Positions 1 to 64,000 of a stretch of DNA of 64,000 nucleotides are shown here, in pieces. Origin of the DNA: a virus (Duplodnaviria; Caudoviricetes); IMG/VR virus record IMGVR_UViG_3300028591_000082. One strand, 5' to 3'. A program made the position numbers and the translations under genes. The number at the start of each line of letters is the position of its first letter. Positions within the stretch are counted from its first letter, which is position 1. The notes beneath the pieces were generated by a model. The model had not been told where the DNA came from. It saw only the letters and a list, made by a program, of their open reading frames with translations, and made no database searches.

Positions 1-2
1 GT

Positions 3-1649
3 TATCTCTGTGCTTTTTTCCATGATCGGGGCAGGCTCTTCTTCTTTAGAAGTTTCTACTTCAACCAATGGGCTCCTTTCAGCAGGCGGATTAAAAACAA
101 AAATGTTATCTTCTTCAATATCATTTTCAGCCACTTCCTTTTCGGAGATTTTGTCTCCTGCCTGCTTAGCAGTTGCTACTTTCGGCTTTGAAGACCTATC
201 TGTCTTCCGTTTAGTTTTCTTAAATTCTTCCAATGTCTTTGGTATATTATCAATAGACTTGTTCTTTTCTGCTTTTGCATAAAATTCTTCAAGATTGATA
301 ACTCCCTTTGAAAGATATTTACGATTAATTTGATACATTATGCTTTCTATATCTAATTCTTCATCGAAATAATATTTCTCGAAAACTTTTCTAGTAATCA
401 TTGGTTTTGGTGTGAATGCCCATATAAGTAATTCAACTAATAAACCAGAGAAAAGAATAAATGCCATAATCATTATTTCTGTTGATCCGAATGAAGAAGC
501 ATTATTCTTTTTAGAAAGGTTTTCTAATGTTGCTTTAGCTGTGAAAGCATTATCAATTGCTGGTCCGAGTAATACAAAAATCTTTGCAGATTCTCCAACG
601 TCACCAGTATCATTTTCATATGCTGCTTTTAAATCTTTTAATGTAGTTAAAGCCAAACTTGGATTATCTTCATTAAACTCTACAAGCTCCCCACCAACTG
701 ATGCTGGCCAGTAAAATCTTCCCTGCAGATTTCTAATAGCTGTTGTCATTGCATCTTTTGTTTGTGTGTCCAAAAGAATTAAATCATCTTTGGAAGTATT
801 TTTGTTTAAAGCTTCAATTTCATTTTTGATTTGTTGTGCAAGTACAGCTTCAGATGTTATATTTCTAATTTGATTAATAGAAAGATTTCTACCTTTAGCC
901 TTTACTTGACTTACAACCAAAGAGTTTTGTTCATCCCAATAATTAGTTGGTATTATTGTTTGTCCTTTATAAACAACCTCTTCGTTTGAAGAAAAGTTTG
1001 CACCAAACTCAGCTTCAAATTCTGCTCTATTCTCTCTATAAGCCTCTATAATAGGCCAGATCTTTGCAGCATCTTCCTGTGCCTTAATTGTAGAGTTTGT
1101 CCCCACACTTACAGAAGAATAAATAATTTCTCGCTGTTTTGATTGTCCAATAGAATTAGCATTAATAAGTTCTGCTAATGCAGTTATTTCTTCATTTGCT
1201 TTCTTAATTTCATTTTGATTTTTTCTTATACCATCACCAACTGATACTACAGATAAGCTCATGGCAGTCAAAAGTGAAATTGACATACAAAGTAAATGAA
1301 GTGTTTTCCAAAATCTTCTTGGTTTACGTAACTGTTTCCAGCAATCTTTTTTGATTGATTTAAGATGTGATGTGAGTTCGTCAATTTGAGAAACACGCAT
1401 TGCACACCAAGCCTTACCAAAAATAATTACTACAGACATTAATCCAAGAACTAATCCTGCTGGTATAACTTTAAATCCAAATAATGAGTATAATGTTACT
1501 GATAATCCAGAAAAGAATACAAGATCAATAAAACCAGACTCGCCACTGGCAATAAGGAACGTTCTTAATTCCCCTTTGTCTTGTACTGTATCATCTTTTA
1601 AAATTTTTTTTCTTGATTCTATCTTTTCTATAAATTTGAACTTTTTCAT
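3..1649 (-). CDS. Multi-pass membrane protein with large soluble domain (3' end runs off window)
   Basis: ATG at 1649, open to the window edge (absent from ORF track). Manual translation MKKFKFIEKIESRKK... shows hydrophobic segments (LVFFSGLSVTLYSLFGF, GLVLGLMSVVIIFG, LLCMSISLLTAMSLSVVSV, IMIMAFILFSGLLVELLM) and coiled-coil-like stretches. Confidence 0.7.
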   Translation of the reverse strand, partial: MKKFKFIEKIESRKKILKDDTVQDKGELRTFLIASGESGFIDLVFFSGLSVTLYSLFGFKVIPAGLVLGLMSVVIIFGKAWCAMRVSQIDELTSHLKSIKKDCWKQLRKPRRFWKTLHLLCMSISLLTAMSLSVVSVGDGIRKNQNEIKKANEEITALAELINANSIGQSKQREIIYSSVSVGTNSTIKAQEDAAKIWPIIEAYRENRAEFEAEFGANFSSNEEVVYKGQTIIPTNYWDEQNSLVVSQVKAKGRNLSINQIRNITSEAVLAQQIKNEIEALNKNTSKDDLILLDTQTKDAMTTAIRNLQGRFYWPASVGGELVEFNEDNPSLALTTLKDLKAAYENDTGDVGESAKIFVLLGPAIDNAFTAKATLENLSKKNNASSFGSTEIMIMAFILFSGLLVELLIWAFTPKPMITRKVFEKYYFDEELDIESIMYQINRKYLSKGVINLEEFYAKAEKNKSIDNIPKTLEEFKKTKRKTDRSSKPKVATAKQAGDKISEKEVAENDIEEDNIFVFNPPAERSPLVEVETSKEEEPAPIMEKSTEI

Positions 1650-1655
1650 TTTAAC

Positions 1656-1925
1656 CTACATTAATCGCCTTTCATAGGCTTCAATTATTTCTTCTTTTGT
1701 TGCTTGATAATCTAGACTATGTCTTAAATCAAGTGTCATAAATGTTGAAATAACCTTAACCTTATCTTTTAGACAATGTATAAAGTAATCATCTTTTGAT
1801 TGTGGTTCAGTATAGATTTTATGCGTTGTCCCATTATACACAAAATCTATATTACCACTTTTAAAATCCTCTTCAGTTGGTTTATCTATAAATTCAAAAT
1901 CAGTCTTCCTTGTCGACGTTTGCAT
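1656..1925 (-). CDS. Hypothetical protein
   Basis: Within ORF 1656..2006; likely start MQTSTRK at 1925 behind a GAGGA SD. Confidence 0.55.
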   Translation of the reverse strand: MQTSTRKTDFEFIDKPTEEDFKSGNIDFVYNGTTHKIYTEPQSKDDYFIHCLKDKVKVISTFMTLDLRHSLDYQATKEEIIEAYERRLM

Positions 1926-2148
1926 AGATACCATCCTCATCGAATATTCCAAGATAGTCACATAATGTACAGAACCTACTAATTGTTTTACCAACCAAAA
2001 GACCAATTTGTGTCATCTTTTCTTCTTTCTGCTCTTGCAGAGAATAATTAGTACAGATTTCTTCAAGCAAATTTAAACTATCTGAAATATTTTGAGCGGC
2101 TTCCCTTACCCTCATTCTTCTTGCAACTTCTTCATTAGATACTCTCAT
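1900..2148 (-). CDS. Hypothetical protein
   Basis: 82 aa ORF, GGAG SD, tightly packed in minus-strand operon. Confidence 0.55.
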   Translation of the reverse strand: MRVSNEEVARRMRVREAAQNISDSLNLLEEICTNYSLQEQKEEKMTQIGLLVGKTISRFCTLCDYLGIFDEDGIYANVDKED

Positions 2149-2150
2149 TA

Positions 2151-2615
2151 TTAACTCCTTTTTGACATAAAGTTTTTGCTACTATCAATTTTCTTATTTC
2201 CAAAAAATTTAAACTTTATATTATTTTTGTATAACTCTATAATTTCTTTTTTTGGAAGAGATTTTAAGTTCCTATCACCATCTTTAAAGAAAGTAATATT
2301 CTCTCCTTTATGATTTTTAGCTACTTCTTTCAATTTTTTTGCTACTGTTTTTTTGTCATTAACCAAAATAATATATTGTATTAATCTTCCTTTATTGCCA
2401 TTGATATAATCACATATCATTTCTGCTACTTCATTGCTTGATGAATGATTATAGTTTGGATATTTTTTATCCAACATTTCATCACTCTGTATTATTACAT
2501 AAAGAATATCACTTTTTTTAATTGCTGAGTTTATATATTCTTTATGCCCATCGTGCAATACTTTTCCTGCAAAATATCCACTTATTATTCCTATTCTAAC
2601 TTCTCTTCCTATCAT
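2151..2615 (-). CDS. Cytidylyltransferase-like (HIGH-family nucleotidyltransferase)
   Basis: GIISGYF...VLHDGH (HxGH) motif, LYVIIQSD, GDR and C-terminal SS as in TagD/RfaE-II/FAD synthase-like proteins. Confidence 0.75.
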   Translation of the reverse strand: MIGREVRIGIISGYFAGKVLHDGHKEYINSAIKKSDILYVIIQSDEMLDKKYPNYNHSSSNEVAEMICDYINGNKGRLIQYIILVNDKKTVAKKLKEVAKNHKGENITFFKDGDRNLKSLPKKEIIELYKNNIKFKFFGNKKIDSSKNFMSKRS

Positions 2616-2817
2616 TAATTTCTCCAATCAATAAATAAAAAAATATAAATGCAAGTAACAAAACAATAAGTAAAAAACTAATCCACAAAGGACTAAGTAC
2701 CCATATCCAAGACCAAGATATTTTACCAATTAATTTTAATACTATAAAAACAATAGTAAGTAATCCAGTAAAACCTATTCCTCCACTTGCACTTGCTGTT
2801 GCTTTACTATCACTCAT
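2596..2817 (-). CDS. Small two-TM phage membrane protein
   Basis: GGIGFTGLLTIVFIVLKLIGKISWSWIWVLSPLWI, a common phage membrane family; ATGA overlap with helicase stop. Confidence 0.75.
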   Translation of the reverse strand: MSDSKATASASGGIGFTGLLTIVFIVLKLIGKISWSWIWVLSPLWISFLLIVLLLAFIFFYLLIGEINDRKRS

Positions 2818-4169
2818 TTTCTTTCTCCTATCTTTTCTTTTAGAGACATATAACTCCAATCAATTTCGAAATCAACACTTCTACCAGTGTCTCCATTTCT
2901 ATTCTTTCCAACAACAATTCTATATTCACCTTTCTTAGAATCATCTTTGTTATATTTCTGCTGTTCTGTTTGAACAATACCAACAATATAATCACAAGTA
3001 TCAACAATTGCTTTTGATTCAGATATCTGTGATGTACTTATTGTTGCCTTAGATCCTCCACCTTTTTCACTCATAGCACCTCTGTTAAGCTGACATGCTG
3101 TGAATACTGGACAGCTAAATTCAAATGCTATATTTCTCATTTCTTCAGATACAGCTTTATAATAAGTATAAGGATTTTCTCTAGAAAGTCTTCCATCATT
3201 TGATGCTGTAATAAGCATATAATCTATTACAATTACATCAGGCACCCAACCTCTTGATGCTTTAAGATCTTTCAAAAGAGTTGTTATATCATTAGAACAT
3301 ACTGTGTGTGCTCCAAAATTCTTTATAAGAATATCACCAGTTCCATTTGGATTCATAAGATGAAGTTGTTCATCAACTTCTTTCGCATCTATGTCCATAA
3401 GTTCCAAACCAGTTTTATGAAGCATATTCTGGTAAAGACGAACTGCTAATCTTCTCTTATCTACTTCCAAAGAAGCAAAGAAAACTTTTTTACCTTCAAG
3501 AAAATTCTTAACTGCAACATTACCAAGCCATAGTGTCTTTCCAACTCCTGGCACACCTAAGAAGCAACATAGTTCTCCACCATTTGCCTTACCTAGAATT
3601 TTATCTAGCCCAGCTGAGCCCCAAGTTATACTTCCTTGTTCATCACCAAGAGTTTTGATGTTTGCAATTGTCTCTTGTGCATTATTAAGAGACATACCAT
3701 AATCTTTATCAAGATTAACAGAAACAGCTTCTTCCATTCTTTTAGAAAGTGAATCAAAGTTTCCATTAATAATATCCTGCTGGTTAAGCATTGTTGCTTC
3801 TACAGCTCTAGTTGTCTGTATAAATTTAACAGTTCTTTCTTGAAGATATTGTTCTGATACTGCACCTTTTGGTATTGCAAGCAATTCATCAAGTTTATCA
3901 TGGATTGCTTTATTAAGTACTTCATCATCTTTAATTACTCTATTGGTAATTAAATGAAGCGCCTGTGTGGTAACAGGCGTTTTATAATTTTCTTGATACT
4001 TTATTGCTGTATTAAGTATGAATTGAATTTTAGGATCTTGAAAATATTGTTTCTTTGTCCAGTCTTTTGTTACTAAATATTTTGATACTTTTAGAAAAAA
4101 TAACTGATCTTGTAGCAAATAAGAAGCGATATATTTCTCTTCTTCTTTGTCATCAAATTTTAACTCCAT
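2814..4169 (-). CDS. DnaB-family replicative helicase (T4 gp41-like)
   Basis: Walker A GVPGVGKT, FASLE, VIVIDY, TACQLNR, KNRNG motifs. Confidence 0.92.
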   Translation of the reverse strand: MELKFDDKEEEKYIASYLLQDQLFFLKVSKYLVTKDWTKKQYFQDPKIQFILNTAIKYQENYKTPVTTQALHLITNRVIKDDEVLNKAIHDKLDELLAIPKGAVSEQYLQERTVKFIQTTRAVEATMLNQQDIINGNFDSLSKRMEEAVSVNLDKDYGMSLNNAQETIANIKTLGDEQGSITWGSAGLDKILGKANGGELCCFLGVPGVGKTLWLGNVAVKNFLEGKKVFFASLEVDKRRLAVRLYQNMLHKTGLELMDIDAKEVDEQLHLMNPNGTGDILIKNFGAHTVCSNDITTLLKDLKASRGWVPDVIVIDYMLITASNDGRLSRENPYTYYKAVSEEMRNIAFEFSCPVFTACQLNRGAMSEKGGGSKATISTSQISESKAIVDTCDYIVGIVQTEQQKYNKDDSKKGEYRIVVGKNRNGDTGRSVDFEIDWSYMSLKEKIGERK

Positions 4170-4191
4170 TTTCCGTTCCTTAATTATTTAT

Positions 4192-4219
4192 ATTATATCA
4201 GATTTTTATGTTTTGTCAA
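4192..4219 (-). promoter_or_regulatory. Sigma70-type promoter for helicase operon
   Basis: TTGACA-16 nt-TATAAT with TGn extended -10. Confidence 0.8.
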
Positions 4220-4784
4220 TAATAAAAAAATATTCATCTGGAAGCTTTAGTAAATCATCAAACCAATAACAAGCCCTTCCATTATGGAAGAAAATTGGCA
4301 TAGGTACATCTGTGCCTGGTTTTGGTATATCATTAACTGGTATAAAAACTATCCTTTTATGATTATTTATTTTAACAACAAGCATTGGTATTTTACCAAC
4401 GTTCCTGGCATCTGTTTCTGATTGTTCATACCAATGATATAAGTCAGATTTTAAATTAAACAGCCACCAAAAGTCAAATTCGGCATATGCCTTGTGTTCA
4501 ATTGTAAACTTAAAGTTTTTTGGTACTCTAATATCTCCAGAGAATACAAGCCTTTGTTCTTCAGTAAGTGCTTCTGCTCTTGATTGATTAACTCCACCAG
4601 TATATGCACCACTTTGTACTGAACGAGCAAATGTATATCCTTGAAATCTTTCATTAAGTATATGAACTAAATCAAGTTCCGCAGAAGAACCTTTACGTTT
4701 ACTATTTATGCTCTTCTTTCTTAATTTTGGTTTTGTTTTAATTTTTGTTTCTACTTCTGATAAAAATTCTTCTTCTATGTTCAT
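4206..4784 (-). CDS. Holliday junction resolvase, Hjc-like PD-(D/E)xK
   Basis: NSKRKGSSAE, GDI, IEHK, W..Q motifs; start at 4784 from ATGA overlap. Confidence 0.75.
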   Translation of the reverse strand: MNIEEEFLSEVETKIKTKPKLRKKSINSKRKGSSAELDLVHILNERFQGYTFARSVQSGAYTGGVNQSRAEALTEEQRLVFSGDIRVPKNFKFTIEHKAYAEFDFWWLFNLKSDLYHWYEQSETDARNVGKIPMLVVKINNHKRIVFIPVNDIPKPGTDVPMPIFFHNGRACYWFDDLLKLPDEYFFIIDKT

Positions 4785-5038
4785 ATTCTTAACCTCATTC
4801 CTGGCTGCCAAGTTTCTCCATTGACTTTAAAATCAGTCACGTCTGGCAAAATTGAATATGTTGTACTACCTTTATTCTTTTCTACTTCATAAACAAAGCA
4901 GCCTGTTAAATTTAAATCAAAAGCATAATCAGATTTTTTTACAAAGCCATCTCTTAGTGCTTTTAAAGTTTTCATTCTACTTTCTTCAAATGCTTCGCGA
5001 AGTATATCGTTATTATCAAGTTCTACCGTTATTTTCAT
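4781..5038 (-). CDS. Hypothetical protein (C-terminal LRI tag)
   Basis: 85 aa ORF with overlapping start/stop junctions. Confidence 0.6.
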   Translation of the reverse strand: MKITVELDNNDILREAFEESRMKTLKALRDGFVKKSDYAFDLNLTGCFVYEVEKNKGSTTYSILPDVTDFKVNGETWQPGMRLRI

Positions 5039-5229
5039 TTTTCTTCCTTTATTTTTGTTTCAAGTATCACTTCTTTCCAGCCACCTAAATCCATTGATAT
5101 AAACTTGTTAAGCTCTTCTGATGTATAGTTTTCAAGAAGTTCCCAATCTGTTATTGGTGTGATTATTTCAGTTTCTCCATGACCTCCACCAATTTCTTTT
5201 ATTGAATATCTGTAATATGCTCTTTTCAT
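5035..5229 (-). CDS. Hypothetical protein
   Basis: 64 aa ORF with ATGA overlaps on both sides. Confidence 0.55.
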   Translation of the reverse strand: MKRAYYRYSIKEIGGGHGETEIITPITDWELLENYTSEELNKFISMDLGGWKEVILETKIKEEK

Positions 5230-5735
5230 TCTTTGTCAAGTTCCTCTATTATTAAATCCTTTGGTAAAAAATTCCAACAATAATATGCACTACTAAATGT
5301 TATACCTTTATCTTCTGGAGCATTATCAAACTCCATTCTTTTGTCAAACATAAGAAGCTGCAAACCTTTATCTTTAAAAAGTAAAGCTGGCGCTCTATCT
5401 GAAAGCCATGTTAATGTCATTATCAATGCGAATGGTTTATTAAATGACAAAGCTCTCTCAAAGAATAATCTTTTATTTTTGAAAGGTGGGTTGCTTATAA
5501 TACAGTCCCAAGGTTCATCTGGCTCCCACTCAAAAAAGTTTTGACCAGTATCTATATGTGAATAGATTACTTTATTAGTTCTTGATATAAGTCTAACAAA
5601 AGCACTATCTTCTTTATCAAATGGACACCATACAACCCAATCTTCTGGTATATATTTAAGAATAGGCTCTACTGCGTATTCTTTTGTGTACCTTTCATCA
5701 TCTGATTTTCCATATAAAATATCATTACTTTTCAT
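5226..5735 (-). CDS. DNA N6-adenine methyltransferase (small phage type)
   Basis: DERYT, VWCPFD and ISNPPF (NPPY/F catalytic motif). Confidence 0.8.
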   Translation of the reverse strand: MKSNDILYGKSDDERYTKEYAVEPILKYIPEDWVVWCPFDKEDSAFVRLISRTNKVIYSHIDTGQNFFEWEPDEPWDCIISNPPFKNKRLFFERALSFNKPFALIMTLTWLSDRAPALLFKDKGLQLLMFDKRMEFDNAPEDKGITFSSAYYCWNFLPKDLIIEELDKE

Positions 5736-5739
5736 ATTT

Positions 5740-5883
5740 TTATTTTACCTTATTTTTTTTAGTTGTCAATTTTTTCTTTTCTTCTTCTTTTTCTGTATAA
5801 GAAGGTGGAATTGCTGGCACGGAATTTTCATTCATCTTTTCCAATTCCTCCATTGATTTTAAAGTTTCCTCTATTAAATCCAT
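5740..5883 (-). CDS. Small hypothetical protein (47 aa)
   Basis: MDLIEETLKSMEELEK..., AGGAG SD, TTGACA upstream at 5925-5930; below ORF-track cutoff. Confidence 0.45.
   Translation of the reverse strand: MDLIEETLKSMEELEKMNENSVPAIPPSYTEKEEEKKKLTTKKNKVK
5742..5769 (-). promoter_or_regulatory. Sigma70-type promoter, probably leaderless
   Basis: TTGACA-16-TAAAAT, -10 ends 6 nt before ATG 5735, no SD. Confidence 0.65.
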
Positions 5884-5939
5884 AGAAATTCTCCTATATT
5901 AAAAATAACATAGTCTAACTTAAATGTCAAGATAAATTT

Positions 5940-6185
5940 GTGAAAACTATACTAAAAAAGAAATTAGACAATCTCGATGTTTACTTAAACAAAGGAAACA
6001 CAATTGTTTTAGGTGAGGAATATTTTTTTTCTGGAAAGTTTTATAAAACTGAAGATGGTGGGTTACAATTAGATAACTGCCTCAATAATGAATTAAGTGA
6101 GGCAGTTAAATATTTGAGTAAGAAGGGAATAAATATTGAAATAATATCTGGACCGCCGTTAAGATATATTTTTGTTAAAAGCTGA
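5940..6185 (+). CDS. Hypothetical protein
   Basis: GTG start 4 nt after AAGATAA motif. Confidence 0.55.
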   Translation: MKTILKKKLDNLDVYLNKGNTIVLGEEYFFSGKFYKTEDGGLQLDNCLNNELSEAVKYLSKKGINIEIISGPPLRYIFVKS

Positions 6186-7164
6186 TTTTATCTATCCAAG
6201 ACTTATCAAACTTTGTAGGTTTATACAAAGTACATTCTTTTTTTAATATAAAATTTTTACCAGTTTTAACCTTAAGCTCATTTAAATCTTTTATTGTGTT
6301 TGGTAAATCATATAAATATATTGGTTTGTCATAACCATACATTATAAGTTTTGATATATTATTCTTTAATGTCCTGGCACCAGTTTCATCATTATCTCTT
6401 GCATATATAATATAACTAGGTTTCTTTTTTACAATTTTCTCTATTTGTTTTACTCCAAGATCACCAGAGCACATACAAGTTGCTGCTTGTTCATCCATAC
6501 TCATAGCATCAAATACTCCCTCACAAATTATGAGTTCGTCATTTATATCATCTATATTAAACACATATTCTTTTGTATCAATCCCAGTTGGATTTATATA
6601 TCTGAATTTTGCGTCTTTCTCTAAGCTCCTGGCTTGGAAATATACAAACTCTCCATTTTCAAAATATGGTATTATTACTCTTTTATCATATCTTGAATCA
6701 TCATTAAATACATACATCATTTTATCTATATATCTATCTGATATTTTTCTTTTCTCAAGATAACCTCTAACGATATTACAAAACGTTCCTTTATTACCAG
6801 CTATTTTCTGAGGCTTATCTTCTTTCAAAAATGTTTCTATAACATTTCCTTTTGGTTTACTTTCTTCTATTACTTTTTTTTGAGTTGCACTTCCATAATT
6901 TAAAATTATATATTCAATAACTGCTCTTGTTGAATCTATATTTAGATATTCTTTTATAAATTTTATAACAGAACCAGAACTCTCATCAAGACCAGAAACT
7001 TTATAATCACAATATACACCTTTATCAAGGTTTATATAACAATGATATTTTGAGTCTTGTTTAAATATTGAATTGATTCTTATTTCTTTTGGGTCAGATG
7101 TTCTCTTTATAGTAAACTCTGACTCAAAAAAATTTAAGAGAAGTTCTGCTGGTATTTTATACAC
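6175..7164 (-). CDS. DNA primase (T4 gp61-like, TOPRIM)
   Basis: RVIIPYF, FQARSL, ICEGVFDAMS, DND motifs. Confidence 0.88.
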   Translation of the reverse strand: MYKIPAELLLNFFESEFTIKRTSDPKEIRINSIFKQDSKYHCYINLDKGVYCDYKVSGLDESSGSVIKFIKEYLNIDSTRAVIEYIILNYGSATQKKVIEESKPKGNVIETFLKEDKPQKIAGNKGTFCNIVRGYLEKRKISDRYIDKMMYVFNDDSRYDKRVIIPYFENGEFVYFQARSLEKDAKFRYINPTGIDTKEYVFNIDDINDELIICEGVFDAMSMDEQAATCMCSGDLGVKQIEKIVKKKPSYIIYARDNDETGARTLKNNISKLIMYGYDKPIYLYDLPNTIKDLNELKVKTGKNFILKKECTLYKPTKFDKSWIDKISF

Positions 7165-7173
7165 TTTTTACCT

Positions 7174-7605
7174 CTATGTGATTATTTCTTCTATACTTTT
7201 AAATACTTTGCAGTTTCTAATTCCTGCTAAATCATAATGTTTATTTTTTTCTTTACAATAAAGAAAGTTTCCCTGTTTTTCGCATTTTTCACAATACTTA
7301 CAACCATTGAATGGTGGAAGATAGAAGTTTAAATTTACTATCTTTGGTTTCTTTATTTTTTCTGTTTTGTAGATTACTTCTATGTATTCTTTCTCATCTA
7401 TTCTTTCAACAAAATTTTCTACAAATTCATCTCTGATTAGTTTTTCTATTTTTCTTTTTAAAAGATATCTTGCATCATAGGCATATGTCAGATATTTTTT
7501 ATTTGTTACGTTAAATTCAAATATTTGATGTAATTCATCACCATTTTTTTTATACTTGATATTAACATAAAAATCTATTTGCCTTGCAATTTTAATATCT
7601 GACAT
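7174..7605 (-). CDS. Hypothetical protein with C-terminal Cys cluster
   Basis: CKYCEKC...C...C; GAGG SD. Confidence 0.6.
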   Translation of the reverse strand: MSDIKIARQIDFYVNIKYKKNGDELHQIFEFNVTNKKYLTYAYDARYLLKRKIEKLIRDEFVENFVERIDEKEYIEVIYKTEKIKKPKIVNLNFYLPPFNGCKYCEKCEKQGNFLYCKEKNKHYDLAGIRNCKVFKSIEEIIT

Positions 7606-7761
7606 ATTTATTTTATTCCTCTTTCGCTATACTTGCAACTTCATTTTGATAATCATTATCATATTTACTAAGAAGCGAGTACATTTTTGAAAGTAATTCA
7701 ATTATTATTTTTTGATTACTTATCAGTTCATCCATTTTAATTGATATTAGCTCATCTCCCA

Positions 7762-8016
7762 TTAAATCCTACCTTGAACCTGGTCAACAAGAGTTGAAAT
7801 TGCGTCCGTTTCGGATTCACCTTTATCATACTTTTCTTTCATTATTTTAAGCATCTTACCAGCTTCTCTTTTACCACCCTCAATTACTTTAGCAACTTCT
7901 TCTTTTACTATACTTTCTTCATCTTTAAGATTTGTTTTTCTATCATTAATTTCCAAATACTTTTCAAAAGAAATTTTTATCTGGCTAATATCATCTTCGT
8001 TAAGACTGTCCTTCAT
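7762..8016 (-). CDS. Small helical DNA-binding protein (DsbA/GapR-like, tentative)
   Basis: 84 aa all-helical charge pattern and size resemble T4 DsbA/DUF2312; lies in replication cluster. Confidence 0.4.
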   Translation of the reverse strand: MKDSLNEDDISQIKISFEKYLEINDRKTNLKDEESIVKEEVAKVIEGGKREAGKMLKIMKEKYDKGESETDAISTLVDQVQGRI

Positions 8017-8311
8017 TTGTTTCCTCCTTTACTTCTGTAACTCCTGCTGCTGCAGCTTTTCTTTCTTCCATTTTAGATTTCAAGAAATTCATATATTTTT
8101 CAGCCATATCCTTTGTAATTCTTTTACCATCCTCTGAACTATACGCTTCACCTTTCATAAGTTTTTTTAGAGGATTATAATATTGAATAGAAACATTCCC
8201 ACTTTCATCTCTTTTTGAATATGGTTCTGGAGAAGCATCTTTTAGCATTTCGTTTATTGCTTTTCTTGCTCTTGCAGAATACATCTTTTTCATTCTACTT
8301 TTTCTTCCCAT
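8000..8311 (-). CDS. Hypothetical basic protein
   Basis: 103 aa ORF, AGGAG SD. Confidence 0.6.
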   Translation of the reverse strand: MGRKSRMKKMYSARARKAINEMLKDASPEPYSKRDESGNVSIQYYNPLKKLMKGEAYSSEDGKRITKDMAEKYMNFLKSKMEERKAAAAGVTEVKEETNEGQS

Positions 8312-9156
8312 TTTATCTCCTGGTCCTTAATTACTTTTTTAAAAATTTCATAATTAGGATTTTCTTTATCTCTACAATAAACTGGGAAGACAATATTGTC
8401 AAATAAATAGCCATATTTTGCTATAATATCACTATATGCTTTTGCAACAACTTCTGGATTATTCCAGAATGCACCACAACCAAATGCTCCAAGAACAAGA
8501 GTATCTACTTTGTGAGCAGCAGCTACTTCAAAAATTCTTGTTGCTCTTTTAAAATGTATTTTGTATAATTCTTCATCAGAAATTAATGTTGGCTTACCAG
8601 TTTCATCAAGATTGTTTCTTGTTGCTGGTACAGCCCTTAGATTTGGAGCAGCACAGGTAATTACATCTGTAAGTTTCCATTCTGACTTTGGAAGAATTTT
8701 AAAATATTCATTTCTAAATATACATACTTTTGGTGTATAAATTATATCATCATTGTGCAATACATCTTTTGCTTTTATGTGAGGGTCATAGAATTTTTCA
8801 TGTGCTTCATCTATTGATAATGAAGCATAAAGAGTTGATGTCCTACATACACCTTCCTCCTGTGCAGTGCTACCTTTAAGTACTCCTCCTCCAGGGTTAG
8901 TTGCTGATGCGAAATTCAAAAGAGCAACCTTACCTTCGCATCTTGCAGCACATTCTGTACTCTTTTCTTTAGTTATTTCAACTTTTGTTACTTTTCTTTT
9001 TTTAAATGCTGACCAATTATATTCTTCTCTTCCTTCAAGAATATATTCCTGCTTCTTCTTCTGATTTTCAACTACTTGTTTTAATATTTTATCAGATTCG
9101 AATAATTCTATATTCTCCTGTATTACTTCTATATTTTTTTCTCTTTGATTTATCAT
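8290..9156 (-). CDS. Bacterial PARG-type macrodomain (TIGR02452/DUF2263-like ADP-ribose glycohydrolase)
   Basis: LNFASATNPGGG-x6-QEE-x2-CR and LVLGAFGCGAF signatures. Confidence 0.88.
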   Translation of the reverse strand: MINQREKNIEVIQENIELFESDKILKQVVENQKKKQEYILEGREEYNWSAFKKRKVTKVEITKEKSTECAARCEGKVALLNFASATNPGGGVLKGSTAQEEGVCRTSTLYASLSIDEAHEKFYDPHIKAKDVLHNDDIIYTPKVCIFRNEYFKILPKSEWKLTDVITCAAPNLRAVPATRNNLDETGKPTLISDEELYKIHFKRATRIFEVAAAHKVDTLVLGAFGCGAFWNNPEVVAKAYSDIIAKYGYLFDNIVFPVYCRDKENPNYEIFKKVIKDQEIKWEEKVE

Positions 9157-9322
9157 ATGTTTTCTCCATTGATTCTGTTAGCCAATTCCAAGCTTCTTCG
9201 TAACCATAATCTCTATTATCAAGTTCTACATAAGAAAGTTGCCCTCTTCTAGCATTTATTTCTGTTTCTACAGAAGCTCTCATTATTTGAGAATATAAAT
9301 CATAAACTTCATCATCATCCAT
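9092..9322 (-). CDS. Hypothetical protein (C-terminal IRI tag)
   Basis: 76 aa ORF, GGAG SD. Confidence 0.55.
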   Translation of the reverse strand: MDDDEVYDLYSQIMRASVETEINARRGQLSYVELDNRDYGYEEAWNWLTESMEKTYDKSKRKKYRSNTGEYRIIRI

Positions 9323-10226
9323 TTAATATCTCCATTATTTCATCTTCTGCTGCAGCCATATCATTTCCATTAAGCATCATTTCTATTTGACCACATTGAG
9401 AGCCCCACTCCTCCTGACACTTTTTTAGATTATGTTCTATTAAGAATAATTCAACTTTATTTTTATCAAATGTATTCCAATCTTTACTCTCTAATTCCTT
9501 GATTATGTTATTTTTATATTCATCTGGGTACTTTCTTAAGTCTACAATATTGAGAATATTCTCATATATAATAACATTCTCGGGTGTCATTTTTTTACAC
9601 CAAAGTGCTTTATCATTAAGCATTTCTTCAAATGTTTTTTCTCCGATTCTTGGAACACCTTTTATGTTATCTGATGTATCACCAACTATTGCTTTCTTTT
9701 CTATAATGTTTGGATTTGGTTCTGCTTTTCTTGACTTAATTGGATTAAAAACAGTTACTTCTTCAAAAAATAATGCTATCTGTGTTAAATCTTCGTCACC
9801 AGAAATAATCTGTATTCTTTCTCCTTTGTCTGCATAATATTTTGCACAAGCATATATTACATCATCGCCTTCACAATTATCAACTCTCATTGTTTTACAA
9901 TGAAAGTATGAAAGATATGTTTCTATTTCATTAAGAAGTGGTCCTATAAATCTATAGTCTGGATCTTCTTTTCTGTCTTTTCTGTTCTCCTTATAAAGAG
10001 GGTAAATACTTTTTCTCCAAGCAGTTGAATTGTGTCCCTCAAATGCCCATATACTGTTCTCATAAGTTGTAAGGAATGGCATAGCATATTTTATAAACAT
10101 ATGCCAAAATAATCCCAAATCCTTTTCTTCTATTTCATAGTCTGGACCATTATTCTTTTTTATTGTTTTTATAAACATAGAATATGTTATAAAAAATATA
10201 TTACTAGTATCTATTAAACAAACCAT
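9315..10226 (-). CDS. rnh: 5'-3' exonuclease / T4 RNase H-like
   Basis: LIDTSN, WRKSIYPLYKENR, EGDD, SGDEDLTQ, GDTSDNIKGVPRIGEKT. Confidence 0.92.
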   Translation of the reverse strand: MVCLIDTSNIFFITYSMFIKTIKKNNGPDYEIEEKDLGLFWHMFIKYAMPFLTTYENSIWAFEGHNSTAWRKSIYPLYKENRKDRKEDPDYRFIGPLLNEIETYLSYFHCKTMRVDNCEGDDVIYACAKYYADKGERIQIISGDEDLTQIALFFEEVTVFNPIKSRKAEPNPNIIEKKAIVGDTSDNIKGVPRIGEKTFEEMLNDKALWCKKMTPENVIIYENILNIVDLRKYPDEYKNNIIKELESKDWNTFDKNKVELFLIEHNLKKCQEEWGSQCGQIEMMLNGNDMAAAEDEIMEILNG

Positions 10227-10386
10227 AATCTTCTTCTCCTATTTCTGCAAATATTCTATCTTCTCTTTCGTATTTGTCTAATTCATTTTCCCATTTATAT
10301 TCTGCCTGTTTCCACGTCAAGTCAAACTCTTCACCGAGCGTGCATATTGCGTTATATCTTGCTTGTTTCCAGTCTTCTTCTTTCAT
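10204..10386 (-). CDS. Hypothetical protein
   Basis: 60 aa ORF, AAGGA SD. Confidence 0.5.
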   Translation of the reverse strand: MKEEDWKQARYNAICTLGEEFDLTWKQAEYKWENELDKYEREDRIFAEIGEEDYGLFNRY

Positions 10387-10395
10387 TATTATTCC

Positions 10396-10683
10396 TTATA
10401 TTTTAATTAGCCTAGTATTTTTAATTGGAGTAAAACAAAAAATCTCATCAAATGTTCTGCCTTTTCTATTCACTCTAGCTCCTGAAATAATCATACTAAT
10501 AGTTATACTTATTAGGTTTTCTGCTGCAGTAATTCCTCTTAAAAAATCAATAGCTCCGTCTTTTTCTTTAAATAATCTAATAAAATCATTTTTAAGAAGT
10601 TTGTAAATATCCAAATTTATTTTTGCTTTTATTTTCTCAAATTCACATTTAGATTTTAAATAACTTTCTATTACTTCATTCAT
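10396..10683 (-). CDS. Hypothetical protein (C-terminal IKI tag)
   Basis: ATGA overlap start at 10683. Confidence 0.55.
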   Translation of the reverse strand: MNEVIESYLKSKCEFEKIKAKINLDIYKLLKNDFIRLFKEKDGAIDFLRGITAAENLISITISMIISGARVNRKGRTFDEIFCFTPIKNTRLIKI

Positions 10684-11267
10684 ATACAATCATTTCCAAG
10701 TAATTGTTTTATTTTTGCTATTATTTTTGGATAATGACTTGGTGCAACTCTTAGTATTTCTGGATTATATTTTTCTTTAAATCTTTCTTTATTTTCTTCA
10801 TAATATTTTATAAAAGTTTTGGAAAACCAAAATAACAAAAGATCAAAATCATTATATCCTTGTTCTATTTGATTTAAATAATATTTACCATCTGTAATAA
10901 ATTTATCCATACTTCCATATTTTTTAAATATTGTAGCACTTGAAGCAAGTTTTACTGCAAATGTATATTCTTCATTGTTATCATCATTTTTTGTATTAGA
11001 TATATACTGAATATATTTTGTCCAATTGTGTTCATATGGAAGCTGTTGAGGATATTTTACTCCTTCTCCATAAAAAAAGACTTCAATGAATTTATCAACT
11101 TTGAAGTCTTTTCTTTCAGCAAACATCATTGCAGTTCTGTCAAAATACTGTTTGTATTTTTTATAAAATGCTTGGTTATTAACAAACTTTCCAGATGCTT
11201 TACGATATACATTAGCAAATGTATATCCAATATCAAGAGAATAACTATTTATTTGATTTTCGTTCAT
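10680..11267 (-). CDS. Hypothetical protein, possibly gp59-like helicase loader
   Basis: ~200 aa, aromatic/basic helical pattern loosely like gp59; near rnh. Weak call. Confidence 0.3.
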   Translation of the reverse strand: MNENQINSYSLDIGYTFANVYRKASGKFVNNQAFYKKYKQYFDRTAMMFAERKDFKVDKFIEVFFYGEGVKYPQQLPYEHNWTKYIQYISNTKNDDNNEEYTFAVKLASSATIFKKYGSMDKFITDGKYYLNQIEQGYNDFDLLLFWFSKTFIKYYEENKERFKEKYNPEILRVAPSHYPKIIAKIKQLLGNDCI

Positions 11268-11485
11268 TTTTTTGTTTTAAAATCTTCGTATGCTTTAAGA
11301 ATAGGTCTTAAGTTTTTTATTTCAACACCAGAGGTGAAGCAATATATATCTTTGAAAGCTGGATTATCCATTTTCATTTTACATATTTGAAACCATGGAT
11401 ATTCATTTGAACTAGCCATGTAAAAGTCCTTAAATCCCATATCTAATTTGGAATAAGGACATTTTTCGCAATCTTTTACAATCAT
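11264..11485 (-). CDS. Small Cys-containing hypothetical protein
   Basis: CEKCPY motif; TTGACA-17-TATAAT promoter directly upstream. Confidence 0.55.
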   Translation of the reverse strand: MIVKDCEKCPYSKLDMGFKDFYMASSNEYPWFQICKMKMDNPAFKDIYCFTSGVEIKNLRPILKAYEDFKTKK

Positions 11486-11491
11486 AAAAAT

Positions 11492-11520
11492 ATTATAATA
11501 CTTATTTTTTTAAATGTCAA
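11492..11520 (-). promoter_or_regulatory. Consensus sigma70 promoter, leaderless
   Basis: TTGACA-17-TATAAT ending 6 nt before ATG 11485. Confidence 0.8.
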
Positions 11521-11960
11521 TTTTTCTTATTATTGAAGTTTTTAAATTGCTTTTCTATTTCTTTTGTAACTATAGAAGCAATCTGTTTTGTTGTATCTTC
11601 TTTTCTTTCTTTACTAAGAGTTTCTATACTTTTTTGTATTTGTTGAAACTGAGCTTTGTTCTGTTGTTGCTGCTGTTGCTGAGCATTTGACATTTGACTT
11701 ACTTGATTAGATGTTTGCTGCTGTTGTTGCTGCATATTCTGCTGTTGCTGATCTTTATTTTGCTGCTGAGCCATCTGCAAAGCTTTTGCAGTAGCCATAC
11801 CAGACTGTTTAAGTGTTTCAAAATTCTTCAATATATTTGGATCATTATATACAGTTTTTGCCTGATTTGTAAAATTATTAAGGTTTTGCATCAACTGAGC
11901 AAATTGTTTATTAAAATTTTCGAGATTAAGCTCTTCATCTATTACTTGTCTAAGTGTCAT
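11517..11960 (-). CDS. Gln-rich putative head-internal protein
   Basis: MTLRQVIDEE N-terminus, poly-Q tracts, AAGTTAA-4nt-ATG. Confidence 0.55.
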   Translation of the reverse strand: MTLRQVIDEELNLENFNKQFAQLMQNLNNFTNQAKTVYNDPNILKNFETLKQSGMATAKALQMAQQQNKDQQQQNMQQQQQQTSNQVSQMSNAQQQQQQQNKAQFQQIQKSIETLSKERKEDTTKQIASIVTKEIEKQFKNFNNKKN

Positions 11961-11964
11961 ACTA

Positions 11965-12378
11965 TTAACTTACTTGCTCTAAGTATACTTTCACGTTTCT
12001 TAGATTGTTATAGTTATATCCTACTTTATCAAGCAATAATTTCTTTTCTAATGCATCTTCTACAAAGTGGTCTTTCTCGCGTTTTCGTATAGTGTTTGGT
12101 CTTACTTTTAATATTGCTCCAACTACGGCAACTTTATTTTCTACTGTAACGTCATTTATTATAACAAGTCTATCTTCTTCTTCATCATTATCATCTATTA
12201 TGATTTCAACACCTTGTGATCTCTCACCAGGTGTTTTATCAAAATCAAAATCATCAAAATTAAAATAAACTTCTTCGTTAGTATCCGTTAAACAGTATAC
12301 TCTTCCGTTTTCCTTTCTGATTGGCATTACGAGTCTATTTGAATCTTTTAAATCTGACCATTCATTATACTTAAACAT
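11965..12378 (-). CDS. Hypothetical protein
   Basis: 137 aa ORF, AAGATAA motif upstream at 12390-12396. Confidence 0.6.
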   Translation of the reverse strand: MFKYNEWSDLKDSNRLVMPIRKENGRVYCLTDTNEEVYFNFDDFDFDKTPGERSQGVEIIIDDNDEEEDRLVIINDVTVENKVAVVGAILKVRPNTIRKREKDHFVEDALEKKLLLDKVGYNYNNLRNVKVYLEQVS

Positions 12379-12395
12379 GGGCTATAAATTTATCT

Positions 12396-15300
12396 TTAAT
12401 TCTGAATATACTTTCCAAGAGAAACAACAAATCTCTTTATTTTTTCTCCATCTTTTATCCATCTTTTGCTTCCAAACTTTATTGAACCATCATCATCTGC
12501 ATATAAAGAAAGAAGATACAAATCATCACCACGCCATCTTTCTCTACAGAACTGATAATATGAAGCAAATATAGGTATTCTATAACTCTCTCCATTTATA
12601 TCAGATATTTCACAGAATGCCATATCATTTCCATTTTTGTCTTTCTTAAACATAAAGTTCTTTGCATAAACTGGACACATTGCATTTGGAAGATTTCTTT
12701 CTTTTACTTCCTGCATACTTCTTAAGCATAAGCCTCTTTCATAAAGTTTTTGTATTTTATCTCCAATTGCTGAGAAAATATTATGAAAGAAATTTCCACC
12801 AAGATAATTTTTTTCATATTCCATATATTGTTCATTAGATGTATCTTCATCAAGAACATCTTCTTCACAATCTTCCCATAACTGAATTAAAAGTTCTGGA
12901 GTTTTCTTTGTCTTTTTCTTTTCGTAAAATTGTGTACAAAGTTTATCATATCTGCTTCTTTTTGTTCCAATTATTTCATCAAAAGCACCAGAACATATAA
13001 GAGCATTTGTAATTCTCTTTGTATATCCTTCTGTTTCTATATTTTTAATAATACAGTCTATTACAGATTCGTATGGTCTATTTTCAATAATTCCATCAAT
13101 AGGCTTTTCTCCAATTCCTTTAACCTCATTTAATCCAAATCTGATTGTATCTTCAGATATAGGTGTAAAATGAGCATCAGATTCGTTTACATCTGGTGGA
13201 AGAATTTTAAATCCATTCTTTTGGGCATTATTTATAGAGTCTTTAAGAGCATCATTCTTTGTAGCATCATATGTAAGAGATGCAGCCCAGAAATACTGTC
13301 TAAAATATCTAGACATATACAAAGTCTCACAAGCAACATATGTATATGCAGATGCATGAGATTTATTGAAAGAATATGCAGAAAGAGTAATTAAATCTGC
13401 AGTAAGTTCATCTACTTCTCTTGTTGTAAGCTTATCTTGTGCCTCATCTTTAATTGTTTTTACAAGTTTGTTCCAAGCATCAAGATCTTCTTGTTTTTTA
13501 TTTGCTTTACCAAGCTTTTTCAAAAGACCACGAGCATAATTACCAGATACTTTACCATTCGAGAGATATTCTACAAGACGCATAATTTCCTCTTGGAATA
13601 AAATACATCCGTGAGAATCTTTTAAGAACTTTGAAACTTCTTCTGGGTATTTAGAACCACCAACTCCATTTCTTACAAAATCATCAAATGAGAATGAGCT
13701 TCCTGGTCTAGACAAAGCATTAAGGCAAGTAAGTTCATCAAAATTCTTTGGTAATGCTCTTTGAATCATTCCAGATGCAGTTCCTCCAGAAAACTGGAAT
13801 ATGTTATCTTGAGATTCATTTACTTGCTGATAAAGTTGCTTATCATTATAGTCCATTCCACAATATAAGAAATTTTTCAAATCTTGTTTTGATACATTTA
13901 CTTCTATTGTTTCTGCCGCACATTTTTCTGCGTAGCTTTCTGGAACTATTTTTATAATTCCATCCTCATCTTTTACTTTAATTATATCTTCTTTTACAAG
14001 ATCTATAGCATTACTTATTACTTCAAGTACAGTAATTGCAAGACAGTCTACTTTAATAATTCCAAGTTCATCAAGCTCTGTAGCAGAACCAGATTCTACA
14101 AACGCAGAAGCTATACCATCTTTTGTGTGAATTACTGGTACATATTCCCATACTGGATTATCCAAAATAAGTACACCACCAGCATGCTGACCAAGTTGTC
14201 TTATCTGTCCCATAATCTTTGGAGTAAAATCAAGATATGCCTTGTATTGAGAATATATTCTGTAAAGATTTGGGAAATTATTTCTGTAATTCTCCATGTT
14301 TTCTTCAAACGACATTTCATCATTTAATTCTTTACAGAAATTATTACTATCAGCAAATGGAACTTCGCATTTTCTTAAAATATCTTTTATTGCAGAAGCA
14401 AGACCAACAGTACCATATGTACCAACGCCCATAACTCTTTCCTGACCATATTTTTCAATAAGCCATTGTTTGAGTTCTTCTTTGGCTGCTGGTTCGTAGT
14501 CAGAGTCAATATCCAATCCCCCACTACCACCTTGTTTAATTTGAGCTATTTCAAGTGGTTTTTCCAAATCAACTTTATCTGTTCTACCAAGAAAGAATGG
14601 AAGTACATATCTATCATCACATTCTACTTCCATAATTTCATCATATACAGACATTTCATTTTCAAGCCATTTAGCACGTCTAAGTTCCTTAATGGCTCTG
14701 TCTTTATATTGAGGATATTCTTTGATTTTTTCTATTACTATTTTCTTAAGATCTTCAAAAGAATAATTTCTATTTTTTGTTATATACCAATCTCCAACAT
14801 AATACTTATAAGTATTAGAAACGAGACGATCATCTGATACAAAACGTTCAAAAAGAAGACCAAGCTTAAGAGGATCTAGTGCCCAAGAGGCAATACCAAG
14901 ACACAATGCTGTAAGACATCCTCCACAAGAACCTCTTGATGGACCAACCATAAACTTCTTTTCTCGTGCATGATTTACAAATGATGCTACTGTAAGCATA
15001 TATCTGTATGCACCTTTCTTTAAAAGAACTTCAAGTTCATGTTCGAGTCTTTCTTTATATTCTTTTGGACAATTGTCATATTCACAATTAAAGTGTTTTG
15101 CAAGACCTTCTTTTGCAAGTCTTACAAAATCCTCTTCTTCGTCAAATGAGTATCTTGGAAGTTTCATTCCAGTTCCAAGAGGAATTGTAAAATTACATTT
15201 TTTAGCAATCTTATCTGAATTTGCACACCATTGTTCTATCTGTTCATCAGTATATCCATAATTCCATTGCTTGTTGAACTGCTTAAAATCTTCTACACCC

Positions 15301-16037
15301 TGATAAAATAATGACTTACATTTGTAAGTATCATCACCTTCTGAATCATCTTCTTTTCTAAGATTAAAAATAAATCTTTGTGTTGCTGCACCTTCAGGTG
15401 TTGCATAATGTATATCACCAGTTAATATAACTGGAACATTATATTTTTCAGCAACTTTTATAATCCAATCGTTATATTTTTTTTGCTCATCTCTTAATTC
15501 ATTTAATTGTACTTCTGCATAAAAATTCTCGCCAAATTTATCATAGAATTTCTTAAAATATTCTTCTGCTTTTTCTTCATTTCCGCCAAGAACATACTGA
15601 GAGAATATAGAAGCAAGACAAGCTGTTCCAACTATAATACCTTTTGAGTGTTCAAAAAGTTCATCGAATGTAATTCTTGGTTTATAGTAAAAATGAATAT
15701 CATCTGAATTGGCTATATATGAAAGTTTACAAAGATTCTTCCAACCATATTCATTTGATGCGAGTAATATTATATGAGTATTTTTTGTTCTTATTCTCTT
15801 TTTACCGTCTGTAGTTACAAGTTCTTCTACAAGATAAGATTCATTTCCAAGAATTGGTTTTATTCCATTTGCAATTGCATATTGCTGGAATCTAAACAAA
15901 TCTCCCATTGAATCAAGCCCATGATTTGTTATCGCTAATGCTTTATGACCATGTGCAACTGCTTGATCTACAAGTTCTTGTACTGATGAAACTCCATCAT
16001 AACGAGAATAATTCGAGTGAGTATGAAGATGTACCAA
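12396..16037 (-). CDS. dnaE: DNA polymerase III alpha subunit (family C)
   Basis: PHP HLHTHS, RGS, FERF, DIDSD, HAGGV, IKVDCL, YSFNKSHA, PPDVNES, IRFGLNEVKGIG. Confidence 0.95.
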   Translation of the reverse strand: MVHLHTHSNYSRYDGVSSVQELVDQAVAHGHKALAITNHGLDSMGDLFRFQQYAIANGIKPILGNESYLVEELVTTDGKKRIRTKNTHIILLASNEYGWKNLCKLSYIANSDDIHFYYKPRITFDELFEHSKGIIVGTACLASIFSQYVLGGNEEKAEEYFKKFYDKFGENFYAEVQLNELRDEQKKYNDWIIKVAEKYNVPVILTGDIHYATPEGAATQRFIFNLRKEDDSEGDDTYKCKSLFYQGVEDFKQFNKQWNYGYTDEQIEQWCANSDKIAKKCNFTIPLGTGMKLPRYSFDEEEDFVRLAKEGLAKHFNCEYDNCPKEYKERLEHELEVLLKKGAYRYMLTVASFVNHAREKKFMVGPSRGSCGGCLTALCLGIASWALDPLKLGLLFERFVSDDRLVSNTYKYYVGDWYITKNRNYSFEDLKKIVIEKIKEYPQYKDRAIKELRRAKWLENEMSVYDEIMEVECDDRYVLPFFLGRTDKVDLEKPLEIAQIKQGGSGGLDIDSDYEPAAKEELKQWLIEKYGQERVMGVGTYGTVGLASAIKDILRKCEVPFADSNNFCKELNDEMSFEENMENYRNNFPNLYRIYSQYKAYLDFTPKIMGQIRQLGQHAGGVLILDNPVWEYVPVIHTKDGIASAFVESGSATELDELGIIKVDCLAITVLEVISNAIDLVKEDIIKVKDEDGIIKIVPESYAEKCAAETIEVNVSKQDLKNFLYCGMDYNDKQLYQQVNESQDNIFQFSGGTASGMIQRALPKNFDELTCLNALSRPGSSFSFDDFVRNGVGGSKYPEEVSKFLKDSHGCILFQEEIMRLVEYLSNGKVSGNYARGLLKKLGKANKKQEDLDAWNKLVKTIKDEAQDKLTTREVDELTADLITLSAYSFNKSHASAYTYVACETLYMSRYFRQYFWAASLTYDATKNDALKDSINNAQKNGFKILPPDVNESDAHFTPISEDTIRFGLNEVKGIGEKPIDGIIENRPYESVIDCIIKNIETEGYTKRITNALICSGAFDEIIGTKRSRYDKLCTQFYEKKKTKKTPELLIQLWEDCEEDVLDEDTSNEQYMEYEKNYLGGNFFHNIFSAIGDKIQKLYERGLCLRSMQEVKERNLPNAMCPVYAKNFMFKKDKNGNDMAFCEISDINGESYRIPIFASYYQFCRERWRGDDLYLLSLYADDDGSIKFGSKRWIKDGEKIKRFVVSLGKYIQN

Positions 16038-16053
16038 TTATTTTTCTCCCAGA

Positions 16054-16236
16054 TTATATTTTTATTATTCTTTTTGGTTGTATGTCTACATTTAATTTAA
16101 TTTTTTTATAAATTTCATCAAGACACTTTACAATTATTGCTTCAACTTCTGAATGCAATATTCTTTCTTGATATTGCAAAAAATGTTCTTGAATATCTAT
16201 TCCATTTCTTGCAAGTTCTTCAAAATCAGGTGGCAT
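16054..16236 (-). CDS. Hypothetical protein (C-terminal IKI tag)
   Basis: 60 aa ORF in operon. Confidence 0.5.
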   Translation of the reverse strand: MPPDFEELARNGIDIQEHFLQYQERILHSEVEAIIVKCLDEIYKKIKLNVDIQPKRIIKI

Positions 16237-16492
16237 TTTTTAAATCTTCCACTAACTTATTTATATACCAAATTGCTTTATTACACTCTTGAGCTGCTTC
16301 ATCTTTTTTTCCAGTTCTACAAAGATATTTAATTGCGTTTCCTCTTAAAAATCCTCTGTATTCATCTGGTGACATCCAAGCTTTTAAAACTTTAATACAT
16401 TCATATGTTGTATCACCACCATAATGTTGTGGGTGATTTACCATTTCTTTTGGCTTTTGTTGTGGCTTTTTTTTAGAAATTTTATTAGCCAT
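16226..16492 (-). CDS. DUF3310-family protein
   Basis: VNHPQHY...ECI...GFLRGNAIKY..R.GKK...KAIWY signature. Confidence 0.85.
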   Translation of the reverse strand: MANKISKKKPQQKPKEMVNHPQHYGGDTTYECIKVLKAWMSPDEYRGFLRGNAIKYLCRTGKKDEAAQECNKAIWYINKLVEDLKNAT

Positions 16493-16560
16493 AAAAATTC
16501 TCCTTACTTTTTCTACAATTTTATTATATCATGAGGCAATATAAAAATCAAGTTAATCAT

Positions 16561-16920
16561 ATGATAGATAAGAAAAAAATAAATACTCTCACATTAAGAA
16601 GATTCAATGAAATGTATCACAACGAAAATGTAAAATTTGGTGGTTGGGATAAATATCATATTCCAAGTGAAAAAAAATATTTCTTATCTTTGTATTGCCC
16701 ATTTGCTAATTTTAAAGATCCATTTGGTGTTTATTGGCATTCTGGAAAATTTCATGTACCAAAATATAAAGACCTTTCTTATAGACAGTCATCAAGACTT
16801 GAAGATATATGCAATTCTTTAAATTCAAATCAAAGTTTGATAAGAGCTTGCAGAGAAGTAGATAGACTTATAGATTTAAAAGCTACAAGAGCATTTACTG
16901 GAAAATATTTTAATTATTAA
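16561..16920 (+). CDS. Hypothetical protein
   Basis: Within ORF 16531..16920; start assigned at 16561 (AAGTTAA-4nt-ATG). Confidence 0.55.
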   Translation: MIDKKKINTLTLRRFNEMYHNENVKFGGWDKYHIPSEKKYFLSLYCPFANFKDPFGVYWHSGKFHVPKYKDLSYRQSSRLEDICNSLNSNQSLIRACREVDRLIDLKATRAFTGKYFNY

Positions 16921-17420
16921 TCAATAAGAAAATCAGTGATATTTCCAATAGGTAAAATATCCCATAAATTTTGTTCCTCTATTTCTTTTTTACTTATTTT
17001 TGCTTTATATGAATGTTCACTTAATAAATGCGGTTTAAGATTTTTAAGACTCCAGCATTTTCTTGCTTCATCATCAATTAATGACTTAAATTTATAACAT
17101 CTTTTTGGTATATAAAATGTAACTCCCCAAACTTTACCATAATTTTCAAATGTCATTTCATTTGTAAATCTTTCTTCAAGATGCCTTCTTATGTCTTCTG
17201 CTGTATAACCAAGTATTCCACTCCAAGAAAATGGACCATTATATTTTATGCAATATATAAGACATTGTCTTATATTCTTATCCATTTTTGAGACTTTATT
17301 AGTTTTTCTTTTTGACATACAGGATTTACATTTATTTTTGTAGCCATCTTTATTATTTGAATCTTTGTAGAATTGGCTTATATCTTTTTCAATCCCGCAA
17401 GTATTACAAATCTTGGTCAT
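16917..17420 (-). CDS. HNH/endonuclease VII-like protein with N-terminal zinc ribbon, catalytic residues apparently lost
   Basis: CNTC...K....FY.......CKSC, LGYT.EDI..HLE..F...M.FENYG.W, KCW...NL.P. Confidence 0.6.
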   Translation of the reverse strand: MTKICNTCGIEKDISQFYKDSNNKDGYKNKCKSCMSKRKTNKVSKMDKNIRQCLIYCIKYNGPFSWSGILGYTAEDIRRHLEERFTNEMTFENYGKVWGVTFYIPKRCYKFKSLIDDEARKCWSLKNLKPHLLSEHSYKAKISKKEIEEQNLWDILPIGNITDFLID

Positions 17421-18366
17421 ATCCTTCGTGATCTTTTATATTATTTACTCCTTCAAGTACATTCTCAAGGTTGCTAGCACCTATTTTATCAAATATTTGT
17501 TTAAGCTTTTCTGTTTTTCTTGATTCATAATTTGCCTTAACCTTTTTAATTATTTCTCTTTTCTTCTTAGAAAGAATTCTTGAATTTCTTAATCCATCTA
17601 TAATGGCGAGCTGAAGATCTCCCATTTGTCTATCCATTACTATTTTAGCTATCTCGCAATCTACTGGTGTTTCATATGACATAACTTGATTTCTTAATGT
17701 AGTAGAAAGATCTATTGCTTTTGCTCTTATTTCTTCATCAAATTCAAGATCATCTTTATTTATAAGATGGTTCTTTTCTATTATTTCATAAACTTTTTCA
17801 AGTATTGGTTTAAAATCTTGGGTCATTTTTGCTTCAAAATATGTTAACCCAGACTTGCATTTAATTTTACAAGTACAAGATTCCATACCATCAATGCCTT
17901 TTCTTCTTTGCTCTACTTCTTCTTTTGATATTTCACCAATTCTTGCTACTATTTCTTCTTTAGATGGTGTTTCAATGCTTCCTTTAAAATACACATTTGC
18001 ATATGCAATTTTATACATTTCTATTATATTATTTTTAGAAGCTATTATTCTTGATTTTGCATAATCTTTAGATTGTCTAAAAAATCTGTCTTTTATACCA
18101 TGTATATCATCAACAAGTTCACATTGCTTTTCTTCTATGAACTTAACGCAATCTTTTATATCATTTACACTTACTTTTCCAGCATTTCCTATAAGACCGC
18201 CTTTTGCGTCTAATACTTTTATACCTCTTGAAGATATTTCAAGCTGTTTTTTTAGTAATACCTTAAGTATGCGTGTTATAATTACTACAATAAGTGCTAA
18301 AATACTAAAAAATATAATAAAGAAAATGACTGGGTTATTAGAAGCCCAATTTAATAAGTCTAACAT
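17404..18366 (-). CDS. Single-TM membrane protein with large soluble domain
   Basis: N-terminal TM PVIFFIIFFSILALIVVIIT; late motif at 18410-18416. Confidence 0.65.
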   Translation of the reverse strand: MLDLLNWASNNPVIFFIIFFSILALIVVIITRILKVLLKKQLEISSRGIKVLDAKGGLIGNAGKVSVNDIKDCVKFIEEKQCELVDDIHGIKDRFFRQSKDYAKSRIIASKNNIIEMYKIAYANVYFKGSIETPSKEEIVARIGEISKEEVEQRRKGIDGMESCTCKIKCKSGLTYFEAKMTQDFKPILEKVYEIIEKNHLINKDDLEFDEEIRAKAIDLSTTLRNQVMSYETPVDCEIAKIVMDRQMGDLQLAIIDGLRNSRILSKKKREIIKKVKANYESRKTEKLKQIFDKIGASNLENVLEGVNNIKDHEGYDQDL

Positions 18367-18466
18367 TTTTACTCCCTTACTTCGTCTTTTTCATTTTTTC
18401 TTCTTTAAATTAACTTATTAAAGCTAAATAATAAGGAGGCCACCTCTTCTATGGTGGTAGTTAATA

Positions 18467-18919
18467 ATGAATTATAATGAAGTTTTAGATACTTTGAAGG
18501 AAGAAATGGAAATCCTCATTGAAGAGGAAAAGAAACCTGGTTCTCCTCTTAGAAATGGCAGCGAACCAAGTTGCGAAACTGGAGCTGGTACTGCTAGAAC
18601 TGGTAGTGAACCAAGCTGTTACACATCGGATGATGACAAAAAACCTGCAGTAAAAGCAGCAGAAATGCCAGAAGTTACAGCAATGGTATTATCTGTTCTT
18701 AAGAAGAATAAGGTAGAAACAGCATCTGCAATTAAACTTGCAAGACCAATTTCTTCAACAATCCTTGCTTTTGAAAGAAAAAATAGTAAAAAAGATTTAA
18801 ACGATTTTGATGCAGAACTTTACTCAAAACTTTGTTCAGATTTTGAAAAGATATCAGCACTTAAATCAAATGCTGATAAACTTGCACAAAAAATAGTAGA
18901 TGGTTATCACAACTGCTAA
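18467..18919 (+). CDS. Hypothetical, putative head-internal protein
   Basis: MNYNEVLDTLKEE..ILIEE N-terminus; GSEPSC repeated twice; followed by terminator. Confidence 0.6.
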   Translation: MNYNEVLDTLKEEMEILIEEEKKPGSPLRNGSEPSCETGAGTARTGSEPSCYTSDDDKKPAVKAAEMPEVTAMVLSVLKKNKVETASAIKLARPISSTILAFERKNSKKDLNDFDAELYSKLCSDFEKISALKSNADKLAQKIVDGYHNC

Positions 18920-18921
18920 AT

Positions 18922-18948
18922 AAAAAAGCCACTCTTTTGAGTGGCTTT
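18922..18948. terminator. Intrinsic terminator between convergent genes
   Basis: AAAGCCACTC-TTTT-GAGTGGCTTT. Confidence 0.8.
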
Positions 18949-18952
18949 AATT

Positions 18953-19324
18953 TTATTCATTTATTTCATAAACACATTTTATTGAATCTGCTTGTGTTAA
19001 TGCATAGAAAACATCATCATTTGGTCCAATAAATTGCAAATCATAGTTATTAGCTATAACAATATCACCAACCTTAAATCCGTATTTGTCTCCTTCTACT
19101 AATGGTCCAATAGAATGAACATACATATCAACTTTTGTTTTATCTCCAGAAGATTTTGTTACTTCCTGACCATTTGTGGAATTTTCCTGACCTGGTATAA
19201 TAATTCCGCCAGGTGTCTTAATCAAATTTGATGTTTTCTCGACAATCCTTACACACTTTAAAACAACATATTTTCCAGTTGCTTCAATTTTGTCGATTCC
19301 TCCATTATCATCTACTGTTGCCAT
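18953..19324 (-). CDS. groES: GroES-like co-chaperonin (T4 gp31-like)
   Basis: IEATGKYVVLK, KTPGGIIIPG mobile loop, VHSIGP, FKVGDIVI. Confidence 0.8.
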   Translation of the reverse strand: MATVDDNGGIDKIEATGKYVVLKCVRIVEKTSNLIKTPGGIIIPGQENSTNGQEVTKSSGDKTKVDMYVHSIGPLVEGDKYGFKVGDIVIANNYDLQFIGPNDDVFYALTQADSIKCVYEINE

Positions 19325-20016
19325 TATTTACTCCTTTTCTTTGTTTCTTTTTTTGGGCTATTAATAATTTTCTGAATTTCAGCGTTAATTATTTTTTCAT
19401 ATTTACTTGTTACTTCTTGAACTGCTTTCTGCTTTTCATTATCTTCTTTTGTATATGCTTCAAGTCTCTTTATTGTTTCTTCAGCATTAAACCAGAAATC
19501 TTTTCCATTGAGACAAGCTTCAATTTCTTCATCTGTCATAAAATCTTTGTAAAGCTCTCTAAATTGAGGTTCTGAAGATTTTTCATCAAAATGATATTGT
19601 GCTTTTATTTCATGCCATTTTCCAGCCAAGACTTCACTCCAAGAATGAACCATAACAGTTGCATGTGGAGAAACTTCCCACTCATTTGCTGCAAGCATTA
19701 TATCTGTAGCAGCTGAGGCGCAAATTCCTTCAATACAAGCCTTTACATTTGCATCTGTTTTTAATAATGCATCATGTAGGTTCATAGAAACAAATGTATT
19801 TCCACCATAACAATTTATATGAATTACGATTTCATCTCCAGTCCTACAACTTTCAACAGCCCTTAAAAAATCAATATAATCATCAATGCTTTCAATTACT
19901 TCTGTAAGATAGAAATCAATTTTTCTACCCTGATCTGTATCGACTACTTTCAAAGGATCGTTTAAAACAGCGACCTTTTCCATAGGTTGCAAATTTCCGC
20001 CTTCAAATCTTCTCAT
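19324..20016 (-). CDS. clpP: ClpP-like serine protease
   Basis: IHINCYGG, GICASAAT (catalytic Ser), MVHS (His), DFWFNAEE. Confidence 0.85.
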   Translation of the reverse strand: MRRFEGGNLQPMEKVAVLNDPLKVVDTDQGRKIDFYLTEVIESIDDYIDFLRAVESCRTGDEIVIHINCYGGNTFVSMNLHDALLKTDANVKACIEGICASAATDIMLAANEWEVSPHATVMVHSWSEVLAGKWHEIKAQYHFDEKSSEPQFRELYKDFMTDEEIEACLNGKDFWFNAEETIKRLEAYTKEDNEKQKAVQEVTSKYEKIINAEIQKIINSPKKETKKRSK

Positions 20017-20029
20017 TACTTCTCCTTTT

Positions 20030-20653
20030 TTACATTTCTTCAAATAATAGTATATTATCGTTTACTTTGTCAAGATAAGCAGATTTACTTTTCTTTTTGG
20101 CATGTACATGCCCTTCGTTATATGCTATTATTTTTTTATTAGTTCCATAAACCCCATATTTTTCATTATATTCATAAATCCAACAAGAAACAATAACATT
20201 TATTCTTATATCATACAAATCTTCTGGTTTATAATCAGTACCATTTTTCCAATTATAATCAGTCAATCCAATTTCAGATACTTGCCCAACACCTCTACCA
20301 AATTCAGCTCCACAATATGAGTTTGCATACATCTTAAATTTACTTTCTTGCTTGTATATAGCAAGCATTATTAAAGGTTCTTCTGAATTTTCTTCAAGAG
20401 TATCTAATAATATTTTTATTTGTTGCTTATTTAGATTTCCATATGTTTCGATGAACTTTTCCATTTTTAATCTTATTAATTCATCTTCAGAAACTATTTC
20501 TTCTTGTATTATTTGAGGTTCTTCTATTATTTCATTTGTAACAGATTGCTCTTGCTTTTGTTCTATTTTTATTTCTATAACAAGAGTAATCTGTACAGCA
20601 ATTAATATAATTGCTGCCGCAATAAGCGACAGCAACTTCGTATTTCTACGCAT
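20030..20653 (-). CDS. Membrane-anchored lytic transglycosylase (SLT)
   Basis: N-terminal TM, QESKF, GVGQV, AYNEG. Confidence 0.85.
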   Translation of the reverse strand: MRRNTKLLSLIAAAIILIAVQITLVIEIKIEQKQEQSVTNEIIEEPQIIQEEIVSEDELIRLKMEKFIETYGNLNKQQIKILLDTLEENSEEPLIMLAIYKQESKFKMYANSYCGAEFGRGVGQVSEIGLTDYNWKNGTDYKPEDLYDIRINVIVSCWIYEYNEKYGVYGTNKKIIAYNEGHVHAKKKSKSAYLDKVNDNILLFEEM

Positions 20654-21929
20654 TTTCTTTATCTATTTCCATCTGTTTAATCATTGAAGCTAACTCGATT
20701 TCTTCATCTCCAGTATCAACTCCATTTTCAGCTAAAGCTTCATTAATGTCATTAACATCGAGATTTTGTCTTATTCTCTTCAATTCTTCTTCTCTGTTGT
20801 CAAGAGCTTTCTGAAGTTTTTCTACATTTTCCTCTTCATTTTCTTCAAAGAGTTTTAAAAAATCCTTTTTATAGAAAGCTTTATCCCAAAGTGCTGGTAT
20901 AGAATACATTGAGCCACTCTTTGTACAAAGTCCATAATCTTTTAACATTTCAAAAAGACCAGAATTTTGTACAATACCGAAATCGGCATCCATAAGATAT
21001 GTGGCATTTTTATTGGTTGTACCAAATCTAGATTTAGTAACCCTTGCTCTTACAATAGATAAACAAGTACCAATAGCACTCTTTCTACTTAACTTCTCGT
21101 CGTCTACTTCTTTTCCAGACAATTCTACAGCATTTGTGTCGTTCATTGCAAGATTAGTAAGTTCAATACTGAGAGATGGGTTATAGATTACAGAATCTCC
21201 ACCTTTCTGAATAAATCCAGTATATTCATCCATAGAATTATATACTTTATTTGTAAATACGAGTGTACAATGAGCTTCTTCAAGTAAAGAATCTATTGAA
21301 CTAAACAAATCATTTAAATTCTGACCTGTCATTCCCATATCATATCCACCAGAAAGTTGTCTTACCGATTTAACATTTCCAAGAGAATCTATAGCAAGAA
21401 GAATTTCTTCTTCATTGTGATTATAAATCAATTTATTAAGGATACCCTTAAGCATTGATATAAGACCTCTCTTGTAGAAAAAAGAATCACTTTCTAGATT
21501 TGCAGGAAGTTCTTTCTCTGAAATCTCTGTAATTGTTCCATCTTTCTTTGAAATCTTATAAGAAGTAAATGTTTGAATTGGTACAATTCTTACTTTATCA
21601 TAAGGTGAATTAACGAATTCAAAAAGTGAGCGGCAGTTACCACCACCTTCTGATTCAAATATAATTGTTCTTTTAATTCTTGGATCTTTGTTTATATTAG
21701 CAATAAGCAGAGATTTACCAGTTTGAGACCTTCCATACAAAGATGAAATTCTATGCATTGGAATAGCCCCTTTTAAATTCTTTGAACATATATAATTCAA
21801 AGCATAATTACCAGTAGTAAGAAATTCTGATACAGAATCATCATCTTTTGATAAATCTCTTATCTCTGCGAATTCATCTGCTATAAGATCATCAAGAGAA
21901 TTTCCACTACTACTTTTGCTTTTTGCCAT
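20646..21929 (-). CDS. recA: RecA/UvsX recombinase
   Basis: TTGNYALN, GRSQTGKS, IDSLG, GG, KSRF. Confidence 0.9.
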   Translation of the reverse strand: MAKSKSSSGNSLDDLIADEFAEIRDLSKDDDSVSEFLTTGNYALNYICSKNLKGAIPMHRISSLYGRSQTGKSLLIANINKDPRIKRTIIFESEGGGNCRSLFEFVNSPYDKVRIVPIQTFTSYKISKKDGTITEISEKELPANLESDSFFYKRGLISMLKGILNKLIYNHNEEEILLAIDSLGNVKSVRQLSGGYDMGMTGQNLNDLFSSIDSLLEEAHCTLVFTNKVYNSMDEYTGFIQKGGDSVIYNPSLSIELTNLAMNDTNAVELSGKEVDDEKLSRKSAIGTCLSIVRARVTKSRFGTTNKNATYLMDADFGIVQNSGLFEMLKDYGLCTKSGSMYSIPALWDKAFYKKDFLKLFEENEEENVEKLQKALDNREEELKRIRQNLDVNDINEALAENGVDTGDEEIELASMIKQMEIDKENA

Positions 21930-22224
21930 TCTTAGCTCCTCTTACAGATACATCAGCAGTTATTTTTGCATTTGCCAATGTGTTAAGTGCATTATCATCT
22001 TTTGGTTTTTTAATTTCTTCTTTTGGCTCTTCTTTAACGCCCTCATTTGGTTCATTATTTTCAGAATGGCAGTTACAACCACCATTACCTCTTACCAATC
22101 TTACAATAAAATTAAAAAACGCTCTTAACAAATCAAGTGCAACACTACCAACAACAACTATACCAACTGTTATACCAGCCCATACCCAGAAATTAGATGT
22201 ATAATATGTTAATATTTCTTTCAT
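21910..22224 (-). CDS. Small membrane protein
   Basis: Hydrophobic N-terminal segment, AGGAG SD. Confidence 0.6.
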   Translation of the reverse strand: MKEILTYYTSNFWVWAGITVGIVVVGSVALDLLRAFFNFIVRLVRGNGGCNCHSENNEPNEGVKEEPKEEIKKPKDDNALNTLANAKITADVSVRGAKNGKKQK

Positions 22225-22253
22225 ATTTTCTCCTTTATATTAAAAAATATATA

Positions 22254-23132
22254 CTAGATTTTTGAAAGAATGTCATCTATATCATCTGGTAAGGTTTCTG
22301 TCTTTGGAGCTTCTGATTTTACTTCTTTTACTCCAAAAACTTGATCTTCAAAAGAACTAACAGCATCAGTTGCTGCTTCAACAGTTTCTTCTGACTTAAC
22401 TGTTTCGTTGAAATAATCTCCAAGAAGTTCTTTTAATTCCTCTGGTGATTTAAATTCTACCAACTGACTATAATCCATCTTTTTAAGAGAATCTGACAAA
22501 GTTTGAACTTTTGCAGCATCTGTAAATACAGGTGTCTGTTTCATTGATAATGAAGAACCAGAATAATCTGTATTTTTTCCAGTTCCTGTTTTTGAAAGAA
22601 GGAAATCTCTTCCATCTTTAAGTGAAAGGAAATTACCACACTCACCAAGCTTCATCTGCCCAAACAAATATGTATGAATCTTTGAACCAAATTCATAGAA
22701 TTGCGGAACAGCTTCTATATCGTTTCCTTTCTCATCTTTAAGTCCTCTTACAACAACTCTTGAAACATATCTATCCTTTGCAGAAATAGATGATGCAAGT
22801 TTTGCTTCTTCAGATTCCTTACCTGTTGAAAGTGCATAAAGTGCATTCTTTTTCTTACAAATAGGGCACTCTTCAGCTTCGTGAACAACACCATTTTTAT
22901 CTGTAAGAGTCTGATTTAAACAGAAATAAGGTTTCTTATTAATGTAATGGATTTTATGTCTTTGATAGAAGACAACTTCGTTAAAACTCTTTAACGGCGA
23001 AATGAAACGAATTGGATAAGTTCCTTCGTTTTTAGGGTTCCAGTAAAGAAGATTTCCTCTAGATTCTTTTTCTTCTTTCTCCATAGCCTGCAACATTGCG
23101 TTGTAGTCATCATTTGAAAAATCGTTACTCAT
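22254..23132 (-). CDS. Single-stranded DNA-binding protein (T4 gp32-like)
   Basis: YWNP....G...IRF, H...C...CPIC zinc site, GRDF, DYSGS, acidic C-terminal tail. Confidence 0.88.
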   Translation of the reverse strand: MSNDFSNDDYNAMLQAMEKEEKESRGNLLYWNPKNEGTYPIRFISPLKSFNEVVFYQRHKIHYINKKPYFCLNQTLTDKNGVVHEAEECPICKKKNALYALSTGKESEEAKLASSISAKDRYVSRVVVRGLKDEKGNDIEAVPQFYEFGSKIHTYLFGQMKLGECGNFLSLKDGRDFLLSKTGTGKNTDYSGSSLSMKQTPVFTDAAKVQTLSDSLKKMDYSQLVEFKSPEELKELLGDYFNETVKSEETVEAATDAVSSFEDQVFGVKEVKSEAPKTETLPDDIDDILSKI

Positions 23133-23202
23133 AATTTATCTCCTGCCTAAACGGTGCTATAGTGCTCTAAGGCGATGTGCGTGTTTAGGTCTTTATACCA
23201 AT

Positions 23203-23231
23203 AGTTTATAATATAAAAAAATTTAAGTCAA
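23203..23231 (-). promoter_or_regulatory. Sigma70-type promoter for ssb
   Basis: TTGACT-17-TAAACT. Confidence 0.6.
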
Positions 23232-23307
23232 TCAAATTACTTTGATTTTATTTTAACTTTGTTTTTGATATATAAAAAATTATAACAAATTATTTTTAAA
23301 AGTAAAT

Positions 23308-23334
23308 AAAAAAGGCGACCTAATTAGGTCGCCT
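23308..23334 (-). terminator. Intrinsic terminator
   Basis: Perfect palindrome AGGCGACCTAATTAGGTCGCCT followed by U-tract on minus strand. Confidence 0.8.
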
Positions 23335-23354
23335 ATATTTGCAAAAATATCTAA

Positions 23355-24473
23355 TTAAAGAGAAAGAATTGCAATACTCTCTTTAATTGCTCCAACATCT
23401 GTTTCATTATTCTTTGAGCTTGATTCAATTGCTGTAAGAAGAGCATTTATTTTTGAAACAAGTTTTTCATCTTCAATCTTGTCAGCTGCTGTTTCAAGTG
23501 CTTTCTTAAGCTTTTCTACGTCACTATCTTTAGCTGCAAGCTTTTCATCTTCTTTTTTCTCTTTATCGTCTTCACCTTCGAAATCGTCATCGCTCAAAGC
23601 TTCTTCGATAATAGATTTCTTGTCTGAAAGATATTCACTTTCTTCGATAATTTTATTAATTTCATCTGCAAGTTCTTTTCTTTCTGCAACAAGTTTTGGT
23701 TCTCCAAGAACACTCATTCCAACAAATTCTTTGAATTCGCTTTCATTAAGACCCATAATCATTTCATTATTTCCAACATAGTCTTCAATAACTGTAGGAT
23801 CTTCTGTTTCTTTATATACCTTGATTGCTTCAAGAAGTGCCTTCTTTGCTTCTGAATCTTTTGAGAATTTTGCAACTTTATCTGAAATATCAGAATAAAT
23901 TACTCTTTCTTCATCTTCATCAAGAACTGCTACTTTTACTGGGTGTACAAAATCAATATAGTGAATTGTAGAAACTGGTCTTTCTTCAAGAAGTGCAGAA
24001 TATTCTTCAAAAAGTGATGTTTCTTTAAGTTCATCAAGTTCTTCATTAATTCCGCAAAGTGGTGAATAATCAATTACATCACTAATATTCTTTGAAGCAA
24101 GTGCTTCAACTATTGAATCTTGAAGTTCATTATCATCTTTTTCGAATTCTTCAGAAAGAGCTTCGCCAATTCTTTCTGTATCAACTACTTCTTCATTAAA
24201 GTAATCACTAACTGCTTCTCTAAGTGAATTTGTTTCCTTCTCTAATTCAATATTTTCAAAATTTTCAAAAACAAAAGTATTGCCATCAAAACTGTAATCA
24301 GCAGTATAAATATTACCATTTGTATGGTCTGCAAGCAACACTTTATCCTCAAACATTTCCATAAGAACGGCGTTTGAGCTTTCATTTATAATTTTTCTTG
24401 CAAGCTTTTCAACCATTCTATTGCTATGTGCTATAGTATCTGATAATTTGCTAATTGTCATAGTAATCTCCAT
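23355..24473 (-). CDS. Acidic prohead core/scaffold-like protein
   Basis: Very acidic and helical, many I/L-x-E sites, downstream of portal, late motif at 24482-24488; true start may be 24461. Confidence 0.5.
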   Translation of the reverse strand: MEITMTISKLSDTIAHSNRMVEKLARKIINESSNAVLMEMFEDKVLLADHTNGNIYTADYSFDGNTFVFENFENIELEKETNSLREAVSDYFNEEVVDTERIGEALSEEFEKDDNELQDSIVEALASKNISDVIDYSPLCGINEELDELKETSLFEEYSALLEERPVSTIHYIDFVHPVKVAVLDEDEERVIYSDISDKVAKFSKDSEAKKALLEAIKVYKETEDPTVIEDYVGNNEMIMGLNESEFKEFVGMSVLGEPKLVAERKELADEINKIIEESEYLSDKKSIIEEALSDDDFEGEDDKEKKEDEKLAAKDSDVEKLKKALETAADKIEDEKLVSKINALLTAIESSSKNNETDVGAIKESIAILSL

Positions 24474-24496
24474 TTATACTTTTAACTTTGTCGTTT

Positions 24497-24907
24497 TTAT
24501 AGTTTATATATAGTTCTAGACAATTCAAGACTTCTGCGCTTAATTACGTTAAATTCTTTTTTAAGTATTTGAATTTTATCTATAACAAATGGGTTACTAT
24601 ATTCATCTTTTAACGATATATTTCTTACATAGACTTTATTTTTTTCTATTTTTTCAACAACAAGGACATCCCCTCTTGTGATATCCTTAAATACTTTTAA
24701 TAAAGGTGATTTTTCTTTTATAAGAATCTTTTTCCATTGTTGACTAGAAGCACTAGGAACAGTCATTCTTATTCCATCAATAATATAATTATTTTTTTTC
24801 AAAACAAATTGGGTTTTGTAAGTCTCAAGCATATCACCTGGACTTACAATTTCAATTTCATTATTAATTTTTTTTAATATGTCATTAATGGTTTTTTCAT
24901 ATTTCAT
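24497..24907 (-). CDS. Hypothetical protein
   Basis: ATGA overlap with portal stop. Confidence 0.6.
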   Translation of the reverse strand: MKYEKTINDILKKINNEIEIVSPGDMLETYKTQFVLKKNNYIIDGIRMTVPSASSQQWKKILIKEKSPLLKVFKDITRGDVLVVEKIEKNKVYVRNISLKDEYSNPFVIDKIQILKKEFNVIKRRSLELSRTIYKL

Positions 24908-26907
24908 TTTAAGGTCTTTGTTTCCTCGCTTTCTGTAAGTACTTCTTCTGCCTTTTTACCTTTTCCTTTCTGTTTAACTCTAGAATAAACACTAAATGAA
25001 TGAGAATCATATTTTAAACCACCAAGCTCATTTTCATAAAGTAATGAAATTGCTTCATCATTTGTAGTTTTTACTTTTTTAACACCCATTGCTTTCTGCA
25101 TTTCTGTAAGAATTTCGGCATTAAAATCTTCTTCTCTATTTACTTCTTTTAGTATCTTTTGCTCTTCGTTATATTCGTCCAAAGCCTTAAATAATTTACC
25201 GATATCTTGTTTATGTTCAAGAAGAACATCTTTTCCAAACATTTTTACGATAAGTTCCTGATTAATTACATTTTCTGAACCATCTATTGGTTGCTGACCA
25301 GGTTGTTGTGCATTATTATCTGGAGTTAGAGATGGCTGCATTCCCATATCTGGAGCTCCACCAATACCACCAGTCATTCCACCACCTATGCCACCACCAG
25401 GCATTCCACCAGCTGCTTGAGCTGCTGCATTATTTTCAACACTCTTAAAGAATGACAAATCATTTATTTCTTTGTTTGTCATTTTCATTACGTATTTTAG
25501 AATAAATTTACTTGGGAATAATTGTGTAGACATCATAGCAGAAATAAGAGACATTTTTTGATTAAGATATTCAATATCCATTATTTCCTTGATATTTGAA
25601 GGAGATGTTAATTCTATTTTAAAGTTTTTAAGATCATCTTTCTTCTTTTTCTTAAAGAAAAGCTCAATTGCTGCAAGCTTTATAAGTCCTTCTTCTATAT
25701 AATACTGAATTCTTTCAGCAAATCTTGCGAACTTAATATCCTGCATAGCAAGAGAACCACGTCCACCAGCACCAGCACCATTTCCATCTGAAGAACCTAA
25801 GTACTCTGGCGGAATATTCATTGTCCAAAGAATTTGATCTTTAAAGTATTTAATATCATCTATATTATTAAGAGCGTTTCCAGCTTGAAGTGTATCAATT
25901 ACTGTTGCTGCTCCATTATCCTTAACTGGAAGGAAAATATCTTGAGTAATTGCAAGAGCAGCTGCTTTTCTATCAATATTTCCTCTTTCGTCAAGAACCT
26001 GGCTTGTTCTGTAAGAATCTCTAATCTTTTGAACATATCTAAGCGCTTCATTTTTAGGAAGATTCCCTACTGGAATCTTAAATACTCTTCTTTCTGGAAC
26101 ACGAGCCATCCTATAAATAACCATTCCGTCTTCAAGAAGCTGTAATCTATTATATACTTTTATACCTGATTTTAAAAGCGAACCACCATAAGGATAAAAA
26201 TCTTTATCTGCAATTCTAAAGTGAATAATTTGCCAAGGTTCAAGTTTGTAAACTACATTTTTATTTTCTGTATCATTTGTGAGATCTGTATTTACATAAT
26301 TAAAAGTGTTTTGTTCATCTGAAGTTTCTGTAGAGTATGTATAAAATGCAAGTTTACCATTCTTTTCAATTCTGTTTACTTTTGTAGGATCAAGATAACG
26401 AATTCTTGCAACCATTGTTGGCTTATCATAACTATCTGGAATTACTTCATAGAAGTTATCACCAAGTTTACAAGTTTCATATACTATAGACCATAATTCT
26501 TTATTAAAATTAAGTCTATTATAAAATAAATCTTCAAGAATTTCTTTTATTTCATCATCATCAGAATTAATTTTTACTGTATGACCTTCTTGGTTTTTCT
26601 GAGAGCAATCATCAGCAATAATTTGCAAACCTCTATGAATAAAATTACAATTACTCATATCCTGGAATGTCTGATAATATTCTTTTCTATTTATTTTTCC
26701 TTCTTTTGAGAGAAATGTATTATTGTTTTGAAAACTAAAATCAACATTTATTAACGAATCTGAATCAAAGTTTTCGAGTTCTTTTACTTCTTTTTTGCTT
26801 GCTTCTACTTTAAGTGTTTCAGGAAGTGCATCTATTGGATTCATTTTTCTCTGAATCTCTTCAGCCTTCCTGAAATTTATATTTACATCCTTTCCGTTAA
26901 CAATCAT
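24904..26907 (-). CDS. Portal protein (T4 gp20-like)
   Basis: LLEDGMVIYRMARVPERRVFKIPVGNLP, DIFLPV, IDTL, DDIKYF, DIKFARF. Confidence 0.93.
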   Translation of the reverse strand: MIVNGKDVNINFRKAEEIQRKMNPIDALPETLKVEASKKEVKELENFDSDSLINVDFSFQNNNTFLSKEGKINRKEYYQTFQDMSNCNFIHRGLQIIADDCSQKNQEGHTVKINSDDDEIKEILEDLFYNRLNFNKELWSIVYETCKLGDNFYEVIPDSYDKPTMVARIRYLDPTKVNRIEKNGKLAFYTYSTETSDEQNTFNYVNTDLTNDTENKNVVYKLEPWQIIHFRIADKDFYPYGGSLLKSGIKVYNRLQLLEDGMVIYRMARVPERRVFKIPVGNLPKNEALRYVQKIRDSYRTSQVLDERGNIDRKAAALAITQDIFLPVKDNGAATVIDTLQAGNALNNIDDIKYFKDQILWTMNIPPEYLGSSDGNGAGAGGRGSLAMQDIKFARFAERIQYYIEEGLIKLAAIELFFKKKKKDDLKNFKIELTSPSNIKEIMDIEYLNQKMSLISAMMSTQLFPSKFILKYVMKMTNKEINDLSFFKSVENNAAAQAAGGMPGGGIGGGMTGGIGGAPDMGMQPSLTPDNNAQQPGQQPIDGSENVINQELIVKMFGKDVLLEHKQDIGKLFKALDEYNEEQKILKEVNREEDFNAEILTEMQKAMGVKKVKTTNDEAISLLYENELGGLKYDSHSFSVYSRVKQKGKGKKAEEVLTESEETKTLK

Positions 26908-26942
26908 TAAAAAATCTCCAGGTCTACTATGTTAACTTTTTT

Positions 26943-27425
26943 TTAGATTCTAACGTTTCTTTTCGGAAGCTTATTTAATGTAGATAAAGTTGATAATCTA
27001 TTTGCAACACTTTCATATGATAAATACATATCATCACCATTGTTTCCAATAAATCTAAAATATTTTACAGGCATTTCTTTTTCAATTAAGTGAATTGTAT
27101 TAAAATCAGACTTAATAAATAATTCAGTTATGTTATCTTCAAGTGCATCTGCAAGAGCTATAAACCTAAATTTTAAATAACCTTCTAAATTATTTATATA
27201 TTCATTATACATACCACCAGTAGAGTTTAACAGATCATTTTGATATTCTGTCAATTTTTCCAGTATTCTTGGCTCCCAAATTGTAATAAATTTACCAAGG
27301 AATCTGGCAAATTCACTATTATTAATAGCAATAAATGAAATATCATCTTCAAATTCTATTCGAAAATCATTTACTCTGCCATAATCTACATCAAGTTTTA
27401 TTTCTTTTATAAATATTCTTCTCAT
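26943..27425 (-). CDS. Hypothetical protein (C-terminal VRI tag)
   Basis: Start assigned at 27425 just after TTGACT-16-TAAAAT. Confidence 0.55.
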   Translation of the reverse strand: MRRIFIKEIKLDVDYGRVNDFRIEFEDDISFIAINNSEFARFLGKFITIWEPRILEKLTEYQNDLLNSTGGMYNEYINNLEGYLKFRFIALADALEDNITELFIKSDFNTIHLIEKEMPVKYFRFIGNNGDDMYLSYESVANRLSTLSTLNKLPKRNVRI

Positions 27426-27464
27426 AATAAAAAATTTTAAACATTGTTTAAAAAAAGTCAAGTA

Positions 27465-27860
27465 TTATATCTTAACAATACATCTACTAGCAACTGTTCT
27501 TTTTTTTGCTTTTACAAGTGCACTTACACAAATATTTGAAAAAACCTGTTTAAAATATATAGTTCTTCCATTATATGTATTAATTATAAAATCTCTTGAT
27601 GCTAATTCTTCAAGAATAAATTGACCAAAAAGACTAACTATAGTCATTCCAATGCTATATGATACTCTATTTGAAATATACATTGGATTGTTATTAATCT
27701 TTTCTATAAATTTTCTAATTATATTTTCAAAAGTTGGAGATATTATTATTAATTTTTTTGTTCTTGGTGTAAATTCAATATTTACATCACCATTTGTTCT
27801 TTCGATACCACTAATAAAAAATTTTCCAACATTAAAAAAATCAGCTTCAAGCATAAACAT
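27465..27860 (-). CDS. Hypothetical protein (C-terminal VKI tag)
   Basis: TTGATT-17-TATAAT ends 6 nt before ATG. Confidence 0.55.
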   Translation of the reverse strand: MFMLEADFFNVGKFFISGIERTNGDVNIEFTPRTKKLIIISPTFENIIRKFIEKINNNPMYISNRVSYSIGMTIVSLFGQFILEELASRDFIINTYNGRTIYFKQVFSNICVSALVKAKKRTVASRCIVKI

Positions 27861-27925
27861 ATTTATATTATACTATACACTAATATTTAAATCAAGTTAA
27901 ATAAGGAAACGAGCAGAAAAAAAGT

Positions 27926-29836
27926 ATGAATGAAATAGAAAAAAAATTTTCGGATGCTATAAAATATAAAATAAAACATTATTCAATAAATACAACATAT
28001 GAAAAAGTTCTAGCACATGCAAAAAATAAATTTGTAGAAACGGTATATCCAGATGGAGAAAGAGAACTTATAGATATAGGATGTGAAAAATTTTTATATC
28101 AAATGTCTCCATTACTTTTTCTTGAAAAATGGTGCTTTTTTGATTTGCCTGGTGTTGGAAGAATTTCTTGTAAACATTTATATTATTTTCAAAAAGAAAT
28201 TTTAAAAGATTTTACAAACTATCAAAGAATTGTGCTTTGTAAATCACGTCAGGTTGGTCTTTCTACACTTACTTCTCTTATATTTTTTTGGAAAGCTGTA
28301 TGTTTTTCAAGAGAATGGCTTGTTGTTATATCAAAAGACGCTAAATCATCTATGGAAGTTCTTGAAAAAATTAAAACAAATTTTGATTGTATTCCACCTT
28401 GGTTCGGATTAAGTGTTACAAAAAATAATACAGAAAGTTGTGCGTTTTCAAACAGAAGTAAAATAGATAGCTTTGCTCGTTCAAAATCTGCTGGTCGTGG
28501 TTGTTCTCCAACAATGGCACTTCTTGATGAGTGTGCTTTCTATACAACTGATAAAATAGTACAGGGAATTGTATCATCTGTAGTTCCTTCTCTTTCTAAA
28601 ACTGGTGGTAGAATGTTTGTAATTTCTACGCCTAATGGAAATATACCAGGTTCAGAGGGATATTGGTATTATGACCAAGTAAGACAGCTTAAAGATTGTG
28701 GCGGAAAAGATGGAAGTGCTATATTATATGATGTAAGTTGGTGGGAAATACCAGATATGGAAGAACCACCAATACCTCCATTTAAAGGATTTAATAAAAA
28801 ACTTCAAGAATATATAGATCGTGATTACTTTAATCATCCAGAAGTAAAAAGAGAAGCTGAAGCATTTTTTGAGCCAATCGCAAGAGATTGGAAAAATAAT
28901 GATTGGCTTAAATTCCAACATTCTTCTTCTGGTGAAGTAAAATACCGTCAGGAAATTCTTAAAGACTTCGTAATCATGGAGAATACTGTATTCTCTGCTG
29001 AAATTATCGAAAGAACAAAAAAGAAAATAAAAGAGCCTATTGAAATGAACGTTCTTGAAGGTAGAAGTTTTAAAAACTTCTGGGTTTGGAAAAAACCAGA
29101 AATTAATAAAAAATATATAGTTTCAATAGATGTTTCAAAAGGTACATCAAATGACTCTTCTGTAATAGAAGTTCTTGATATGACTACCTTGGAACAAGTA
29201 GCTGAATATTTTGGAAAATGTACAACTATGGATTTAGCAAGATATGCCTATAATATAGGTACTTATTATAATCAGGCATATGTAGTTGTAGAATGTAACT
29301 CTATTGGTGAAGCAACTTTTAGTGAACTTTATTATAATCTTAATTATCCAAATCTTTATAAACAAAAGAAAGTAAAAGAAGGAAGAGAAATTTGGACTGG
29401 ATGGATGACTACTCAAAAATCAAGAGAGTTGATAACATCAAAACTTATAGATTATTTTTATGAAGATGATTTATGGGCAGCATTTTCACCTCATTCTGAA
29501 AGACTTCTTGGACAACTTACTGGTTGGATTTGGAAAGGCGGTAGACCAGATCATCAAACTGGTGGTCACGATGATGCCATATTGTCTTTAGCAATTGGAC
29601 TTTATAATATTGATAAAGCAAAAACAGAAATAATTAATGATAATGATACAGTATTTATAGACGAAAATGGTAATGATATAATATATAATATGGATACAAA
29701 ATCAGACAAATATTCTGAATTAGAAGAGCGCGGTATTAATGTAAAATATGAACAAAGAAAAATGTATAAAAATGCTGGTATGAATGAAGATATGTTTGAT
29801 GATGGTGAAAATATTATGAATTGGTTACTTAGTTAG
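27926..29836 (+). CDS. Terminase large subunit (T4 gp17-like)
   Basis: KSRQVGLST, LLDECAF, ISTPNG, IDVSKG...D.S, VVECNSIG, HDD. Confidence 0.93.
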   Translation: MNEIEKKFSDAIKYKIKHYSINTTYEKVLAHAKNKFVETVYPDGERELIDIGCEKFLYQMSPLLFLEKWCFFDLPGVGRISCKHLYYFQKEILKDFTNYQRIVLCKSRQVGLSTLTSLIFFWKAVCFSREWLVVISKDAKSSMEVLEKIKTNFDCIPPWFGLSVTKNNTESCAFSNRSKIDSFARSKSAGRGCSPTMALLDECAFYTTDKIVQGIVSSVVPSLSKTGGRMFVISTPNGNIPGSEGYWYYDQVRQLKDCGGKDGSAILYDVSWWEIPDMEEPPIPPFKGFNKKLQEYIDRDYFNHPEVKREAEAFFEPIARDWKNNDWLKFQHSSSGEVKYRQEILKDFVIMENTVFSAEIIERTKKKIKEPIEMNVLEGRSFKNFWVWKKPEINKKYIVSIDVSKGTSNDSSVIEVLDMTTLEQVAEYFGKCTTMDLARYAYNIGTYYNQAYVVVECNSIGEATFSELYYNLNYPNLYKQKKVKEGREIWTGWMTTQKSRELITSKLIDYFYEDDLWAAFSPHSERLLGQLTGWIWKGGRPDHQTGGHDDAILSLAIGLYNIDKAKTEIINDNDTVFIDENGNDIIYNMDTKSDKYSELEERGINVKYEQRKMYKNAGMNEDMFDDGENIMNWLLS

Positions 29837-30219
29837 ACTTTAAAAAATAATAAACCTTTCTTTTCTTTAAAATTCTTTATTGCAGATTTTTTATAATGTC
29901 TTATATATCTAAGTGATGCTGGATATTTTTCTTTTATTTCTTTATAAATATCCAGTTTTTCTTTTTTTGCTTTTTCTGCTGCATTAAAAATTTCTTTTAT
30001 TTTTTTAATTTCTTTTGAATTTTTTACATAATTTATATTATAGCCGAGAATATCATGCTGATTTGGAATTTCTTTACCTCTTCCATTAAATCTATAATTA
30101 TCATCTAATATAAGAATTTTTGGATTTGGATCGTTTTTGTAATTATCGTATGAGAACTTTGCAGTTCTCATATCTTCTGTGATAACTAAACTTAAATCCT
30201 CGGCTTCTTCAAACTTCAT
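29833..30219 (-). CDS. Possible DNA end-protector (gp2-like) protein
   Basis: F.Y...DP.P.ILIL...G.N.NY...IRHY..S pattern reminiscent of T4 gp2; late motif. Confidence 0.4.
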   Translation of the reverse strand: MKFEEAEDLSLVITEDMRTAKFSYDNYKNDPNPKILILDDNYRFNGRGKEIPNQHDILGYNINYVKNSKEIKKIKEIFNAAEKAKKEKLDIYKEIKEKYPASLRYIRHYKKSAIKNFKEKKGLLFFKV

Positions 30220-31148
30220 ACTTTTAACTTAGTTCTTATAGTTTGTGCTATTTCTCTTATTTCTGTCTGAGCATGTGGGTCATCTCTAAGAGCTATAAAT
30301 TTTTTCCAATCATTTGTAGTACCAGTTACAACAATAATTGTAGCTGCAGCATTTGGAAGTACCTCTCTAGCATCTTCTGGTTTAAGCCCATCATCTATAA
30401 GATCGAAATATTCAAGTTCTGCATGTTCAAAAGCATTTTTAAAAATATTTTCAATTGATTCATCATCTGCTGCGGGGGTCTTTTTATTACACTTAAATTT
30501 TGGCATAATAAAATTTATTGAGTGATCAAATTTATCATTAGAGAAATTACAGTATCTTTGACTCTGTTGTGAAAACGATAATGAACGATGACGTACTATT
30601 TGATGACTTGTTGAACGATTACAAACAATATTAAATGTTTTACTATCATGAAGCTCTTTTATACCTTCTGGTATATCTTCTTCTTTTATGTATTCAGCAC
30701 ATACTGGATAATTCAATGTAGCACCTTCTACATTATATGTAGTTTTAAGATCCCTTGTAAATATATATGGATATAATTCTTTAAGAATTGTATATGTTCC
30801 ATTATCATAATATATTTCTGGAGCATTTGTTGCATCCAACCAACCCCTTATATTTGATGAAACATATATAATTCCTTCTTCTCCTTGAGAAATATTAAAA
30901 AATTTCATATGATCTCTTTGAGAAATTGTTGCAAATGGGTCTCCTTTTCTAAGATCATATTTTATACATACTCTTTCGTGTTCTAGAACAGAACAGTGAC
31001 CACTTTTAACAACATTAGATATAAACTTTATGTATGAAGTATCATTTATGTTAGAATCACTTTTATAACATGTTCTACCAGCAATCTCTATTTTTTTACC
31101 AGGTGTTTTATTAATTATTTCTTCTACACTACTTTCTATTATATTCAT
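30216..31148 (-). CDS. thyX: FAD-dependent thymidylate synthase
   Basis: GHCSVLEH, RSTSHQIVRHRSLSFSQQSQRY, AREVLP, HAQTEIR; start reassigned to 31148. Confidence 0.92.
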   Translation of the reverse strand: MNIIESSVEEIINKTPGKKIEIAGRTCYKSDSNINDTSYIKFISNVVKSGHCSVLEHERVCIKYDLRKGDPFATISQRDHMKFFNISQGEEGIIYVSSNIRGWLDATNAPEIYYDNGTYTILKELYPYIFTRDLKTTYNVEGATLNYPVCAEYIKEEDIPEGIKELHDSKTFNIVCNRSTSHQIVRHRSLSFSQQSQRYCNFSNDKFDHSINFIMPKFKCNKKTPAADDESIENIFKNAFEHAELEYFDLIDDGLKPEDAREVLPNAAATIIVVTGTTNDWKKFIALRDDPHAQTEIREIAQTIRTKLKV

Positions 31149-31207
31149 AAAAATAATTATATTATTATGATATTTACAAGTCAAGTTAAAAATAAAAAGG
31201 AGTTGAA

Positions 31208-31942
31208 ATGTGGATAAAAAGAATAAAATCATTATTGCCATTATTATTGGTAGCGTTTTGCTTTATGCAGCAGGCTTTGGCACAGCCTATTTTATCGGAA
31301 AATTTAAATACACAAGAAGTATCGATAAACTTGAACGAATTCTTGGGGATGGAGAGTATACTGGAACCAGAGTTTATGAAGGACTCGAACAAAGACTCAA
31401 AGAGCTCGACGGATTTAGAGAAACAACAGCAAATATCGAAAAAGACACAGACAAATGCCTCGACACTGTTAAACAATCAAGACTTACTATTGGACAACTT
31501 GGAAATACAGTGGAAAGAATTGGAGCTACAAGTACAGGCATTGGAGATACAATCAGACAGCTTAAAGAAGGACAATCAAAAACTAGAGAATATGTTGTCG
31601 AGCTCGAAAACAACAATATCAAACTTGAGACAGAACTTAGACGAATACAAGATAGCGTTAGAGAGCAATAAAGAAGATACAGGATATATTGTAGCATTAT
31701 TTGCAGATGCACAAAATGAATTACAAAATATAAAAGAATATGTTGCACAACTAGAACATTCTAAAGCAAAGCTTAAAAATATAAGAATAACAACTGGTGT
31801 ATTTACTAGTGCTGGAATTGCAATGTTTTTCTGTGCGGATCTTATACAAGACCATGATAAAGTTAAACAATTTTTAAAAAGTTTTGGTATAGGAATGGCT
31901 GCTGCTGGTGGGATTTCATTAGGTGTAAGTTTTATGTTTTAA
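31208..31942 (+). CDS. Secreted/membrane coiled-coil protein (spanin-like partner)
   Basis: Signal-peptide-like N-terminus (…LLLVAFCFMQQALA), long heptad coiled coil, two C-terminal hydrophobic segments. Confidence 0.6.
   Translation: MWIKRIKSLLPLLLVAFCFMQQALAQPILSENLNTQEVSINLNEFLGMESILEPEFMKDSNKDSKSSTDLEKQQQISKKTQTNASTLLNNQDLLLDNLEIQWKELELQVQALEIQSDSLKKDNQKLENMLSSSKTTISNLRQNLDEYKIALESNKEDTGYIVALFADAQNELQNIKEYVAQLEHSKAKLKNIRITTGVFTSAGIAMFFCADLIQDHDKVKQFLKSFGIGMAAAGGISLGVSFMF
31210..31671 (+). CDS. Nested i-spanin-like protein (N-terminal TM + coiled coil)
   Basis: GTG start 2 nt after partner ATG, shared AAGGAG SD, IIIAIIIGSVLLYAAGFGTAYFIG TM. Confidence 0.55.
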   Translation: MDKKNKIIIAIIIGSVLLYAAGFGTAYFIGKFKYTRSIDKLERILGDGEYTGTRVYEGLEQRLKELDGFRETTANIEKDTDKCLDTVKQSRLTIGQLGNTVERIGATSTGIGDTIRQLKEGQSKTREYVVELENNNIKLETELRRIQDSVREQ

Positions 31943-31944
31943 AT

Positions 31945-31974
31945 AAAAAAAGCGGGTTTAAAACCCGCTTTTTT
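31945..31974. terminator. Bidirectional intrinsic terminator
   Basis: A-tract-GCGGGTTT-A-AAACCCGC-T-tract between convergent genes. Confidence 0.85.
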
Positions 31975-32078
31975 ATTACTCGTCCCAAGTAAAATCTTCT
32001 TTTGCTTCAGAAGCTCTGGATGAAGCTGTTGCAACTCCTTCTCTAACTCCTTCAGTATCAACTGCATCTGATTTAGCA

Positions 32079-32975
32079 TTAGTAATTTATTACTGGACTA
32101 TTTCTCAATGTAATTCCATACTCAACTCTGTTTACTTGTTTATTAGTATTTATTAAATTTTCTACTATCTTCATGCTTTTATCAAAGTTGTTTAATAGTT
32201 CTTCATCTATTTCTTCAACTTCTTCTACTTGCATATTCCCTCTTCCATTTCTTATTTGTGAAAGTTGTGTCATTTGCGCAAGTTGCTGTTCTGCTTGTTT
32301 TCTCTGCTGCATTTTAATTTTTCTTTTTTTAAGAACTCTTAAAATAAGTTTAAGTGCCAAAATTCCACCAATAGTTCCAAATACAACATTAAAATGTGCT
32401 GGATTAAGAACCCAAGCCATTCCTTTTGATAATATAGCCTTCATTGAAGCTAATGCATTTGTAGGATCTGTTGCAGCTGCTTTTGCCGCTTCAGCACTTT
32501 TTGCTGCAAATTTAGAACTTACATTGCCACTTTGATAATTACCAAATGTTTTACTTAATTTAGTCCAAATTCCACCAGGATTTTTTTCCTGAGCAAGTGT
32601 TGTAAGCCATTTTTCTTTATAATTATCTGGTATTGTTCTAAATACATCCGAAGTTCTAAGAGCATTTATTTCTTTAGCAAGTTCTACTTTCGATTTACCA
32701 CTAAGAAACCCACCTATTTTATTAACCAAATTGCTTTCTTTAAGAACTTCTTGTAGCTCACCATTATCAATTCTTTCTTTTATTTCTTCGGTAATTATAC
32801 CGCTTTCTTCAATAAGATCTGGATCAAATACTTTAATAGCTAAATCATCAACAAGTGTAAAATCTATTTTGTTACCTTCAAAAACTTCATATACACCTTC
32901 ATACAAATACTTTGTACTATCTCCAAATGTTACTCTATCTAATGCATATGTTGCAAGAAAATCAGCAAATCTCAT
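32079..32975 (-). CDS. Putative head-internal/ejected protein with TM segment
   Basis: MRFADFL N-terminus, several L/I-x-E sites, TM VVFGTIGGILALKLIL, late motif at 32993-32999. Confidence 0.55.
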   Translation of the reverse strand: MRFADFLATYALDRVTFGDSTKYLYEGVYEVFEGNKIDFTLVDDLAIKVFDPDLIEESGIITEEIKERIDNGELQEVLKESNLVNKIGGFLSGKSKVELAKEINALRTSDVFRTIPDNYKEKWLTTLAQEKNPGGIWTKLSKTFGNYQSGNVSSKFAAKSAEAAKAAATDPTNALASMKAILSKGMAWVLNPAHFNVVFGTIGGILALKLILRVLKKRKIKMQQRKQAEQQLAQMTQLSQIRNGRGNMQVEEVEEIDEELLNNFDKSMKIVENLINTNKQVNRVEYGITLRNSPVINY

Positions 32976-32984
32976 TATATTCCT

Positions 32985-33479
32985 CTACGAATTTAACTTA
33001 TTTTCTGCACGGAGATTTGCTAAATTTATACCTACTTCACTGCCAGATGAAGCTTGAATATATACATTTCCACTATTATCCATTTGTTGTTTTGCTTTAA
33101 GTGCTTCAAGTTTTGCTTTTGCATTTACAAGATTTGTTATTGCTGTAATATTTTCATTTTTTAATCTTAAACTTTCAACAAGAGCAACTTTTGAAGCATC
33201 TGTTCTATCTCTTCCAGTAGCTAATGGGCTATAAAATAAATGATAAATATCATCAGCTTGATCATTAACATTTTCGACATATTTTAAAGCTCTTGTTATA
33301 AGATTATCAACTGAATATTGTTCTTCTTGAGATGGTTGTTCTTGTTTTACTTCTGCAACTTCATTCTTTTTTACAGCTTCAATTTCGTTTTCTATAATTT
33401 TTATTGCATTATCTATTTCATCAGCATCAAAAATATCTGCTGGATCTATAGCGTCAGACATCGTAGTATCCTCCACCAC
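32985..33479 (-). CDS. Helical hypothetical protein (terminase small subunit candidate)
   Basis: Size and helical/coiled-coil layout only. Confidence 0.3.
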   Translation of the reverse strand: MVEDTTMSDAIDPADIFDADEIDNAIKIIENEIEAVKKNEVAEVKQEQPSQEEQYSVDNLITRALKYVENVNDQADDIYHLFYSPLATGRDRTDASKVALVESLRLKNENITAITNLVNAKAKLEALKAKQQMDNSGNVYIQASSGSEVGINLANLRAENKLNS

Positions 33480-33675
33480 TCATTATTTTAGCAAGTTTAT
33501 TAAAATAATCATCAACAGTCTCATTATCATACATAGATTTTGAAGTTATTTTACCAACATTATTCCAGAAAGCTCTTTGAATTGGACCACCAGAGCTAAC
33601 ATCGTGTAAGAGTTTTTCTTCAATATTTTCTATATAACTACAAGTAAGATTGTCTTTTAAATTACTCTTTGGCAT
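33454..33675 (-). CDS. Hypothetical protein
   Basis: AAGATAA-4nt-ATG. Confidence 0.55.
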   Translation of the reverse strand: MPKSNLKDNLTCSYIENIEEKLLHDVSSGGPIQRAFWNNVGKITSKSMYDNETVDDYFNKLAKIMSGGGYYDV

Positions 33676-33679
33676 ATAA

Positions 33680-34456
33680 TTATCTTCTTGTAGGAATTAA
33701 CTGCTGAAACTCAGAACGATATTCTGATATTTCTTCTATAAATTTTTTATAATCTGTTGTTTTATATCCATATGCCCTAAAGGCACAGAATAAATCATTT
33801 TTTCCAACTATATTTTTATTTTTTACAAGATATTCCATAAGAATAGAAGTAAGTTCTATATACTTTTTTCTTTTTTCTCTTATATAATGTTCATCTATTA
33901 TTTTAAGAAATGTAGATTCAAGATCTTCAAAAAATAAATTATAATTTGTTTCTTGCTTCTGTTCTACATCTGGACATATATCAATATCTGCCGTAAGTCT
34001 ATGTTTTTTCATTTTTAATGTGTAATTAAGTAAATCCATTTTACACAAAATTGAAAAAAGATTAAATGCGGTTCCTCTTCCAGGAACATATTTTGGTAAA
34101 TATTTCCAGCAAGCAGAAAGTCCTTCTGCTTCCAAGTCTTCTACAGAATCAAATCTCCAATACATATATTTATTTATAATTGCTCTAACTATAAGTAATA
34201 ATGATTGAAGTATTTCTTCTTCTGCCTCAACATCTCTTGAAATTATTTTTCCATCTTTATCATATTTTAATGAAGGTTGATAAACATCAACTATTAAATG
34301 TTTTATTCTTTCTTCATCAAAGTAAATATTCTGTTTTTTATTTTTAAAATTAAAATTATTATGATTTTTATTTTCTAGTTCTTCTAGTTCTTCTAATTCT
34401 TTCTTATCGTCAGAATTAAGCATGTATTCGTATATTTCTTCTTCTTTTTCATCCAT
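33680..34456 (-). CDS. Late-transcription sigma factor (T4 gp55-like)
   Basis: YFDEE, DLEAEGLSACWKYLPKYVP..GTAFNLFSILCK region-2-like pattern; no region 4 evident. Confidence 0.7.
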   Translation of the reverse strand: MDEKEEEIYEYMLNSDDKKELEELEELENKNHNNFNFKNKKQNIYFDEERIKHLIVDVYQPSLKYDKDGKIISRDVEAEEEILQSLLLIVRAIINKYMYWRFDSVEDLEAEGLSACWKYLPKYVPGRGTAFNLFSILCKMDLLNYTLKMKKHRLTADIDICPDVEQKQETNYNLFFEDLESTFLKIIDEHYIREKRKKYIELTSILMEYLVKNKNIVGKNDLFCAFRAYGYKTTDYKKFIEEISEYRSEFQQLIPTRR

Positions 34457-34471
34457 AAAGAATATTTAACA

Positions 34472-34753
34472 TCATGCTTTTATTTTGTCAAGTATTTTGT
34501 AGTCATCTATATTAAGGGATTTTGTTTTCCATATTTCTTCAAGCCAATTATGAAATTCTTTTCTTGCTAATTGTTTTTGTATTGAGGTAATTCTGTTTGA
34601 ACTATGAGGGAAAAAGAAGCATTTTGCTCTTTTTATTTCATCTTCATTATTATAAAAGACAAGCTGCCACATATCATTGGTAGTTGAATATAATATTACA
34701 GTACCAATGGAAGTTTTTTTAGATTTAGCTATTTTAACTCCATTTAAACACAT
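34472..34753 (-). CDS. Hypothetical protein
   Basis: AAGCTAA motif 6 nt upstream. Confidence 0.5.
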   Translation of the reverse strand: MCLNGVKIAKSKKTSIGTVILYSTTNDMWQLVFYNNEDEIKRAKCFFFPHSSNRITSIQKQLARKEFHNWLEEIWKTKSLNIDDYKILDKIKA

Positions 34754-34772
34754 TCAAAATTAGCTTATATGT

Positions 34773-35543
34773 TTATTCTTTTTTGCTAATAAGACCGTTT
34801 CTGTAATCAACTATTCTTTCATTAACCTTCATTAGATTAAATGGAGCATTAATTATTTCACCATCTATAATCATAACATTTGAAACAATGTCTGAATTTG
34901 CTACTTTTTTAATTCTTACTCCAACATTATCATCTTTCCCAAACCCATATTGGATATCTACAAATATAGAACTCTTTTTGTCTACCATTTGACTTATTTG
35001 AGTTGCTTGCGGTGAGAATATTGTATTAATTACTTCAGAAGTAAATTCATCAAATACAGATACACCTTCAACTTGTTCTTTAGTTAAATATTCTATAATA
35101 TCTTGGAATGTCTGTATTTCATCAACTTTTTCTTTTTTAAGTTCTACTTGTCCTTCTATCTTTCTAACTATGTTATTATCATCTTTAATATCCATAGTCT
35201 TATTTTCAGTTTCACTTTCTTCTTCTGTTTGAACTGAAGCAAGCATTGAAATATCTTTGTCACTCATTGTAATACCAGAATTCTGAGATTGTTCTGGCTG
35301 CTGAGACTGTTGTGCTTGATCCTGCTGCTGAGTTTGATCAGGCTGGTTATTCTGCTGATCTTGCTGTTGATTTTGAGCAGGCTGCTGTTGCTGTTGTTGA
35401 GTATTATCTTGTTCTTTATTTTCTGTTTGAGGTTTTATAAGATTTATATTTAATTTATAAAAAATACTTATAATTTTCTTTGAAACTTTATTTTCTTCGT
35501 TTATAACTTCAAACTCTTTATTGATAATATCTCTTAATGTCAT
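34773..35543 (-). CDS. Gln-rich putative head-internal protein
   Basis: MTLRDIINKEFEVINEE N-terminus, Q/N/P low-complexity linker. Confidence 0.6.
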   Translation of the reverse strand: MTLRDIINKEFEVINEENKVSKKIISIFYKLNINLIKPQTENKEQDNTQQQQQQPAQNQQQDQQNNQPDQTQQQDQAQQSQQPEQSQNSGITMSDKDISMLASVQTEEESETENKTMDIKDDNNIVRKIEGQVELKKEKVDEIQTFQDIIEYLTKEQVEGVSVFDEFTSEVINTIFSPQATQISQMVDKKSSIFVDIQYGFGKDDNVGVRIKKVANSDIVSNVMIIDGEIINAPFNLMKVNERIVDYRNGLISKKE

Positions 35544-35725
35544 TCTTTGTTTTTCCTATCTTTTTCTATATTTAGAAGTTCTTCACAAACATCAGTTAGT
35601 TTATTAACAAAATAAGTAAAATCTCTTATATCAAATTCATAATCTTCATCAATAACAACTGAAAGTTTTTCTTCATCAATATCAAGATGAATTTTTCTTC
35701 CGCCTATATCTATAACTTTCTGCAT
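35540..35725 (-). CDS. Hypothetical protein
   Basis: 61 aa ORF, GGAG SD. Confidence 0.5.
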   Translation of the reverse strand: MQKVIDIGGRKIHLDIDEEKLSVVIDEDYEFDIRDFTYFVNKLTDVCEELLNIEKDRKNKE

Positions 35726-35726
35726 T

Positions 35727-37064
35727 TTATATCTCCATTGTTTCTATAAAATTATCTAATTCTTTTGGATCATCTGCCCAAAGTTTCATTATATCTTCGC
35801 TAGACATTTTTTTTGTCTTATCTATAGCATCTTCTTGAATTTTTTGATGATATTTTTCTTGTTCTTTTATTTTGTCTGAAAGAGATTTATCAAAAAGATT
35901 TCCAAAAACTGGATCTTCTTCTTGTTCTTTATCATCTTCCATCATTGATAAACCATTTTTTACTTCTAAATCTTTATTTTCAAATGATTCATTTGTCCAT
36001 ATATCTTGTTCTTTTGAGCATCCATCAAGATTACACATTGATAATACATAACCAACATCTATTTTTTCTGGATCATATAAACCATTTTCCATAAGAACAG
36101 CAAAAATTCTATTAAATTTTTCTACATAATATGGTTCACCAAGAATTAAATCATATCCAAATATTTTACTATAAATTCTTTTTGCAGCTGGTAAATATTT
36201 GTTTCCAGTAAGGTCTTCAAATAATTGTTTCATTTCATCTTCTGTAAGCCCATTATCGTCAGTTAAATCTTTTTCAACTTCTTCTTTAGGCATTAAATTT
36301 TTACTCTGTTCTGCCCATTTGTCAAGTAATTCTTTATCATTAAGAGGAGCCTCTTCTTTTTCTGGAGTTATTTTAAATTCATCTTTATTTTCGTTACACC
36401 AATTTCTAAGGTCATTCATTCTAAATTTTGTTTTTAAGAATAATGATAATCTTGGTGTTATTTTTGAAAGCAAATTATTTGCTGTACAATATTCAAATAC
36501 GTATTTGAAATATCTCTTTTCTATCGGAGAAAGTTTGTTATATTCATCTCTTTCTTGTTTAGAAAGCTCATATTTTGTTCCGTAAAAATTATACCAATCT
36601 TTTTTATACTTAATTAATGAAGATTCCATTATTGTATTAAAATCTTCATCTTCTAATTCTATATTATTTTCTTTAATTTCTTTTTTAATTGTTTCTACTT
36701 TTTTGTCTTCAATTTTATTTGAAATCTCTTGGAGTTTTTGTTCAAGTTTTGAAAGGTCATACATAATACCATCATTAAATTTTTGACCAAGAGAGTTTGT
36801 AATTGTTACTGTTTTATATTCAAGTAAACCTTTTTCTTTAAGGGATTTTCTTCTACGTTGAAGTGTTTTAGATGAGACAGCACGAGATATGTCACAATCA
36901 TGTAATCTCCAATTTGATGTGTTTTTCATAATCTTAGTTATGAAGACTAATTCATCATCTGTAATTCCCAACTCTTCTTGGTAATCAATCAAGAGGTTAG
37001 AAACCATTATAAATCCATTTCTTTGGAGATAATTCGAGTTTGGTGCTGATTTTATATTAGACAT
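35727..37064 (-). CDS. Replication initiator-like protein with DnaD N-terminal winged helix
   Basis: GFIMVSNLLIDYQEELGITDDELVFI...SKTLQRRRKSLKEKGLL...YDLSKL. Confidence 0.7.
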   Translation of the reverse strand: MSNIKSAPNSNYLQRNGFIMVSNLLIDYQEELGITDDELVFITKIMKNTSNWRLHDCDISRAVSSKTLQRRRKSLKEKGLLEYKTVTITNSLGQKFNDGIMYDLSKLEQKLQEISNKIEDKKVETIKKEIKENNIELEDEDFNTIMESSLIKYKKDWYNFYGTKYELSKQERDEYNKLSPIEKRYFKYVFEYCTANNLLSKITPRLSLFLKTKFRMNDLRNWCNENKDEFKITPEKEEAPLNDKELLDKWAEQSKNLMPKEEVEKDLTDDNGLTEDEMKQLFEDLTGNKYLPAAKRIYSKIFGYDLILGEPYYVEKFNRIFAVLMENGLYDPEKIDVGYVLSMCNLDGCSKEQDIWTNESFENKDLEVKNGLSMMEDDKEQEEDPVFGNLFDKSLSDKIKEQEKYHQKIQEDAIDKTKKMSSEDIMKLWADDPKELDNFIETMEI

Positions 37065-37140
37065 AAGTTATACTCCTGGCTAGAAACTAGAAGGGGTCCC
37101 CGATCCTAGCCAGTTTCTAACTATCTCTTGCGAGACAAAT
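37065..37140 (-). promoter_or_regulatory. Structured 5' leader (GNRA hairpin + pseudoknot/switch)
   Basis: TGTCTC-GCAA-GAGATA hairpin; two 8-bp helices in A-B-A'-B' order next to the AGGAG SD. Confidence 0.55.
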
Positions 37141-37181
37141 TTAACTTTAATACAAAGTTTTGATTTTGTCAAGTTAAAAAT

Positions 37182-37577
37182 ATGAAGTTTGATGAAGCTG
37201 TTACACTTGCCGAGGGCAATTTATTAAACGAAGAAATTCTCAATGAAATTTTATATAATAAATATGTAAATACACTACTCACAAAAAATGAGTATGAAAT
37301 TAAAAACCAAAACAGAAGAATTATAGAGGCAGAAGGAAAACCAAATAAAATGCGTTCTTTCCCTCATGGTGAAATTACTGCAAATAAGAATGTAACAATG
37401 CCTGACTGTGGTGGTTTTGATGCTTTTGCAAAGGGTGTTATGGACTATCTTCAAAAAACAAGAACAGAAGAAGATATTAAGAAATTGATTCCTTATATCA
37501 ATATTGCATTGCAAGATTTAAAGAAAAGAATTTCCGAAGTAAAACCTATAGAAGACGAAAAAACTATTAAAAAATAA
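37182..37577 (+). CDS. Putative head-internal protein
   Basis: MKFDEAVTLAEGNLLNEEILNE N-terminus; AAGTTAA-4nt-ATG. Confidence 0.6.
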   Translation: MKFDEAVTLAEGNLLNEEILNEILYNKYVNTLLTKNEYEIKNQNRRIIEAEGKPNKMRSFPHGEITANKNVTMPDCGGFDAFAKGVMDYLQKTRTEEDIKKLIPYINIALQDLKKRISEVKPIEDEKTIKK

Positions 37578-38127
37578 CTTCTCTTTTAATTCCAATTTTC
37601 TTTAATTGTTTAAGAAAATCCTCTTTGTTTATATCTGATGATGCTGATATAATAGCATCTTTTTGAGCCTGCCATTTTAATATAAATTTAGCCTCTTTTA
37701 TAGAGAAAATATCAATTGTAGCATCATTATATTTTGCATAATCTTTTAAAATATTTAAAAGTTCTTTTTGAGAAATTGCATAAAATACTTTTGTTTTTTT
37801 GAGGTTATTATCTGCTCCATAAAAATAATATTTTGCTGTTCCGTTTATGATTTCATTTGAAACAGATGATTGTAAAGTTCTTTTTATAAAATTTACATAA
37901 AAATTTTCTGGAATTTGTTTATAAACTCCATAAGTTTCCAGTCCATTAGTATCATCAAAGTAATAAATTACTTTAACGTCTCCATCATCTTCTTTTTCTT
38001 TGAAATATTTATATATTTCATTGAATGGTATTAATTCACCACAAAACCCAGATTCAATATATACTGGATCTTCTTTTATGATAGAGAATGTTCCGTTCAA
38101 ATTTTTTTGAAGAAAAATTTTTTTCAT
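37567..38127 (-). CDS. Hypothetical protein
   Basis: 186 aa ORF, AAGGA SD, TTGACA/TATAAT boxes upstream. Confidence 0.6.
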   Translation of the reverse strand: MKKIFLQKNLNGTFSIIKEDPVYIESGFCGELIPFNEIYKYFKEKEDDGDVKVIYYFDDTNGLETYGVYKQIPENFYVNFIKRTLQSSVSNEIINGTAKYYFYGADNNLKKTKVFYAISQKELLNILKDYAKYNDATIDIFSIKEAKFILKWQAQKDAIISASSDINKEDFLKQLKKIGIKREVIF

Positions 38128-38341
38128 AGCACTTCCTTTTTTAATTATATTATAACATTAACTAGGATTTTTGTCAAGTTTTTCTCTTTTTCTTATTTGA
38201 AGGATTTTTTTCTTTCTTTTATTGATTTGCTTTTTTAAAAGTTCAATTTCTGAACTAAGTTGCTCTATTTCTTCATTGGGTTTTTTATGTTTCTTTTTAT
38301 CACTCATCTCAGAACCAACTTCAATATTAACTTCTCAAAAT

Positions 38342-38374
38342 AGCGCCGAAGGCGCTGCGAGGCAAAGCCTCGCA
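38342..38374. repeat. Two adjacent GC-rich triloop hairpins
   Basis: AGCGCC-GAA-GGCGCT and TGCGAGGC-AAA-GCCTCGCA. Confidence 0.85.
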
Positions 38375-38478
38375 AAAAATATTTTATAACATTTAAACAA
38401 TTACGCAATAGTAAAAAACCTTTTTGGTTTTTACTCTAGCTAATATGTTATATTAGTATGTTTAGCGGCGGTCATCCG

Positions 38479-38562
38479 TGTCCACTCAGAGGACAAATTT
38501 GTCCACTCGGAGCATATTTTTGTATTTTTTTGTCCATTGAAAGGACAGAATTGTCCACTCGG
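38479..38562. repeat. Iteron-like 32-bp direct repeats (candidate replication origin)
   Basis: 38479-38510 and 38531-38562, 27/32 identical, each TGTCC-N7-GGACA-N4-TGTCC. Confidence 0.75.
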
Positions 38563-38615
38563 TTAAAAATCAATATATAGATAAAAAAGTTAACCTTATA
38601 ATCAAGGAGATTTTT

Positions 38616-39266
38616 ATGACATTTTCTCAAGCATTGACATTAGCAGAAGAAACAAAACCCCTCAAAAATGGTAAAAAGGGATGTGTTTTGATGGACATAG
38701 ATGACTGTCTTTTAAAGGCAGATGGAACTCAGATTTCTATTATTAAAAGAAAACCAGGTGAACCAGAAAGAAGACTTACTTCAGAAGAATATGCAAAGGA
38801 TCCAGATGCTGGAAAGCCAGAAAATAAAAAATGGTTCTCTTATGAAGAATTCCGTGATCCAGTGAAGGTATTTAATTCAATTGTAAATGGTACACCACAG
38901 CTTAAACAGCTTAGACTTTTAGACCAGCACGTTCGTGCTCAGTGGGATATTGCATTCCTTACAGCTCGTGGATTGCAGGATGTTGTAGATAAGGCACTTA
39001 GAGAATTCCTTAAATTTAGAGATAAAGATGGAAAACTTCAGCCAATTGGCGATAATCTCAAATCTGGAATTTCTGCAGCAGTAAATGATGAAGCAAGAGT
39101 ATATCCTGGAGCTACAGACCCAGAAAAGAAAGCAAATGTTATTAAAAAGATTTGTGCAAAATATGATTATGTTAAGTTCGTAGATGATGATCTTAAAAAT
39201 GTTCAATTTGCAAAGAGTCTTGGGCTTAAAAATTTGCAGGTAATTCACGCAAAACCAAATAACTAA
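38616..39266 (+). CDS. HAD-superfamily phosphatase with propeptide-like N-terminus
   Basis: MDIDDCL (motif I), FLTARG (II), K, FVDDD..N (IV); MTFSQALTLAEE. Confidence 0.8.
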   Translation: MTFSQALTLAEETKPLKNGKKGCVLMDIDDCLLKADGTQISIIKRKPGEPERRLTSEEYAKDPDAGKPENKKWFSYEEFRDPVKVFNSIVNGTPQLKQLRLLDQHVRAQWDIAFLTARGLQDVVDKALREFLKFRDKDGKLQPIGDNLKSGISAAVNDEARVYPGATDPEKKANVIKKICAKYDYVKFVDDDLKNVQFAKSLGLKNLQVIHAKPNN

Positions 39267-39276
39267 GGAATAAAAA

Positions 39277-40122
39277 ATGACATTTGAAGAGGCTTTAAAT
39301 ATTAATGAAGAAGCTGAAATAATTATTGAGGAAATTGGTGATGATTATGTTCATAATACCAATGGAAAAGGTTTCTTCAGTATATTAAAAACTGGAAAAC
39401 TCGATGGTAAAGTTCAAAAAGATAAAGTTACTCCTTATCCAAAAGATAAGGAGCTTTGTATGTCACGTTCTGATATGAAACCACAGCATACTGGATATTC
39501 TCCATCTCAGTATCTTAAGTTTGGAACAATGATAAAAATCTCTTTAAAAATGGATAATATCAGAAATGACTTGAGACTTAAAAAACCATATCCAGTTTCT
39601 TATGGTTATTTCAATAAGATGAGAAGCCTTAAATATGAATTAAACAAATATAAAGAAAAAATTAAGACTTCAGAAGGAAAGAAAATTTATAGAGATTTAA
39701 ATAAAATTCTTCTTGATAATAGTTACAGACACGAAGGTATGAAAAAAGCTCCTTCTGAAAATGAAATTAAACAGATAGTTTTAAAACTTGGAGAAATTGA
39801 AAATATAAAAACCGAAATGAATGATGCACTTGAAGCATTTTACAGTATGCAAGAAGGTGGAGAAGAGAGATTAAGAGTACAGTCAGGAATACCTGTTAGA
39901 AGCAAATATATGACAATTAGTATTCCTAATGTAATTTGGGAAAATGATGGGAAAACAATTCAAAAAGCAATAGATGACTTCCAGAAAAAATTCGGGTTAT
40001 CAGATCAAGAAATAAAAGAATTGTTTAAGAGATATAATGATACATCAAGAACTGCTTACAGAATTAAGAACAATCTTCCAAAAGTAAGTAATTTAGATAG
40101 ATTAAGAAAGTTTAGTTATTAA
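39277..40122 (+). CDS. Putative ADP-ribosyltransferase-fold head protein
   Basis: VHNT......ILKTGKL, CMSRS, GGEERL resemble ART H-S-E motifs; MTFEEALNINEE. Confidence 0.4.
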   Translation: MTFEEALNINEEAEIIIEEIGDDYVHNTNGKGFFSILKTGKLDGKVQKDKVTPYPKDKELCMSRSDMKPQHTGYSPSQYLKFGTMIKISLKMDNIRNDLRLKKPYPVSYGYFNKMRSLKYELNKYKEKIKTSEGKKIYRDLNKILLDNSYRHEGMKKAPSENEIKQIVLKLGEIENIKTEMNDALEAFYSMQEGGEERLRVQSGIPVRSKYMTISIPNVIWENDGKTIQKAIDDFQKKFGLSDQEIKELFKRYNDTSRTAYRIKNNLPKVSNLDRLRKFSY

Positions 40123-40167
40123 TGTATTTTTATTGATTTTTTATTAAAAAAATAATATGAAAAATAT

Positions 40168-40398
40168 ATGCAAACATTTTATATAACATTTAAAGAAAAA
40201 CAGAAATTTTCAAAAAAAGAATTAAAAAAAATTTCAAATAATTTTGAAATAGATACAGAATGTAGTATTATAGATTTTAATAATAATGGATTATCAGCTA
40301 ATTTAAAATATGAACATGATCAAAATAGGATAGAAGATGTTGTTAAATTTTTTTTAAAACAAAACAAAATTGAAATAAATGATTTTATATTTGTTTAA
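40168..40398 (+). CDS. Hypothetical protein
   Basis: 76 aa, very AT-rich. Confidence 0.45.
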   Translation: MQTFYITFKEKQKFSKKELKKISNNFEIDTECSIIDFNNNGLSANLKYEHDQNRIEDVVKFFLKQNKIEINDFIFV

Positions 40399-40412
40399 AA
40401 AAGATAAAATAT

Positions 40413-41393
40413 ATGGAAGCTTTAACAGAAGGTCAAAAACAAAATAATGTTTTTCAAAAAAATGGAAATATTACAAAAGAAGGTGATAAAAAATTATATG
40501 CACCACAAATAGAAAAAGCAGAACAAGAAAACAAAGAAAAAATTTTAGATAAAAAAACTCTCGAAATAATTGGAAGAAAATTTATAGAAGAATTTAAAGA
40601 TGAAAAAATTCATCAAAATGTGTTTGGTAATAGTAATGATTATGTTGATTTAGGTAGAGTTATTGCAAACAAAGAAAAAATAATGCTAAATAATAATTTA
40701 GCACAATTAATAGCTAGAAAATATTTGTTAAATTCTGCACCAAAGCTTATGCCATCTTTAAATAAAGAAGAAATACAAACAAAGGCTATTTTATCACAAA
40801 GTGATCATAATGTTCATAATTTAGATAATAAACAAGGTTTTAATGAATTTGGTGATAAAAAATTTTATATAGAACTTCCAATAGGAGCTTTATTTAAAGG
40901 AAAGCTGAAAGAAGTTAATTCGCCAGATGGTATATTTATAGATTTTAGTAAAAGTAATGTTAAATTTTATTTTGTTGAATTAAAATCAAATTCTATTTAT
41001 TTATCTGGTAATAGTTTATCTGATAGTGGAAAATATTTAAAAAAATTTTTAGGAAATAATGTAATAAGTAAATTAAATAGAATAGGTGTTACTAATTCAA
41101 GTAATATTGAAGTAGAAAATTTTAAAAAAAATGAAAAAATTTCAAATAATGCACAATTATTTACGACAAAAGAGTTTTCAAAATTTATACAGGGAGCTAT
41201 TTTTATAAGAGGTGTTCGAGCTGAAAATTTTGAAAGTCTTGGAAATAATAAAACCTTAAAGAAAATGTTTGAGCTATTGCATAAAGTGAATAAAGCAAAA
41301 GATTTTAAAGAAAACGTTAATGAATTTAAAAATTATATAAATTCATTAAATTCAGAAAATTTTTCTGTCGAAACTAAATACTTTAATTACTAG
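40413..41393 (+). CDS. PD-(D/E)xK nuclease-like protein
   Basis: SPDGIFI...FYFVELKS motif; MEALTEG N-terminus; AAGATAA 5 nt upstream. Confidence 0.5.
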   Translation: MEALTEGQKQNNVFQKNGNITKEGDKKLYAPQIEKAEQENKEKILDKKTLEIIGRKFIEEFKDEKIHQNVFGNSNDYVDLGRVIANKEKIMLNNNLAQLIARKYLLNSAPKLMPSLNKEEIQTKAILSQSDHNVHNLDNKQGFNEFGDKKFYIELPIGALFKGKLKEVNSPDGIFIDFSKSNVKFYFVELKSNSIYLSGNSLSDSGKYLKKFLGNNVISKLNRIGVTNSSNIEVENFKKNEKISNNAQLFTTKEFSKFIQGAIFIRGVRAENFESLGNNKTLKKMFELLHKVNKAKDFKENVNEFKNYINSLNSENFSVETKYFNY

Positions 41394-41400
41394 AAAATCT

Positions 41401-41423
41401 GCCACTCTTTGAGTGGCTTTTTT
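41401..41423 (+). terminator. Intrinsic terminator
   Basis: GCCACTC-TTT-GAGTGGC-TTTTTT. Confidence 0.8.
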
Positions 41424-41529
41424 ATTGACCATTTTTAAAATTGTGTTATTATTACGCTACTAATGTGGTAGTTTTACTGAAAAAACTGCTTAATGACACT
41501 AGCAAAGTTAATCACCCACGGAGTTAAGA

Positions 41530-43854
41530 ATGGATAAAAAAGTCATTAAAAGAAATGGTCAAGAAGTAAATTTTGACGAGGAAAAGATTAGAAGAGTTAT
41601 CAATTTGGCTAATAATAATAAAGATGTACCAGATGATAAGAGAATGAATGAAGAGCAGATGGAAAAAGTATTCCAAGTAGCTCTTAAAAAACTTGAACCT
41701 ATGAACAATGTTAAAGTAGAGGACATTCAGGATATAGTTGAAAATGCCCTTATGCTTAAGAATCATTTTGAAATAGCTCGTTCATATGTTCTTTATAGAA
41801 ATAATAAAAAACGCGATAAGAAATTCTCAGAAGATGAGGAAAAAATTATTGCTGTTCTTGATGGAACAAATGAATCTGTAAAACAGGATAATGCAAATAA
41901 GAACTCTGATATGCTTGGAACTCAGAGAGATTATATGGCTGGAACAAAATCAAAAGCCATTGTTAAAAAGACTTGGTCAAAAAAGATTATAACTCTTGAT
42001 ACAAAAGGAGTTATTCATATTCACGATAAAGATTATCGTGCAATGCGTATGACAAACTGCTGTCTTGTTAACCTTAAATATATGTTCAGAAATGGCTATA
42101 TGCTTAATTCCGAATTTATGCATGAACCATCTGATTTTTTAGTTGCTTGTACTTGTGCAACACAGATTGCTCAGCATGTATGTTCAGAACAGTATGGTGG
42201 ACAGACAATGTCTTGGGCTCATATTTCTTATTATGTAAATAAGACAAGACAGAAATATAGAAAAGCAGTAAGAGAAGAATTTGATTCTGTAGGAATTACA
42301 GCAACAGAAGAACAGATTAATGAAATTGCAGAGCAGAGAACACTTAAGGAAATTAAGAAAGGAGTTAAAACATTCCAGTATCAGATTCTTACACTCTCTG
42401 GAACAAACGGACAATCTCCATTTATTTCTGTAGCAATTAATTTTGCTGAATGTGAAAGTGAGCAGGAAAGATATGACCTTTATCTCGTAGCAAAAGAAGT
42501 ATTTGAACAGAGATTAAGAGGAGTAGAAGACGCAAATGGACATAGAGTTTCGGCTCTTTTTCCAAAAATTCTTTATTTCTTGGATGAATATACAGCAGAA
42601 GGTGGAGAATACTTTGATAAATTAATGCCACTTATTTGTAAGTGTGAAAATGAAAGAATGGCTCCAGATTTTATTTCTTCTAAAGTTCAGAAAGCTCTTA
42701 AAGGAAATACAATTGCTTATCCTTGTATGGGATGTCGCTCATTCCTTACAACTGAGGGAAGTTATTTTGAAGATGGAGTTACTAAGAATTGTAATGAAAA
42801 CTTCTACGGTAGACATAATAATGGTGTTATAACTATTAATCTTCCTTATGTAGCACTTGAAGCAAATAAAATTTACAATGAATTAACTGCACAAGGAGAA
42901 AAGGTTTCTCTTAAAGATATATTCTTTAATAAATTGGATGAATATCTTGAAGTAATTTATAATGATGGATTTGTTCAGACTTATAAGAGATTAAAAGGAA
43001 CAAAAGCAAAGGTTGCTCCAACTCTTTGGGTATGGGGAGCTCTTGCTCATCTTGACCCAGAAGACACAATTGACCATCTTATTACTGGATGGCGTTCAAC
43101 ATATTCACTTGGATATGTAGGACTTTGGGAAACATCTCTTGCAATCACTGGAAAAAATCATGTAGAAGATCCAAGTTTTGCACTTTCTATTCTTGAATTC
43201 TTTAATAAAAAGCATGCTGAGTGGCATACTAGATTAATGGACCCAGAAGATCCTAATTCATTCTTGAATACATCTTCTTATGGAACTCCAGAAGAGAATA
43301 CTACAGAAAAGTTTGCAAATGCTCTTAAGAGAGATTTTGATATTATGGAAGGAGTTAACGATCATGGATTTGTAACAAATTCTTATCATATTATTCCTTC
43401 ATATTCTCCAAAAGGAGATGGTAGAGGAATTGATGCTTTCCACAAGCTTGAACATGAAGCAAAATTCTTAGCACTTTCATCTGGTGGAGCTGTTTCTTAT
43501 GTAGAAATTGCAGATATGGCTGATAATCTTGATGTTATTGAATCAGTTATTAATCATATGTATAATACAATTCTTTATGCTGAATTTAACATCAGAAAAC
43601 ATATTTGTTATAAATGTGGATTTAATGGAGAAATCCCATTAGTTAGAAATAAATTTGGAAAACTTTTATATGAGTGCCCAAGTTGTGGAAATACAGATAC
43701 TTCAAAAATGAACATTCTTACAAGATGCTGTGGATATATATTTAATGCAGCAAATGGTGCTTGTCAGGGAAGATATGAAGATATAAATTCAAGAAAATTA
43801 AATCTCGGTGGAGGAAGGAGTAGAAATGCCCTCACAGACCAGATTGCAGTCTAG
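41530..43854 (+). CDS. nrdD: Anaerobic ribonucleoside-triphosphate reductase
   Basis: ATP cone VIKRNG, HIHD, TNCCL, MGCRSFL, CxxC...CxxC, RCCGY glycyl-radical loop. Confidence 0.95.
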   Translation: MDKKVIKRNGQEVNFDEEKIRRVINLANNNKDVPDDKRMNEEQMEKVFQVALKKLEPMNNVKVEDIQDIVENALMLKNHFEIARSYVLYRNNKKRDKKFSEDEEKIIAVLDGTNESVKQDNANKNSDMLGTQRDYMAGTKSKAIVKKTWSKKIITLDTKGVIHIHDKDYRAMRMTNCCLVNLKYMFRNGYMLNSEFMHEPSDFLVACTCATQIAQHVCSEQYGGQTMSWAHISYYVNKTRQKYRKAVREEFDSVGITATEEQINEIAEQRTLKEIKKGVKTFQYQILTLSGTNGQSPFISVAINFAECESEQERYDLYLVAKEVFEQRLRGVEDANGHRVSALFPKILYFLDEYTAEGGEYFDKLMPLICKCENERMAPDFISSKVQKALKGNTIAYPCMGCRSFLTTEGSYFEDGVTKNCNENFYGRHNNGVITINLPYVALEANKIYNELTAQGEKVSLKDIFFNKLDEYLEVIYNDGFVQTYKRLKGTKAKVAPTLWVWGALAHLDPEDTIDHLITGWRSTYSLGYVGLWETSLAITGKNHVEDPSFALSILEFFNKKHAEWHTRLMDPEDPNSFLNTSSYGTPEENTTEKFANALKRDFDIMEGVNDHGFVTNSYHIIPSYSPKGDGRGIDAFHKLEHEAKFLALSSGGAVSYVEIADMADNLDVIESVINHMYNTILYAEFNIRKHICYKCGFNGEIPLVRNKFGKLLYECPSCGNTDTSKMNILTRCCGYIFNAANGACQGRYEDINSRKLNLGGGRSRNALTDQIAV

Positions 43855-44107
43855 AAATGAAAATAATATATATTATGATATTGGTGCAGATATTGATGAT
43901 TTTTATTCACCAATAGATAATAATATTGAACTTCATATGGAAGCACGACCATTTGTGGTAGAACCAAGAAGATTAAATGTTACTTGGACTCGTGATTTTT
44001 TAGTAGAATTTAATACTGAATATGACGAAACTGATGAGATAAATTCTTTGTTTAAAAAAGAAACAAAAAAAATTAAAAAGAAACGTAGAAAAGTTATAAA
44101 AATTTAG
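43826..44107 (+). CDS. Hypothetical protein (C-terminal IKI tag)
   Basis: AAGGAG SD before ATG 43826. Confidence 0.5.
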   Translation: MPSQTRLQSRNENNIYYDIGADIDDFYSPIDNNIELHMEARPFVVEPRRLNVTWTRDFLVEFNTEYDETDEINSLFKKETKKIKKKRRKVIKI

Positions 44108-44184
44108 TATCAGAAAAAAAGATTGTTTAAAATAGCCATAAAGTTTCTCCAATACAAGTTAAAAATAAGAAATGGAGAAATTTT

Positions 44185-44751
44185 ATGGCTATAAAACTTT
44201 CAGATAGTAAATCTTTTAAACTAGAACCGATTAGAAAAAATAGGTGGGTCTTCCAATTTTCTGCAATTCCAGGAAATGATGATAAGCAGAGTGAAGCTTT
44301 AGCTTTTGTATGTAAGACTTGTAATGCTCCAGAAATTTCATTTAATGCAACAACTGCAAACCGTATGAATGAAAAATTCAAGTATGCTGGTCTTCCAGAA
44401 TGGAATCAGATTTCTTGTACATTCTATGATTATATAAGAAATGCTACTGGTGGAGCTGGAGAACTTTCTGCTGGTGATATTCTTTATAACTGGTCTTGTA
44501 TGATTTATAATCCACTTACTGGACAGATGGGATACAAAACACAGTATGCAACTTCTGCAACACTTGCTCAGCTTGATCCAGCTGGTAACGTTGTAAGAGC
44601 TTGGAATATTTTTGGTATCTTCCCAACAAAAGTTAGTTTTGGTAACGGTCTTTCTGCAACAGATGGTGAAATCTGTGAAATTGAAGCAACATTTGATTAT
44701 GATCTTGCTATCAAAATTACAGATGCTAAGACTGCAACTGAATCGGCATAA
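44185..44751 (+). CDS. Tail tube protein (T4 gp19-like)
   Basis: EPIRKNRW, P.ISF, KYAGLPEW..I.CTFYD, QLDPAGNVVRAW...GIFPT, F.YD. Confidence 0.85.
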   Translation: MAIKLSDSKSFKLEPIRKNRWVFQFSAIPGNDDKQSEALAFVCKTCNAPEISFNATTANRMNEKFKYAGLPEWNQISCTFYDYIRNATGGAGELSAGDILYNWSCMIYNPLTGQMGYKTQYATSATLAQLDPAGNVVRAWNIFGIFPTKVSFGNGLSATDGEICEIEATFDYDLAIKITDAKTATESA

Positions 44752-44773
44752 TTATAATAATTATATATATTTT

Positions 44774-44798
44774 AGGCTGCCTAATGGCAGCCTTTTTT
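44774..44798 (+). terminator. Intrinsic terminator
   Basis: AGGCTGCC-TAAT-GGCAGCCT-TTTTT. Confidence 0.85.
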
Positions 44799-44829
44799 AT
44801 TTTCTAAGATAATTTTAAAGGAAAAAGAA

Positions 44830-47800
44830 ATGGCAGAAGAAGCTAAAAATAATTATAGTTATATTGAAGATGAAAACTGTATTCAGATAGATGCTGGTGG
44901 AAATATAGTAAATATAGATTTTAATAATGCTTATGAATTTTTTAATAGTATAGAAAATAGTAATCTTCAAGAATCTGATGAAACAAAGTTAGAGTTTATT
45001 GCTGTTCTTAATGAAAGTATAGTAAATGCATATAATACAATAATAAATAGTAATAGTTATTTATCAAACATAATGGTTACTAAAAGAAAATATGTTAATA
45101 AAATATTAAAGCTTATTGATAAAATAAAAATTGAAAGAACAAAACCATATTGGTTTAAATTTTCAGATACTAATAACATAAAAGGTAGAATTGATTATAT
45201 AACATCATATCTTCCAGAATATTATTTTAGTGAGAATAATAAAAATGGATTGTTTATAAAAATAATAGATTATTATGATGATTATATAAAAACATTAGAA
45301 AATTTTGATAAGACAACATTAATATTACAACTTAAACAAGGTGCTAATTACACTGCAAATGTATATACAAAATTAGATGATTATTTAAGTAAGCAATCAT
45401 ATATACAATTTGGTAATACATCAACTGATAATTGCTTTAATTGGGTTAAATCAACTGGTTACGGAAAAAATCAATATCAAGTAGCATTACAATATTGTAA
45501 TAGTGGTCAGCATTATATTTTAGATGATATTGGATACGTCCCAAAAGGTGATGCCGTTAATACTTGGATTAAAAAAATAAATAAAGAGCTTGAACCATAT
45601 AAAATGCAAGTTAGTAAAACAATTTATGATCCAAATTTAAAAGATCTTACTAATGGTATTTTAGGAAAATTAACTAAAACAGATGAAATCAATAAAATAG
45701 ATTTACCTCAAGAAATAATACGTACATTAGGTGCTGGAGATGGTAATGCTCTTTCTCAAATTTTTGATGATGCTGGAAAATTCGGAGGGGATTTTTTTAG
45801 AAAAGCTTTTGATAAATATCATACATATAATGCATCTAAAAAAAATTATAATAATGCTAATTTTAAAAATCTTAAGGGCTTATTAAAAAATAATAATTTT
45901 TTTGGTATTGATATATCTAATTTTGATAAAATTGATACAGAACATAAAATATGGGAATATATAGGAGTTTGCTTAAATAAACTTTATGCAGAATTAAAAA
46001 CTGCAGAAGCAAATAATTCAGAAAATATAATGCAATATTTTAGAAATAATGTAGATGATAGATTATCTAACAATTTAAGCAAACCATTTCAAAGTTTTGT
46101 TGATATTGATAATTATTATGATTTTTATACAAGTATGACACCTTGGATTAGACTTACTTTTAGGTTTAGAGGTGAAAAAGAAATTATAAGCGTTCCTATA
46201 GATAATATAAAATATTCATTTATAAAATCTTTAAATATGACTGATAATGGAGCTAAAAAATTTAAAATAATTTTATATGATAGAGATTTTAATACTCCAA
46301 TAAAAGTAAAAGATGAAGAAACTGGAACATATAAAAGTTATGGAAGTTTGGATAGATTAATTGCAAGAACATTAAATTTAAATACTGAATCAAAAAAAAG
46401 TGTAGATAAAGATTCAACATCAAAAAGTTTAAGAGCGTATAAAATTGGTGCATCTGATTATGGAGATCTGCAGGGATTTGAAGCTCAATCATCAACAGAT
46501 GGAAATTTGATAGTAGAATATGGGTTTAATGAGTATGATACAACAACATATATTAATACAATACATAAAGATTTTGATACAGTAAAAGTAAACAAAAACG
46601 GAAAAGAAGTAGAAGAAAAGACTTATATAACAGTAGGTGGAACAAAATATCATAATTCAAGAAAAGGAAGATGGTGGCAAGTAAACACAGAATCATCTGA
46701 TTCTACAAATATAACAATGGCAGATAGATTTACTGGTGTAAATCAATCAACTGGAAGAACAAATGTTTTTTATACTCTTATAACTGGGTATACAACTAAA
46801 TTTACAGAAGGTGGAATTTATTATACTATAGAAGCTATAGAATTTAAGGAAACTGAATTAAATAATTATAAAATATATCAAAGATATACTAATTTAGTTG
46901 GTACACCTAAAGAGATATTATACTCTACTATGAAAATAATCCATGGATTATTTGGTAATAATATAAAAATAAAACTCGATCCAGATTTAGCTCAAGAAAA
47001 TGGAGTTTATGAAGAGTTAGAAGAAGTAAACGAAGAAGGAGAAGATGGAGAAACAGTTATAGGAAATAGAGTAAAAGAAATATCTCTTTCTTTGGGTACA
47101 AAAGATGCTATATCTATGTATAGAAATCCAAATGATCCAAATAAAATAACAAAAGATATAAGCATAATAAAAACAAGTAATGCAAAAATGTATAAAAGTG
47201 TAAAAAGTTTACTTGATGATTTGTGTGCAGTAATGCCAGCAAAATTGGATGAAAATGTTGTTACAGAAGATGTGCTCATTCAAGATGAAGATGGAAATAG
47301 CAAAAAAGTAAACGAGGCATACAAATCATATAGAAGATTTACTTATACAACATTTAAAGAAGGAAAAACTATATATGTAATTTTTCATTATCAAAAACCA
47401 AGAGGTTTTGAAAAAATAAGAAGATATAATTGGGGACCTGCAAATCCTTTAAATAGTGTTATAAAATCTGTAGATATAAAAACAGAAAATGAATATTCTC
47501 TTCTTTCTAGCATGACTGTTATAAACTATAAAGATGGACAATTAAATAAAGGTATAATTACTAGAGATGGTGGATATTTAGTTGACAGTAAAGACAAAAA
47601 CGGAAATAAAACTGTTATTTTTAAACCGAATGAAGGTGCTAAAGCTGACTATATTTATTCACCAGGTGATAGTAAAACAGAACAAGAAATAGCTTTAAGT
47701 TATGCTCAATGTCTTTATAATGGTAGTATAACTATTTTAGGAGATCCATTTTATAATTTTGACAAATTTGTAATACCTTATACTTATCCAATTTATTTGA

Positions 47801-48054
47801 ATTTTAAAATTCCAATGTCTGAAATAGATATAATGGATAGGTATAGTGGAAATAAAGAAAAATATAAAGAAGCAAGAGATGAAGATGGAACAGAAACAGC
47901 AATAAATAAAACAAGTAATGGCTATTCTCATTTTATGTCTGGTTTTTACGTTGTTACAAATATAGAACAAAATATAACAGAGTCTGGATTCACAACAACA
48001 TTAGGAGTAATGTCTTATCCAAATATTACCAAAGACATACTATCCCAAAAATAA
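44830..48054 (+). CDS. Large baseplate hub-like protein
   Basis: C-terminal GSITILGDP...SGFYVVTNIEQNITESGFTTTL typical of gp27/VgrG-like hubs; tail cluster. Confidence 0.6.
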   Translation: MAEEAKNNYSYIEDENCIQIDAGGNIVNIDFNNAYEFFNSIENSNLQESDETKLEFIAVLNESIVNAYNTIINSNSYLSNIMVTKRKYVNKILKLIDKIKIERTKPYWFKFSDTNNIKGRIDYITSYLPEYYFSENNKNGLFIKIIDYYDDYIKTLENFDKTTLILQLKQGANYTANVYTKLDDYLSKQSYIQFGNTSTDNCFNWVKSTGYGKNQYQVALQYCNSGQHYILDDIGYVPKGDAVNTWIKKINKELEPYKMQVSKTIYDPNLKDLTNGILGKLTKTDEINKIDLPQEIIRTLGAGDGNALSQIFDDAGKFGGDFFRKAFDKYHTYNASKKNYNNANFKNLKGLLKNNNFFGIDISNFDKIDTEHKIWEYIGVCLNKLYAELKTAEANNSENIMQYFRNNVDDRLSNNLSKPFQSFVDIDNYYDFYTSMTPWIRLTFRFRGEKEIISVPIDNIKYSFIKSLNMTDNGAKKFKIILYDRDFNTPIKVKDEETGTYKSYGSLDRLIARTLNLNTESKKSVDKDSTSKSLRAYKIGASDYGDLQGFEAQSSTDGNLIVEYGFNEYDTTTYINTIHKDFDTVKVNKNGKEVEEKTYITVGGTKYHNSRKGRWWQVNTESSDSTNITMADRFTGVNQSTGRTNVFYTLITGYTTKFTEGGIYYTIEAIEFKETELNNYKIYQRYTNLVGTPKEILYSTMKIIHGLFGNNIKIKLDPDLAQENGVYEELEEVNEEGEDGETVIGNRVKEISLSLGTKDAISMYRNPNDPNKITKDISIIKTSNAKMYKSVKSLLDDLCAVMPAKLDENVVTEDVLIQDEDGNSKKVNEAYKSYRRFTYTTFKEGKTIYVIFHYQKPRGFEKIRRYNWGPANPLNSVIKSVDIKTENEYSLLSSMTVINYKDGQLNKGIITRDGGYLVDSKDKNGNKTVIFKPNEGAKADYIYSPGDSKTEQEIALSYAQCLYNGSITILGDPFYNFDKFVIPYTYPIYLNFKIPMSEIDIMDRYSGNKEKYKEARDEDGTETAINKTSNGYSHFMSGFYVVTNIEQNITESGFTTTLGVMSYPNITKDILSQK

Positions 48055-48073
48055 AAGTTAAAATTGAGGCTTT

Positions 48074-51034
48074 ATGGAAGACAATGTAAATATGATCTCA
48101 CAGATGAATGATGGGATCATAGAGTTTAATAAAAATCTTAATCAGACAGACCTTCTTATGGGAGGAATTGGCGATACTCTTAAAACAATAACAACTTGGG
48201 TTGGTGCTGGAGCAATTTCTCTTGGTTTTAAGGATATGGTTTCTTCTCTTATGAAAATAAATGAAGAGGCTACAAAGTCTGCTGTTATTCTTGGTAAAAA
48301 AGCCTTCGGAAAAGATTTAAAACAGAACATAAAAGATATATCACAAAATATAGTAGATCTACAAAAAGAAATAGGTGTTTCTACAGAAAAAGCAAAAGAA
48401 CTTACTAATGCATTTTTAAAAGCAAGAATTACTGAAAATCTTCATGACGCAACAGCTGCAGCAGCTATGTTTGAAAGGGCTACTGGAGCAACAACTGATA
48501 ACATTGTAGATATGTACAATGAAATGTATCATGGTGCAAAAATGTCTACAGAATCTGTTAATTCAGTAATGGCATCGCTTTCTAAGGTACAGCATACAGC
48601 TGGTCTTACAGAAAAAGGAATGAACGCTGTAACAAAAGAAGCTGGAAGAATGGCTGTACAATTAAGAGGATTTGGGGCAACAGACAAACAAATTCAAAAC
48701 ATGACAGTTTCTCTTGGTAAATATGCTTCTTCAATGGAAAAAGTTGGAGTAAGTGCACAAGAAGCAACTGCTTGGGTACAGGAGTTAACAAATCCAGATA
48801 ATATAGAAAAAAATGTAGGACTCTATGCTCAGATGGGTATTTCTATGTCAGATGCTCTTAGTGGAAACTTTGATGCTATGCAATCTGGAGAACAGGAGTT
48901 TGCACAAAGAATTGTAGATATGGGTCCTATTGCTGGTGCTGCATATGCAAAACAATTTGGATATTCATATAGTAAGGCAATGAAAACTATGAATCTTGAA
49001 GATGCTGGACCAATAGATACAGATCCTCAAGAAGACGCAATGAAATCTCTTAAAGAAGCAAGTGAAGAAGTTCTTGGTATAACTGGAAAAATATCTAAAT
49101 GGTTCCAGCAAATAAAAGGAAATATACTTCAATTTGGTCCAGCTATTCTTGCTGGTGTTGCTGTTGTATTTGCTTTACTTAAATCAAAAATTTTAGGAAA
49201 AGCAAAAAAGACTTTAACAAGTACAGTAAGTGAAAGTATACAAAATGGTGTACAGGATGGCCTTAAAAATTTAAATGGAGCAAAAGTTGGTGCTGGGCTC
49301 ACTGGATTATTTAAAAGAAATTTTGATAAAGCAAATAAAAGTGGTAGCGGATATGATAAAACTGGAGATTTGTTAGGTATACATAAAACACTTTCTGCTT
49401 CTGGAGCAAAACCTGGATCTAATTTTTCTGATACATTTAGTATTTATAATGCACAAGTAAAAAAAGCAAGACAGGAAAATGCAAATGCAGAATTAATGCA
49501 AATTGCGCAATCTAAAATAGCAAGGGGCAAGATGTATGAAGAAGAAATAGAAAATACAAAAAGATTAATGGAAAAACTTGACCCTAACAGCAAAGAGTAC
49601 AAAAAACTTGGTGATAGAGTAGATTGGATGGAAAGTAATTCCAAAAGCTATAAAACAAGTGCTGAAAAAATGTTTTTACAAGGCGATAGGACAAAAGCTA
49701 CTCAAACAATGGCACTGCAAGAATTGTCAGCAAAAAAAACTGATGTTAAATCTCAATTATCAAAAAATGTAGAGAGAAAAAATGAAATAGAAAGTGCTCT
49801 TAGAATGGCAAAAAATAACAAAGTTGGCTCAAGAGAATATGAAGATGCAATGGCTAAACTTGTAAAAGAAACTGGAAAGGATTTTAATGAGTTAAGTGGA
49901 GTAGTTGAAAAAAGTAATGGTACATTAACTTCTTTTGCAGAAGGGCTTGGAGATAGTGGAAAAGAATTTGTTGAACTTGGAAATAATATAAATAAAGCAA
50001 ATGCAGAAATAAAAAGAATTGAGCATAAGGAAAATTTTATAAATAATGCTGCTGTAACTGAGCCAGATACAAGCCTTGGTGGAAGAATTAAGAGTAAATG
50101 GAATAATGGTATTGCAAAAATATCTAATAATTTTGAAGACTGGAAGATGAGAAATGGTGGCGGAAGTTTTAAAAGAGCATTAGGAAATTCTGCTGGTAGA
50201 GTTGCTATAAAAGGTCTTTCTGGTCTTGGAAAATTAGCAAAATCAATTGGAAAAATTGGTCTTAAATTTGGTGTATTTGGTTTATTAATGAAATTATTAC
50301 AACCATTAATTACTCAAATAAAAGAAAAACTTGCTCCAACTCTTGAGACATTACAAACATCTATAGGCGATTTATTTAATAGCCCAGATATGCAGAATCT
50401 AATTAATAATATTGCTGATTTTGCAAAAGATTTGGTTCCAGCATTAGTAGATATTGCTAAGGCATTTATGCCAGTAATTATAGCCATATTAAAACCATTA
50501 CTTAATTTATTTATTAAATTAGTTAATGCATTACTTCCTCCTATATTATGGATACTTGGGCAACTTCTTAAATTTAGTGGAAAAATTATAGAAGGATTGG
50601 GTCATTTACCAGGACTTCATGCATTACAAGATGTAGGTAAAAGTATAAATCAATCTGGTGCAGATATGGTAAATCTTTCTGCAACGATGAAAGAAAATAA
50701 AAAATCAGTTGATGAAAATACAGATACAGTTAAATCATCAACAGAAGATAAGGCTGCAGAAATGAGAGTTGCTTCAAAATATGGTTCTACAACTCTTATA
50801 GAAAGAGGTGCTGCAATTGGAAATACTGATTCTGCAAAAACAACTGCAGCAGTAGAAAAATCTACTAATGCATTAATAGAAAGTAATTTATCAACAGAAC
50901 AAAGAGCAGAAGAACAAAAGAATCTTGATGAAGCAATATTGAAAGGAAATTTTGATATACAAAAAGCAGTAAATCTCATATTGGATAAATTAACTGGAAT
51001 ATCTGGATTTATTCCAGTTGAAGTAAAAAAATAA
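48074..51034 (+). CDS. Tape measure protein
   Basis: 986 aa, Ala/Gly/Lys helical, amphipathic P-spaced repeats, hydrophobic segments; tail cluster. Confidence 0.75.
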   Translation: MEDNVNMISQMNDGIIEFNKNLNQTDLLMGGIGDTLKTITTWVGAGAISLGFKDMVSSLMKINEEATKSAVILGKKAFGKDLKQNIKDISQNIVDLQKEIGVSTEKAKELTNAFLKARITENLHDATAAAAMFERATGATTDNIVDMYNEMYHGAKMSTESVNSVMASLSKVQHTAGLTEKGMNAVTKEAGRMAVQLRGFGATDKQIQNMTVSLGKYASSMEKVGVSAQEATAWVQELTNPDNIEKNVGLYAQMGISMSDALSGNFDAMQSGEQEFAQRIVDMGPIAGAAYAKQFGYSYSKAMKTMNLEDAGPIDTDPQEDAMKSLKEASEEVLGITGKISKWFQQIKGNILQFGPAILAGVAVVFALLKSKILGKAKKTLTSTVSESIQNGVQDGLKNLNGAKVGAGLTGLFKRNFDKANKSGSGYDKTGDLLGIHKTLSASGAKPGSNFSDTFSIYNAQVKKARQENANAELMQIAQSKIARGKMYEEEIENTKRLMEKLDPNSKEYKKLGDRVDWMESNSKSYKTSAEKMFLQGDRTKATQTMALQELSAKKTDVKSQLSKNVERKNEIESALRMAKNNKVGSREYEDAMAKLVKETGKDFNELSGVVEKSNGTLTSFAEGLGDSGKEFVELGNNINKANAEIKRIEHKENFINNAAVTEPDTSLGGRIKSKWNNGIAKISNNFEDWKMRNGGGSFKRALGNSAGRVAIKGLSGLGKLAKSIGKIGLKFGVFGLLMKLLQPLITQIKEKLAPTLETLQTSIGDLFNSPDMQNLINNIADFAKDLVPALVDIAKAFMPVIIAILKPLLNLFIKLVNALLPPILWILGQLLKFSGKIIEGLGHLPGLHALQDVGKSINQSGADMVNLSATMKENKKSVDENTDTVKSSTEDKAAEMRVASKYGSTTLIERGAAIGNTDSAKTTAAVEKSTNALIESNLSTEQRAEEQKNLDEAILKGNFDIQKAVNLILDKLTGISGFIPVEVKK

Positions 51035-51058
51035 GTATAAATAAATTAAGATAATATT

Positions 51059-53767
51059 ATGAATATCTTATCAGGATCAGAATACACACCAAGAAAAATA
51101 TCTCGTGCTCAGAATCAAAATTTAAATACTGAATTAAAAGAAAAAGATTATATAGAAAAAATAAGACCAGATAATTTAACTACTGTAGTACAAGAAGGAA
51201 CTGGTAAAGAAGAGTTTGTAGATGAATTTAGAGTGCTTCTTCAAAACTCAAACATGAAGGCATCTGCTGGTGATGAAGCAACAACTAACGAAATATCAAC
51301 AGGATTTACAAAAGATGAAAAGAAATCAAGATATGAAATAACTGATGAAAATACAAAAAATGGATTATCTGGTGAGCTTAATCAAGTAGAAATAAAAAAT
51401 TTCTCTACAGAAATAACAACAGACCATAAGTTTAAAAAAATAGATGGCGGAATACAAGTAATAGGTGATTATTCTACTGAAAATAATTTAACTGATGGTG
51501 GAGTTGATGACCTTAATTGGGATAATATAACTAGTAGTGATTTTTGGGATAAGTTTGGTGCAGCCGCTGGAAGAACAGCTATTTCAGAAATTCCAGGATT
51601 TAGTGCTGTAGCTGAGGCTACTAATATAATTTATGATGCAGTTAATAAAGCTTTAGGAACAGAAGAAAAAAGTCGTGATGAAACATTTAATGAATTAAAT
51701 AGATCTCTTATAGGTATTGAATCTTTAAAAAGTCAGGCTGATAATAAAAAAGAATATACAAATTCAAAAGTATATAGATTAAATAATAGTATAAATTTTC
51801 CAACTGGAACTGTTGATAGCAATAAATATGGTTCATTACATCAAGACAAAGCATCAAATTGGTTTCAATCTAAAAGAGCAGATAGTGGATTTTGGAAAAG
51901 TCTTGGATTAGATATTTTACAAGGAAGTCTTGGCGCAGCAAATTCTCTTTTAGGTGTTAATATCCCAAATGAAATGGATTTTTGGGAAGTTGGTAGTGAT
52001 ACAGAAGAAACTTTAAATGCTCAAGAGGCTCTTGCATTACAATCTGTAAATTCTCAAAATATTTATAATGAAAAACCTGGTGCTTTTATTAGGCCATTAA
52101 AAGATGAAACATTTAAGCAAGAACATAAAGACCTTTATGAAAATGTTAAAAATTTAAATTTTAATACTAATACTCAATATAATAAAAATGCTGGTAATAG
52201 AGATGATTATTATATAGGATATTTATCAAAAGGTAGTGATTTAGAAAAAAGAAAAAACCCAAATCTTAGTTTTAATATATTTGACCCATATTATGCTGGA
52301 AGATCTAATTATTTTGATAGATTTGAAGCTAAGTCTATTGGTTATATATATGTAGAACCATATTTTAACAAAACTGGAATAAATGTATTTACAATACCAT
52401 TTCAGTTTAATCCAGAAATTTCTGAAGGCTCTATTTCTGCAAAATATTCTACTGAAGAAATTTTAGGAAGAATTACTGCTGCTAGATATTATATAAATAC
52501 AGATAGTCAAGCAACAACAATAAAAGCAAAATATGTTGCAACAAATCAAAATCATGATATTAATTATATAAATAATAATATACCAAGAAGTAACTATATT
52601 GGATTAGATTCTGATTGGTATGAATATTGGACACCAGAAAAATTATCTGAATTAGAAAGAAAATATAGATCTCTTGTTTTTCCATTAAGAGATGGTGATT
52701 ATTTAGTAAAACCACCTATTATTCAGGTTTATATTAATGGTGAAAAAAATATATATGGATTAGAAACTGTAGAAAATGTTTTGTCATACCCTCTTGCATC
52801 AAGTGGCGAATATTTAATAGATGGTAAATCAACTGCAAAATCATCATATGAAACATATGGTGGGAAACCAGTTTTTGAGCATACAAAAGTATTTGATGAT
52901 AGTATTGAAAAGGAAAGTGACGGACAAATAGGCGGTCTTGGAAATGTAAAAAGATTCATAGTTACAGATGTAAAAATAGAAGATGTAGAAAATACAAACG
53001 GCTGGAATTATGACACCAAAACAAGTTTTAAAAGAGGATTTACAGTTACATTAACTCTTGCAGAAACTACAAGAAACTTTTTGGATCAAGTTCCAGATTT
53101 TAAAGCATATTATGATGCATTTGAAACAAGAAGAATTACAAATGAAGAATCTTATAAAGTAGCTGGAGAAAATGATTATTATGTTAGAGTTCCTTCAGAA
53201 AGTGAAAGTAGCAGCGTTAAATATGAATATGGTTCTGGAAATTCATATTTTGATTTTGTAGCAAATAAAGGAAAAGCTACTAGCGATATTGATAACGCAA
53301 GAGCAGAACTTGAAGAACAACAAGATACTCTTGATAATGCAAAGGACAAAAGGGAAAACTATAAGAAAGGGTTAGAAGGAGAAAAATCATATAAGAAAGA
53401 AAAAGAAGAGCAATTAAAAAATACAAACAAAACAATAAAAGAAAAAAATAAAGCATATGATGATTTAACAAAACAAATTAACAATGCAAATAATGATCAG
53501 GCAACAATAGATGCTCTTACTCAAAAAAGAGATGGTGTATATAATGAACTTATTGATTTGTATGGTGAAAGATCATCTTTGGAAACAAGTATTTCTACAG
53601 CTGATACTGAAATTTCTACGTTTAATAATATTATAAGTGGATTAGATACTGAAATTTCAGGTTACAATAGTGATATAAAAACACAAAAAAATGTTGTAAA
53701 GCAGATGGTAAATAATTATAATAATATAATTACTAAAAATCCATATTTTGCTTTGATTGATGAATAG
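51059..53767 (+). CDS. Tail/baseplate protein (tube-initiator-like domain + C-terminal coiled coil)
   Basis: IPFQFNPEISE...Y....ILGR and PPII motifs; position after tape measure. Confidence 0.55.
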   Translation: MNILSGSEYTPRKISRAQNQNLNTELKEKDYIEKIRPDNLTTVVQEGTGKEEFVDEFRVLLQNSNMKASAGDEATTNEISTGFTKDEKKSRYEITDENTKNGLSGELNQVEIKNFSTEITTDHKFKKIDGGIQVIGDYSTENNLTDGGVDDLNWDNITSSDFWDKFGAAAGRTAISEIPGFSAVAEATNIIYDAVNKALGTEEKSRDETFNELNRSLIGIESLKSQADNKKEYTNSKVYRLNNSINFPTGTVDSNKYGSLHQDKASNWFQSKRADSGFWKSLGLDILQGSLGAANSLLGVNIPNEMDFWEVGSDTEETLNAQEALALQSVNSQNIYNEKPGAFIRPLKDETFKQEHKDLYENVKNLNFNTNTQYNKNAGNRDDYYIGYLSKGSDLEKRKNPNLSFNIFDPYYAGRSNYFDRFEAKSIGYIYVEPYFNKTGINVFTIPFQFNPEISEGSISAKYSTEEILGRITAARYYINTDSQATTIKAKYVATNQNHDINYINNNIPRSNYIGLDSDWYEYWTPEKLSELERKYRSLVFPLRDGDYLVKPPIIQVYINGEKNIYGLETVENVLSYPLASSGEYLIDGKSTAKSSYETYGGKPVFEHTKVFDDSIEKESDGQIGGLGNVKRFIVTDVKIEDVENTNGWNYDTKTSFKRGFTVTLTLAETTRNFLDQVPDFKAYYDAFETRRITNEESYKVAGENDYYVRVPSESESSSVKYEYGSGNSYFDFVANKGKATSDIDNARAELEEQQDTLDNAKDKRENYKKGLEGEKSYKKEKEEQLKNTNKTIKEKNKAYDDLTKQINNANNDQATIDALTQKRDGVYNELIDLYGERSSLETSISTADTEISTFNNIISGLDTEISGYNSDIKTQKNVVKQMVNNYNNIITKNPYFALIDE

Positions 53768-53778
53768 GAATTTGTAAT

Positions 53779-54087
53779 ATGAATAAATATAGTTTTATAA
53801 AAAATATATACTCAAAAGAATTAAATGAAAATATAAAAGGTTTTCTTAATGGTGATACTATAAAAAAACTTAGAGAGGATCCATTAGCTACAATTGGGTA
53901 TGTAAAGTTAGGTTTAGAATATAGGCCAGATAAAATTTCTGCTTATTACTATGGAAGTACAGAATATGACTGGGTAATAGTTGCTGTTAATACAACTAAT
54001 GGAATTCAAGACTTGACATTTGGAAAAAAGCTTGTTATACCTTCTGTTGATAAAATAGTTACATTGGGAGTTGGCAATGCTATATAA
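53779..54087 (+). CDS. Baseplate wedge protein (gp53/LysM-like)
   Basis: YRPDKISAYYYGSTEYDWVIVAVN...G..LVIP. Confidence 0.75.
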   Translation: MNKYSFIKNIYSKELNENIKGFLNGDTIKKLREDPLATIGYVKLGLEYRPDKISAYYYGSTEYDWVIVAVNTTNGIQDLTFGKKLVIPSVDKIVTLGVGNAI

Positions 54088-55165
54088 AGCAAGAGTTATT
54101 TCTAACAATGAATTTGCTCAAACTGGAAAAATAAAAGTAAGAATTTTTAAAAATACTATGCCAGAATTATGGAAAGATTTGTCATTAATTCCAGATTCTA
54201 TTAAAAAAGGAAATAGTATACTTAAAAATGATTATGGATTTAAAGTAAAATCTAGCGAGGATGAAGCATATGTATTCTCAATGTATGGTGGAGGAAATGA
54301 TTTTGGTTTCTTTGCTCTTCCACAACCTAATTCGTTAGGTATCGTTTCAACGATAGAAAATGAAACTAATGAAAGACTAATAGAATACGTATGGCTTGGC
54401 TCTGTTTCTTTTATGAATGGAACATCAATAAATCTTCCATCGAATAATGAAAAGGATAAAAATGGAGTAGCAAAAGGCTCAAACTCTATTTCACCAGATG
54501 GATTTGTTATTAAAACAAAAAAAACAAATTATTTAAATTATAATTCTGTAAAGTCAGAAGATTTAGATTTTGCAAACAAACCATTTACTAATCTTATCGC
54601 GGTTACTGATAAAGGAATAGAGCTTTATTATAGAAATGCAACGAGTACAAAAAATGGACCAAAAATTCTTGGAACATCTAAAGTAAAAATTGACATGGCT
54701 GGTCTTACTGGAGAATTTTATCCATACAAAGATAATTCTCCAGATACAGATACTTGTTCTAAATTTTATATAAAACCAAATGGAGAAGTTCAGCTTGAAA
54801 GACACAAAAAAGATCAGGCAAGTTGTACTATAAAAACTGGATCTGAAGTTGATAATATAAATAATAAAGAAGTTGGAGTTATAAGACTTTCTGTAAATGG
54901 AAAAAATATATCATCTGACTTAAAGTTACAGGATAATTCTATTGAGTGTGCTGTAAATGGAAATAGCTTGCAATTATCTGCAGAGAATGGTATAATAGTA
55001 ACTGCAGCAAAAGATAAAACTATTTCATTTGAAGCAGATAGAATAAATCTTGGACCAAATAATAAATCAGTTGTTCTTGTAGATAACGCTTTTGCAGAAA
55101 AATATCCTTCTGGATTTAGACCAGATGGTGTTATATTCTTCGCTTCAGGTGTAACAAAAGGATAA
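54077..55165 (+). CDS. Baseplate central spike (gp5/gpV OB-fold-like)
   Basis: ARVISN....TGKIKVRI, GFFALPQ..S.G.V, WLGS, beta-rich C-terminus. Confidence 0.7.
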   Translation: MLYKARVISNNEFAQTGKIKVRIFKNTMPELWKDLSLIPDSIKKGNSILKNDYGFKVKSSEDEAYVFSMYGGGNDFGFFALPQPNSLGIVSTIENETNERLIEYVWLGSVSFMNGTSINLPSNNEKDKNGVAKGSNSISPDGFVIKTKKTNYLNYNSVKSEDLDFANKPFTNLIAVTDKGIELYYRNATSTKNGPKILGTSKVKIDMAGLTGEFYPYKDNSPDTDTCSKFYIKPNGEVQLERHKKDQASCTIKTGSEVDNINNKEVGVIRLSVNGKNISSDLKLQDNSIECAVNGNSLQLSAENGIIVTAAKDKTISFEADRINLGPNNKSVVLVDNAFAEKYPSGFRPDGVIFFASGVTKG

Positions 55166-55180
55166 TAAAAGGAGAAATAA

Positions 55181-55366
55181 ATGGAAAAGGAGTATGGATT
55201 TAGTTTTAGTGCTAATGAAGCACAAATCCTTGTAGACGGCCTTAGTGAATTACCGCTAAAGAAAGGCCTGGCAGTTCTGCAAAAACTTCAAAATCAGTTT
55301 AACAACCAAAGTGAAAAAACTGAAGAAGTTGATAAGCAGGAAGAAGTTTTAACCGAAGAAAAATAA
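55181..55366 (+). CDS. Small hypothetical tail-region protein
   Basis: AAGGAG SD; EAQILVDGLSELP...LQKLQ. Confidence 0.55.
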   Translation: MEKEYGFSFSANEAQILVDGLSELPLKKGLAVLQKLQNQFNNQSEKTEEVDKQEEVLTEEK

Positions 55367-55380
55367 GTCCTGAGAAGCAA

Positions 55381-55411
55381 AAAGCCACTGGAATTCCAGT
55401 GGCTTTTTTTT
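55381..55411. terminator. Bidirectional intrinsic terminator
   Basis: Palindrome AAAGCCACTGGAATTCCAGTGGCTTT + T-tract between convergent genes. Confidence 0.85.
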
Positions 55412-55433
55412 GGTTTAGTGATTGATTTTTTTA

Positions 55434-56066
55434 TTAGAATACTGCGTCTATTACATCTTTAAGGGATTTATTTGTATTAACTTCTTCTTTTACAACTTTT
55501 TCTTCGTAAACTGTATCAGAAACAGCTTCTTGACAAGAAGGAGTACCTACAACATCAATGGAAATAATTTTACATGGTCCAACTACTTCTTTAATGTCTT
55601 CTGTTAAAGGAATACCAAGTTCTGCTTTTGTCTGCTCTGACATTGGTTTTGTTTTTCCAGTCATTCTTGTAGAGAAACAAATCTTAAAACCAGATTTTGC
55701 AAGACCTTCTACAACTTTCCCAGCTTCTGTAAGCGTTGGAACTGCTTTACCACTGATTATACCAGTGTCTTCATCCCATTTGAATTCTGGGAATGTTACA
55801 GCAATTCTTTCAAGATTTACATGAGCATCTTTTGCATGTTCAAGTTCTCCAAAAATTGGTTGACCAGTTTTTTTACTTCTTCCAACTGCTTCATTATATG
55901 TTTCTCTTAAAAGACTTTTTCTATAAACTCTTTTGTTTCCATTTACTTTATCAGCTTCGGATAAAATACCCTTAAACGCAATACGCTTTTGTCCTTCTCC
56001 GATTTCTTCTTCTACGATTTCTACTTCGCTATTTTCAACGAATTCTTCAGTTAGCAATTCTTCCAT
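55434..56066 (-). CDS. Prohead protease (T4 gp21-like)
   Basis: GILSEAD..NGNKRVY, GELEH, FSTR..G, DVVGTPS. Confidence 0.9.
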   Translation of the reverse strand: MEELLTEEFVENSEVEIVEEEIGEGQKRIAFKGILSEADKVNGNKRVYRKSLLRETYNEAVGRSKKTGQPIFGELEHAKDAHVNLERIAVTFPEFKWDEDTGIISGKAVPTLTEAGKVVEGLAKSGFKICFSTRMTGKTKPMSEQTKAELGIPLTEDIKEVVGPCKIISIDVVGTPSCQEAVSDTVYEEKVVKEEVNTNKSLKDVIDAVF

Positions 56067-56080
56067 AAATTACCTCTATT

Positions 56081-56695
56081 TTAACTTTTTTCAGTTATTA
56101 CTAGCATTCTTTTTTTGTTACATTTTCTAAAATCATCAAAACTAAATGTTTCTAAATTTCCTCCATTTTTGTTTCTAGGATTTTTACCCCAAGGGTCATA
56201 GTATACAAAACCTTTATCATTAATATCAACAATTGTTATATAATGTCCAGTAGTTTTTTCATCTTCATATGATAAAACTATTGCAGAATTTGAGCTCTTG
56301 ATTATAGTTTTAGCCATAGTTTCAAGCTCTCTTTGAGTATCTGTATAGAATGTTCTTGCTGTAACATGTGCTATTTTTTCTGCTGCATATCTTAAATTCT
56401 CAAGATATTCATTTTCGCACATTCCATCTCCATGTTCTGGCATATCTTTTTCATTCTGATATATATAACAGAATAATAAATCTGCCTGAGACATAACATT
56501 TTTACCTTCAATTTGCGGAAGTTTTACATAAAACTTGTTATTTACTGCTTCAATTGCGCAGCAAACAGCATTTACATTGCAAGTTTCAAGGTGAAAATTT
56601 ACCTGTTTTTGAACTCTTAAATCATAAAGAAATTTCTCTATAATTCTGTTTGTTTGTTCATATCTAATATTTTCGTTCTTATATTTAGCCGCCAT
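56081..56695 (-). CDS. C39-like cysteine peptidase
   Basis: Q......TCNVNA (Cys), GHYITI (His), YYDPWG (Asp). Confidence 0.7.
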   Translation of the reverse strand: MAAKYKNENIRYEQTNRIIEKFLYDLRVQKQVNFHLETCNVNAVCCAIEAVNNKFYVKLPQIEGKNVMSQADLLFCYIYQNEKDMPEHGDGMCENEYLENLRYAAEKIAHVTARTFYTDTQRELETMAKTIIKSSNSAIVLSYEDEKTTGHYITIVDINDKGFVYYDPWGKNPRNKNGGNLETFSFDDFRKCNKKRMLVITEKS

Positions 56696-56744
56696 ATAAT
56701 TAGCTTAATTAATGGAAAAAGTTAAAATTATAATGGAGATAGAT

Positions 56745-57233
56745 ATGACTCTAAGACAATTACTTGATAACATTCAGTATGGCGAAGAATACATGAAAAA
56801 GGAAGCAAACAAGAAGGCAATACTTGAAAATTATGATGAAGAAATAGATATGCTTAAAGCATCTTCAAGAATTAGAAGTATTGCTAGAAACACGGTTCTC
56901 GAAGAGGATGTAGCGAAAAAAGTTGAAAGACTTTGCGTTAAGCTTGAATCTTTTGAAGAAAAAATAAATGATAATAAAGAAATTTCTCCAGCTTATAAGA
57001 AGATGCAGTGTTCTGCAATTATGGAAAGCTGTAATGATCTTATTAAAGAAATAGATGGCTATAAGAGAAATTCAGATGTTCAAAAGAAAGAAGGTATTGC
57101 TAAAATTGTAGCAGATGCAAATTTCTTTGTTAAAAATTATATTGATTCACAGGCAGTAATGAATGAATCTAAGAATCCTCTTTTTGCCTCATATATTAAT
57201 GAAGAAAAGAAACAACTCGAAGAATATCTTTAA
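56745..57233 (+). CDS. Putative head-internal protein
   Basis: Start reassigned to MTLRQLLD (GGAG SD, AAGTTAA at 56719-56725); ILE/VLEE/INEE sites. Confidence 0.55.
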   Translation: MTLRQLLDNIQYGEEYMKKEANKKAILENYDEEIDMLKASSRIRSIARNTVLEEDVAKKVERLCVKLESFEEKINDNKEISPAYKKMQCSAIMESCNDLIKEIDGYKRNSDVQKKEGIAKIVADANFFVKNYIDSQAVMNESKNPLFASYINEEKKQLEEYL

Positions 57234-57239
57234 TTTAAG

Positions 57240-57267
57240 TTGACAAAAGAAAAGAAACTGATAAAAT
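57240..57267 (+). promoter_or_regulatory. Sigma70-type promoter for AKR-rSAM operon
   Basis: TTGACA-16-TAAAAT with TGn extension. Confidence 0.75.
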
Positions 57268-57287
57268 AAAAAGAAAAAGGAGTTAAA

Positions 57288-58199
57288 ATGGAACTAAAAG
57301 ATATCTCTAGAATTGGTCTAGGTGGGTGCGAATTACCAGAAAACCAAGAAAGAGCCAATGAACTTATCTCTTATGCATTAAAAAATGGTATAAACTTTTT
57401 TGACCAGGGCTGGGGATATGGTGGGGCCGAACATAAATCAGAAAATATTCTTGGAACTTTCTTGGCAGAAAATCCAAAAATAAGAGAAAATATTATGCTT
57501 TGTGATAAATTACCTATGTATGAAGAACTTTATAATAAGTTTGGATATGATGGTGATAACATAGAAGAAGTTTTTGATAAATTATTTGAAAAGCAGCTTG
57601 AATGTTTAAATACTGATTATCTTGACATTTATATGCTTCATGCGCTTGATGATAATAAGTTTATGACAGAAGATAAATATATTGCTGCCATTAAGTGGAT
57701 GCAGAAAAAAAAGTTTGAAGGAAAAATTAAGCATATAGGCTTTTCTGCGCATATAGATCTTTACAAACTTAATTACTATATTGATTTATTTGAAAAAAAT
57801 TTTGGCAAAGGTATTGTAGATACTGCAATGCTTACATATAATATATTTAGTGGTTCAGATTGGGTAACAGAACAAACTGGAATTAATGTATGGACAAATC
57901 CTGGAAAAAAAGGAATTGAGTTATGTAAAGAGCATGGGATTACAGTTATTTCAATGATGCCTCTTGAAAGCGGAAGAGCTCTTGAAGTATCACATGATAA
58001 AACATTTACAGATTGGTGTTATAAATTTATTTTTGATAATAAGTTTATCACTTCTACTCTTTCTGGCACATCAAATATAAAACATTTACAGCAAATAATA
58101 GATGTATATAACGCAAATCATAATATTTTAAAAAAGCCAGAAGAAAAAACTGTTAGTAAAAAATTTTCAAAGAAAGTAATTAAAAAGGAGAGCAAGTAA
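57288..58199 (+). CDS. Aldo/keto reductase
   Basis: SRIGLG, NFFDQGWGY, SE.ILG, DKL, L.TDYLDIYMLH, GKIKHIGFS; D-Y-K-H tetrad present. Confidence 0.88.
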   Translation: MELKDISRIGLGGCELPENQERANELISYALKNGINFFDQGWGYGGAEHKSENILGTFLAENPKIRENIMLCDKLPMYEELYNKFGYDGDNIEEVFDKLFEKQLECLNTDYLDIYMLHALDDNKFMTEDKYIAAIKWMQKKKFEGKIKHIGFSAHIDLYKLNYYIDLFEKNFGKGIVDTAMLTYNIFSGSDWVTEQTGINVWTNPGKKGIELCKEHGITVISMMPLESGRALEVSHDKTFTDWCYKFIFDNKFITSTLSGTSNIKHLQQIIDVYNANHNILKKPEEKTVSKKFSKKVIKKESK

Positions 58200-59398
58200 T
58201 GGAATTTTCAATAAATTTATTTGGCGGTTGCAAATGTAATGCAATGTGTAGTTATTGTTCTGCTCACCTTATTGAGGAAGAAAATCCAGTTGTAGATCTT
58301 GATGCAATTATTAAAACAATGAAAAGTAATAAAGGTATACAAGAAGGTTTAAAAAGTGGTGATAAATTAAATATTAATTTTTGGGGAGGAGAGCCACTTA
58401 TTCATACAAAGTGGTTTGATCCAATAATTGATAGACTCGAAGATGAATTTGGTGATAAAATAGAAAGCTATTTTATTTCTACAAATGGTATACCTATCGC
58501 AGATAAAAAAGTTGTTGATTGGATTTATGCACTTAATAAAAGAAGAAAAATAGGGATCCAACTTTCGCATGATGGACTTGGTCAATATCATAGAACAAAA
58601 TGGTTTGATCCTCTTTTCTCAGAAAGTACTTGTGATACATTTGTAAAACTTGCAAAAGATGGTATTTTTACTCTTATAAATTGTACAATGTCTTCAAAGA
58701 ATCCATCTATGCTTGCAAATATGTTTTATTTTAATAAATGGTTATTCGATCATGATCTTACAGATAAGGTAGATATTAAATTAAATCATATTAATGATTC
58801 AGATTACTGTTCTGAATTTGACTTTAATGGTGAGGAACTCGATACATATATTCATGAAGCAGAACTTGTGTTTATGGATACATATGCGCTTGTAAAAAAA
58901 TATGGCGAACCAAAAGGTTTCGGAGATCCAAGAGGTGGAAATACACAAAATTTCCCAGCTTGGTGGAGACCATATGCTGGATATTTTAATAATCAGCTTA
59001 TGAGAGATGATTTATATCAGATGCCAGGTGGATGTGGGCAGTTTGCTATAGGAATGAGAGATGAGACTTGGTGTATCAATACAAAAGGTGAATATGTAGC
59101 CTGCCAACTTTGGGATACAAACGATGGTATTCAGAATATGAAACTTGAGATGCCAGCTTATTGTGATGATTGCGAATATAAGATTTATAACGAATGCCAT
59201 CCTTGTCCAAATAATACTTATCCAAAAGAAAAATGTTCTTATCATAAAGCATTTATAAGAATGATTCTTAGAATAAAAGAAATGAGAGCATTATTTGATA
59301 ATGCAATAAAAGATGCAATTAATAATTGTAATTGTAATTGTGGCTGCAATGGCAATGGTAATTGTAATTGTGGAGATGAATGTAATTCATATAGATAA
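58199..59398 (+). CDS. Radical SAM enzyme with SPASM-like domain and Cys-rich tail
   Basis: CNAMCSYC, FWGGEPL, STNG, LSHDG, C...G.YVAC, CDDC.....CHPCP...C; tail NCNCNCGCNGNGNCNCGDEC. Confidence 0.9.
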   Translation: MEFSINLFGGCKCNAMCSYCSAHLIEEENPVVDLDAIIKTMKSNKGIQEGLKSGDKLNINFWGGEPLIHTKWFDPIIDRLEDEFGDKIESYFISTNGIPIADKKVVDWIYALNKRRKIGIQLSHDGLGQYHRTKWFDPLFSESTCDTFVKLAKDGIFTLINCTMSSKNPSMLANMFYFNKWLFDHDLTDKVDIKLNHINDSDYCSEFDFNGEELDTYIHEAELVFMDTYALVKKYGEPKGFGDPRGGNTQNFPAWWRPYAGYFNNQLMRDDLYQMPGGCGQFAIGMRDETWCINTKGEYVACQLWDTNDGIQNMKLEMPAYCDDCEYKIYNECHPCPNNTYPKEKCSYHKAFIRMILRIKEMRALFDNAIKDAINNCNCNCGCNGNGNCNCGDECNSYR

Positions 59399-59491
59399 AT
59401 GATTACTTTAGATAAACAAATAAAGTTTGGAAATTCTTATTTTTCTCAACAAACAAATACAATTAAAGTAGATAATAATAATATAAAATAA
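59399..59491 (+). pseudogene. Leader-only remnant paralogous to N-terminus of 60856..61710
   Basis: MITLDKQIKFGNSYFSQQTNTIKVDNNNIK vs MIILSNKLKFNDS...GTNTIK...IDNNDDI. Confidence 0.5.
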
Positions 59492-59494
59492 GTT

Positions 59495-60325
59495 ATGGAT
59501 GAAAAAAAAATAGAATTTATAAAAAATAAACTTGTTGTCAAGCTTATGACAACAAGTGGTAATATTTTATTTCCACTAAAAAATTTACTTGAAATGCCAT
59601 CTAAAACAGAAGATGGAAAAAATATATATACATTTATATGTTTTGAGTTTCCAAATGATGAGTGTTATTATAGCAAAAAATATGTAAAAAAATGTATGAT
59701 GTCTTGGTCTAAAAAATTTGGATACATAAGAATAATACTTATACCAATAATTCAATGTATTAATATTTCAGAATGGACAAAAAAAACTTATGTTAGAAGA
59801 TGCTATCCTACAGATTCATTAAGAATGCTTTTTATAAGTATGTTTGATAATTGTATATATGTAGATACAGACTGTTTTATTTCCGAAGAGTTTGACGAAA
59901 GCGTATTTGATAAATATGATTGTTTTATTGCTAATAATTGTCCAGGAACAATGACTTGGAATAAACATAAAAATAATAAAAAGTTTATTGAATATTTTGA
60001 CCATTATGAAGAATTAGCAAAAAATATAAAAGATCCAATGGAAAAATATGTTAATGATAATGGAGATTGTACTGTATTTGGAGACTTTGGAAAGAATTTA
60101 ATTACGCCAGTAAATATTACTGGTGTAGATCATTTTTCATTAACATGGTCACTTATGTGGGCTAATAAAAATAAAAAATTTTATTTATCTACATCTAATG
60201 AAAATTGCAAATTTAATTTTTCAAAAGATGCAATGGGTGCTTGGATTGATTATTGTTTTGATAGGGATTATTCAGATTATATAATTCCTACTGATATTGA
60301 TTGTGAATTAATAGGATTTGTATAA
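59495..60325 (+). CDS. DxD glycosyltransferase (GT32/OCH1-like)
   Basis: CMMSW, TDSLRM, IYVDTD match the SW...SD..R...Y.D.D pattern. Confidence 0.7.
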   Translation: MDEKKIEFIKNKLVVKLMTTSGNILFPLKNLLEMPSKTEDGKNIYTFICFEFPNDECYYSKKYVKKCMMSWSKKFGYIRIILIPIIQCINISEWTKKTYVRRCYPTDSLRMLFISMFDNCIYVDTDCFISEEFDESVFDKYDCFIANNCPGTMTWNKHKNNKKFIEYFDHYEELAKNIKDPMEKYVNDNGDCTVFGDFGKNLITPVNITGVDHFSLTWSLMWANKNKKFYLSTSNENCKFNFSKDAMGAWIDYCFDRDYSDYIIPTDIDCELIGFV

Positions 60326-60331
60326 TATAGA

Positions 60332-60430
60332 TTAATATTTGCTGTAACAATTATATATACAAATTTGGTATGCATCTACGCAAGATATATTACATCCAAC
60401 ACATTTATTATCACAAGTTGCGCATCCATA
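60332..60430 (-). pseudogene. Orphan inverted Cys-repeat fragment
   Basis: Minus frame YGCATCDNKCVGCNISCVDAYQICIYNCYSKY-stop with no in-frame ATG. Confidence 0.6.
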
Positions 60431-60442
60431 TAAGATAATTAT

Positions 60443-60859
60443 GTGATAACAGTTGGCAAAACACAAGACAGAATTGGTAATGAAAATAATAGTTCTCTTA
60501 TATTTTTAGGTAATACTAATAATACAACATTTTTAAAGGAAGATGGCGGTCAAGCTTTTTTTGATGAAAATAATATAAGTGATACGATTATTGCTAAAGG
60601 AAAGGTTACAAAAACCACAAATTCTGGCTTTATAAATGACAAAAAATTTTATACTTGTAATGCAAATGCTCAAACTTATTTATGTTTTAGATGCGTTGAT
60701 GAATGTGTGAGTTGTAATAGTTGTTTAAATTGTAATGGATGTCACACCAAATGTAATTCTTGCCAAGGATGTGATGATACATGTTATGGCTGTAATTTAT
60801 GCAATAGTTGTAATGGATGCAATAGTTGTAATTCATATTGGAATGGAGCTGGAAGATGA
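60443..60859 (+). CDS. Cys-repeat protein 1 (putative rSAM substrate)
   Basis: ~70 aa Cys-free N-terminus then ~17 Cys mostly in Cx2C/Cx3C spacing; AAGATAA-4nt-GTG. Confidence 0.75.
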   Translation: MITVGKTQDRIGNENNSSLIFLGNTNNTTFLKEDGGQAFFDENNISDTIIAKGKVTKTTNSGFINDKKFYTCNANAQTYLCFRCVDECVSCNSCLNCNGCHTKCNSCQGCDDTCYGCNLCNSCNGCNSCNSYWNGAGR

Positions 60860-61710
60860 TTATATTATCAAATAAACTAAAATTTAACGACAGTAATACA
60901 GTAACTCATAAAAAAATATTAGTTGGGACTAATACAATTAAATTTGAAAGAGATAATGGTGTTACAGAAATATTAAGAATTGATAATAATGATGATATTT
61001 ATTATAATAATAGTAAACTTTATTATGACTGTAATAATTGCGTAGGTTGTACTAAATGTAATAGTTGTACTACTTGCGATAGTTGTCATGGTTGCATTAG
61101 TGATTGTAGAAATTGTAATGTATGTTATAATAAATGTAATGGCTGTTATAATAATTGCAATGGCTGTAATGGCGGTTGTAATAATTGTCAAAATAGTTGT
61201 AATACATGTACTAGCTGTAATAGATGCACTTCTTGTACTAGTTGTACTAGCTGTAATGGTGGTTGTACCTCTGGATATGGATGTGGCAATTGCGATGATT
61301 CTTGCCAATCATGTACTGGTTGTACAAGTGTTAGAACATATTGTATGGGATGCGTAAGCGGATGTAATAGTTGCACTAGTTGTGCTGGCTGCAACAATGG
61401 TTCTTATTGTCCAAGTAGCTATACTTGTAGTGGAAGTTGTGTAAATACATGTAATGGATGTAATGATGGTTGTACTAGTGGTTGTACAACCGGTTGTACA
61501 TCATGTAATGGTTGTAATAGTAGTTGCCAGAACAGCTGTACTGGATGTCGTGGTTGCGTAAGTGCTTGTACTACAAACTGTACTGGTTGCGATAGTAGAT
61601 GTAATGGTAGTTGCAATGGTTGTACTGGATGTACTTCATGTAATAATTGTGTTAGTACTTGCAATGGATGCAATACTTCGTGTTGGGGACCATGCTGGTT
61701 AAATCATTAG
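60856..61710 (+). CDS. Cys-repeat protein 2 (putative rSAM substrate)
   Basis: ~57 aa Cys-free N-terminus then ~63 Cys (manual count) in Cx2C/Cx3C repeats rich in N/T/S/G; ATGA-coupled start at 60856 with GGAG SD. Confidence 0.8.
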   Translation: MIILSNKLKFNDSNTVTHKKILVGTNTIKFERDNGVTEILRIDNNDDIYYNNSKLYYDCNNCVGCTKCNSCTTCDSCHGCISDCRNCNVCYNKCNGCYNNCNGCNGGCNNCQNSCNTCTSCNRCTSCTSCTSCNGGCTSGYGCGNCDDSCQSCTGCTSVRTYCMGCVSGCNSCTSCAGCNNGSYCPSSYTCSGSCVNTCNGCNDGCTSGCTTGCTSCNGCNSSCQNSCTGCRGCVSACTTNCTGCDSRCNGSCNGCTGCTSCNNCVSTCNGCNTSCWGPCWLNH

Positions 61711-61756
61711 TAATATATAGACGTTATTATATGTAATTATCTAAAAAGTTAATGAT

Positions 61757-63178
61757 ATGACACTCAGAGAAATAGTAGATAATACATTAGATGATCAATA
61801 TATAATTAATGAAGGCTTTATTACTTGTCCTGCTATTTTTTATTATGCATTTTCAAAACCAATAGGGTCACTTAAGGTAAGTGCTGAAAAAATAAAAGCA
61901 AAAGCTGGTATTAAATCAGGAAAAGGCGAAAATGCTACTATATATAAGCTATCAAAAGAGCAAAAAGATTTTCTTAAAGAAATAAGAGCTAAATATGGTT
62001 CTAGTATAGAAAATCTTATAAAGACATTTAGAATAAAAATAGCGGCACCTTATCAAATAGCAAGAAGAGCATCTGCAGATTATAGCAAATCAACATCTCT
62101 TACAAGATATGGAATGACAAAAGATGAGTATATGCGTGCTTATGAAAGCGGAAGAAACAAAATTTTAAGAATGAATAAAAAAGATGAAGCTTTCAATAGT
62201 AGCAAACTTGATTTTGAAAACAAAAAAAATGCTCTTAACGAATTAAGAAAAACAATAAATAATTTTGAATCTGGTTCAAATCTTGTAATAAATTCAAATA
62301 TGATAGAAAAACTTCTCTCAACAAAAGGTCTTGACAGAGAATCATTCAACTGGTCTATGGCAGATCTTGAATCTGCATACAACAAAATAAAAAAATATAA
62401 AGAAATACTTAATAATCCAGATCCAAAAAGAGATGAAGAAGGAAATGAAGTATTCTACGATTATAGAGGTGGAAGAAGAATTCCAAGAACAAGAAAATAT
62501 ATCACAGAATATATAGAAGACATTAAAAAATATGGATATGCTGGAACAAAACTTCAAGAACGTACAAGAGAAAGAGAAGCTGCTCTAAAAAAATCTGGAA
62601 ACTGGGAAGAAGCATTTAATAGATATATGCTTAGAAAAGAAATAATTAAAGATTTCGAAAAGAATTTCTCAAGAAATGAATATATATCTGTTTATAAAAA
62701 GATTTTGCAGGACGAACTTAGAAAAGCAGAACAGAATTTTGATGAATCTAAAAATACATTTATGAATGTACTTCCAAGACATACTCTTAATGATAAAGAA
62801 AAAAAGATTTGGAAGCTTAAATCAACTGGAGTTATAAATTCTGGCGATATTAATGATTGGTATCTTGCAATAAAGCCAGAAGATTTTGGAACAAAAACAG
62901 TTAAGAAACCAAGAGAAATAGAAAGAGCAGAATATGAAATAAAAGCTGCTACAAAAAATTTTGAATCAGAACTTTCTAAAATTCTTGATGAAGAAGAAAT
63001 GGCAAAACTTAAAGAACTTAGACTTATAGATAATTTTATAAGTGTAAAAGTAAGTAAAGAAGACAATTTTGAAAAAGATGTTCTTTCTAGAAAAGAAAAG
63101 AAAGAAGGTGAAGAAGAAGAAAATAAGGACAAAAAAACAGGAGAAGAAAATGATTCTAAGCGAAACACTGATGAATAA
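61757..63178 (+). CDS. Putative head-internal/ejected helical protein
   Basis: MTLREIVD...IINEG N-terminus; AAGTTAA-4nt-ATG. Confidence 0.6.
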   Translation: MTLREIVDNTLDDQYIINEGFITCPAIFYYAFSKPIGSLKVSAEKIKAKAGIKSGKGENATIYKLSKEQKDFLKEIRAKYGSSIENLIKTFRIKIAAPYQIARRASADYSKSTSLTRYGMTKDEYMRAYESGRNKILRMNKKDEAFNSSKLDFENKKNALNELRKTINNFESGSNLVINSNMIEKLLSTKGLDRESFNWSMADLESAYNKIKKYKEILNNPDPKRDEEGNEVFYDYRGGRRIPRTRKYITEYIEDIKKYGYAGTKLQERTREREAALKKSGNWEEAFNRYMLRKEIIKDFEKNFSRNEYISVYKKILQDELRKAEQNFDESKNTFMNVLPRHTLNDKEKKIWKLKSTGVINSGDINDWYLAIKPEDFGTKTVKKPREIERAEYEIKAATKNFESELSKILDEEEMAKLKELRLIDNFISVKVSKEDNFEKDVLSRKEKKEGEEEENKDKKTGEENDSKRNTDE

Positions 63179-64000
63179 TTTTGGTGGTAATATTCTTGCA
63201 GAAGAAGGTGGTATACCACTTAGAGGAAAAACATCTGCAAAGATTATTACTCATAAAGATACAGATGGTCTTATTTCTGGTATTACAATGGTTCATGCTC
63301 TTGAAAGAAGAGGTATACCAAGAGATAGAATTACTATAAAATTTGCTCAATATGGTGATGATGATAAATCATATGAAAAATTTCTTGCAAAAAATGATAA
63401 AGAATATGTATCTGTAACAGATTTTGCAAAGTTTCCAAAAGTAAAAGTTTATGATGTATTTCAAACATTACTTGGATGGCCGAAAGATGGTATGTATAAA
63501 TTTAAATCTTTTGCAAAAAAAGATTTTAAATCAATGAAACTTGATGCGTTTAAGAAAGAATTTAGAGATGATTATTCACCAAAAGAAAATAAATTCACAG
63601 ATGATTCACTTACTTCGCTTTTTTATGGAATGAGAGTTTTACAGGACGAGCTTAAATCTGGAAAGTCTACACTTAACGGTTCATCAAATGATTTAAGAAA
63701 GCTTAAAATGGTAACAGCAAAACCAAATACAGTAGAAGATCATCATGATAATTCAAATGGTTCTCTTTCTGGTGGAGAAACTGGCGAAATAGAAATTCAT
63801 TCTCCTTCTGAAGCAAGTCACCTTGCAAACAAATATATTCCAGGTGCTTGGAGTAAAGAAGATCTTGAAGCAGTAGATATGATTGATAGTGCTGGTTATA
63901 ATCAGGAACAGCTTAGAAATGCAATCTTCCTTGAAAAGCACTTCTCTGGAAAAGACAAAAAGAAAAATCTTGCACAACTTATTACAGTTCTTGGAACGCA
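63150..64000 (+). CDS. DHH-family phosphoesterase (partial, runs off window)
   Basis: ATG 63150 after AGGAG; manual translation shows THKDTDG, VTDF, EDHH; N-terminal ILAEE. Confidence 0.75.
   Translation, partial: MILSETLMNNFGGNILAEEGGIPLRGKTSAKIITHKDTDGLISGITMVHALERRGIPRDRITIKFAQYGDDDKSYEKFLAKNDKEYVSVTDFAKFPKVKVYDVFQTLLGWPKDGMYKFKSFAKKDFKSMKLDAFKKEFRDDYSPKENKFTDDSLTSLFYGMRVLQDELKSGKSTLNGSSNDLRKLKMVTAKPNTVEDHHDNSNGSLSGGETGEIEIHSPSEASHLANKYIPGAWSKEDLEAVDMIDSAGYNQEQLRNAIFLEKHFSGKDKKKNLAQLITVLGT

Follow-up and report, generated by a model that had tools for sequence, protein, structure and literature searches.

A fixed-spacing AAG[T/A/C]TAA box, very probably the late promoter of an uncultured clade of T4-like giant phages

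Boxes and promoters in the window

The window, the whole 64,000-nt stretch of DNA that was analysed, carries 28 boxes of the form AAG[T/A/C]TAA that are co-oriented with the gene downstream. Twelve of the 28 (43%) lie 4-6 nt before a start codon lacking an SD site:

5929..5935, plus strand: AAGATAA, 4 nt 5' of GTG 5940 (81 aa), in a divergent intergenic region
11965..11971, minus strand: AAGTTAA, 4 nt 5' of ATG 11960 (147 aa); the gene upstream ends on the TAA of this box
16550..16556, plus strand: AAGTTAA, 4 nt 5' of ATG 16561 (119 aa), in a divergent region
30224..30230, minus strand: AAGTTAA, 4 nt 5' of ATG 30219 (128 aa); kept in related locus L010
33680..33686, minus strand: AAGATAA, 4 nt 5' of ATG 33675 (73 aa); kept in L009 and L010
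37171..37177, plus strand: AAGTTAA, 4 nt 5' of ATG 37182 (131 aa), in a divergent region
51048..51054, plus strand: AAGATAA, 4 nt 5' of ATG 51059 (902 aa), in a virion gene block
56700..56706, minus strand: AAGCTAA, 4 nt 5' of ATG 56695 (204 aa), upstream of the prohead protease gene
60432..60438, plus strand: AAGATAA, 4 nt 5' of GTG 60443 (138 aa, Cys-rich)
61746..61752, plus strand: AAGTTAA, 4 nt 5' of ATG 61757 (473 aa)
40401..40407, plus strand: AAGATAA, 5 nt 5' of ATG 40413 (326 aa), no SD
34760..34766, minus strand: AAGCTAA, 6 nt 5' of ATG 34753 (93 aa), no SD

A sequence-only reading had reported the ten starts at 4 nt, with a T before the start codon and no SD, and the spacers of 5 nt (40413+) and 6 nt (34753-); all of these hold, and the T stands directly 5' of the start codon in 10/10 spacer-4 sites. 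The TAA of the box at 33680..33686 (-) is the stop codon of the candidate sigma gene described below. The box at 56700..56706 (-) shares its divergent region with the plus-strand box at 56719, and that at 37171..37177 (+) is kept in L010 although the flanks vary. At the sites orthologous to ATG 34753 in L009, L010 and L011, AAGTTAA is found at identical spacing. Two of the ten fixed-spacing genes start with GTG, a codon at which E. coli initiates leaderless messages poorly; for the product of GTG 60443, the N-termini of homologues align from residue 1.

The other 16 boxes lie further from the start, at variable distances upstream of SD sites, and an SD is visible at 14 of them:

26932..26938, minus strand: AAGTTAA, then SD GGAG, then the portal gene (24904-26907)
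27894..27900, plus strand: AAGTTAA, then SD, then the large terminase gene (27926-29836); placed back to back with a -35 box of the minus strand
31183..31189, plus strand: AAGTTAA, then AGGAG, then ATG 31208 (244 aa); kept in L010
32993..32999, minus strand: AAGTTAA, then GAGG, then ATG 32975 (298 aa); kept in L010
38587..38593, plus strand: AAGTTAA, then AAGGAG, then ATG 38616 (216 aa, polynucleotide-kinase-like)
41505..41511, plus strand: AAGTTAA, then GGAG, then the NrdD gene (41530-43854)
44156..44162, plus strand: AAGTTAA, then GGAG, then the tail tube gene (44185-44751)
44806..44812, plus strand: AAGATAA, 12 nt past an intrinsic terminator (44774-44793), then SD, then a 1074-aa gene
48055..48061, plus strand: AAGTTAA, then GAGG, then ATG 48074 (986 aa)
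56081..56087, minus strand: AAGTTAA, whose TAA is the upstream stop codon, then SD, then the prohead protease gene (55434-56066)
56719..56725, plus strand: AAGTTAA, then GGAG, then ATG 56745, the preferred start for the 56712-57233 ORF
24482..24488, minus strand: AAGTTAA, then GGAG, then ATG 24461 (about 368 aa); adjoins the portal module
18410..18416, minus strand: AAGTTAA, 43 nt 5' of ATG 18366 (320 aa, SD-led)
23253..23259, minus strand: AAGTTAA, 120 nt 5' of the gp32-like SSB gene, downstream of a terminator (23334-23313)
12390..12396, minus strand: AAGATAA, 11 nt 5' of ATG 12378 (137 aa), no SD; a weaker candidate
37141..37147, minus strand: AAGTTAA, overlapping the -10 (TAAAGT) of a host-type promoter, 76 nt 5' of ATG 37064

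Every upstream box listed earlier with an SD is present, and six are new (41505+ at NrdD, 24482-, 18410-, 23253-, 12390- and 37141-). The NrdD box follows a terminator (41401-41417) and a host-type promoter (41425-41452), and the NrdD orthologue in L005 likewise carries a box. PHROGs bear out the portal, terminase, tail tube and prohead protease labels of the sequence-only reading; its 'hub' (44830) and 'tape measure' (48074) find no family support. With an SD called at an anti-SD duplex dG <= -5, SD sites are absent from all 12 close-spaced genes and present at 11 of the 13 genes with a box further upstream.

A second class of promoters, of host type, also ends at start codons:

34457..34491, minus strand: TTGACA-N17-TAAATA-N6, ending at the ATG of the candidate sigma gene; predicted leaderless
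27861..27895, minus strand: TTGATT-N17-TATAAT-N6, ending at ATG 27860 (131 aa, no SD)
11486..11520, minus strand: TTGACA-N17-TATAAT-N6, ending at ATG 11485 (73 aa, no SD)
5736..5769, minus strand: TTGACA-N16-TAAAAT-N6, ending at ATG 5735 (169 aa, methyltransferase-like, no SD)
31149..31184, minus strand: TTGACT-N17-TATAAT-N7, ending at ATG 31148, the likely true start of a thymidylate-synthase-like gene

Spacing, context and conservation of the box

As anticipated, the heptamer itself is not the evidence: it is not enriched window-wide, with 64 copies against 98 expected. Its placement, rather than its overall frequency, is its distinctive feature. The pattern AAGHTAANNNTRTG has 10 matches in the 64,000-nt window, all opening an ORF without an SD site, against 0.66 expected and a maximum of 3 in 100 shuffles. 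When spacers of 0-12 nt from the box to any ATG/GTG were scanned, only spacer 4 was enriched (10 vs 2.5), which bears out the proposed positional enrichment. For AAGTTAA, 16 of 25 copies lie <=40 nt 5' of a co-oriented start, compared to a mean of 6% within 40 nt upstream for the 105 7-mers of the same composition. Two pairs of fixed-spacing genes are alike over their first 10 residues but are not paralogues, and the ten sites are thus independent.

Substitution is tolerated at box position 4 only; single changes at positions 1-3 and 5-7 were not found upstream of genes. The base 5 nt 3' of the box is a purine in 26/28 window sites and the base before it a T in 20/28, SD-led genes included in both counts. 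The purine recurs in 85% of 79 SD-led sites of the clade, where, however, the purine-rich SD tract in part confounds the preference. Columns upstream of the box hold no information, either in the 28 window sites or in 45 + 79 clade sites. No -35 element is conserved, and the box stands alone in the -10 region, a placement inferred from the predicted start site.

The surroundings of the boxes support a promoter element and not a ribosome site. The short divergent regions at 5929, 16550, 37171 and 56700 must each hold a promoter, and for the plus-strand gene no promoter-like signal other than the box was found there; boxes also sit past the terminators at 44774-44793, 41401-41417 and 23334-23313, as they also do in L003. 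Numbered from the A of ATG (+1), the phage box has its invariant A at -11 and its invariant T at -7. TTGACA-N17-TATAAT-type promoters exactly 6 nt 5' of four SD-less ATGs have the same T(-7) register. The number of host-type promoters 6 nt before an ATG (5 vs 2.1 expected) is not significant by itself. A motif working on RNA, be it a processing site at which cleavage leaves leaderless or short-leader mRNAs, a repressor site close to the start codon (cf. T4 RegA) or a non-SD ribosome-binding signal, would also show the fixed distance to the start codon and the strict strand orientation. We nevertheless give it a very small probability: in half of the copies an ordinary SD site intervenes and the start is 11-25 nt away, others occur right behind terminators or in divergent regions, into which no transcript is expected to run, and the genome's host-type -10 boxes have the same A(-11)/T(-7) register. 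Moreover, the box is not complementary to the anti-SD sequence.

On a further alternative, the box is a promoter mainly serving genes further downstream, and the close-spaced genes are translated from longer, read-through messages through coupling or reinitiation. The gene arrangement bears on this: an upstream gene directly abuts six of the 12 close-spaced genes, which could therefore be served in this way. At three boxes (11965, 33680, 56081) the TAA doubles as the stop codon of the preceding gene, and 30219 overlaps its upstream gene as ATGA. However, four close-spaced genes stand first in divergent regions and have no gene before them, two lie after gaps of 46-117 nt, and coupling would not require exactly 4 nt ending in T. 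The geometry is also retained in orthologues that have a different gene, or a terminator, on their upstream side. We regard coupling as improbable.

The box and its spacing recur throughout the clade: across 30 related metagenomic loci totalling 266 kb, spacer 4 is seen 44 times against 10.3 expected, and 36 of these 44 sites open an ORF of at least 50 aa. The arrangement box + N3 + T + ATG is kept before orthologous 178-aa genes, and before orthologues of the gene after the candidate sigma, although the flanks diverge in both. In relatives with 80-86% identity, box and spacing are retained at all seven alignable sites, at one of which AAGCTAA has become AAGTTAA with the spacing constant.

A candidate sigma factor

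The minus-strand gene that ends at the box of ATG 33675 encodes a candidate reader:

33680..34456, minus strand: candidate late sigma, 258 aa, with a sigma region-2 fold at residues 45-156

The product has an acidic disordered N-terminus and a helical C-terminal domain at 172-251. Its N-terminal domain superposes on T4 gp55 (7d7d_F) with Z 11.7 and an rmsd of 2.3 A over 95 residues, the best structural match, tied with the sigma-2 domain of SigB. Over residues 45-150 the fold matches many sigma-2 domains, at Z 8-11.7 and an rmsd of 1.8-3 A, and sigma factors predominate in the Foldseek lists. Pfam Sigma70_r2 is weakly matched by 7/22 homologues (best E 0.012), and no other Pfam family recurs in more than two of the 22. 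By fold, the protein carries a region 2 domain of the sigma-70 family. The sequence-only reading had called it a sigma and set it beside gp55-type sigmas; the region-2 fold upholds the sigma part, but its sequence does not match gp55 significantly (hhalign against T4 gp55: E 0.05, probability 1%). The candidate gave no tblastn match in phage records and no significant match to PDB sequences, nor to Pfam or PHROGs at default cut-offs. The C-terminal domain modelled alone (pLDDT 80.6) reaches at best Z 6.3, where sigma C-terminal domains (3mzy, 9m7y_F, 6ono_B, 6pmj_F) tie with unrelated helical domains; there was no Pfam region-4 match.

That this protein reads the box, as was also proposed, is supported by circumstantial evidence: the family co-occurs with the box down to 40% protein identity (L006, L007). 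We consider the 33680-34456 product most likely to be the sigma that reads AAG[T/A/C]TAA. In the window and in relatives alike, host-type promoters precede the sigma gene, as expected of a middle gene switching on late genes. Both observations speak against a real promoter with another reader, either a host alternative sigma or another phage factor with its gene outside the window, which we consider unlikely. Such a reader would be compatible with a link that consists of co-occurrence only, with a candidate that has no family match at a significant sequence level, and with the presence of sigma-28 among its structural matches (Z 8.0). The -10 element of sigma-28, GCCGATAA, also shares GATAA with the AAGATAA variant, whereas the dominant AAGTTAA lacks the CGA core of sigma-28 boxes and there is no conserved -35 TAAA. 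The sigma-28 (FliA) consensus combines -10 GCCGATAA and -35 TAAA, 15 nt apart. Identity of the box with a sigma-28 promoter was rejected, with no CG before the box and no conserved upstream element.

Proposed mechanism and comparison with known systems

We propose that AAG[T/A/C]TAA very probably serves an uncultured clade of T4-like giant phages as late promoter, and put at about 70% the reading of a single-box late promoter used by a phage sigma with the host core polymerase, with part of the transcripts leaderless. Host core RNA polymerase with the phage sigma, most likely the 33680-34456 product, would read the box, while the sigma gene itself would be served by its host-type promoter. Transcription would begin at the purine 5 nt past the box, as judged from the geometry. 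At 16/28 boxes this start site would fall upstream of an SD-led gene. At the other 12 (4 nt, rarely 5-6 nt), the distance from box to start codon implies that the mRNA would begin at or <=2 nt from the A/GUG, and such leaderless messages would have to be translated without an SD site. The earlier estimate that about half of the late transcripts are leaderless is a fair one, given that 12/28 boxes lie 4-6 nt before an SD-less start. Late timing is suggested by gene content; since the box also precedes non-structural genes (NrdD, the kinase-like gene and the SSB gene), 'late' may really mean 'middle plus late'.

T4 late promoters consist of a single box about one helical turn upstream, followed by an AT-rich stretch, with no -35; gp55 recognises them together with gp33 and the gp45 clamp (PMC2988020). 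The T4-type box is TATAAATA (T4 consensus from PMC3184105), or NATAAATA-like in cyanophages. The present phage is T4-like by its portal, UvsX, gp32-like SSB, prohead protease and terminase. It shares with T4 the single -10-region box with an AT-rich stretch after it and no -35, the scattering of boxes before virion genes, and a small, divergent sigma that matches gp55 in its region-2 domain (Z 11.7). In contrast, its box AAGNTAA, with an invariant G, is unrelated to TATAAATA, and its 258-aa sigma carries a further helical domain at the C-terminus and an acidic tail at the N-terminus, without significant sequence similarity to gp55. No gp33 or gp45 homologues were recognised by PHROGs/Pfam among the ORFs of the 64 kb window, the small genes around the sigma included, the genome being much larger. 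While T4 late mRNAs are, as far as is known, SD-led, about 43% of the boxes here abut a start codon.

In Thermus phage P23-45, a phage-specific late -10 element gives mostly leaderless transcripts. The same holds for the Thermus phages Lalka27a and YS40 (bioRxiv 10.64898/2026.04.20.719267). The likeness lies in a distinct late -10 box without a normal -35, and, as predicted here, in the initiator-codon A or G at the 5' end of many transcripts and in early/middle host-type promoters that also give leaderless mRNAs. The Thermus phages differ in their box, TAGGGT, in start sites that were measured there and are deduced here from sequence, and in their Deinococcus-Thermus hosts, in which about 39% of host genes are leaderless (PMC3160421); the present phage is T4-like, with strong SD sites on most genes.

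A computational signature of leaderless genes, TANNNT about 12 nt upstream of the start codon, was described by Zheng et al. 2011 (PMC3160421). There, too, a -10-like signal stands a short and constant distance before a start that lacks an SD. The window's host-type promoters match this signature exactly (first T at -12), and the phage box shares its A(-11)/T(-7) register. Whereas that signature represents sigma-70-type boxes of cellular genomes, we find here a second, phage-specific box with the same geometry.

Position of the proposed late box relative to start codons

The heptamer AAG[T/A/C]TAA, proposed as the single -10-type late promoter (late box) of this phage, is defined by where it stands. 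The sequence-only reading had placed it 4 nt before the start codons of ten genes, and all ten sites are present as described. The fixed-spacing pattern AAGHTAANNNTRTG occurs ten times against 0.66 expected (maximum of three matches in 100 shuffles). When spacers of 0 to 12 nt were scanned, an excess was seen at 4 nt only (10 versus 2.5 expected), and a T precedes the start codon at 10/10 of these sites. The same reading had cautioned that the heptamer alone is common in AT-rich DNA and had taken the fixed spacing as the evidence. By count the heptamer is slightly under-represented overall (64 copies versus 98 expected), so the signal lies wholly in its position. Of 25 AAGTTAA copies, 16 have a co-oriented start no more than 40 nt downstream, the mean for 105 heptamers of the same composition being 6%, and the runners-up in this comparison are shifted versions of AAGTTAA. 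Single substitutions upstream of genes are confined to box position 4 (A or C), while changes at the other six positions stay at background level.

The box set compiled for analysis comprises 28 sites. Twelve are close-spaced: ten stand 4 nt before the start codon and the other two 5 and 6 nt before it. All twelve genes lack an SD site. The other 16 lie 11-120 nt upstream of the start; of the 13 at distances up to 45 nt, 11 have a good SD site between box and start. Immediately downstream of the box come four bases that are nearly all A/T. At position 5 after the box, a purine stands in 26/28 window sites, with T just before it in 20/28, the SD-led class included; in the clade of T4-like phages carrying homologues of the candidate sigma factor, purines make up 85% at this position across 79 SD-led sites, a value partly confounded by the SD tract. 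Upstream of the box, neither the window boxes nor the clade sites show any informative column, so a -35 element is lacking, and none is detectable for the C-terminal domain of the sigma.

Two other origins of the pattern were considered and rejected. Paralogy among the ten sites would leave related genes behind the box, but likeness is limited to the first ~10 residues, in two pairs. A TAA-based translational reinitiation signal would require the box to supply the upstream stop codon, which only 3/28 boxes do.

At these three places (11965-11971, 33680-33686 and 56081-56087, minus strand), the TAA of the box also terminates the preceding reading frame, so that gene end and promoter are packed very tightly. 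The two gene pairs, 11960/61757 and 30219/37182, are otherwise unrelated and have like first 6-10 residues (MTLR[QE][VI][IV]D and MKF[DE]EA, respectively), a likeness that may be accidental or may stem from selection acting on 5' ends of leaderless mRNAs.

The spacing is conserved in the clade. Loci were retrieved via the sigma homologues (7 from IMG/VR and 28 from metagenomes), and 30 non-redundant loci totalling 266 kb were scanned. Spacer 4 was counted 44 times (10.3 expected), with 36 of the 44 sites opening ORFs of at least 50 aa, and the remaining spacers do not rise above background. A seeming excess at spacer 11 (22 versus 10) is an artefact, arising from a conserved spacer-4 gene that contains an extra ATG 7 nt in. 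Among 42 unique sites, T precedes the start codon in 37 and the start is ATG in 40. The arrangement box + N3 + T + ATG is kept in orthologous 178-aa genes of four phages and, in many phages, at the gene after the sigma; in both families the N-termini align from Met1, and spacer letters and flanks vary. In relatives with 80-86% nucleotide identity, box and spacing are retained at 7/7 alignable sites, including a change from AAGCTAA to AAGTTAA at constant spacing. More distant phages also carry the box at NrdD, portal and neighbouring orthologues.

Promoter context and start-codon register

The surroundings of the box are those of a promoter. Four close-spaced genes (5940, 16561, 37182, 56695) head divergent regions without an upstream gene, and intrinsic terminators at 44774-44793, 41401-41417 and 23334-23313 each precede a box; in relatives, a terminator hairpin stands directly before box + 4 nt + ATG (locus L003). 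The box lies upstream of portal, terminase, tail tube, protease and large virion-block genes. Helicase, primase, DNA polymerase and recombinase genes are without it, the core replication genes being SD-coupled or served by TTGACA/TATAAT promoters. The NrdD gene has a host-type promoter followed by a box, an order that fits early-plus-late expression. Orientation, divergent regions, terminators and clade conservation thus sustain the initial proposal, and we consider it likely, with a probability of roughly 70%, that the box is a late-type promoter giving leaderless or near-leaderless mRNAs.

The predicted transcription start at close-spaced genes is probably the start codon itself. Numbering the A of ATG as +1 puts the box at -11 to -5 and its invariant A and T at -11 and -7, the two bases of canonical -10 elements captured by sigma region 2 (cf. 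3UGO). Four host-type promoters in the window lie exactly 6 nt before SD-less ATGs, in a T(-7) register identical to that of the late box.

Host-type promoters 6 nt before SD-less ATGs
5736-5769, minus strand: TTGACA-N16-TAAAAT, before ATG 5735
11486-11520, minus strand: TTGACA-N17-TATAAT, before ATG 11485
27861-27895, minus strand: TTGACA-like-N17-TATAAT, before ATG 27860
34457-34491, minus strand: TTGACA-N17-TAAATA, before ATG 34456 (sigma gene)

At starts 31148 and 27425 the spacer is 7 and 8 nt, respectively. By count, the host-type class is not significant (5 versus 2.1 expected), and its weight comes from the coincidence with SD-less ORF starts. These promoters match the published computational signature of leaderless genes, a -10-type box at a fixed short distance (PMC3160421), so early genes, including the sigma gene, are also predicted to be leaderless. 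In relatives, unlike the window, the sigma gene has an SD-led leader after a similar promoter.

Early and late promoters also meet in five back-to-back cassettes of identical geometry, in which a minus-strand TTGAYN -35 starts 1 nt inside a plus-strand late box. Their composite is TTANCTTGAYN, the -35 to -10 spacer is always 17 nt, and the two promoters, sharing 2 bp, may exclude each other.

Back-to-back cassettes (plus-strand late box, minus-strand -35; composite TTANCTTGAYN)
5925-5935
16546-16556
27890-27900
31179-31189
37167-37177

Promoter and SD geometry further suggests that the longest-ORF starts of five window genes are probably wrong. For the GTG start at 60443, homologue N-termini align from residue 1.

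Start codons favoured by promoter/SD geometry
30216-31241, minus strand: ORF, start 31148
26943-27461, minus strand: ORF, start 27425
56712-57233, plus strand: ORF, start 56745
23355-24473, minus strand: ORF, start 24461
16531-16920, plus strand: ORF, start 16561

A more far-reaching joint reading, which we regard as improbable, is that both promoter classes are register-locked to start codons within a two-tier, tunable translation. The T(-7) of early and late boxes would lie six bases before the A of AUG, and about a quarter of genes, GUG starts included, would be translated without leaders. SD-led mRNAs would then serve the bulk virion proteins and leaderless mRNAs a separate set, a regime that the phage could tune over time via altered host ribosomes or initiation factors.

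Candidate sigma factor and gene content

The candidate reader of the box is the putative sigma, a 258-aa product (33680-34456, minus strand), proposed from co-occurrence and plausibility. It has 74 metagenomic homologues, none annotated, and gave no significant match to Pfam, PHROG or PDB sequences and none by tblastn in phage records; a sigma-family profile gave only a chance match in PDB sequences. In the predicted model (pLDDT 76), residues 45-150 align with T4 gp55 (7d7d_F, Z 11.7, rmsd 2.3 Å), a score equalled by S. aureus SigB sigma-2; ~30 other sigma-2 domains rank next. Foldseek lists (PDB and viral models) consist mostly of sigma factors, gp55-type included, with weak E-values. Pfam Sigma70_r2 matches 7/22 homologues weakly, every other family matching at most two, and an hhalign comparison with T4 gp55 gave no significant match. 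When the C-terminal helical domain was modelled by itself, its best Z was 6.3 and no match was decisive. Both in the window and in related phages, the sigma gene has host-type promoters, an arrangement one would expect of a switch gene.

The window (64 kb, 29% G+C) belongs to an uncultured phage, and a near-identity search with its terminase gene found no near relative in phage records. T4-like core genes comprise a gp20-type portal, large terminase, tail tube, baseplate wedge protein, gp21-type prohead protease, UvsX-like recombinase and gp32-like SSB. The portal is ~30% identical to those of cyanophages, Flavobacterium phages and giant phages, and strong SD sites precede the majority of genes. 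Replication genes include a DnaB helicase and a primase, and despite the T4-like virion and recombination genes, the replicative polymerase (12396-16037, minus strand; PHP, finger and HHH domains) is DnaE-type (Pol III alpha) in place of gp43-type family B. A phage-encoded RNA polymerase was sought in the window and not found: the DnaE-type polymerase accounts for the 1213-aa ORF, and the remaining large ORFs are without polymerase domains. Two Cys-rich proteins (60443-60859 and 60838-61710, plus strand) carry many CxxC repeats, in regions varying in length among homologues, after a conserved N-terminal domain (MITVGK...FYTC...LCFRCV); relatives of the GTG-start gene at 60443 were sought in IMG/VR and none were found.

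Comparison with known late promoters

A literature search found no description of AAGTTAA as a phage promoter, the matches being primers and unrelated sequences. The work of Berdygulova et al. in 2011 on phage P23-45 reportedly provides a precedent for phage leaderless late transcription. The box offers a testable promoter consensus with predicted start sites for an entire clade of giant T4-like phages, uncultured and from gut or rumen, enabling annotation of late genes and of true start codons, several of which need moving in the window. It would broaden gp55-like late transcription by adding a box unlike TATAAATA, and would place promoter-to-start-codon fusion in systematic use outside the Thermus and actinobacterial settings familiar for leaderless expression. 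Should the pairing of sigma and box be confirmed, it would provide a compact, orthogonal module for expression.

In T4 late promoters, one 8-bp box lies roughly a helical turn upstream, followed by an AT-rich stretch, and there is no -35 (PMC2988020; PMC3184105). The architecture is alike, but the sequence differs, AAG[T/A/C]TAA bearing no resemblance to the T4-type TATAAATA. Leaderless genes account for 39% in the hosts of Thermus phages versus 3.9% in Spirochaetes (PMC3160421). In Thermus phages themselves, leaderless transcription occurs phage-wide, driven by a late -10 box specific to the phage (bioRxiv 10.64898/2026.04.20.719267); there the leaderless transcripts were measured, whereas in the present clade the start sites are predicted from sequence geometry.

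Follow-up and report, generated by a model that had tools for sequence, protein, structure and literature searches.

Radical SAM enzymes beside cysteine-repeat proteins in gut phages: a putative system for thioether cross-linking of fibre tips

Radical SAM (rSAM) thioether chemistry has so far been described on small peptides, on QhpC and, since 2026, on one archaeal protein. In the CXXX-repeat (TIGR04114/04115/04117) and CLI_3235/CcpM (TIGR04068) systems, cysteines at regular intervals, with small residues on either side, are encoded beside an rSAM/SPASM enzyme. In the CrpA/CrpC system of Methanococcus voltae, described in a paper that does not mention phages, ranthionine cross-links have been demonstrated, and the auxiliary cluster AuxI of CrpC is essential while AuxII is dispensable (PMC13692751). 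The auxiliary clusters of CteB are split into AC1, with three cysteines, and AC2, with four (PMC10177961). Asn, Thr and Asp are known as ranthionine acceptors (PMC8326336). Among phages, CP220 and CPt10 of Campylobacter encode 11-12 rSAM enzymes, which have been read as metabolic and for which no Cys-repeat substrate has been proposed (PMC2853527). A search of the literature, mostly outside subscription papers, found no relevant paper pairing radical SAM with phage fibres or the virus particle.

The window analysed here is a 64,000-nt stretch of DNA from a jumbo phage of the sheep gut. Within positions 57240-61710 a first-pass annotation had placed five ORFs, encoding an aldo/keto reductase (AKR), an rSAM enzyme, a glycosyltransferase (GT) and two Cys-repeat proteins (Cys1 and Cys2), and all five are found where it placed them, on the + strand (Table 1). 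Its description of a tightly coupled run holds for AKR-rSAM, which overlap by 1 nt, and for Cys1-Cys2, which overlap by 4 nt, but not for GT, which has gaps of 96 and 117 nt on either side. The five-gene list is real but incomplete, as both of these gaps contain broken pieces of Cys genes that had been overlooked. In relatives L033, L233 and L234 a type-A gene begins at the position equivalent to that of the remnant upstream of GT. The remnant downstream is convergent with GT, as in small-phage loci, and is also found in a goat-gut sample. The -35 box of the candidate promoter before AKR-rSAM is identical in relatives L002 and L033. Scattered pieces occur in public contigs from goat and sheep gut samples and one RNA library; they provide no reliable joints and do not prove transcription.

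Table 1. Features of the locus, with positions in the 64,000-nt window
Feature	Position	Strand	Remarks
Candidate sigma-70-type promoter, extended -10, 11/12 match	57240..57267	+	Upstream of AKR-rSAM; consensus match only
Aldo/keto reductase (AKR), 303 aa	57288..58199	+	PF00248; D39/Y44/K74/H118; accessory
Radical SAM/SPASM enzyme (rSAM), 399 aa	58199..59398	+	C13/C17/C20 SAM cluster, GGEP, seven SPASM Cys; core of the system
Remnant of 30 codons, similar to the N-terminal end of type-A Cys genes	59399..59491	+	Sequence similarity; repeat D13
GT-A-fold DxD glycosyltransferase-like protein (GT), 276 aa	59495..60325	+	DxD at 124-126; GT-A neighbours in ESM Atlas; accessory
Remnant of a further Cys-repeat gene (3' end; 44 codons with 9 Cys)	60332..60466	-	Opposite-strand ORF
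Cys1 (type B), 138 aa, 17 Cys	60443..60859	+	Putative rSAM substrate; putative fibre part
Cys2 (type A), 284 aa from the ATG at 60856, 63 Cys	60856..61710	+	Putative rSAM substrate; putative variable fibre tip

It is proposed that the core of this locus is a two-part system, in which a phage rSAM/SPASM enzyme would act on one or more Cys-repeat virion proteins. Its function is probably the radical-SAM thioether cross-linking of fibre tips, a predicted chemistry at a predicted location in the virion. Co-occurrence of rSAM and Cys-repeat genes had been set as a test at first pass, and a Cys-repeat ORF adjoins rSAM in 25 of 28 lineages, defined as rSAM clusters at 70% identity. Among fully flanked lineages the figure is 16 of 17, and the sole well-flanked exception has a Cys gene of 572 aa with 73 Cys some 12 kb from rSAM; no rSAM-family genome with enough sequence is without a Cys-repeat gene. 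Such a gene is found at none of 21 control loci, which were not habitat-matched, and nowhere in positions 1-56000 of the window. The association holds over phage contigs of 35 kb, 220 kb and 385 kb and over rSAM identities down to 23%. As rSAM in related phages nearly always accompanies long Cys-repeat proteins resembling swappable tail-fibre tips, these phages probably use an enzyme to cross-link the fibres with which they recognise hosts. The converse does not follow: most matches to the Cys-repeat DNA pattern were in other frames or in unrelated viruses, and none was in the rSAM family, so that Cys repeats do not imply rSAM.

Single-protein locus searches with NrdD and AKR returned no matches. 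Ralstonia phage RSP15 and Achromobacter phage JWF encode distantly related rSAMs among their tail-module genes; these form an outgroup without long repeats and are excluded from the counts. The one match in a bacterial genome lies in a Candidatus Fimenecus MAG, on a contig of 35 kb that is probably a binned phage, and was not used for host assignment.

The repeats could instead be metal-binding (Zn, Fe or Fe-S) or disulfide scaffolds that carry no covalent modification, with rSAM serving some other purpose or helping to load metal. CxxC/CxxxC arrays are classic metal ligands. CrpA too has been suggested to bind metals (PMC13692751). This would, however, leave unexplained why every sufficiently sequenced rSAM-family genome has a Cys-repeat gene, and why active-site residues covary with repeat type, the rSAMs of the Asp-rich repeat clade having different residues at 161/194/196/197. 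We consider an unmodified scaffold very unlikely.

Thioether cross-linking finds further support in the enzyme itself. The motifs reported at first pass are all present, namely CX3CX2C at C13/17/20, GGEP at residues 63-66 and SPASM cysteines, of which there are seven, and the CX3CX2C cysteines are kept in 68-69 of 69 homologues. The match to PF04055 (E 4e-6) falls slightly below the gathering score. The family is discrete, its members lying almost exclusively on phage contigs. With a model of pLDDT 84.8, in which the Cys-Asn tail is modelled at low confidence, all 50 of the 50 fold matches listed are rSAM enzymes (partial TIM barrel). The top fold match is CteB (E 5e-9), also the best sequence-profile match, with anSME close behind (E 1e-7), at identities of 13-17%. 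The auxiliary cysteines follow the 3+4 layout and order of CteB, with no conserved eighth Cys. By analogy, AuxI would consist of C279/C302/C336 with an open site, and AuxII of C322/C325/C333/C346. C279/C302/C336 are invariant in 69 rSAM sequences and in the L004 enzyme the four AuxII cysteines have been lost together, a pattern that fits both the AC1/AC2 split of CteB and the essential AuxI and dispensable AuxII of CrpC. The earlier assignment to the thioether type is thus borne out in cluster layout and best fold match, from which bond formation is predicted.

The second-ranking fold match raises the question of whether a different chemistry might be performed on the Cys proteins: either an anSME-like conversion of Cys to formylglycine or thioaldehyde followed by reduction by AKR, or a C-alpha epimerisation favouring a beta-helix. 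anSME likewise has no RRE, an aldehyde product would account for the link to AKR, and EpeE epimerases are weakly matched in both sequence and fold searches. The auxiliary cluster of anSME is, however, fully ligated. In the phage family no fourth AuxI Cys is conserved between residues 279 and 302, where 285 is Gly in 68/69 sequences and 292 is Cys in only 15/69; AuxI is accordingly not of the fully Cys-ligated anSME type. Moreover, most lineages have no AKR, and the strict residue bias around Cys described below fits donor/acceptor pairing. Such alternative chemistry is therefore judged unlikely.

rSAM begins 12 residues before the cluster motif and has no RRE, and no leader common to the Cys proteins was found across lineages. 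Its best NCBIfam score is with the PapB model, at 37.7 bits against a cut-off of 340; all others are lower, among them CcpM (29 bits against 500) and QhpD (TIGR03906; 27 against 453). TIGR04463, the CrpC family, is not among its 14 NCBIfam matches, and the three CXXX-repeat models match neither rSAM nor ten Cys proteins.

The two Cys proteins do each have a Cys-free head, as was originally described, followed by 17 Cys in Cys1 and 63 in Cys2. The head of Cys1 is 71 aa long, the first Cys being residue 72, while that of Cys2 is a 58-aa beta-meander, after which comes a core measured at 226 aa. Of the 62 gaps between successive cysteines in Cys2, 58 are of 2 or 3 residues, whereas no ORF in 20 shuffled windows has more than 3 of this length. 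N/T/Q/D is enriched directly after Cys (45/63, p 1e-8) and G/S directly before it (40/62, p 5e-8), a bias that, at the level of sequence, fits donor/acceptor pairing. With a Cys every 3-4 residues, cross-linking is plausible for no more than a subset, and the remainder may bind metal. In the AlphaFold model of Cys2 the core has a pLDDT below 50. Fold searches with the Cys heads returned no known fibre fold (best Z 4.2, no Foldseek match under E 0.1), and a homotrimer prediction for Cys2 residues 1-120 scored 0.01, which is not evidence either way. Sequence searches with Cys2 gave no match in a 5.8-billion sequence set or among GenBank phages.

The Cys genes are located among tail-fibre genes, with neighbours that carry Peptidase_S74, Phage_fiber_2 and Collar domains, and in close relatives one Cys gene terminates in a Gp10_C-type motif. 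In L033 both pairs of Cys genes are preceded by the structural-gene motif AAGTTAA, present at 14 of 58 genes against 0.6 expected. Three Cys genes and two Gp10_C genes of relatives carry a polyG tract that is out of frame by one base. L226 has one expressed Cys gene together with five copies, in both orientations, of a shared recombination block; the copies are start-less, with no upstream Met. The blocks are 128 nt long and 84-99% identical, and are shared by variable 3' cassettes that accompany a constant 5' part; no call of a recombinase gene fell within 10 kb. Three assemblies end inside the block, and L229 has the same order. PolyG tracts are reportedly a feature of variable receptor-binding systems in Campylobacter phages, and the Mu Gin and P1 Cin inversions and the R64 shufflon are variable receptor-binding systems with a constant head and a swappable tail. 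The frameshift tracts, the Gp10_C-type end and the start-less blocks would likewise be signs of variable receptor-binding tips. Cys1 and Cys2 of the window themselves have no AAGTTAA motif, polyG tract or silent cassettes.

These features also bear on whether the Cys proteins might be precursors of the RiPP type, cut to diffusible peptides with antibacterial, signalling or host-modulating roles, rather than virion parts. A Peptidase_C39-like match lies 0.6 kb upstream of the locus (weak, E 0.06), but L033 and L231, both of which carry the rSAM/Cys system, lack the C39-like gene at its customary position, and there is no transporter near the locus. A heterocycloanthracin model matches the Cys proteins weakly (E 2.1). 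They do not, however, have the short leader and core of a RiPP precursor, being 138 and 284 aa long, with homologues of up to 640 aa, and bearing folded heads of coiled-coil or beta-meander type. Given also the tail-module position, the Gp10_C-type fusion and the phase variation shared with Gp10_C genes, release as diffusible peptides appears extremely improbable, and the original suggestion that these are virion appendages rather than small peptides is favoured, although the virion location is one that we infer.

The first-pass annotation had gone further and proposed a dedicated pathway in which rSAM, AKR and GT act in series to cross-link, reduce and glycosylate the Cys proteins. The D-Y-K-H tetrad of AKR is indeed intact and is kept in 14 homologues, and the protein matches PF00248 at E 2.5e-31 (109 bits against a cut-off of 24), with no fused Fe-S domain. 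GT has its DxD, as D124-T-D126, and GT-A fold neighbours in the ESM Atlas, where PF04488 clusters give feature scores of 0.93-0.95 and TM 0.52-0.56. It has no Pfam match above cut-off, although one homologue matches PF04488 at E 0.014; a sequence search recovered only GT itself, and its profile gave only noise against PDB sequences. Glycocin S-glycosyltransferases (SunS-type) are GT2 enzymes. The proposed glycocin type was not upheld for GT, which has no PF00535 match and whose structural neighbours are PF04488/Gb3/NleB.

Distribution speaks against the three-enzyme pathway. AKR is present in 9 of 28 rSAM lineages and the GT family in 6, and they are missing from 8 and 9, respectively, of ten near-complete viral genomes carrying rSAM. 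GT adjoins rSAM in none of the eight close jumbo-phage relatives examined, and in two large genomes its homologue is at least 15 kb away. In the window, GT is bordered by gene debris and, over 384 nt, is 66% identical in nucleotide sequence to the small-phage GT at locus L043; the gene was probably imported. Both enzymes are accessory, optional extras and, as they are absent from most near-complete genomes, the pathway is unsupported as the core of the system. Nevertheless, beyond the window, five independent loci in small phages also combine AKR, rSAM, GT and Cys genes. AKR has remained joined to the rSAM operon throughout the jumbo relatives, including those in which the Cys genes have relocated, and recurs in two distant branches. 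GT2 genes unrelated to the window GT lie directly beside rSAM in L010 and L016, and the Cys2 core offers 58 Ser/Thr. Phage GTs adjacent to tail modules have, however, also been proposed to modify host surfaces (PMC7029224). Action of all three enzymes in series is unlikely.

Returning to thioether cross-linking of fibre tips, rSAM would be expressed from a host-type promoter. A substrate Cys would be bound at the open iron of AuxI; abstraction of hydrogen from a residue close by, most probably the Asn/Thr/Gln/Asp that follows the next Cys (i+4 or i+5), would then give a thioether. Repetition along the chain would produce a rigid, reductant-proof scaffold, which would be useful because disulfides form poorly in the anoxic rumen. 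The stapled A/B pair would form the tips of tail fibres or adhesins, with variable non-Cys inserts, and relatives may switch these tips via polyG slippage and cassette recombination. AKR, tightly linked to rSAM where present, may reduce a carbonyl product or by-product, while GT may add sugars to the Ser/Thr-rich repeat or to some other target at the surface. A broader reading, possible though somewhat doubtful, is that a family of gut phages carries receptor-binding tips on a thioether-stapled Cys-repeat scaffold, in some lineages also reduced and glycosylated, as a diversity-generating adhesin made by radical chemistry. As the enzyme would read only the local Cys register, such tips could be reshuffled by recombination or phase variation and still be matured.

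If cross-linking does occur, phages of anaerobes own a non-disulfide route to rigid fibres, which bears on the stability of host-recognition proteins in reducing guts. An RRE-less enzyme acting along 60-140 cysteines would be useful for protein stapling. The cassettes and polyG tracts also suggest a function for Cys-repeat rSAM substrates, something that is lacking even for CrpA.

The phage system has points in common with several known systems. Like CP220 and CPt10, it belongs to large phages of low-oxygen gut hosts with rSAM genes (PMC2853527). Homopolymer on/off tracts, and cassettes in both orientations with a constant head and a swappable tail, are what the relatives share with the Campylobacter polyG, Gin/Cin and R64 shufflon systems; unlike in Gin/Cin or the shufflon, the parts swapped are Cys-repeat segments in the 128-nt blocks, with no recombinase called nearby. 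Regularly spaced Cys with small flanking residues, adjoining an rSAM/SPASM enzyme, are shared with the CXXX-repeat and CcpM systems, but the phage repeats have a mixed Cx2C/Cx3C register and a phage tail context. QhpD/QhpC of quinohemoprotein amine dehydrogenase resembles it in placing rSAM thioethers on a protein subunit that stays structural, but makes three cross-links in a small enzyme subunit and is RRE-guided. The ranthipeptide pairs CteB/CteA (SCIFF) and PapB/PapA have the same three-Cys AC1 and four-Cys AC2 and a Cys-rich core with Thr/Asn/Asp acceptor candidates, whereas their precursors, which come with a leader and RRE, are some 45 aa long, against 138-640 aa for the phage proteins. 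The nearest precedent is archaeal CrpA/CrpC. That system lies on an archaeal chromosome and has an RRE and a 17-residue repeat, unlike the phage enzyme, which has no RRE and no TIGR04463 match; in both, however, a SPASM rSAM with seven auxiliary cysteines is encoded beside a protein that consists of a folded head followed by Cys repeats at the C-terminus, of about 29 kDa in M. voltae, and the genes are paired as A and B (PMC13692751).

All five open reading frames proposed in the first-pass annotation are genuine. The aldo/keto reductase (AKR) gives a strong Pfam match and its D-Y-K-H tetrad is intact and conserved, while the cluster motif, GGEP and seven SPASM cysteines claimed for the radical SAM/SPASM enzyme (rSAM) are all found. 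The two Cys-repeat proteins contain 17 (Cys1) and 63 (Cys2) cysteines in Cx2C/Cx3C register, far above chance. The third gene has the DxD motif ascribed to it and no match in a Pfam search; the Atlas clusters closest to it in features and structure are those of PF04488, Gb3-synthase and NleB-type GT-A enzymes. This glycosyltransferase (GT) is not of the glycocin type. Two elements had been overlooked. Immediately 3' of rSAM lie 30 codons left over from a Cys2-like start, and GT is followed at once by the minus-strand 3' end of a further Cys gene. GT is thus bracketed by gene debris. Its DNA shares 66% identity with the GT gene on a 37-kb phage contig, and it was probably imported by recombination.

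The window is part of a 222.6-kb contig from a sheep-gut metagenome. Its source, a T4-like jumbo myophage, encodes a T4-type portal, terminase, tail tube, baseplate wedge, prohead protease and anaerobic ribonucleotide reductase, and the AKR-rSAM-GT-Cys run sits within the structural region of the genome. A weak Peptidase_C39-like gene (E 0.06) is conserved in several jumbo relatives, and Cys genes occupy its place in others. In small phages, DUF261 genes lie near the system.

Searched by profile against 1.8 billion representatives, rSAM falls in a discrete family of 61 clusters at E <1e-30, followed by a drop to generic rSAMs. Family loci come from viral and metagenome contigs, with GTDB matches on one contig only. 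None of the curated families fits, the best being PapB (score 38 against a cut-off of 340), and the CXXX-repeat TIGRFAM system was rejected as an identity for want of an HMM match. The predicted model is confident, and its closest fold is CteB, followed by anSME. Among 69 aligned sequences C279, C302 and C336 are invariant; C322, C325, C333 and C346 occur in 68, one lineage having lost all four. An eighth conserved cysteine is absent from the alignment. The auxiliary cysteines follow the order of the three-Cys AC1 and four-Cys AC2 of CteB (PMC10177961), and their pattern agrees with CrpC, in which AuxI is required and AuxII dispensable (PMC13692751). One family rSAM, on the related contig L004, keeps AuxI, lacks all four AuxII cysteines and adjoins proteins of 103 and 96 cysteines. 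It appears to be a natural minimal enzyme. At its C-terminus the window rSAM has a disordered tail of Cys-Asn repeats that varies between homologues and resembles a (Cys-x)n stretch in the fibre gene of Achromobacter phage JWF, a neighbour of a distant rSAM. The L037 rSAM is the sole full-length homologue whose second and third cluster cysteines do not align; misalignment or a miscalled start may account for this.

It had been proposed that rSAM, AKR and GT form a dedicated pathway for maturing Cys-repeat proteins. The association of rSAM with Cys genes stands. Among 28 lineages defined at 70% identity, with flanks as fetched, 25 have a Cys-repeat ORF beside rSAM, including 16 of the 17 flanked by 3 kb or more on each side; the seventeenth has one ~12 kb away, and in the remaining two Cys-negative lineages the contig ends within ~300 nt of rSAM. 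As controls, 21 NrdD-motif viral loci (not habitat-matched) and the first 56 kb of the window contain no Cys-repeat gene. Set beside this association, the alternative that the repeats bind metal and stay unmodified is very unlikely. The other part of the proposal fares less well, however, as AKR flanks rSAM in only 9/28 lineages and the window-type GT family in 6/28; in ten near-complete viral genomes they occur in two and one, respectively. On the rSAM tree, AKR marks a moderately supported clade holding the source phage, plus two distant branches, and unrelated GT2 genes fill the rSAM-adjacent slot in two other lineages. From these counts and the distribution of AKR, the core of the system is rSAM plus Cys protein, and GT comes and goes among lineages. 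An obligatory line of all three enzymes, which shares the rSAM-Cys association and is at odds with the scarcity of AKR and GT, is quite unlikely. AKR is a partner tightly linked to rSAM and confined to certain lineages. Other radical chemistry on the same Cys proteins, such as conversion of Cys to formylglycine that AKR then reduces, is unlikely.

L010 has two family rSAMs, one for each Cys gene, and a Cys-repeat protein with a C-terminal CFI-box-CTERM domain (NF041770, above cut-off). In a 385-kb phage group, a Cys-repeat tail is fused to an N-terminal histidine-phosphatase-like domain (PF00300, E 9e-4), and the AKR-rSAM pair is immediately preceded by three more unrelated rSAM genes and two domains of glycosyltransferase-like type.

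Coordinates of features in the window and on related contigs
Feature	Location	Strand or orientation	Detail
Peptidase_C39-like gene	window:56081-56695	-	
rSAM Cys-Asn tail	window:59320-59395		
AAGTTAA examples	window, upstream of 26907, 27926, 44185, 48074, 56066, 61757		
rSAM without AuxII cysteines	L004:1231-2439		
Phage JWF fibre gene	L008:5640-7091		
Histidine-phosphatase-like fusion	L009:3025-4842		
CFI-box-CTERM Cys-repeat protein	L010:6124-7782	-	
Additional rSAM genes and glycosyltransferase-like domains	L011:942-7041		
PolyG tracts one base out of frame	L033:7261; L233:11262; L234:11262; L226:14691 and 19359		Cys-repeat and Gp10_C genes
Cassette array	L226:11220-14677	both	one Cys gene and five start-less cassettes; shared 128-nt block

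In unrelated phages, Cys genes follow or adjoin genes with Peptidase_S74, Phage_fiber_2 or Collar domains. In the jumbo group they form pairs of a type-A and a type-B gene, in at least four different positions of the structural region, and L033 carries three sets. In L033, L233 and L234 a G7 or G9 tract interrupts one type-A gene, whose frame would be opened by changing the tract by one base; two Gp10_C genes of L226, a 224-kb relative, are likewise out of frame, at G10 tracts. These tracts are likely to be phase-variable on/off switches. The Cys genes of L233 and L234 carry a Gp10_C-type motif at their end. L226 has one type-A gene, called expressed, and start-less block copies that are 84-99% identical, each leading into a different Cys-rich tail. 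The nearest copy (99%) is inverted around the 5' end and promoter of the Cys gene, so that inverting 340 bp would exchange the tail of that gene. Three further assemblies are broken inside the block. The motif AAGTTAA, found within 60 nt upstream of 14 of the 58 window genes against 0.6 expected, precedes mostly structural genes, among them portal, terminase, tail tube and protease, as well as both intact Cys gene pairs of L033. It is a candidate late-promoter element, unlike the T4 late promoter.

Fibre-gene neighbours, mobile pairs, polyG tracts and cassettes are the usual signs of variable host-recognition proteins. The evidence from relatives points to built-in diversification of the system; the window itself shows debris only. 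The fibre neighbours, the Gp10_C-type end and the variation in relatives favour the earlier suggestion that the Cys proteins are virion appendages rather than small peptides, and that they are diffusible RiPPs is extremely unlikely. It is very probable that rSAM acts, in whatever way, on Cys proteins that are virion parts.

The heads of these proteins vary by lineage, from short beta-meanders in the jumbo group to coiled-coil-like in small phages. The repeat grammar is constant, Cys being followed by Asn, Thr, Gln, Asp or Val and preceded by Gly or Ser, which puts a residue of a type known to act as ranthionine acceptor at four or five positions past each cysteine. This spacing is as in PapA (Cx3D) and one CteA assignment, with which another assignment conflicts (PMC8326336). 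In a clade with Asp-rich repeats the enzyme differs at positions 161, 194, 196 and 197, a hint of co-adaptation of enzyme and repeat. On the favoured reading, which is reasonably probable, rSAM would staple the repeats by thioethers and so make the fibre tips rigid, while AKR and GT would be modifiers that some lineages add.

A literature search turned up no paper describing rSAM modification of structural proteins in phages. By analogy, the proposed function resembles that of CrpA/CrpC, CteB/CteA and QhpD/QhpC. However, the phage enzyme has no RiPP recognition element and no family score, and its putative substrates are much longer; the system therefore belongs to none of them. It is conserved and genuine, and would bring the maturation of proteins by radical SAM enzymes to a new setting, that of the phage tail.
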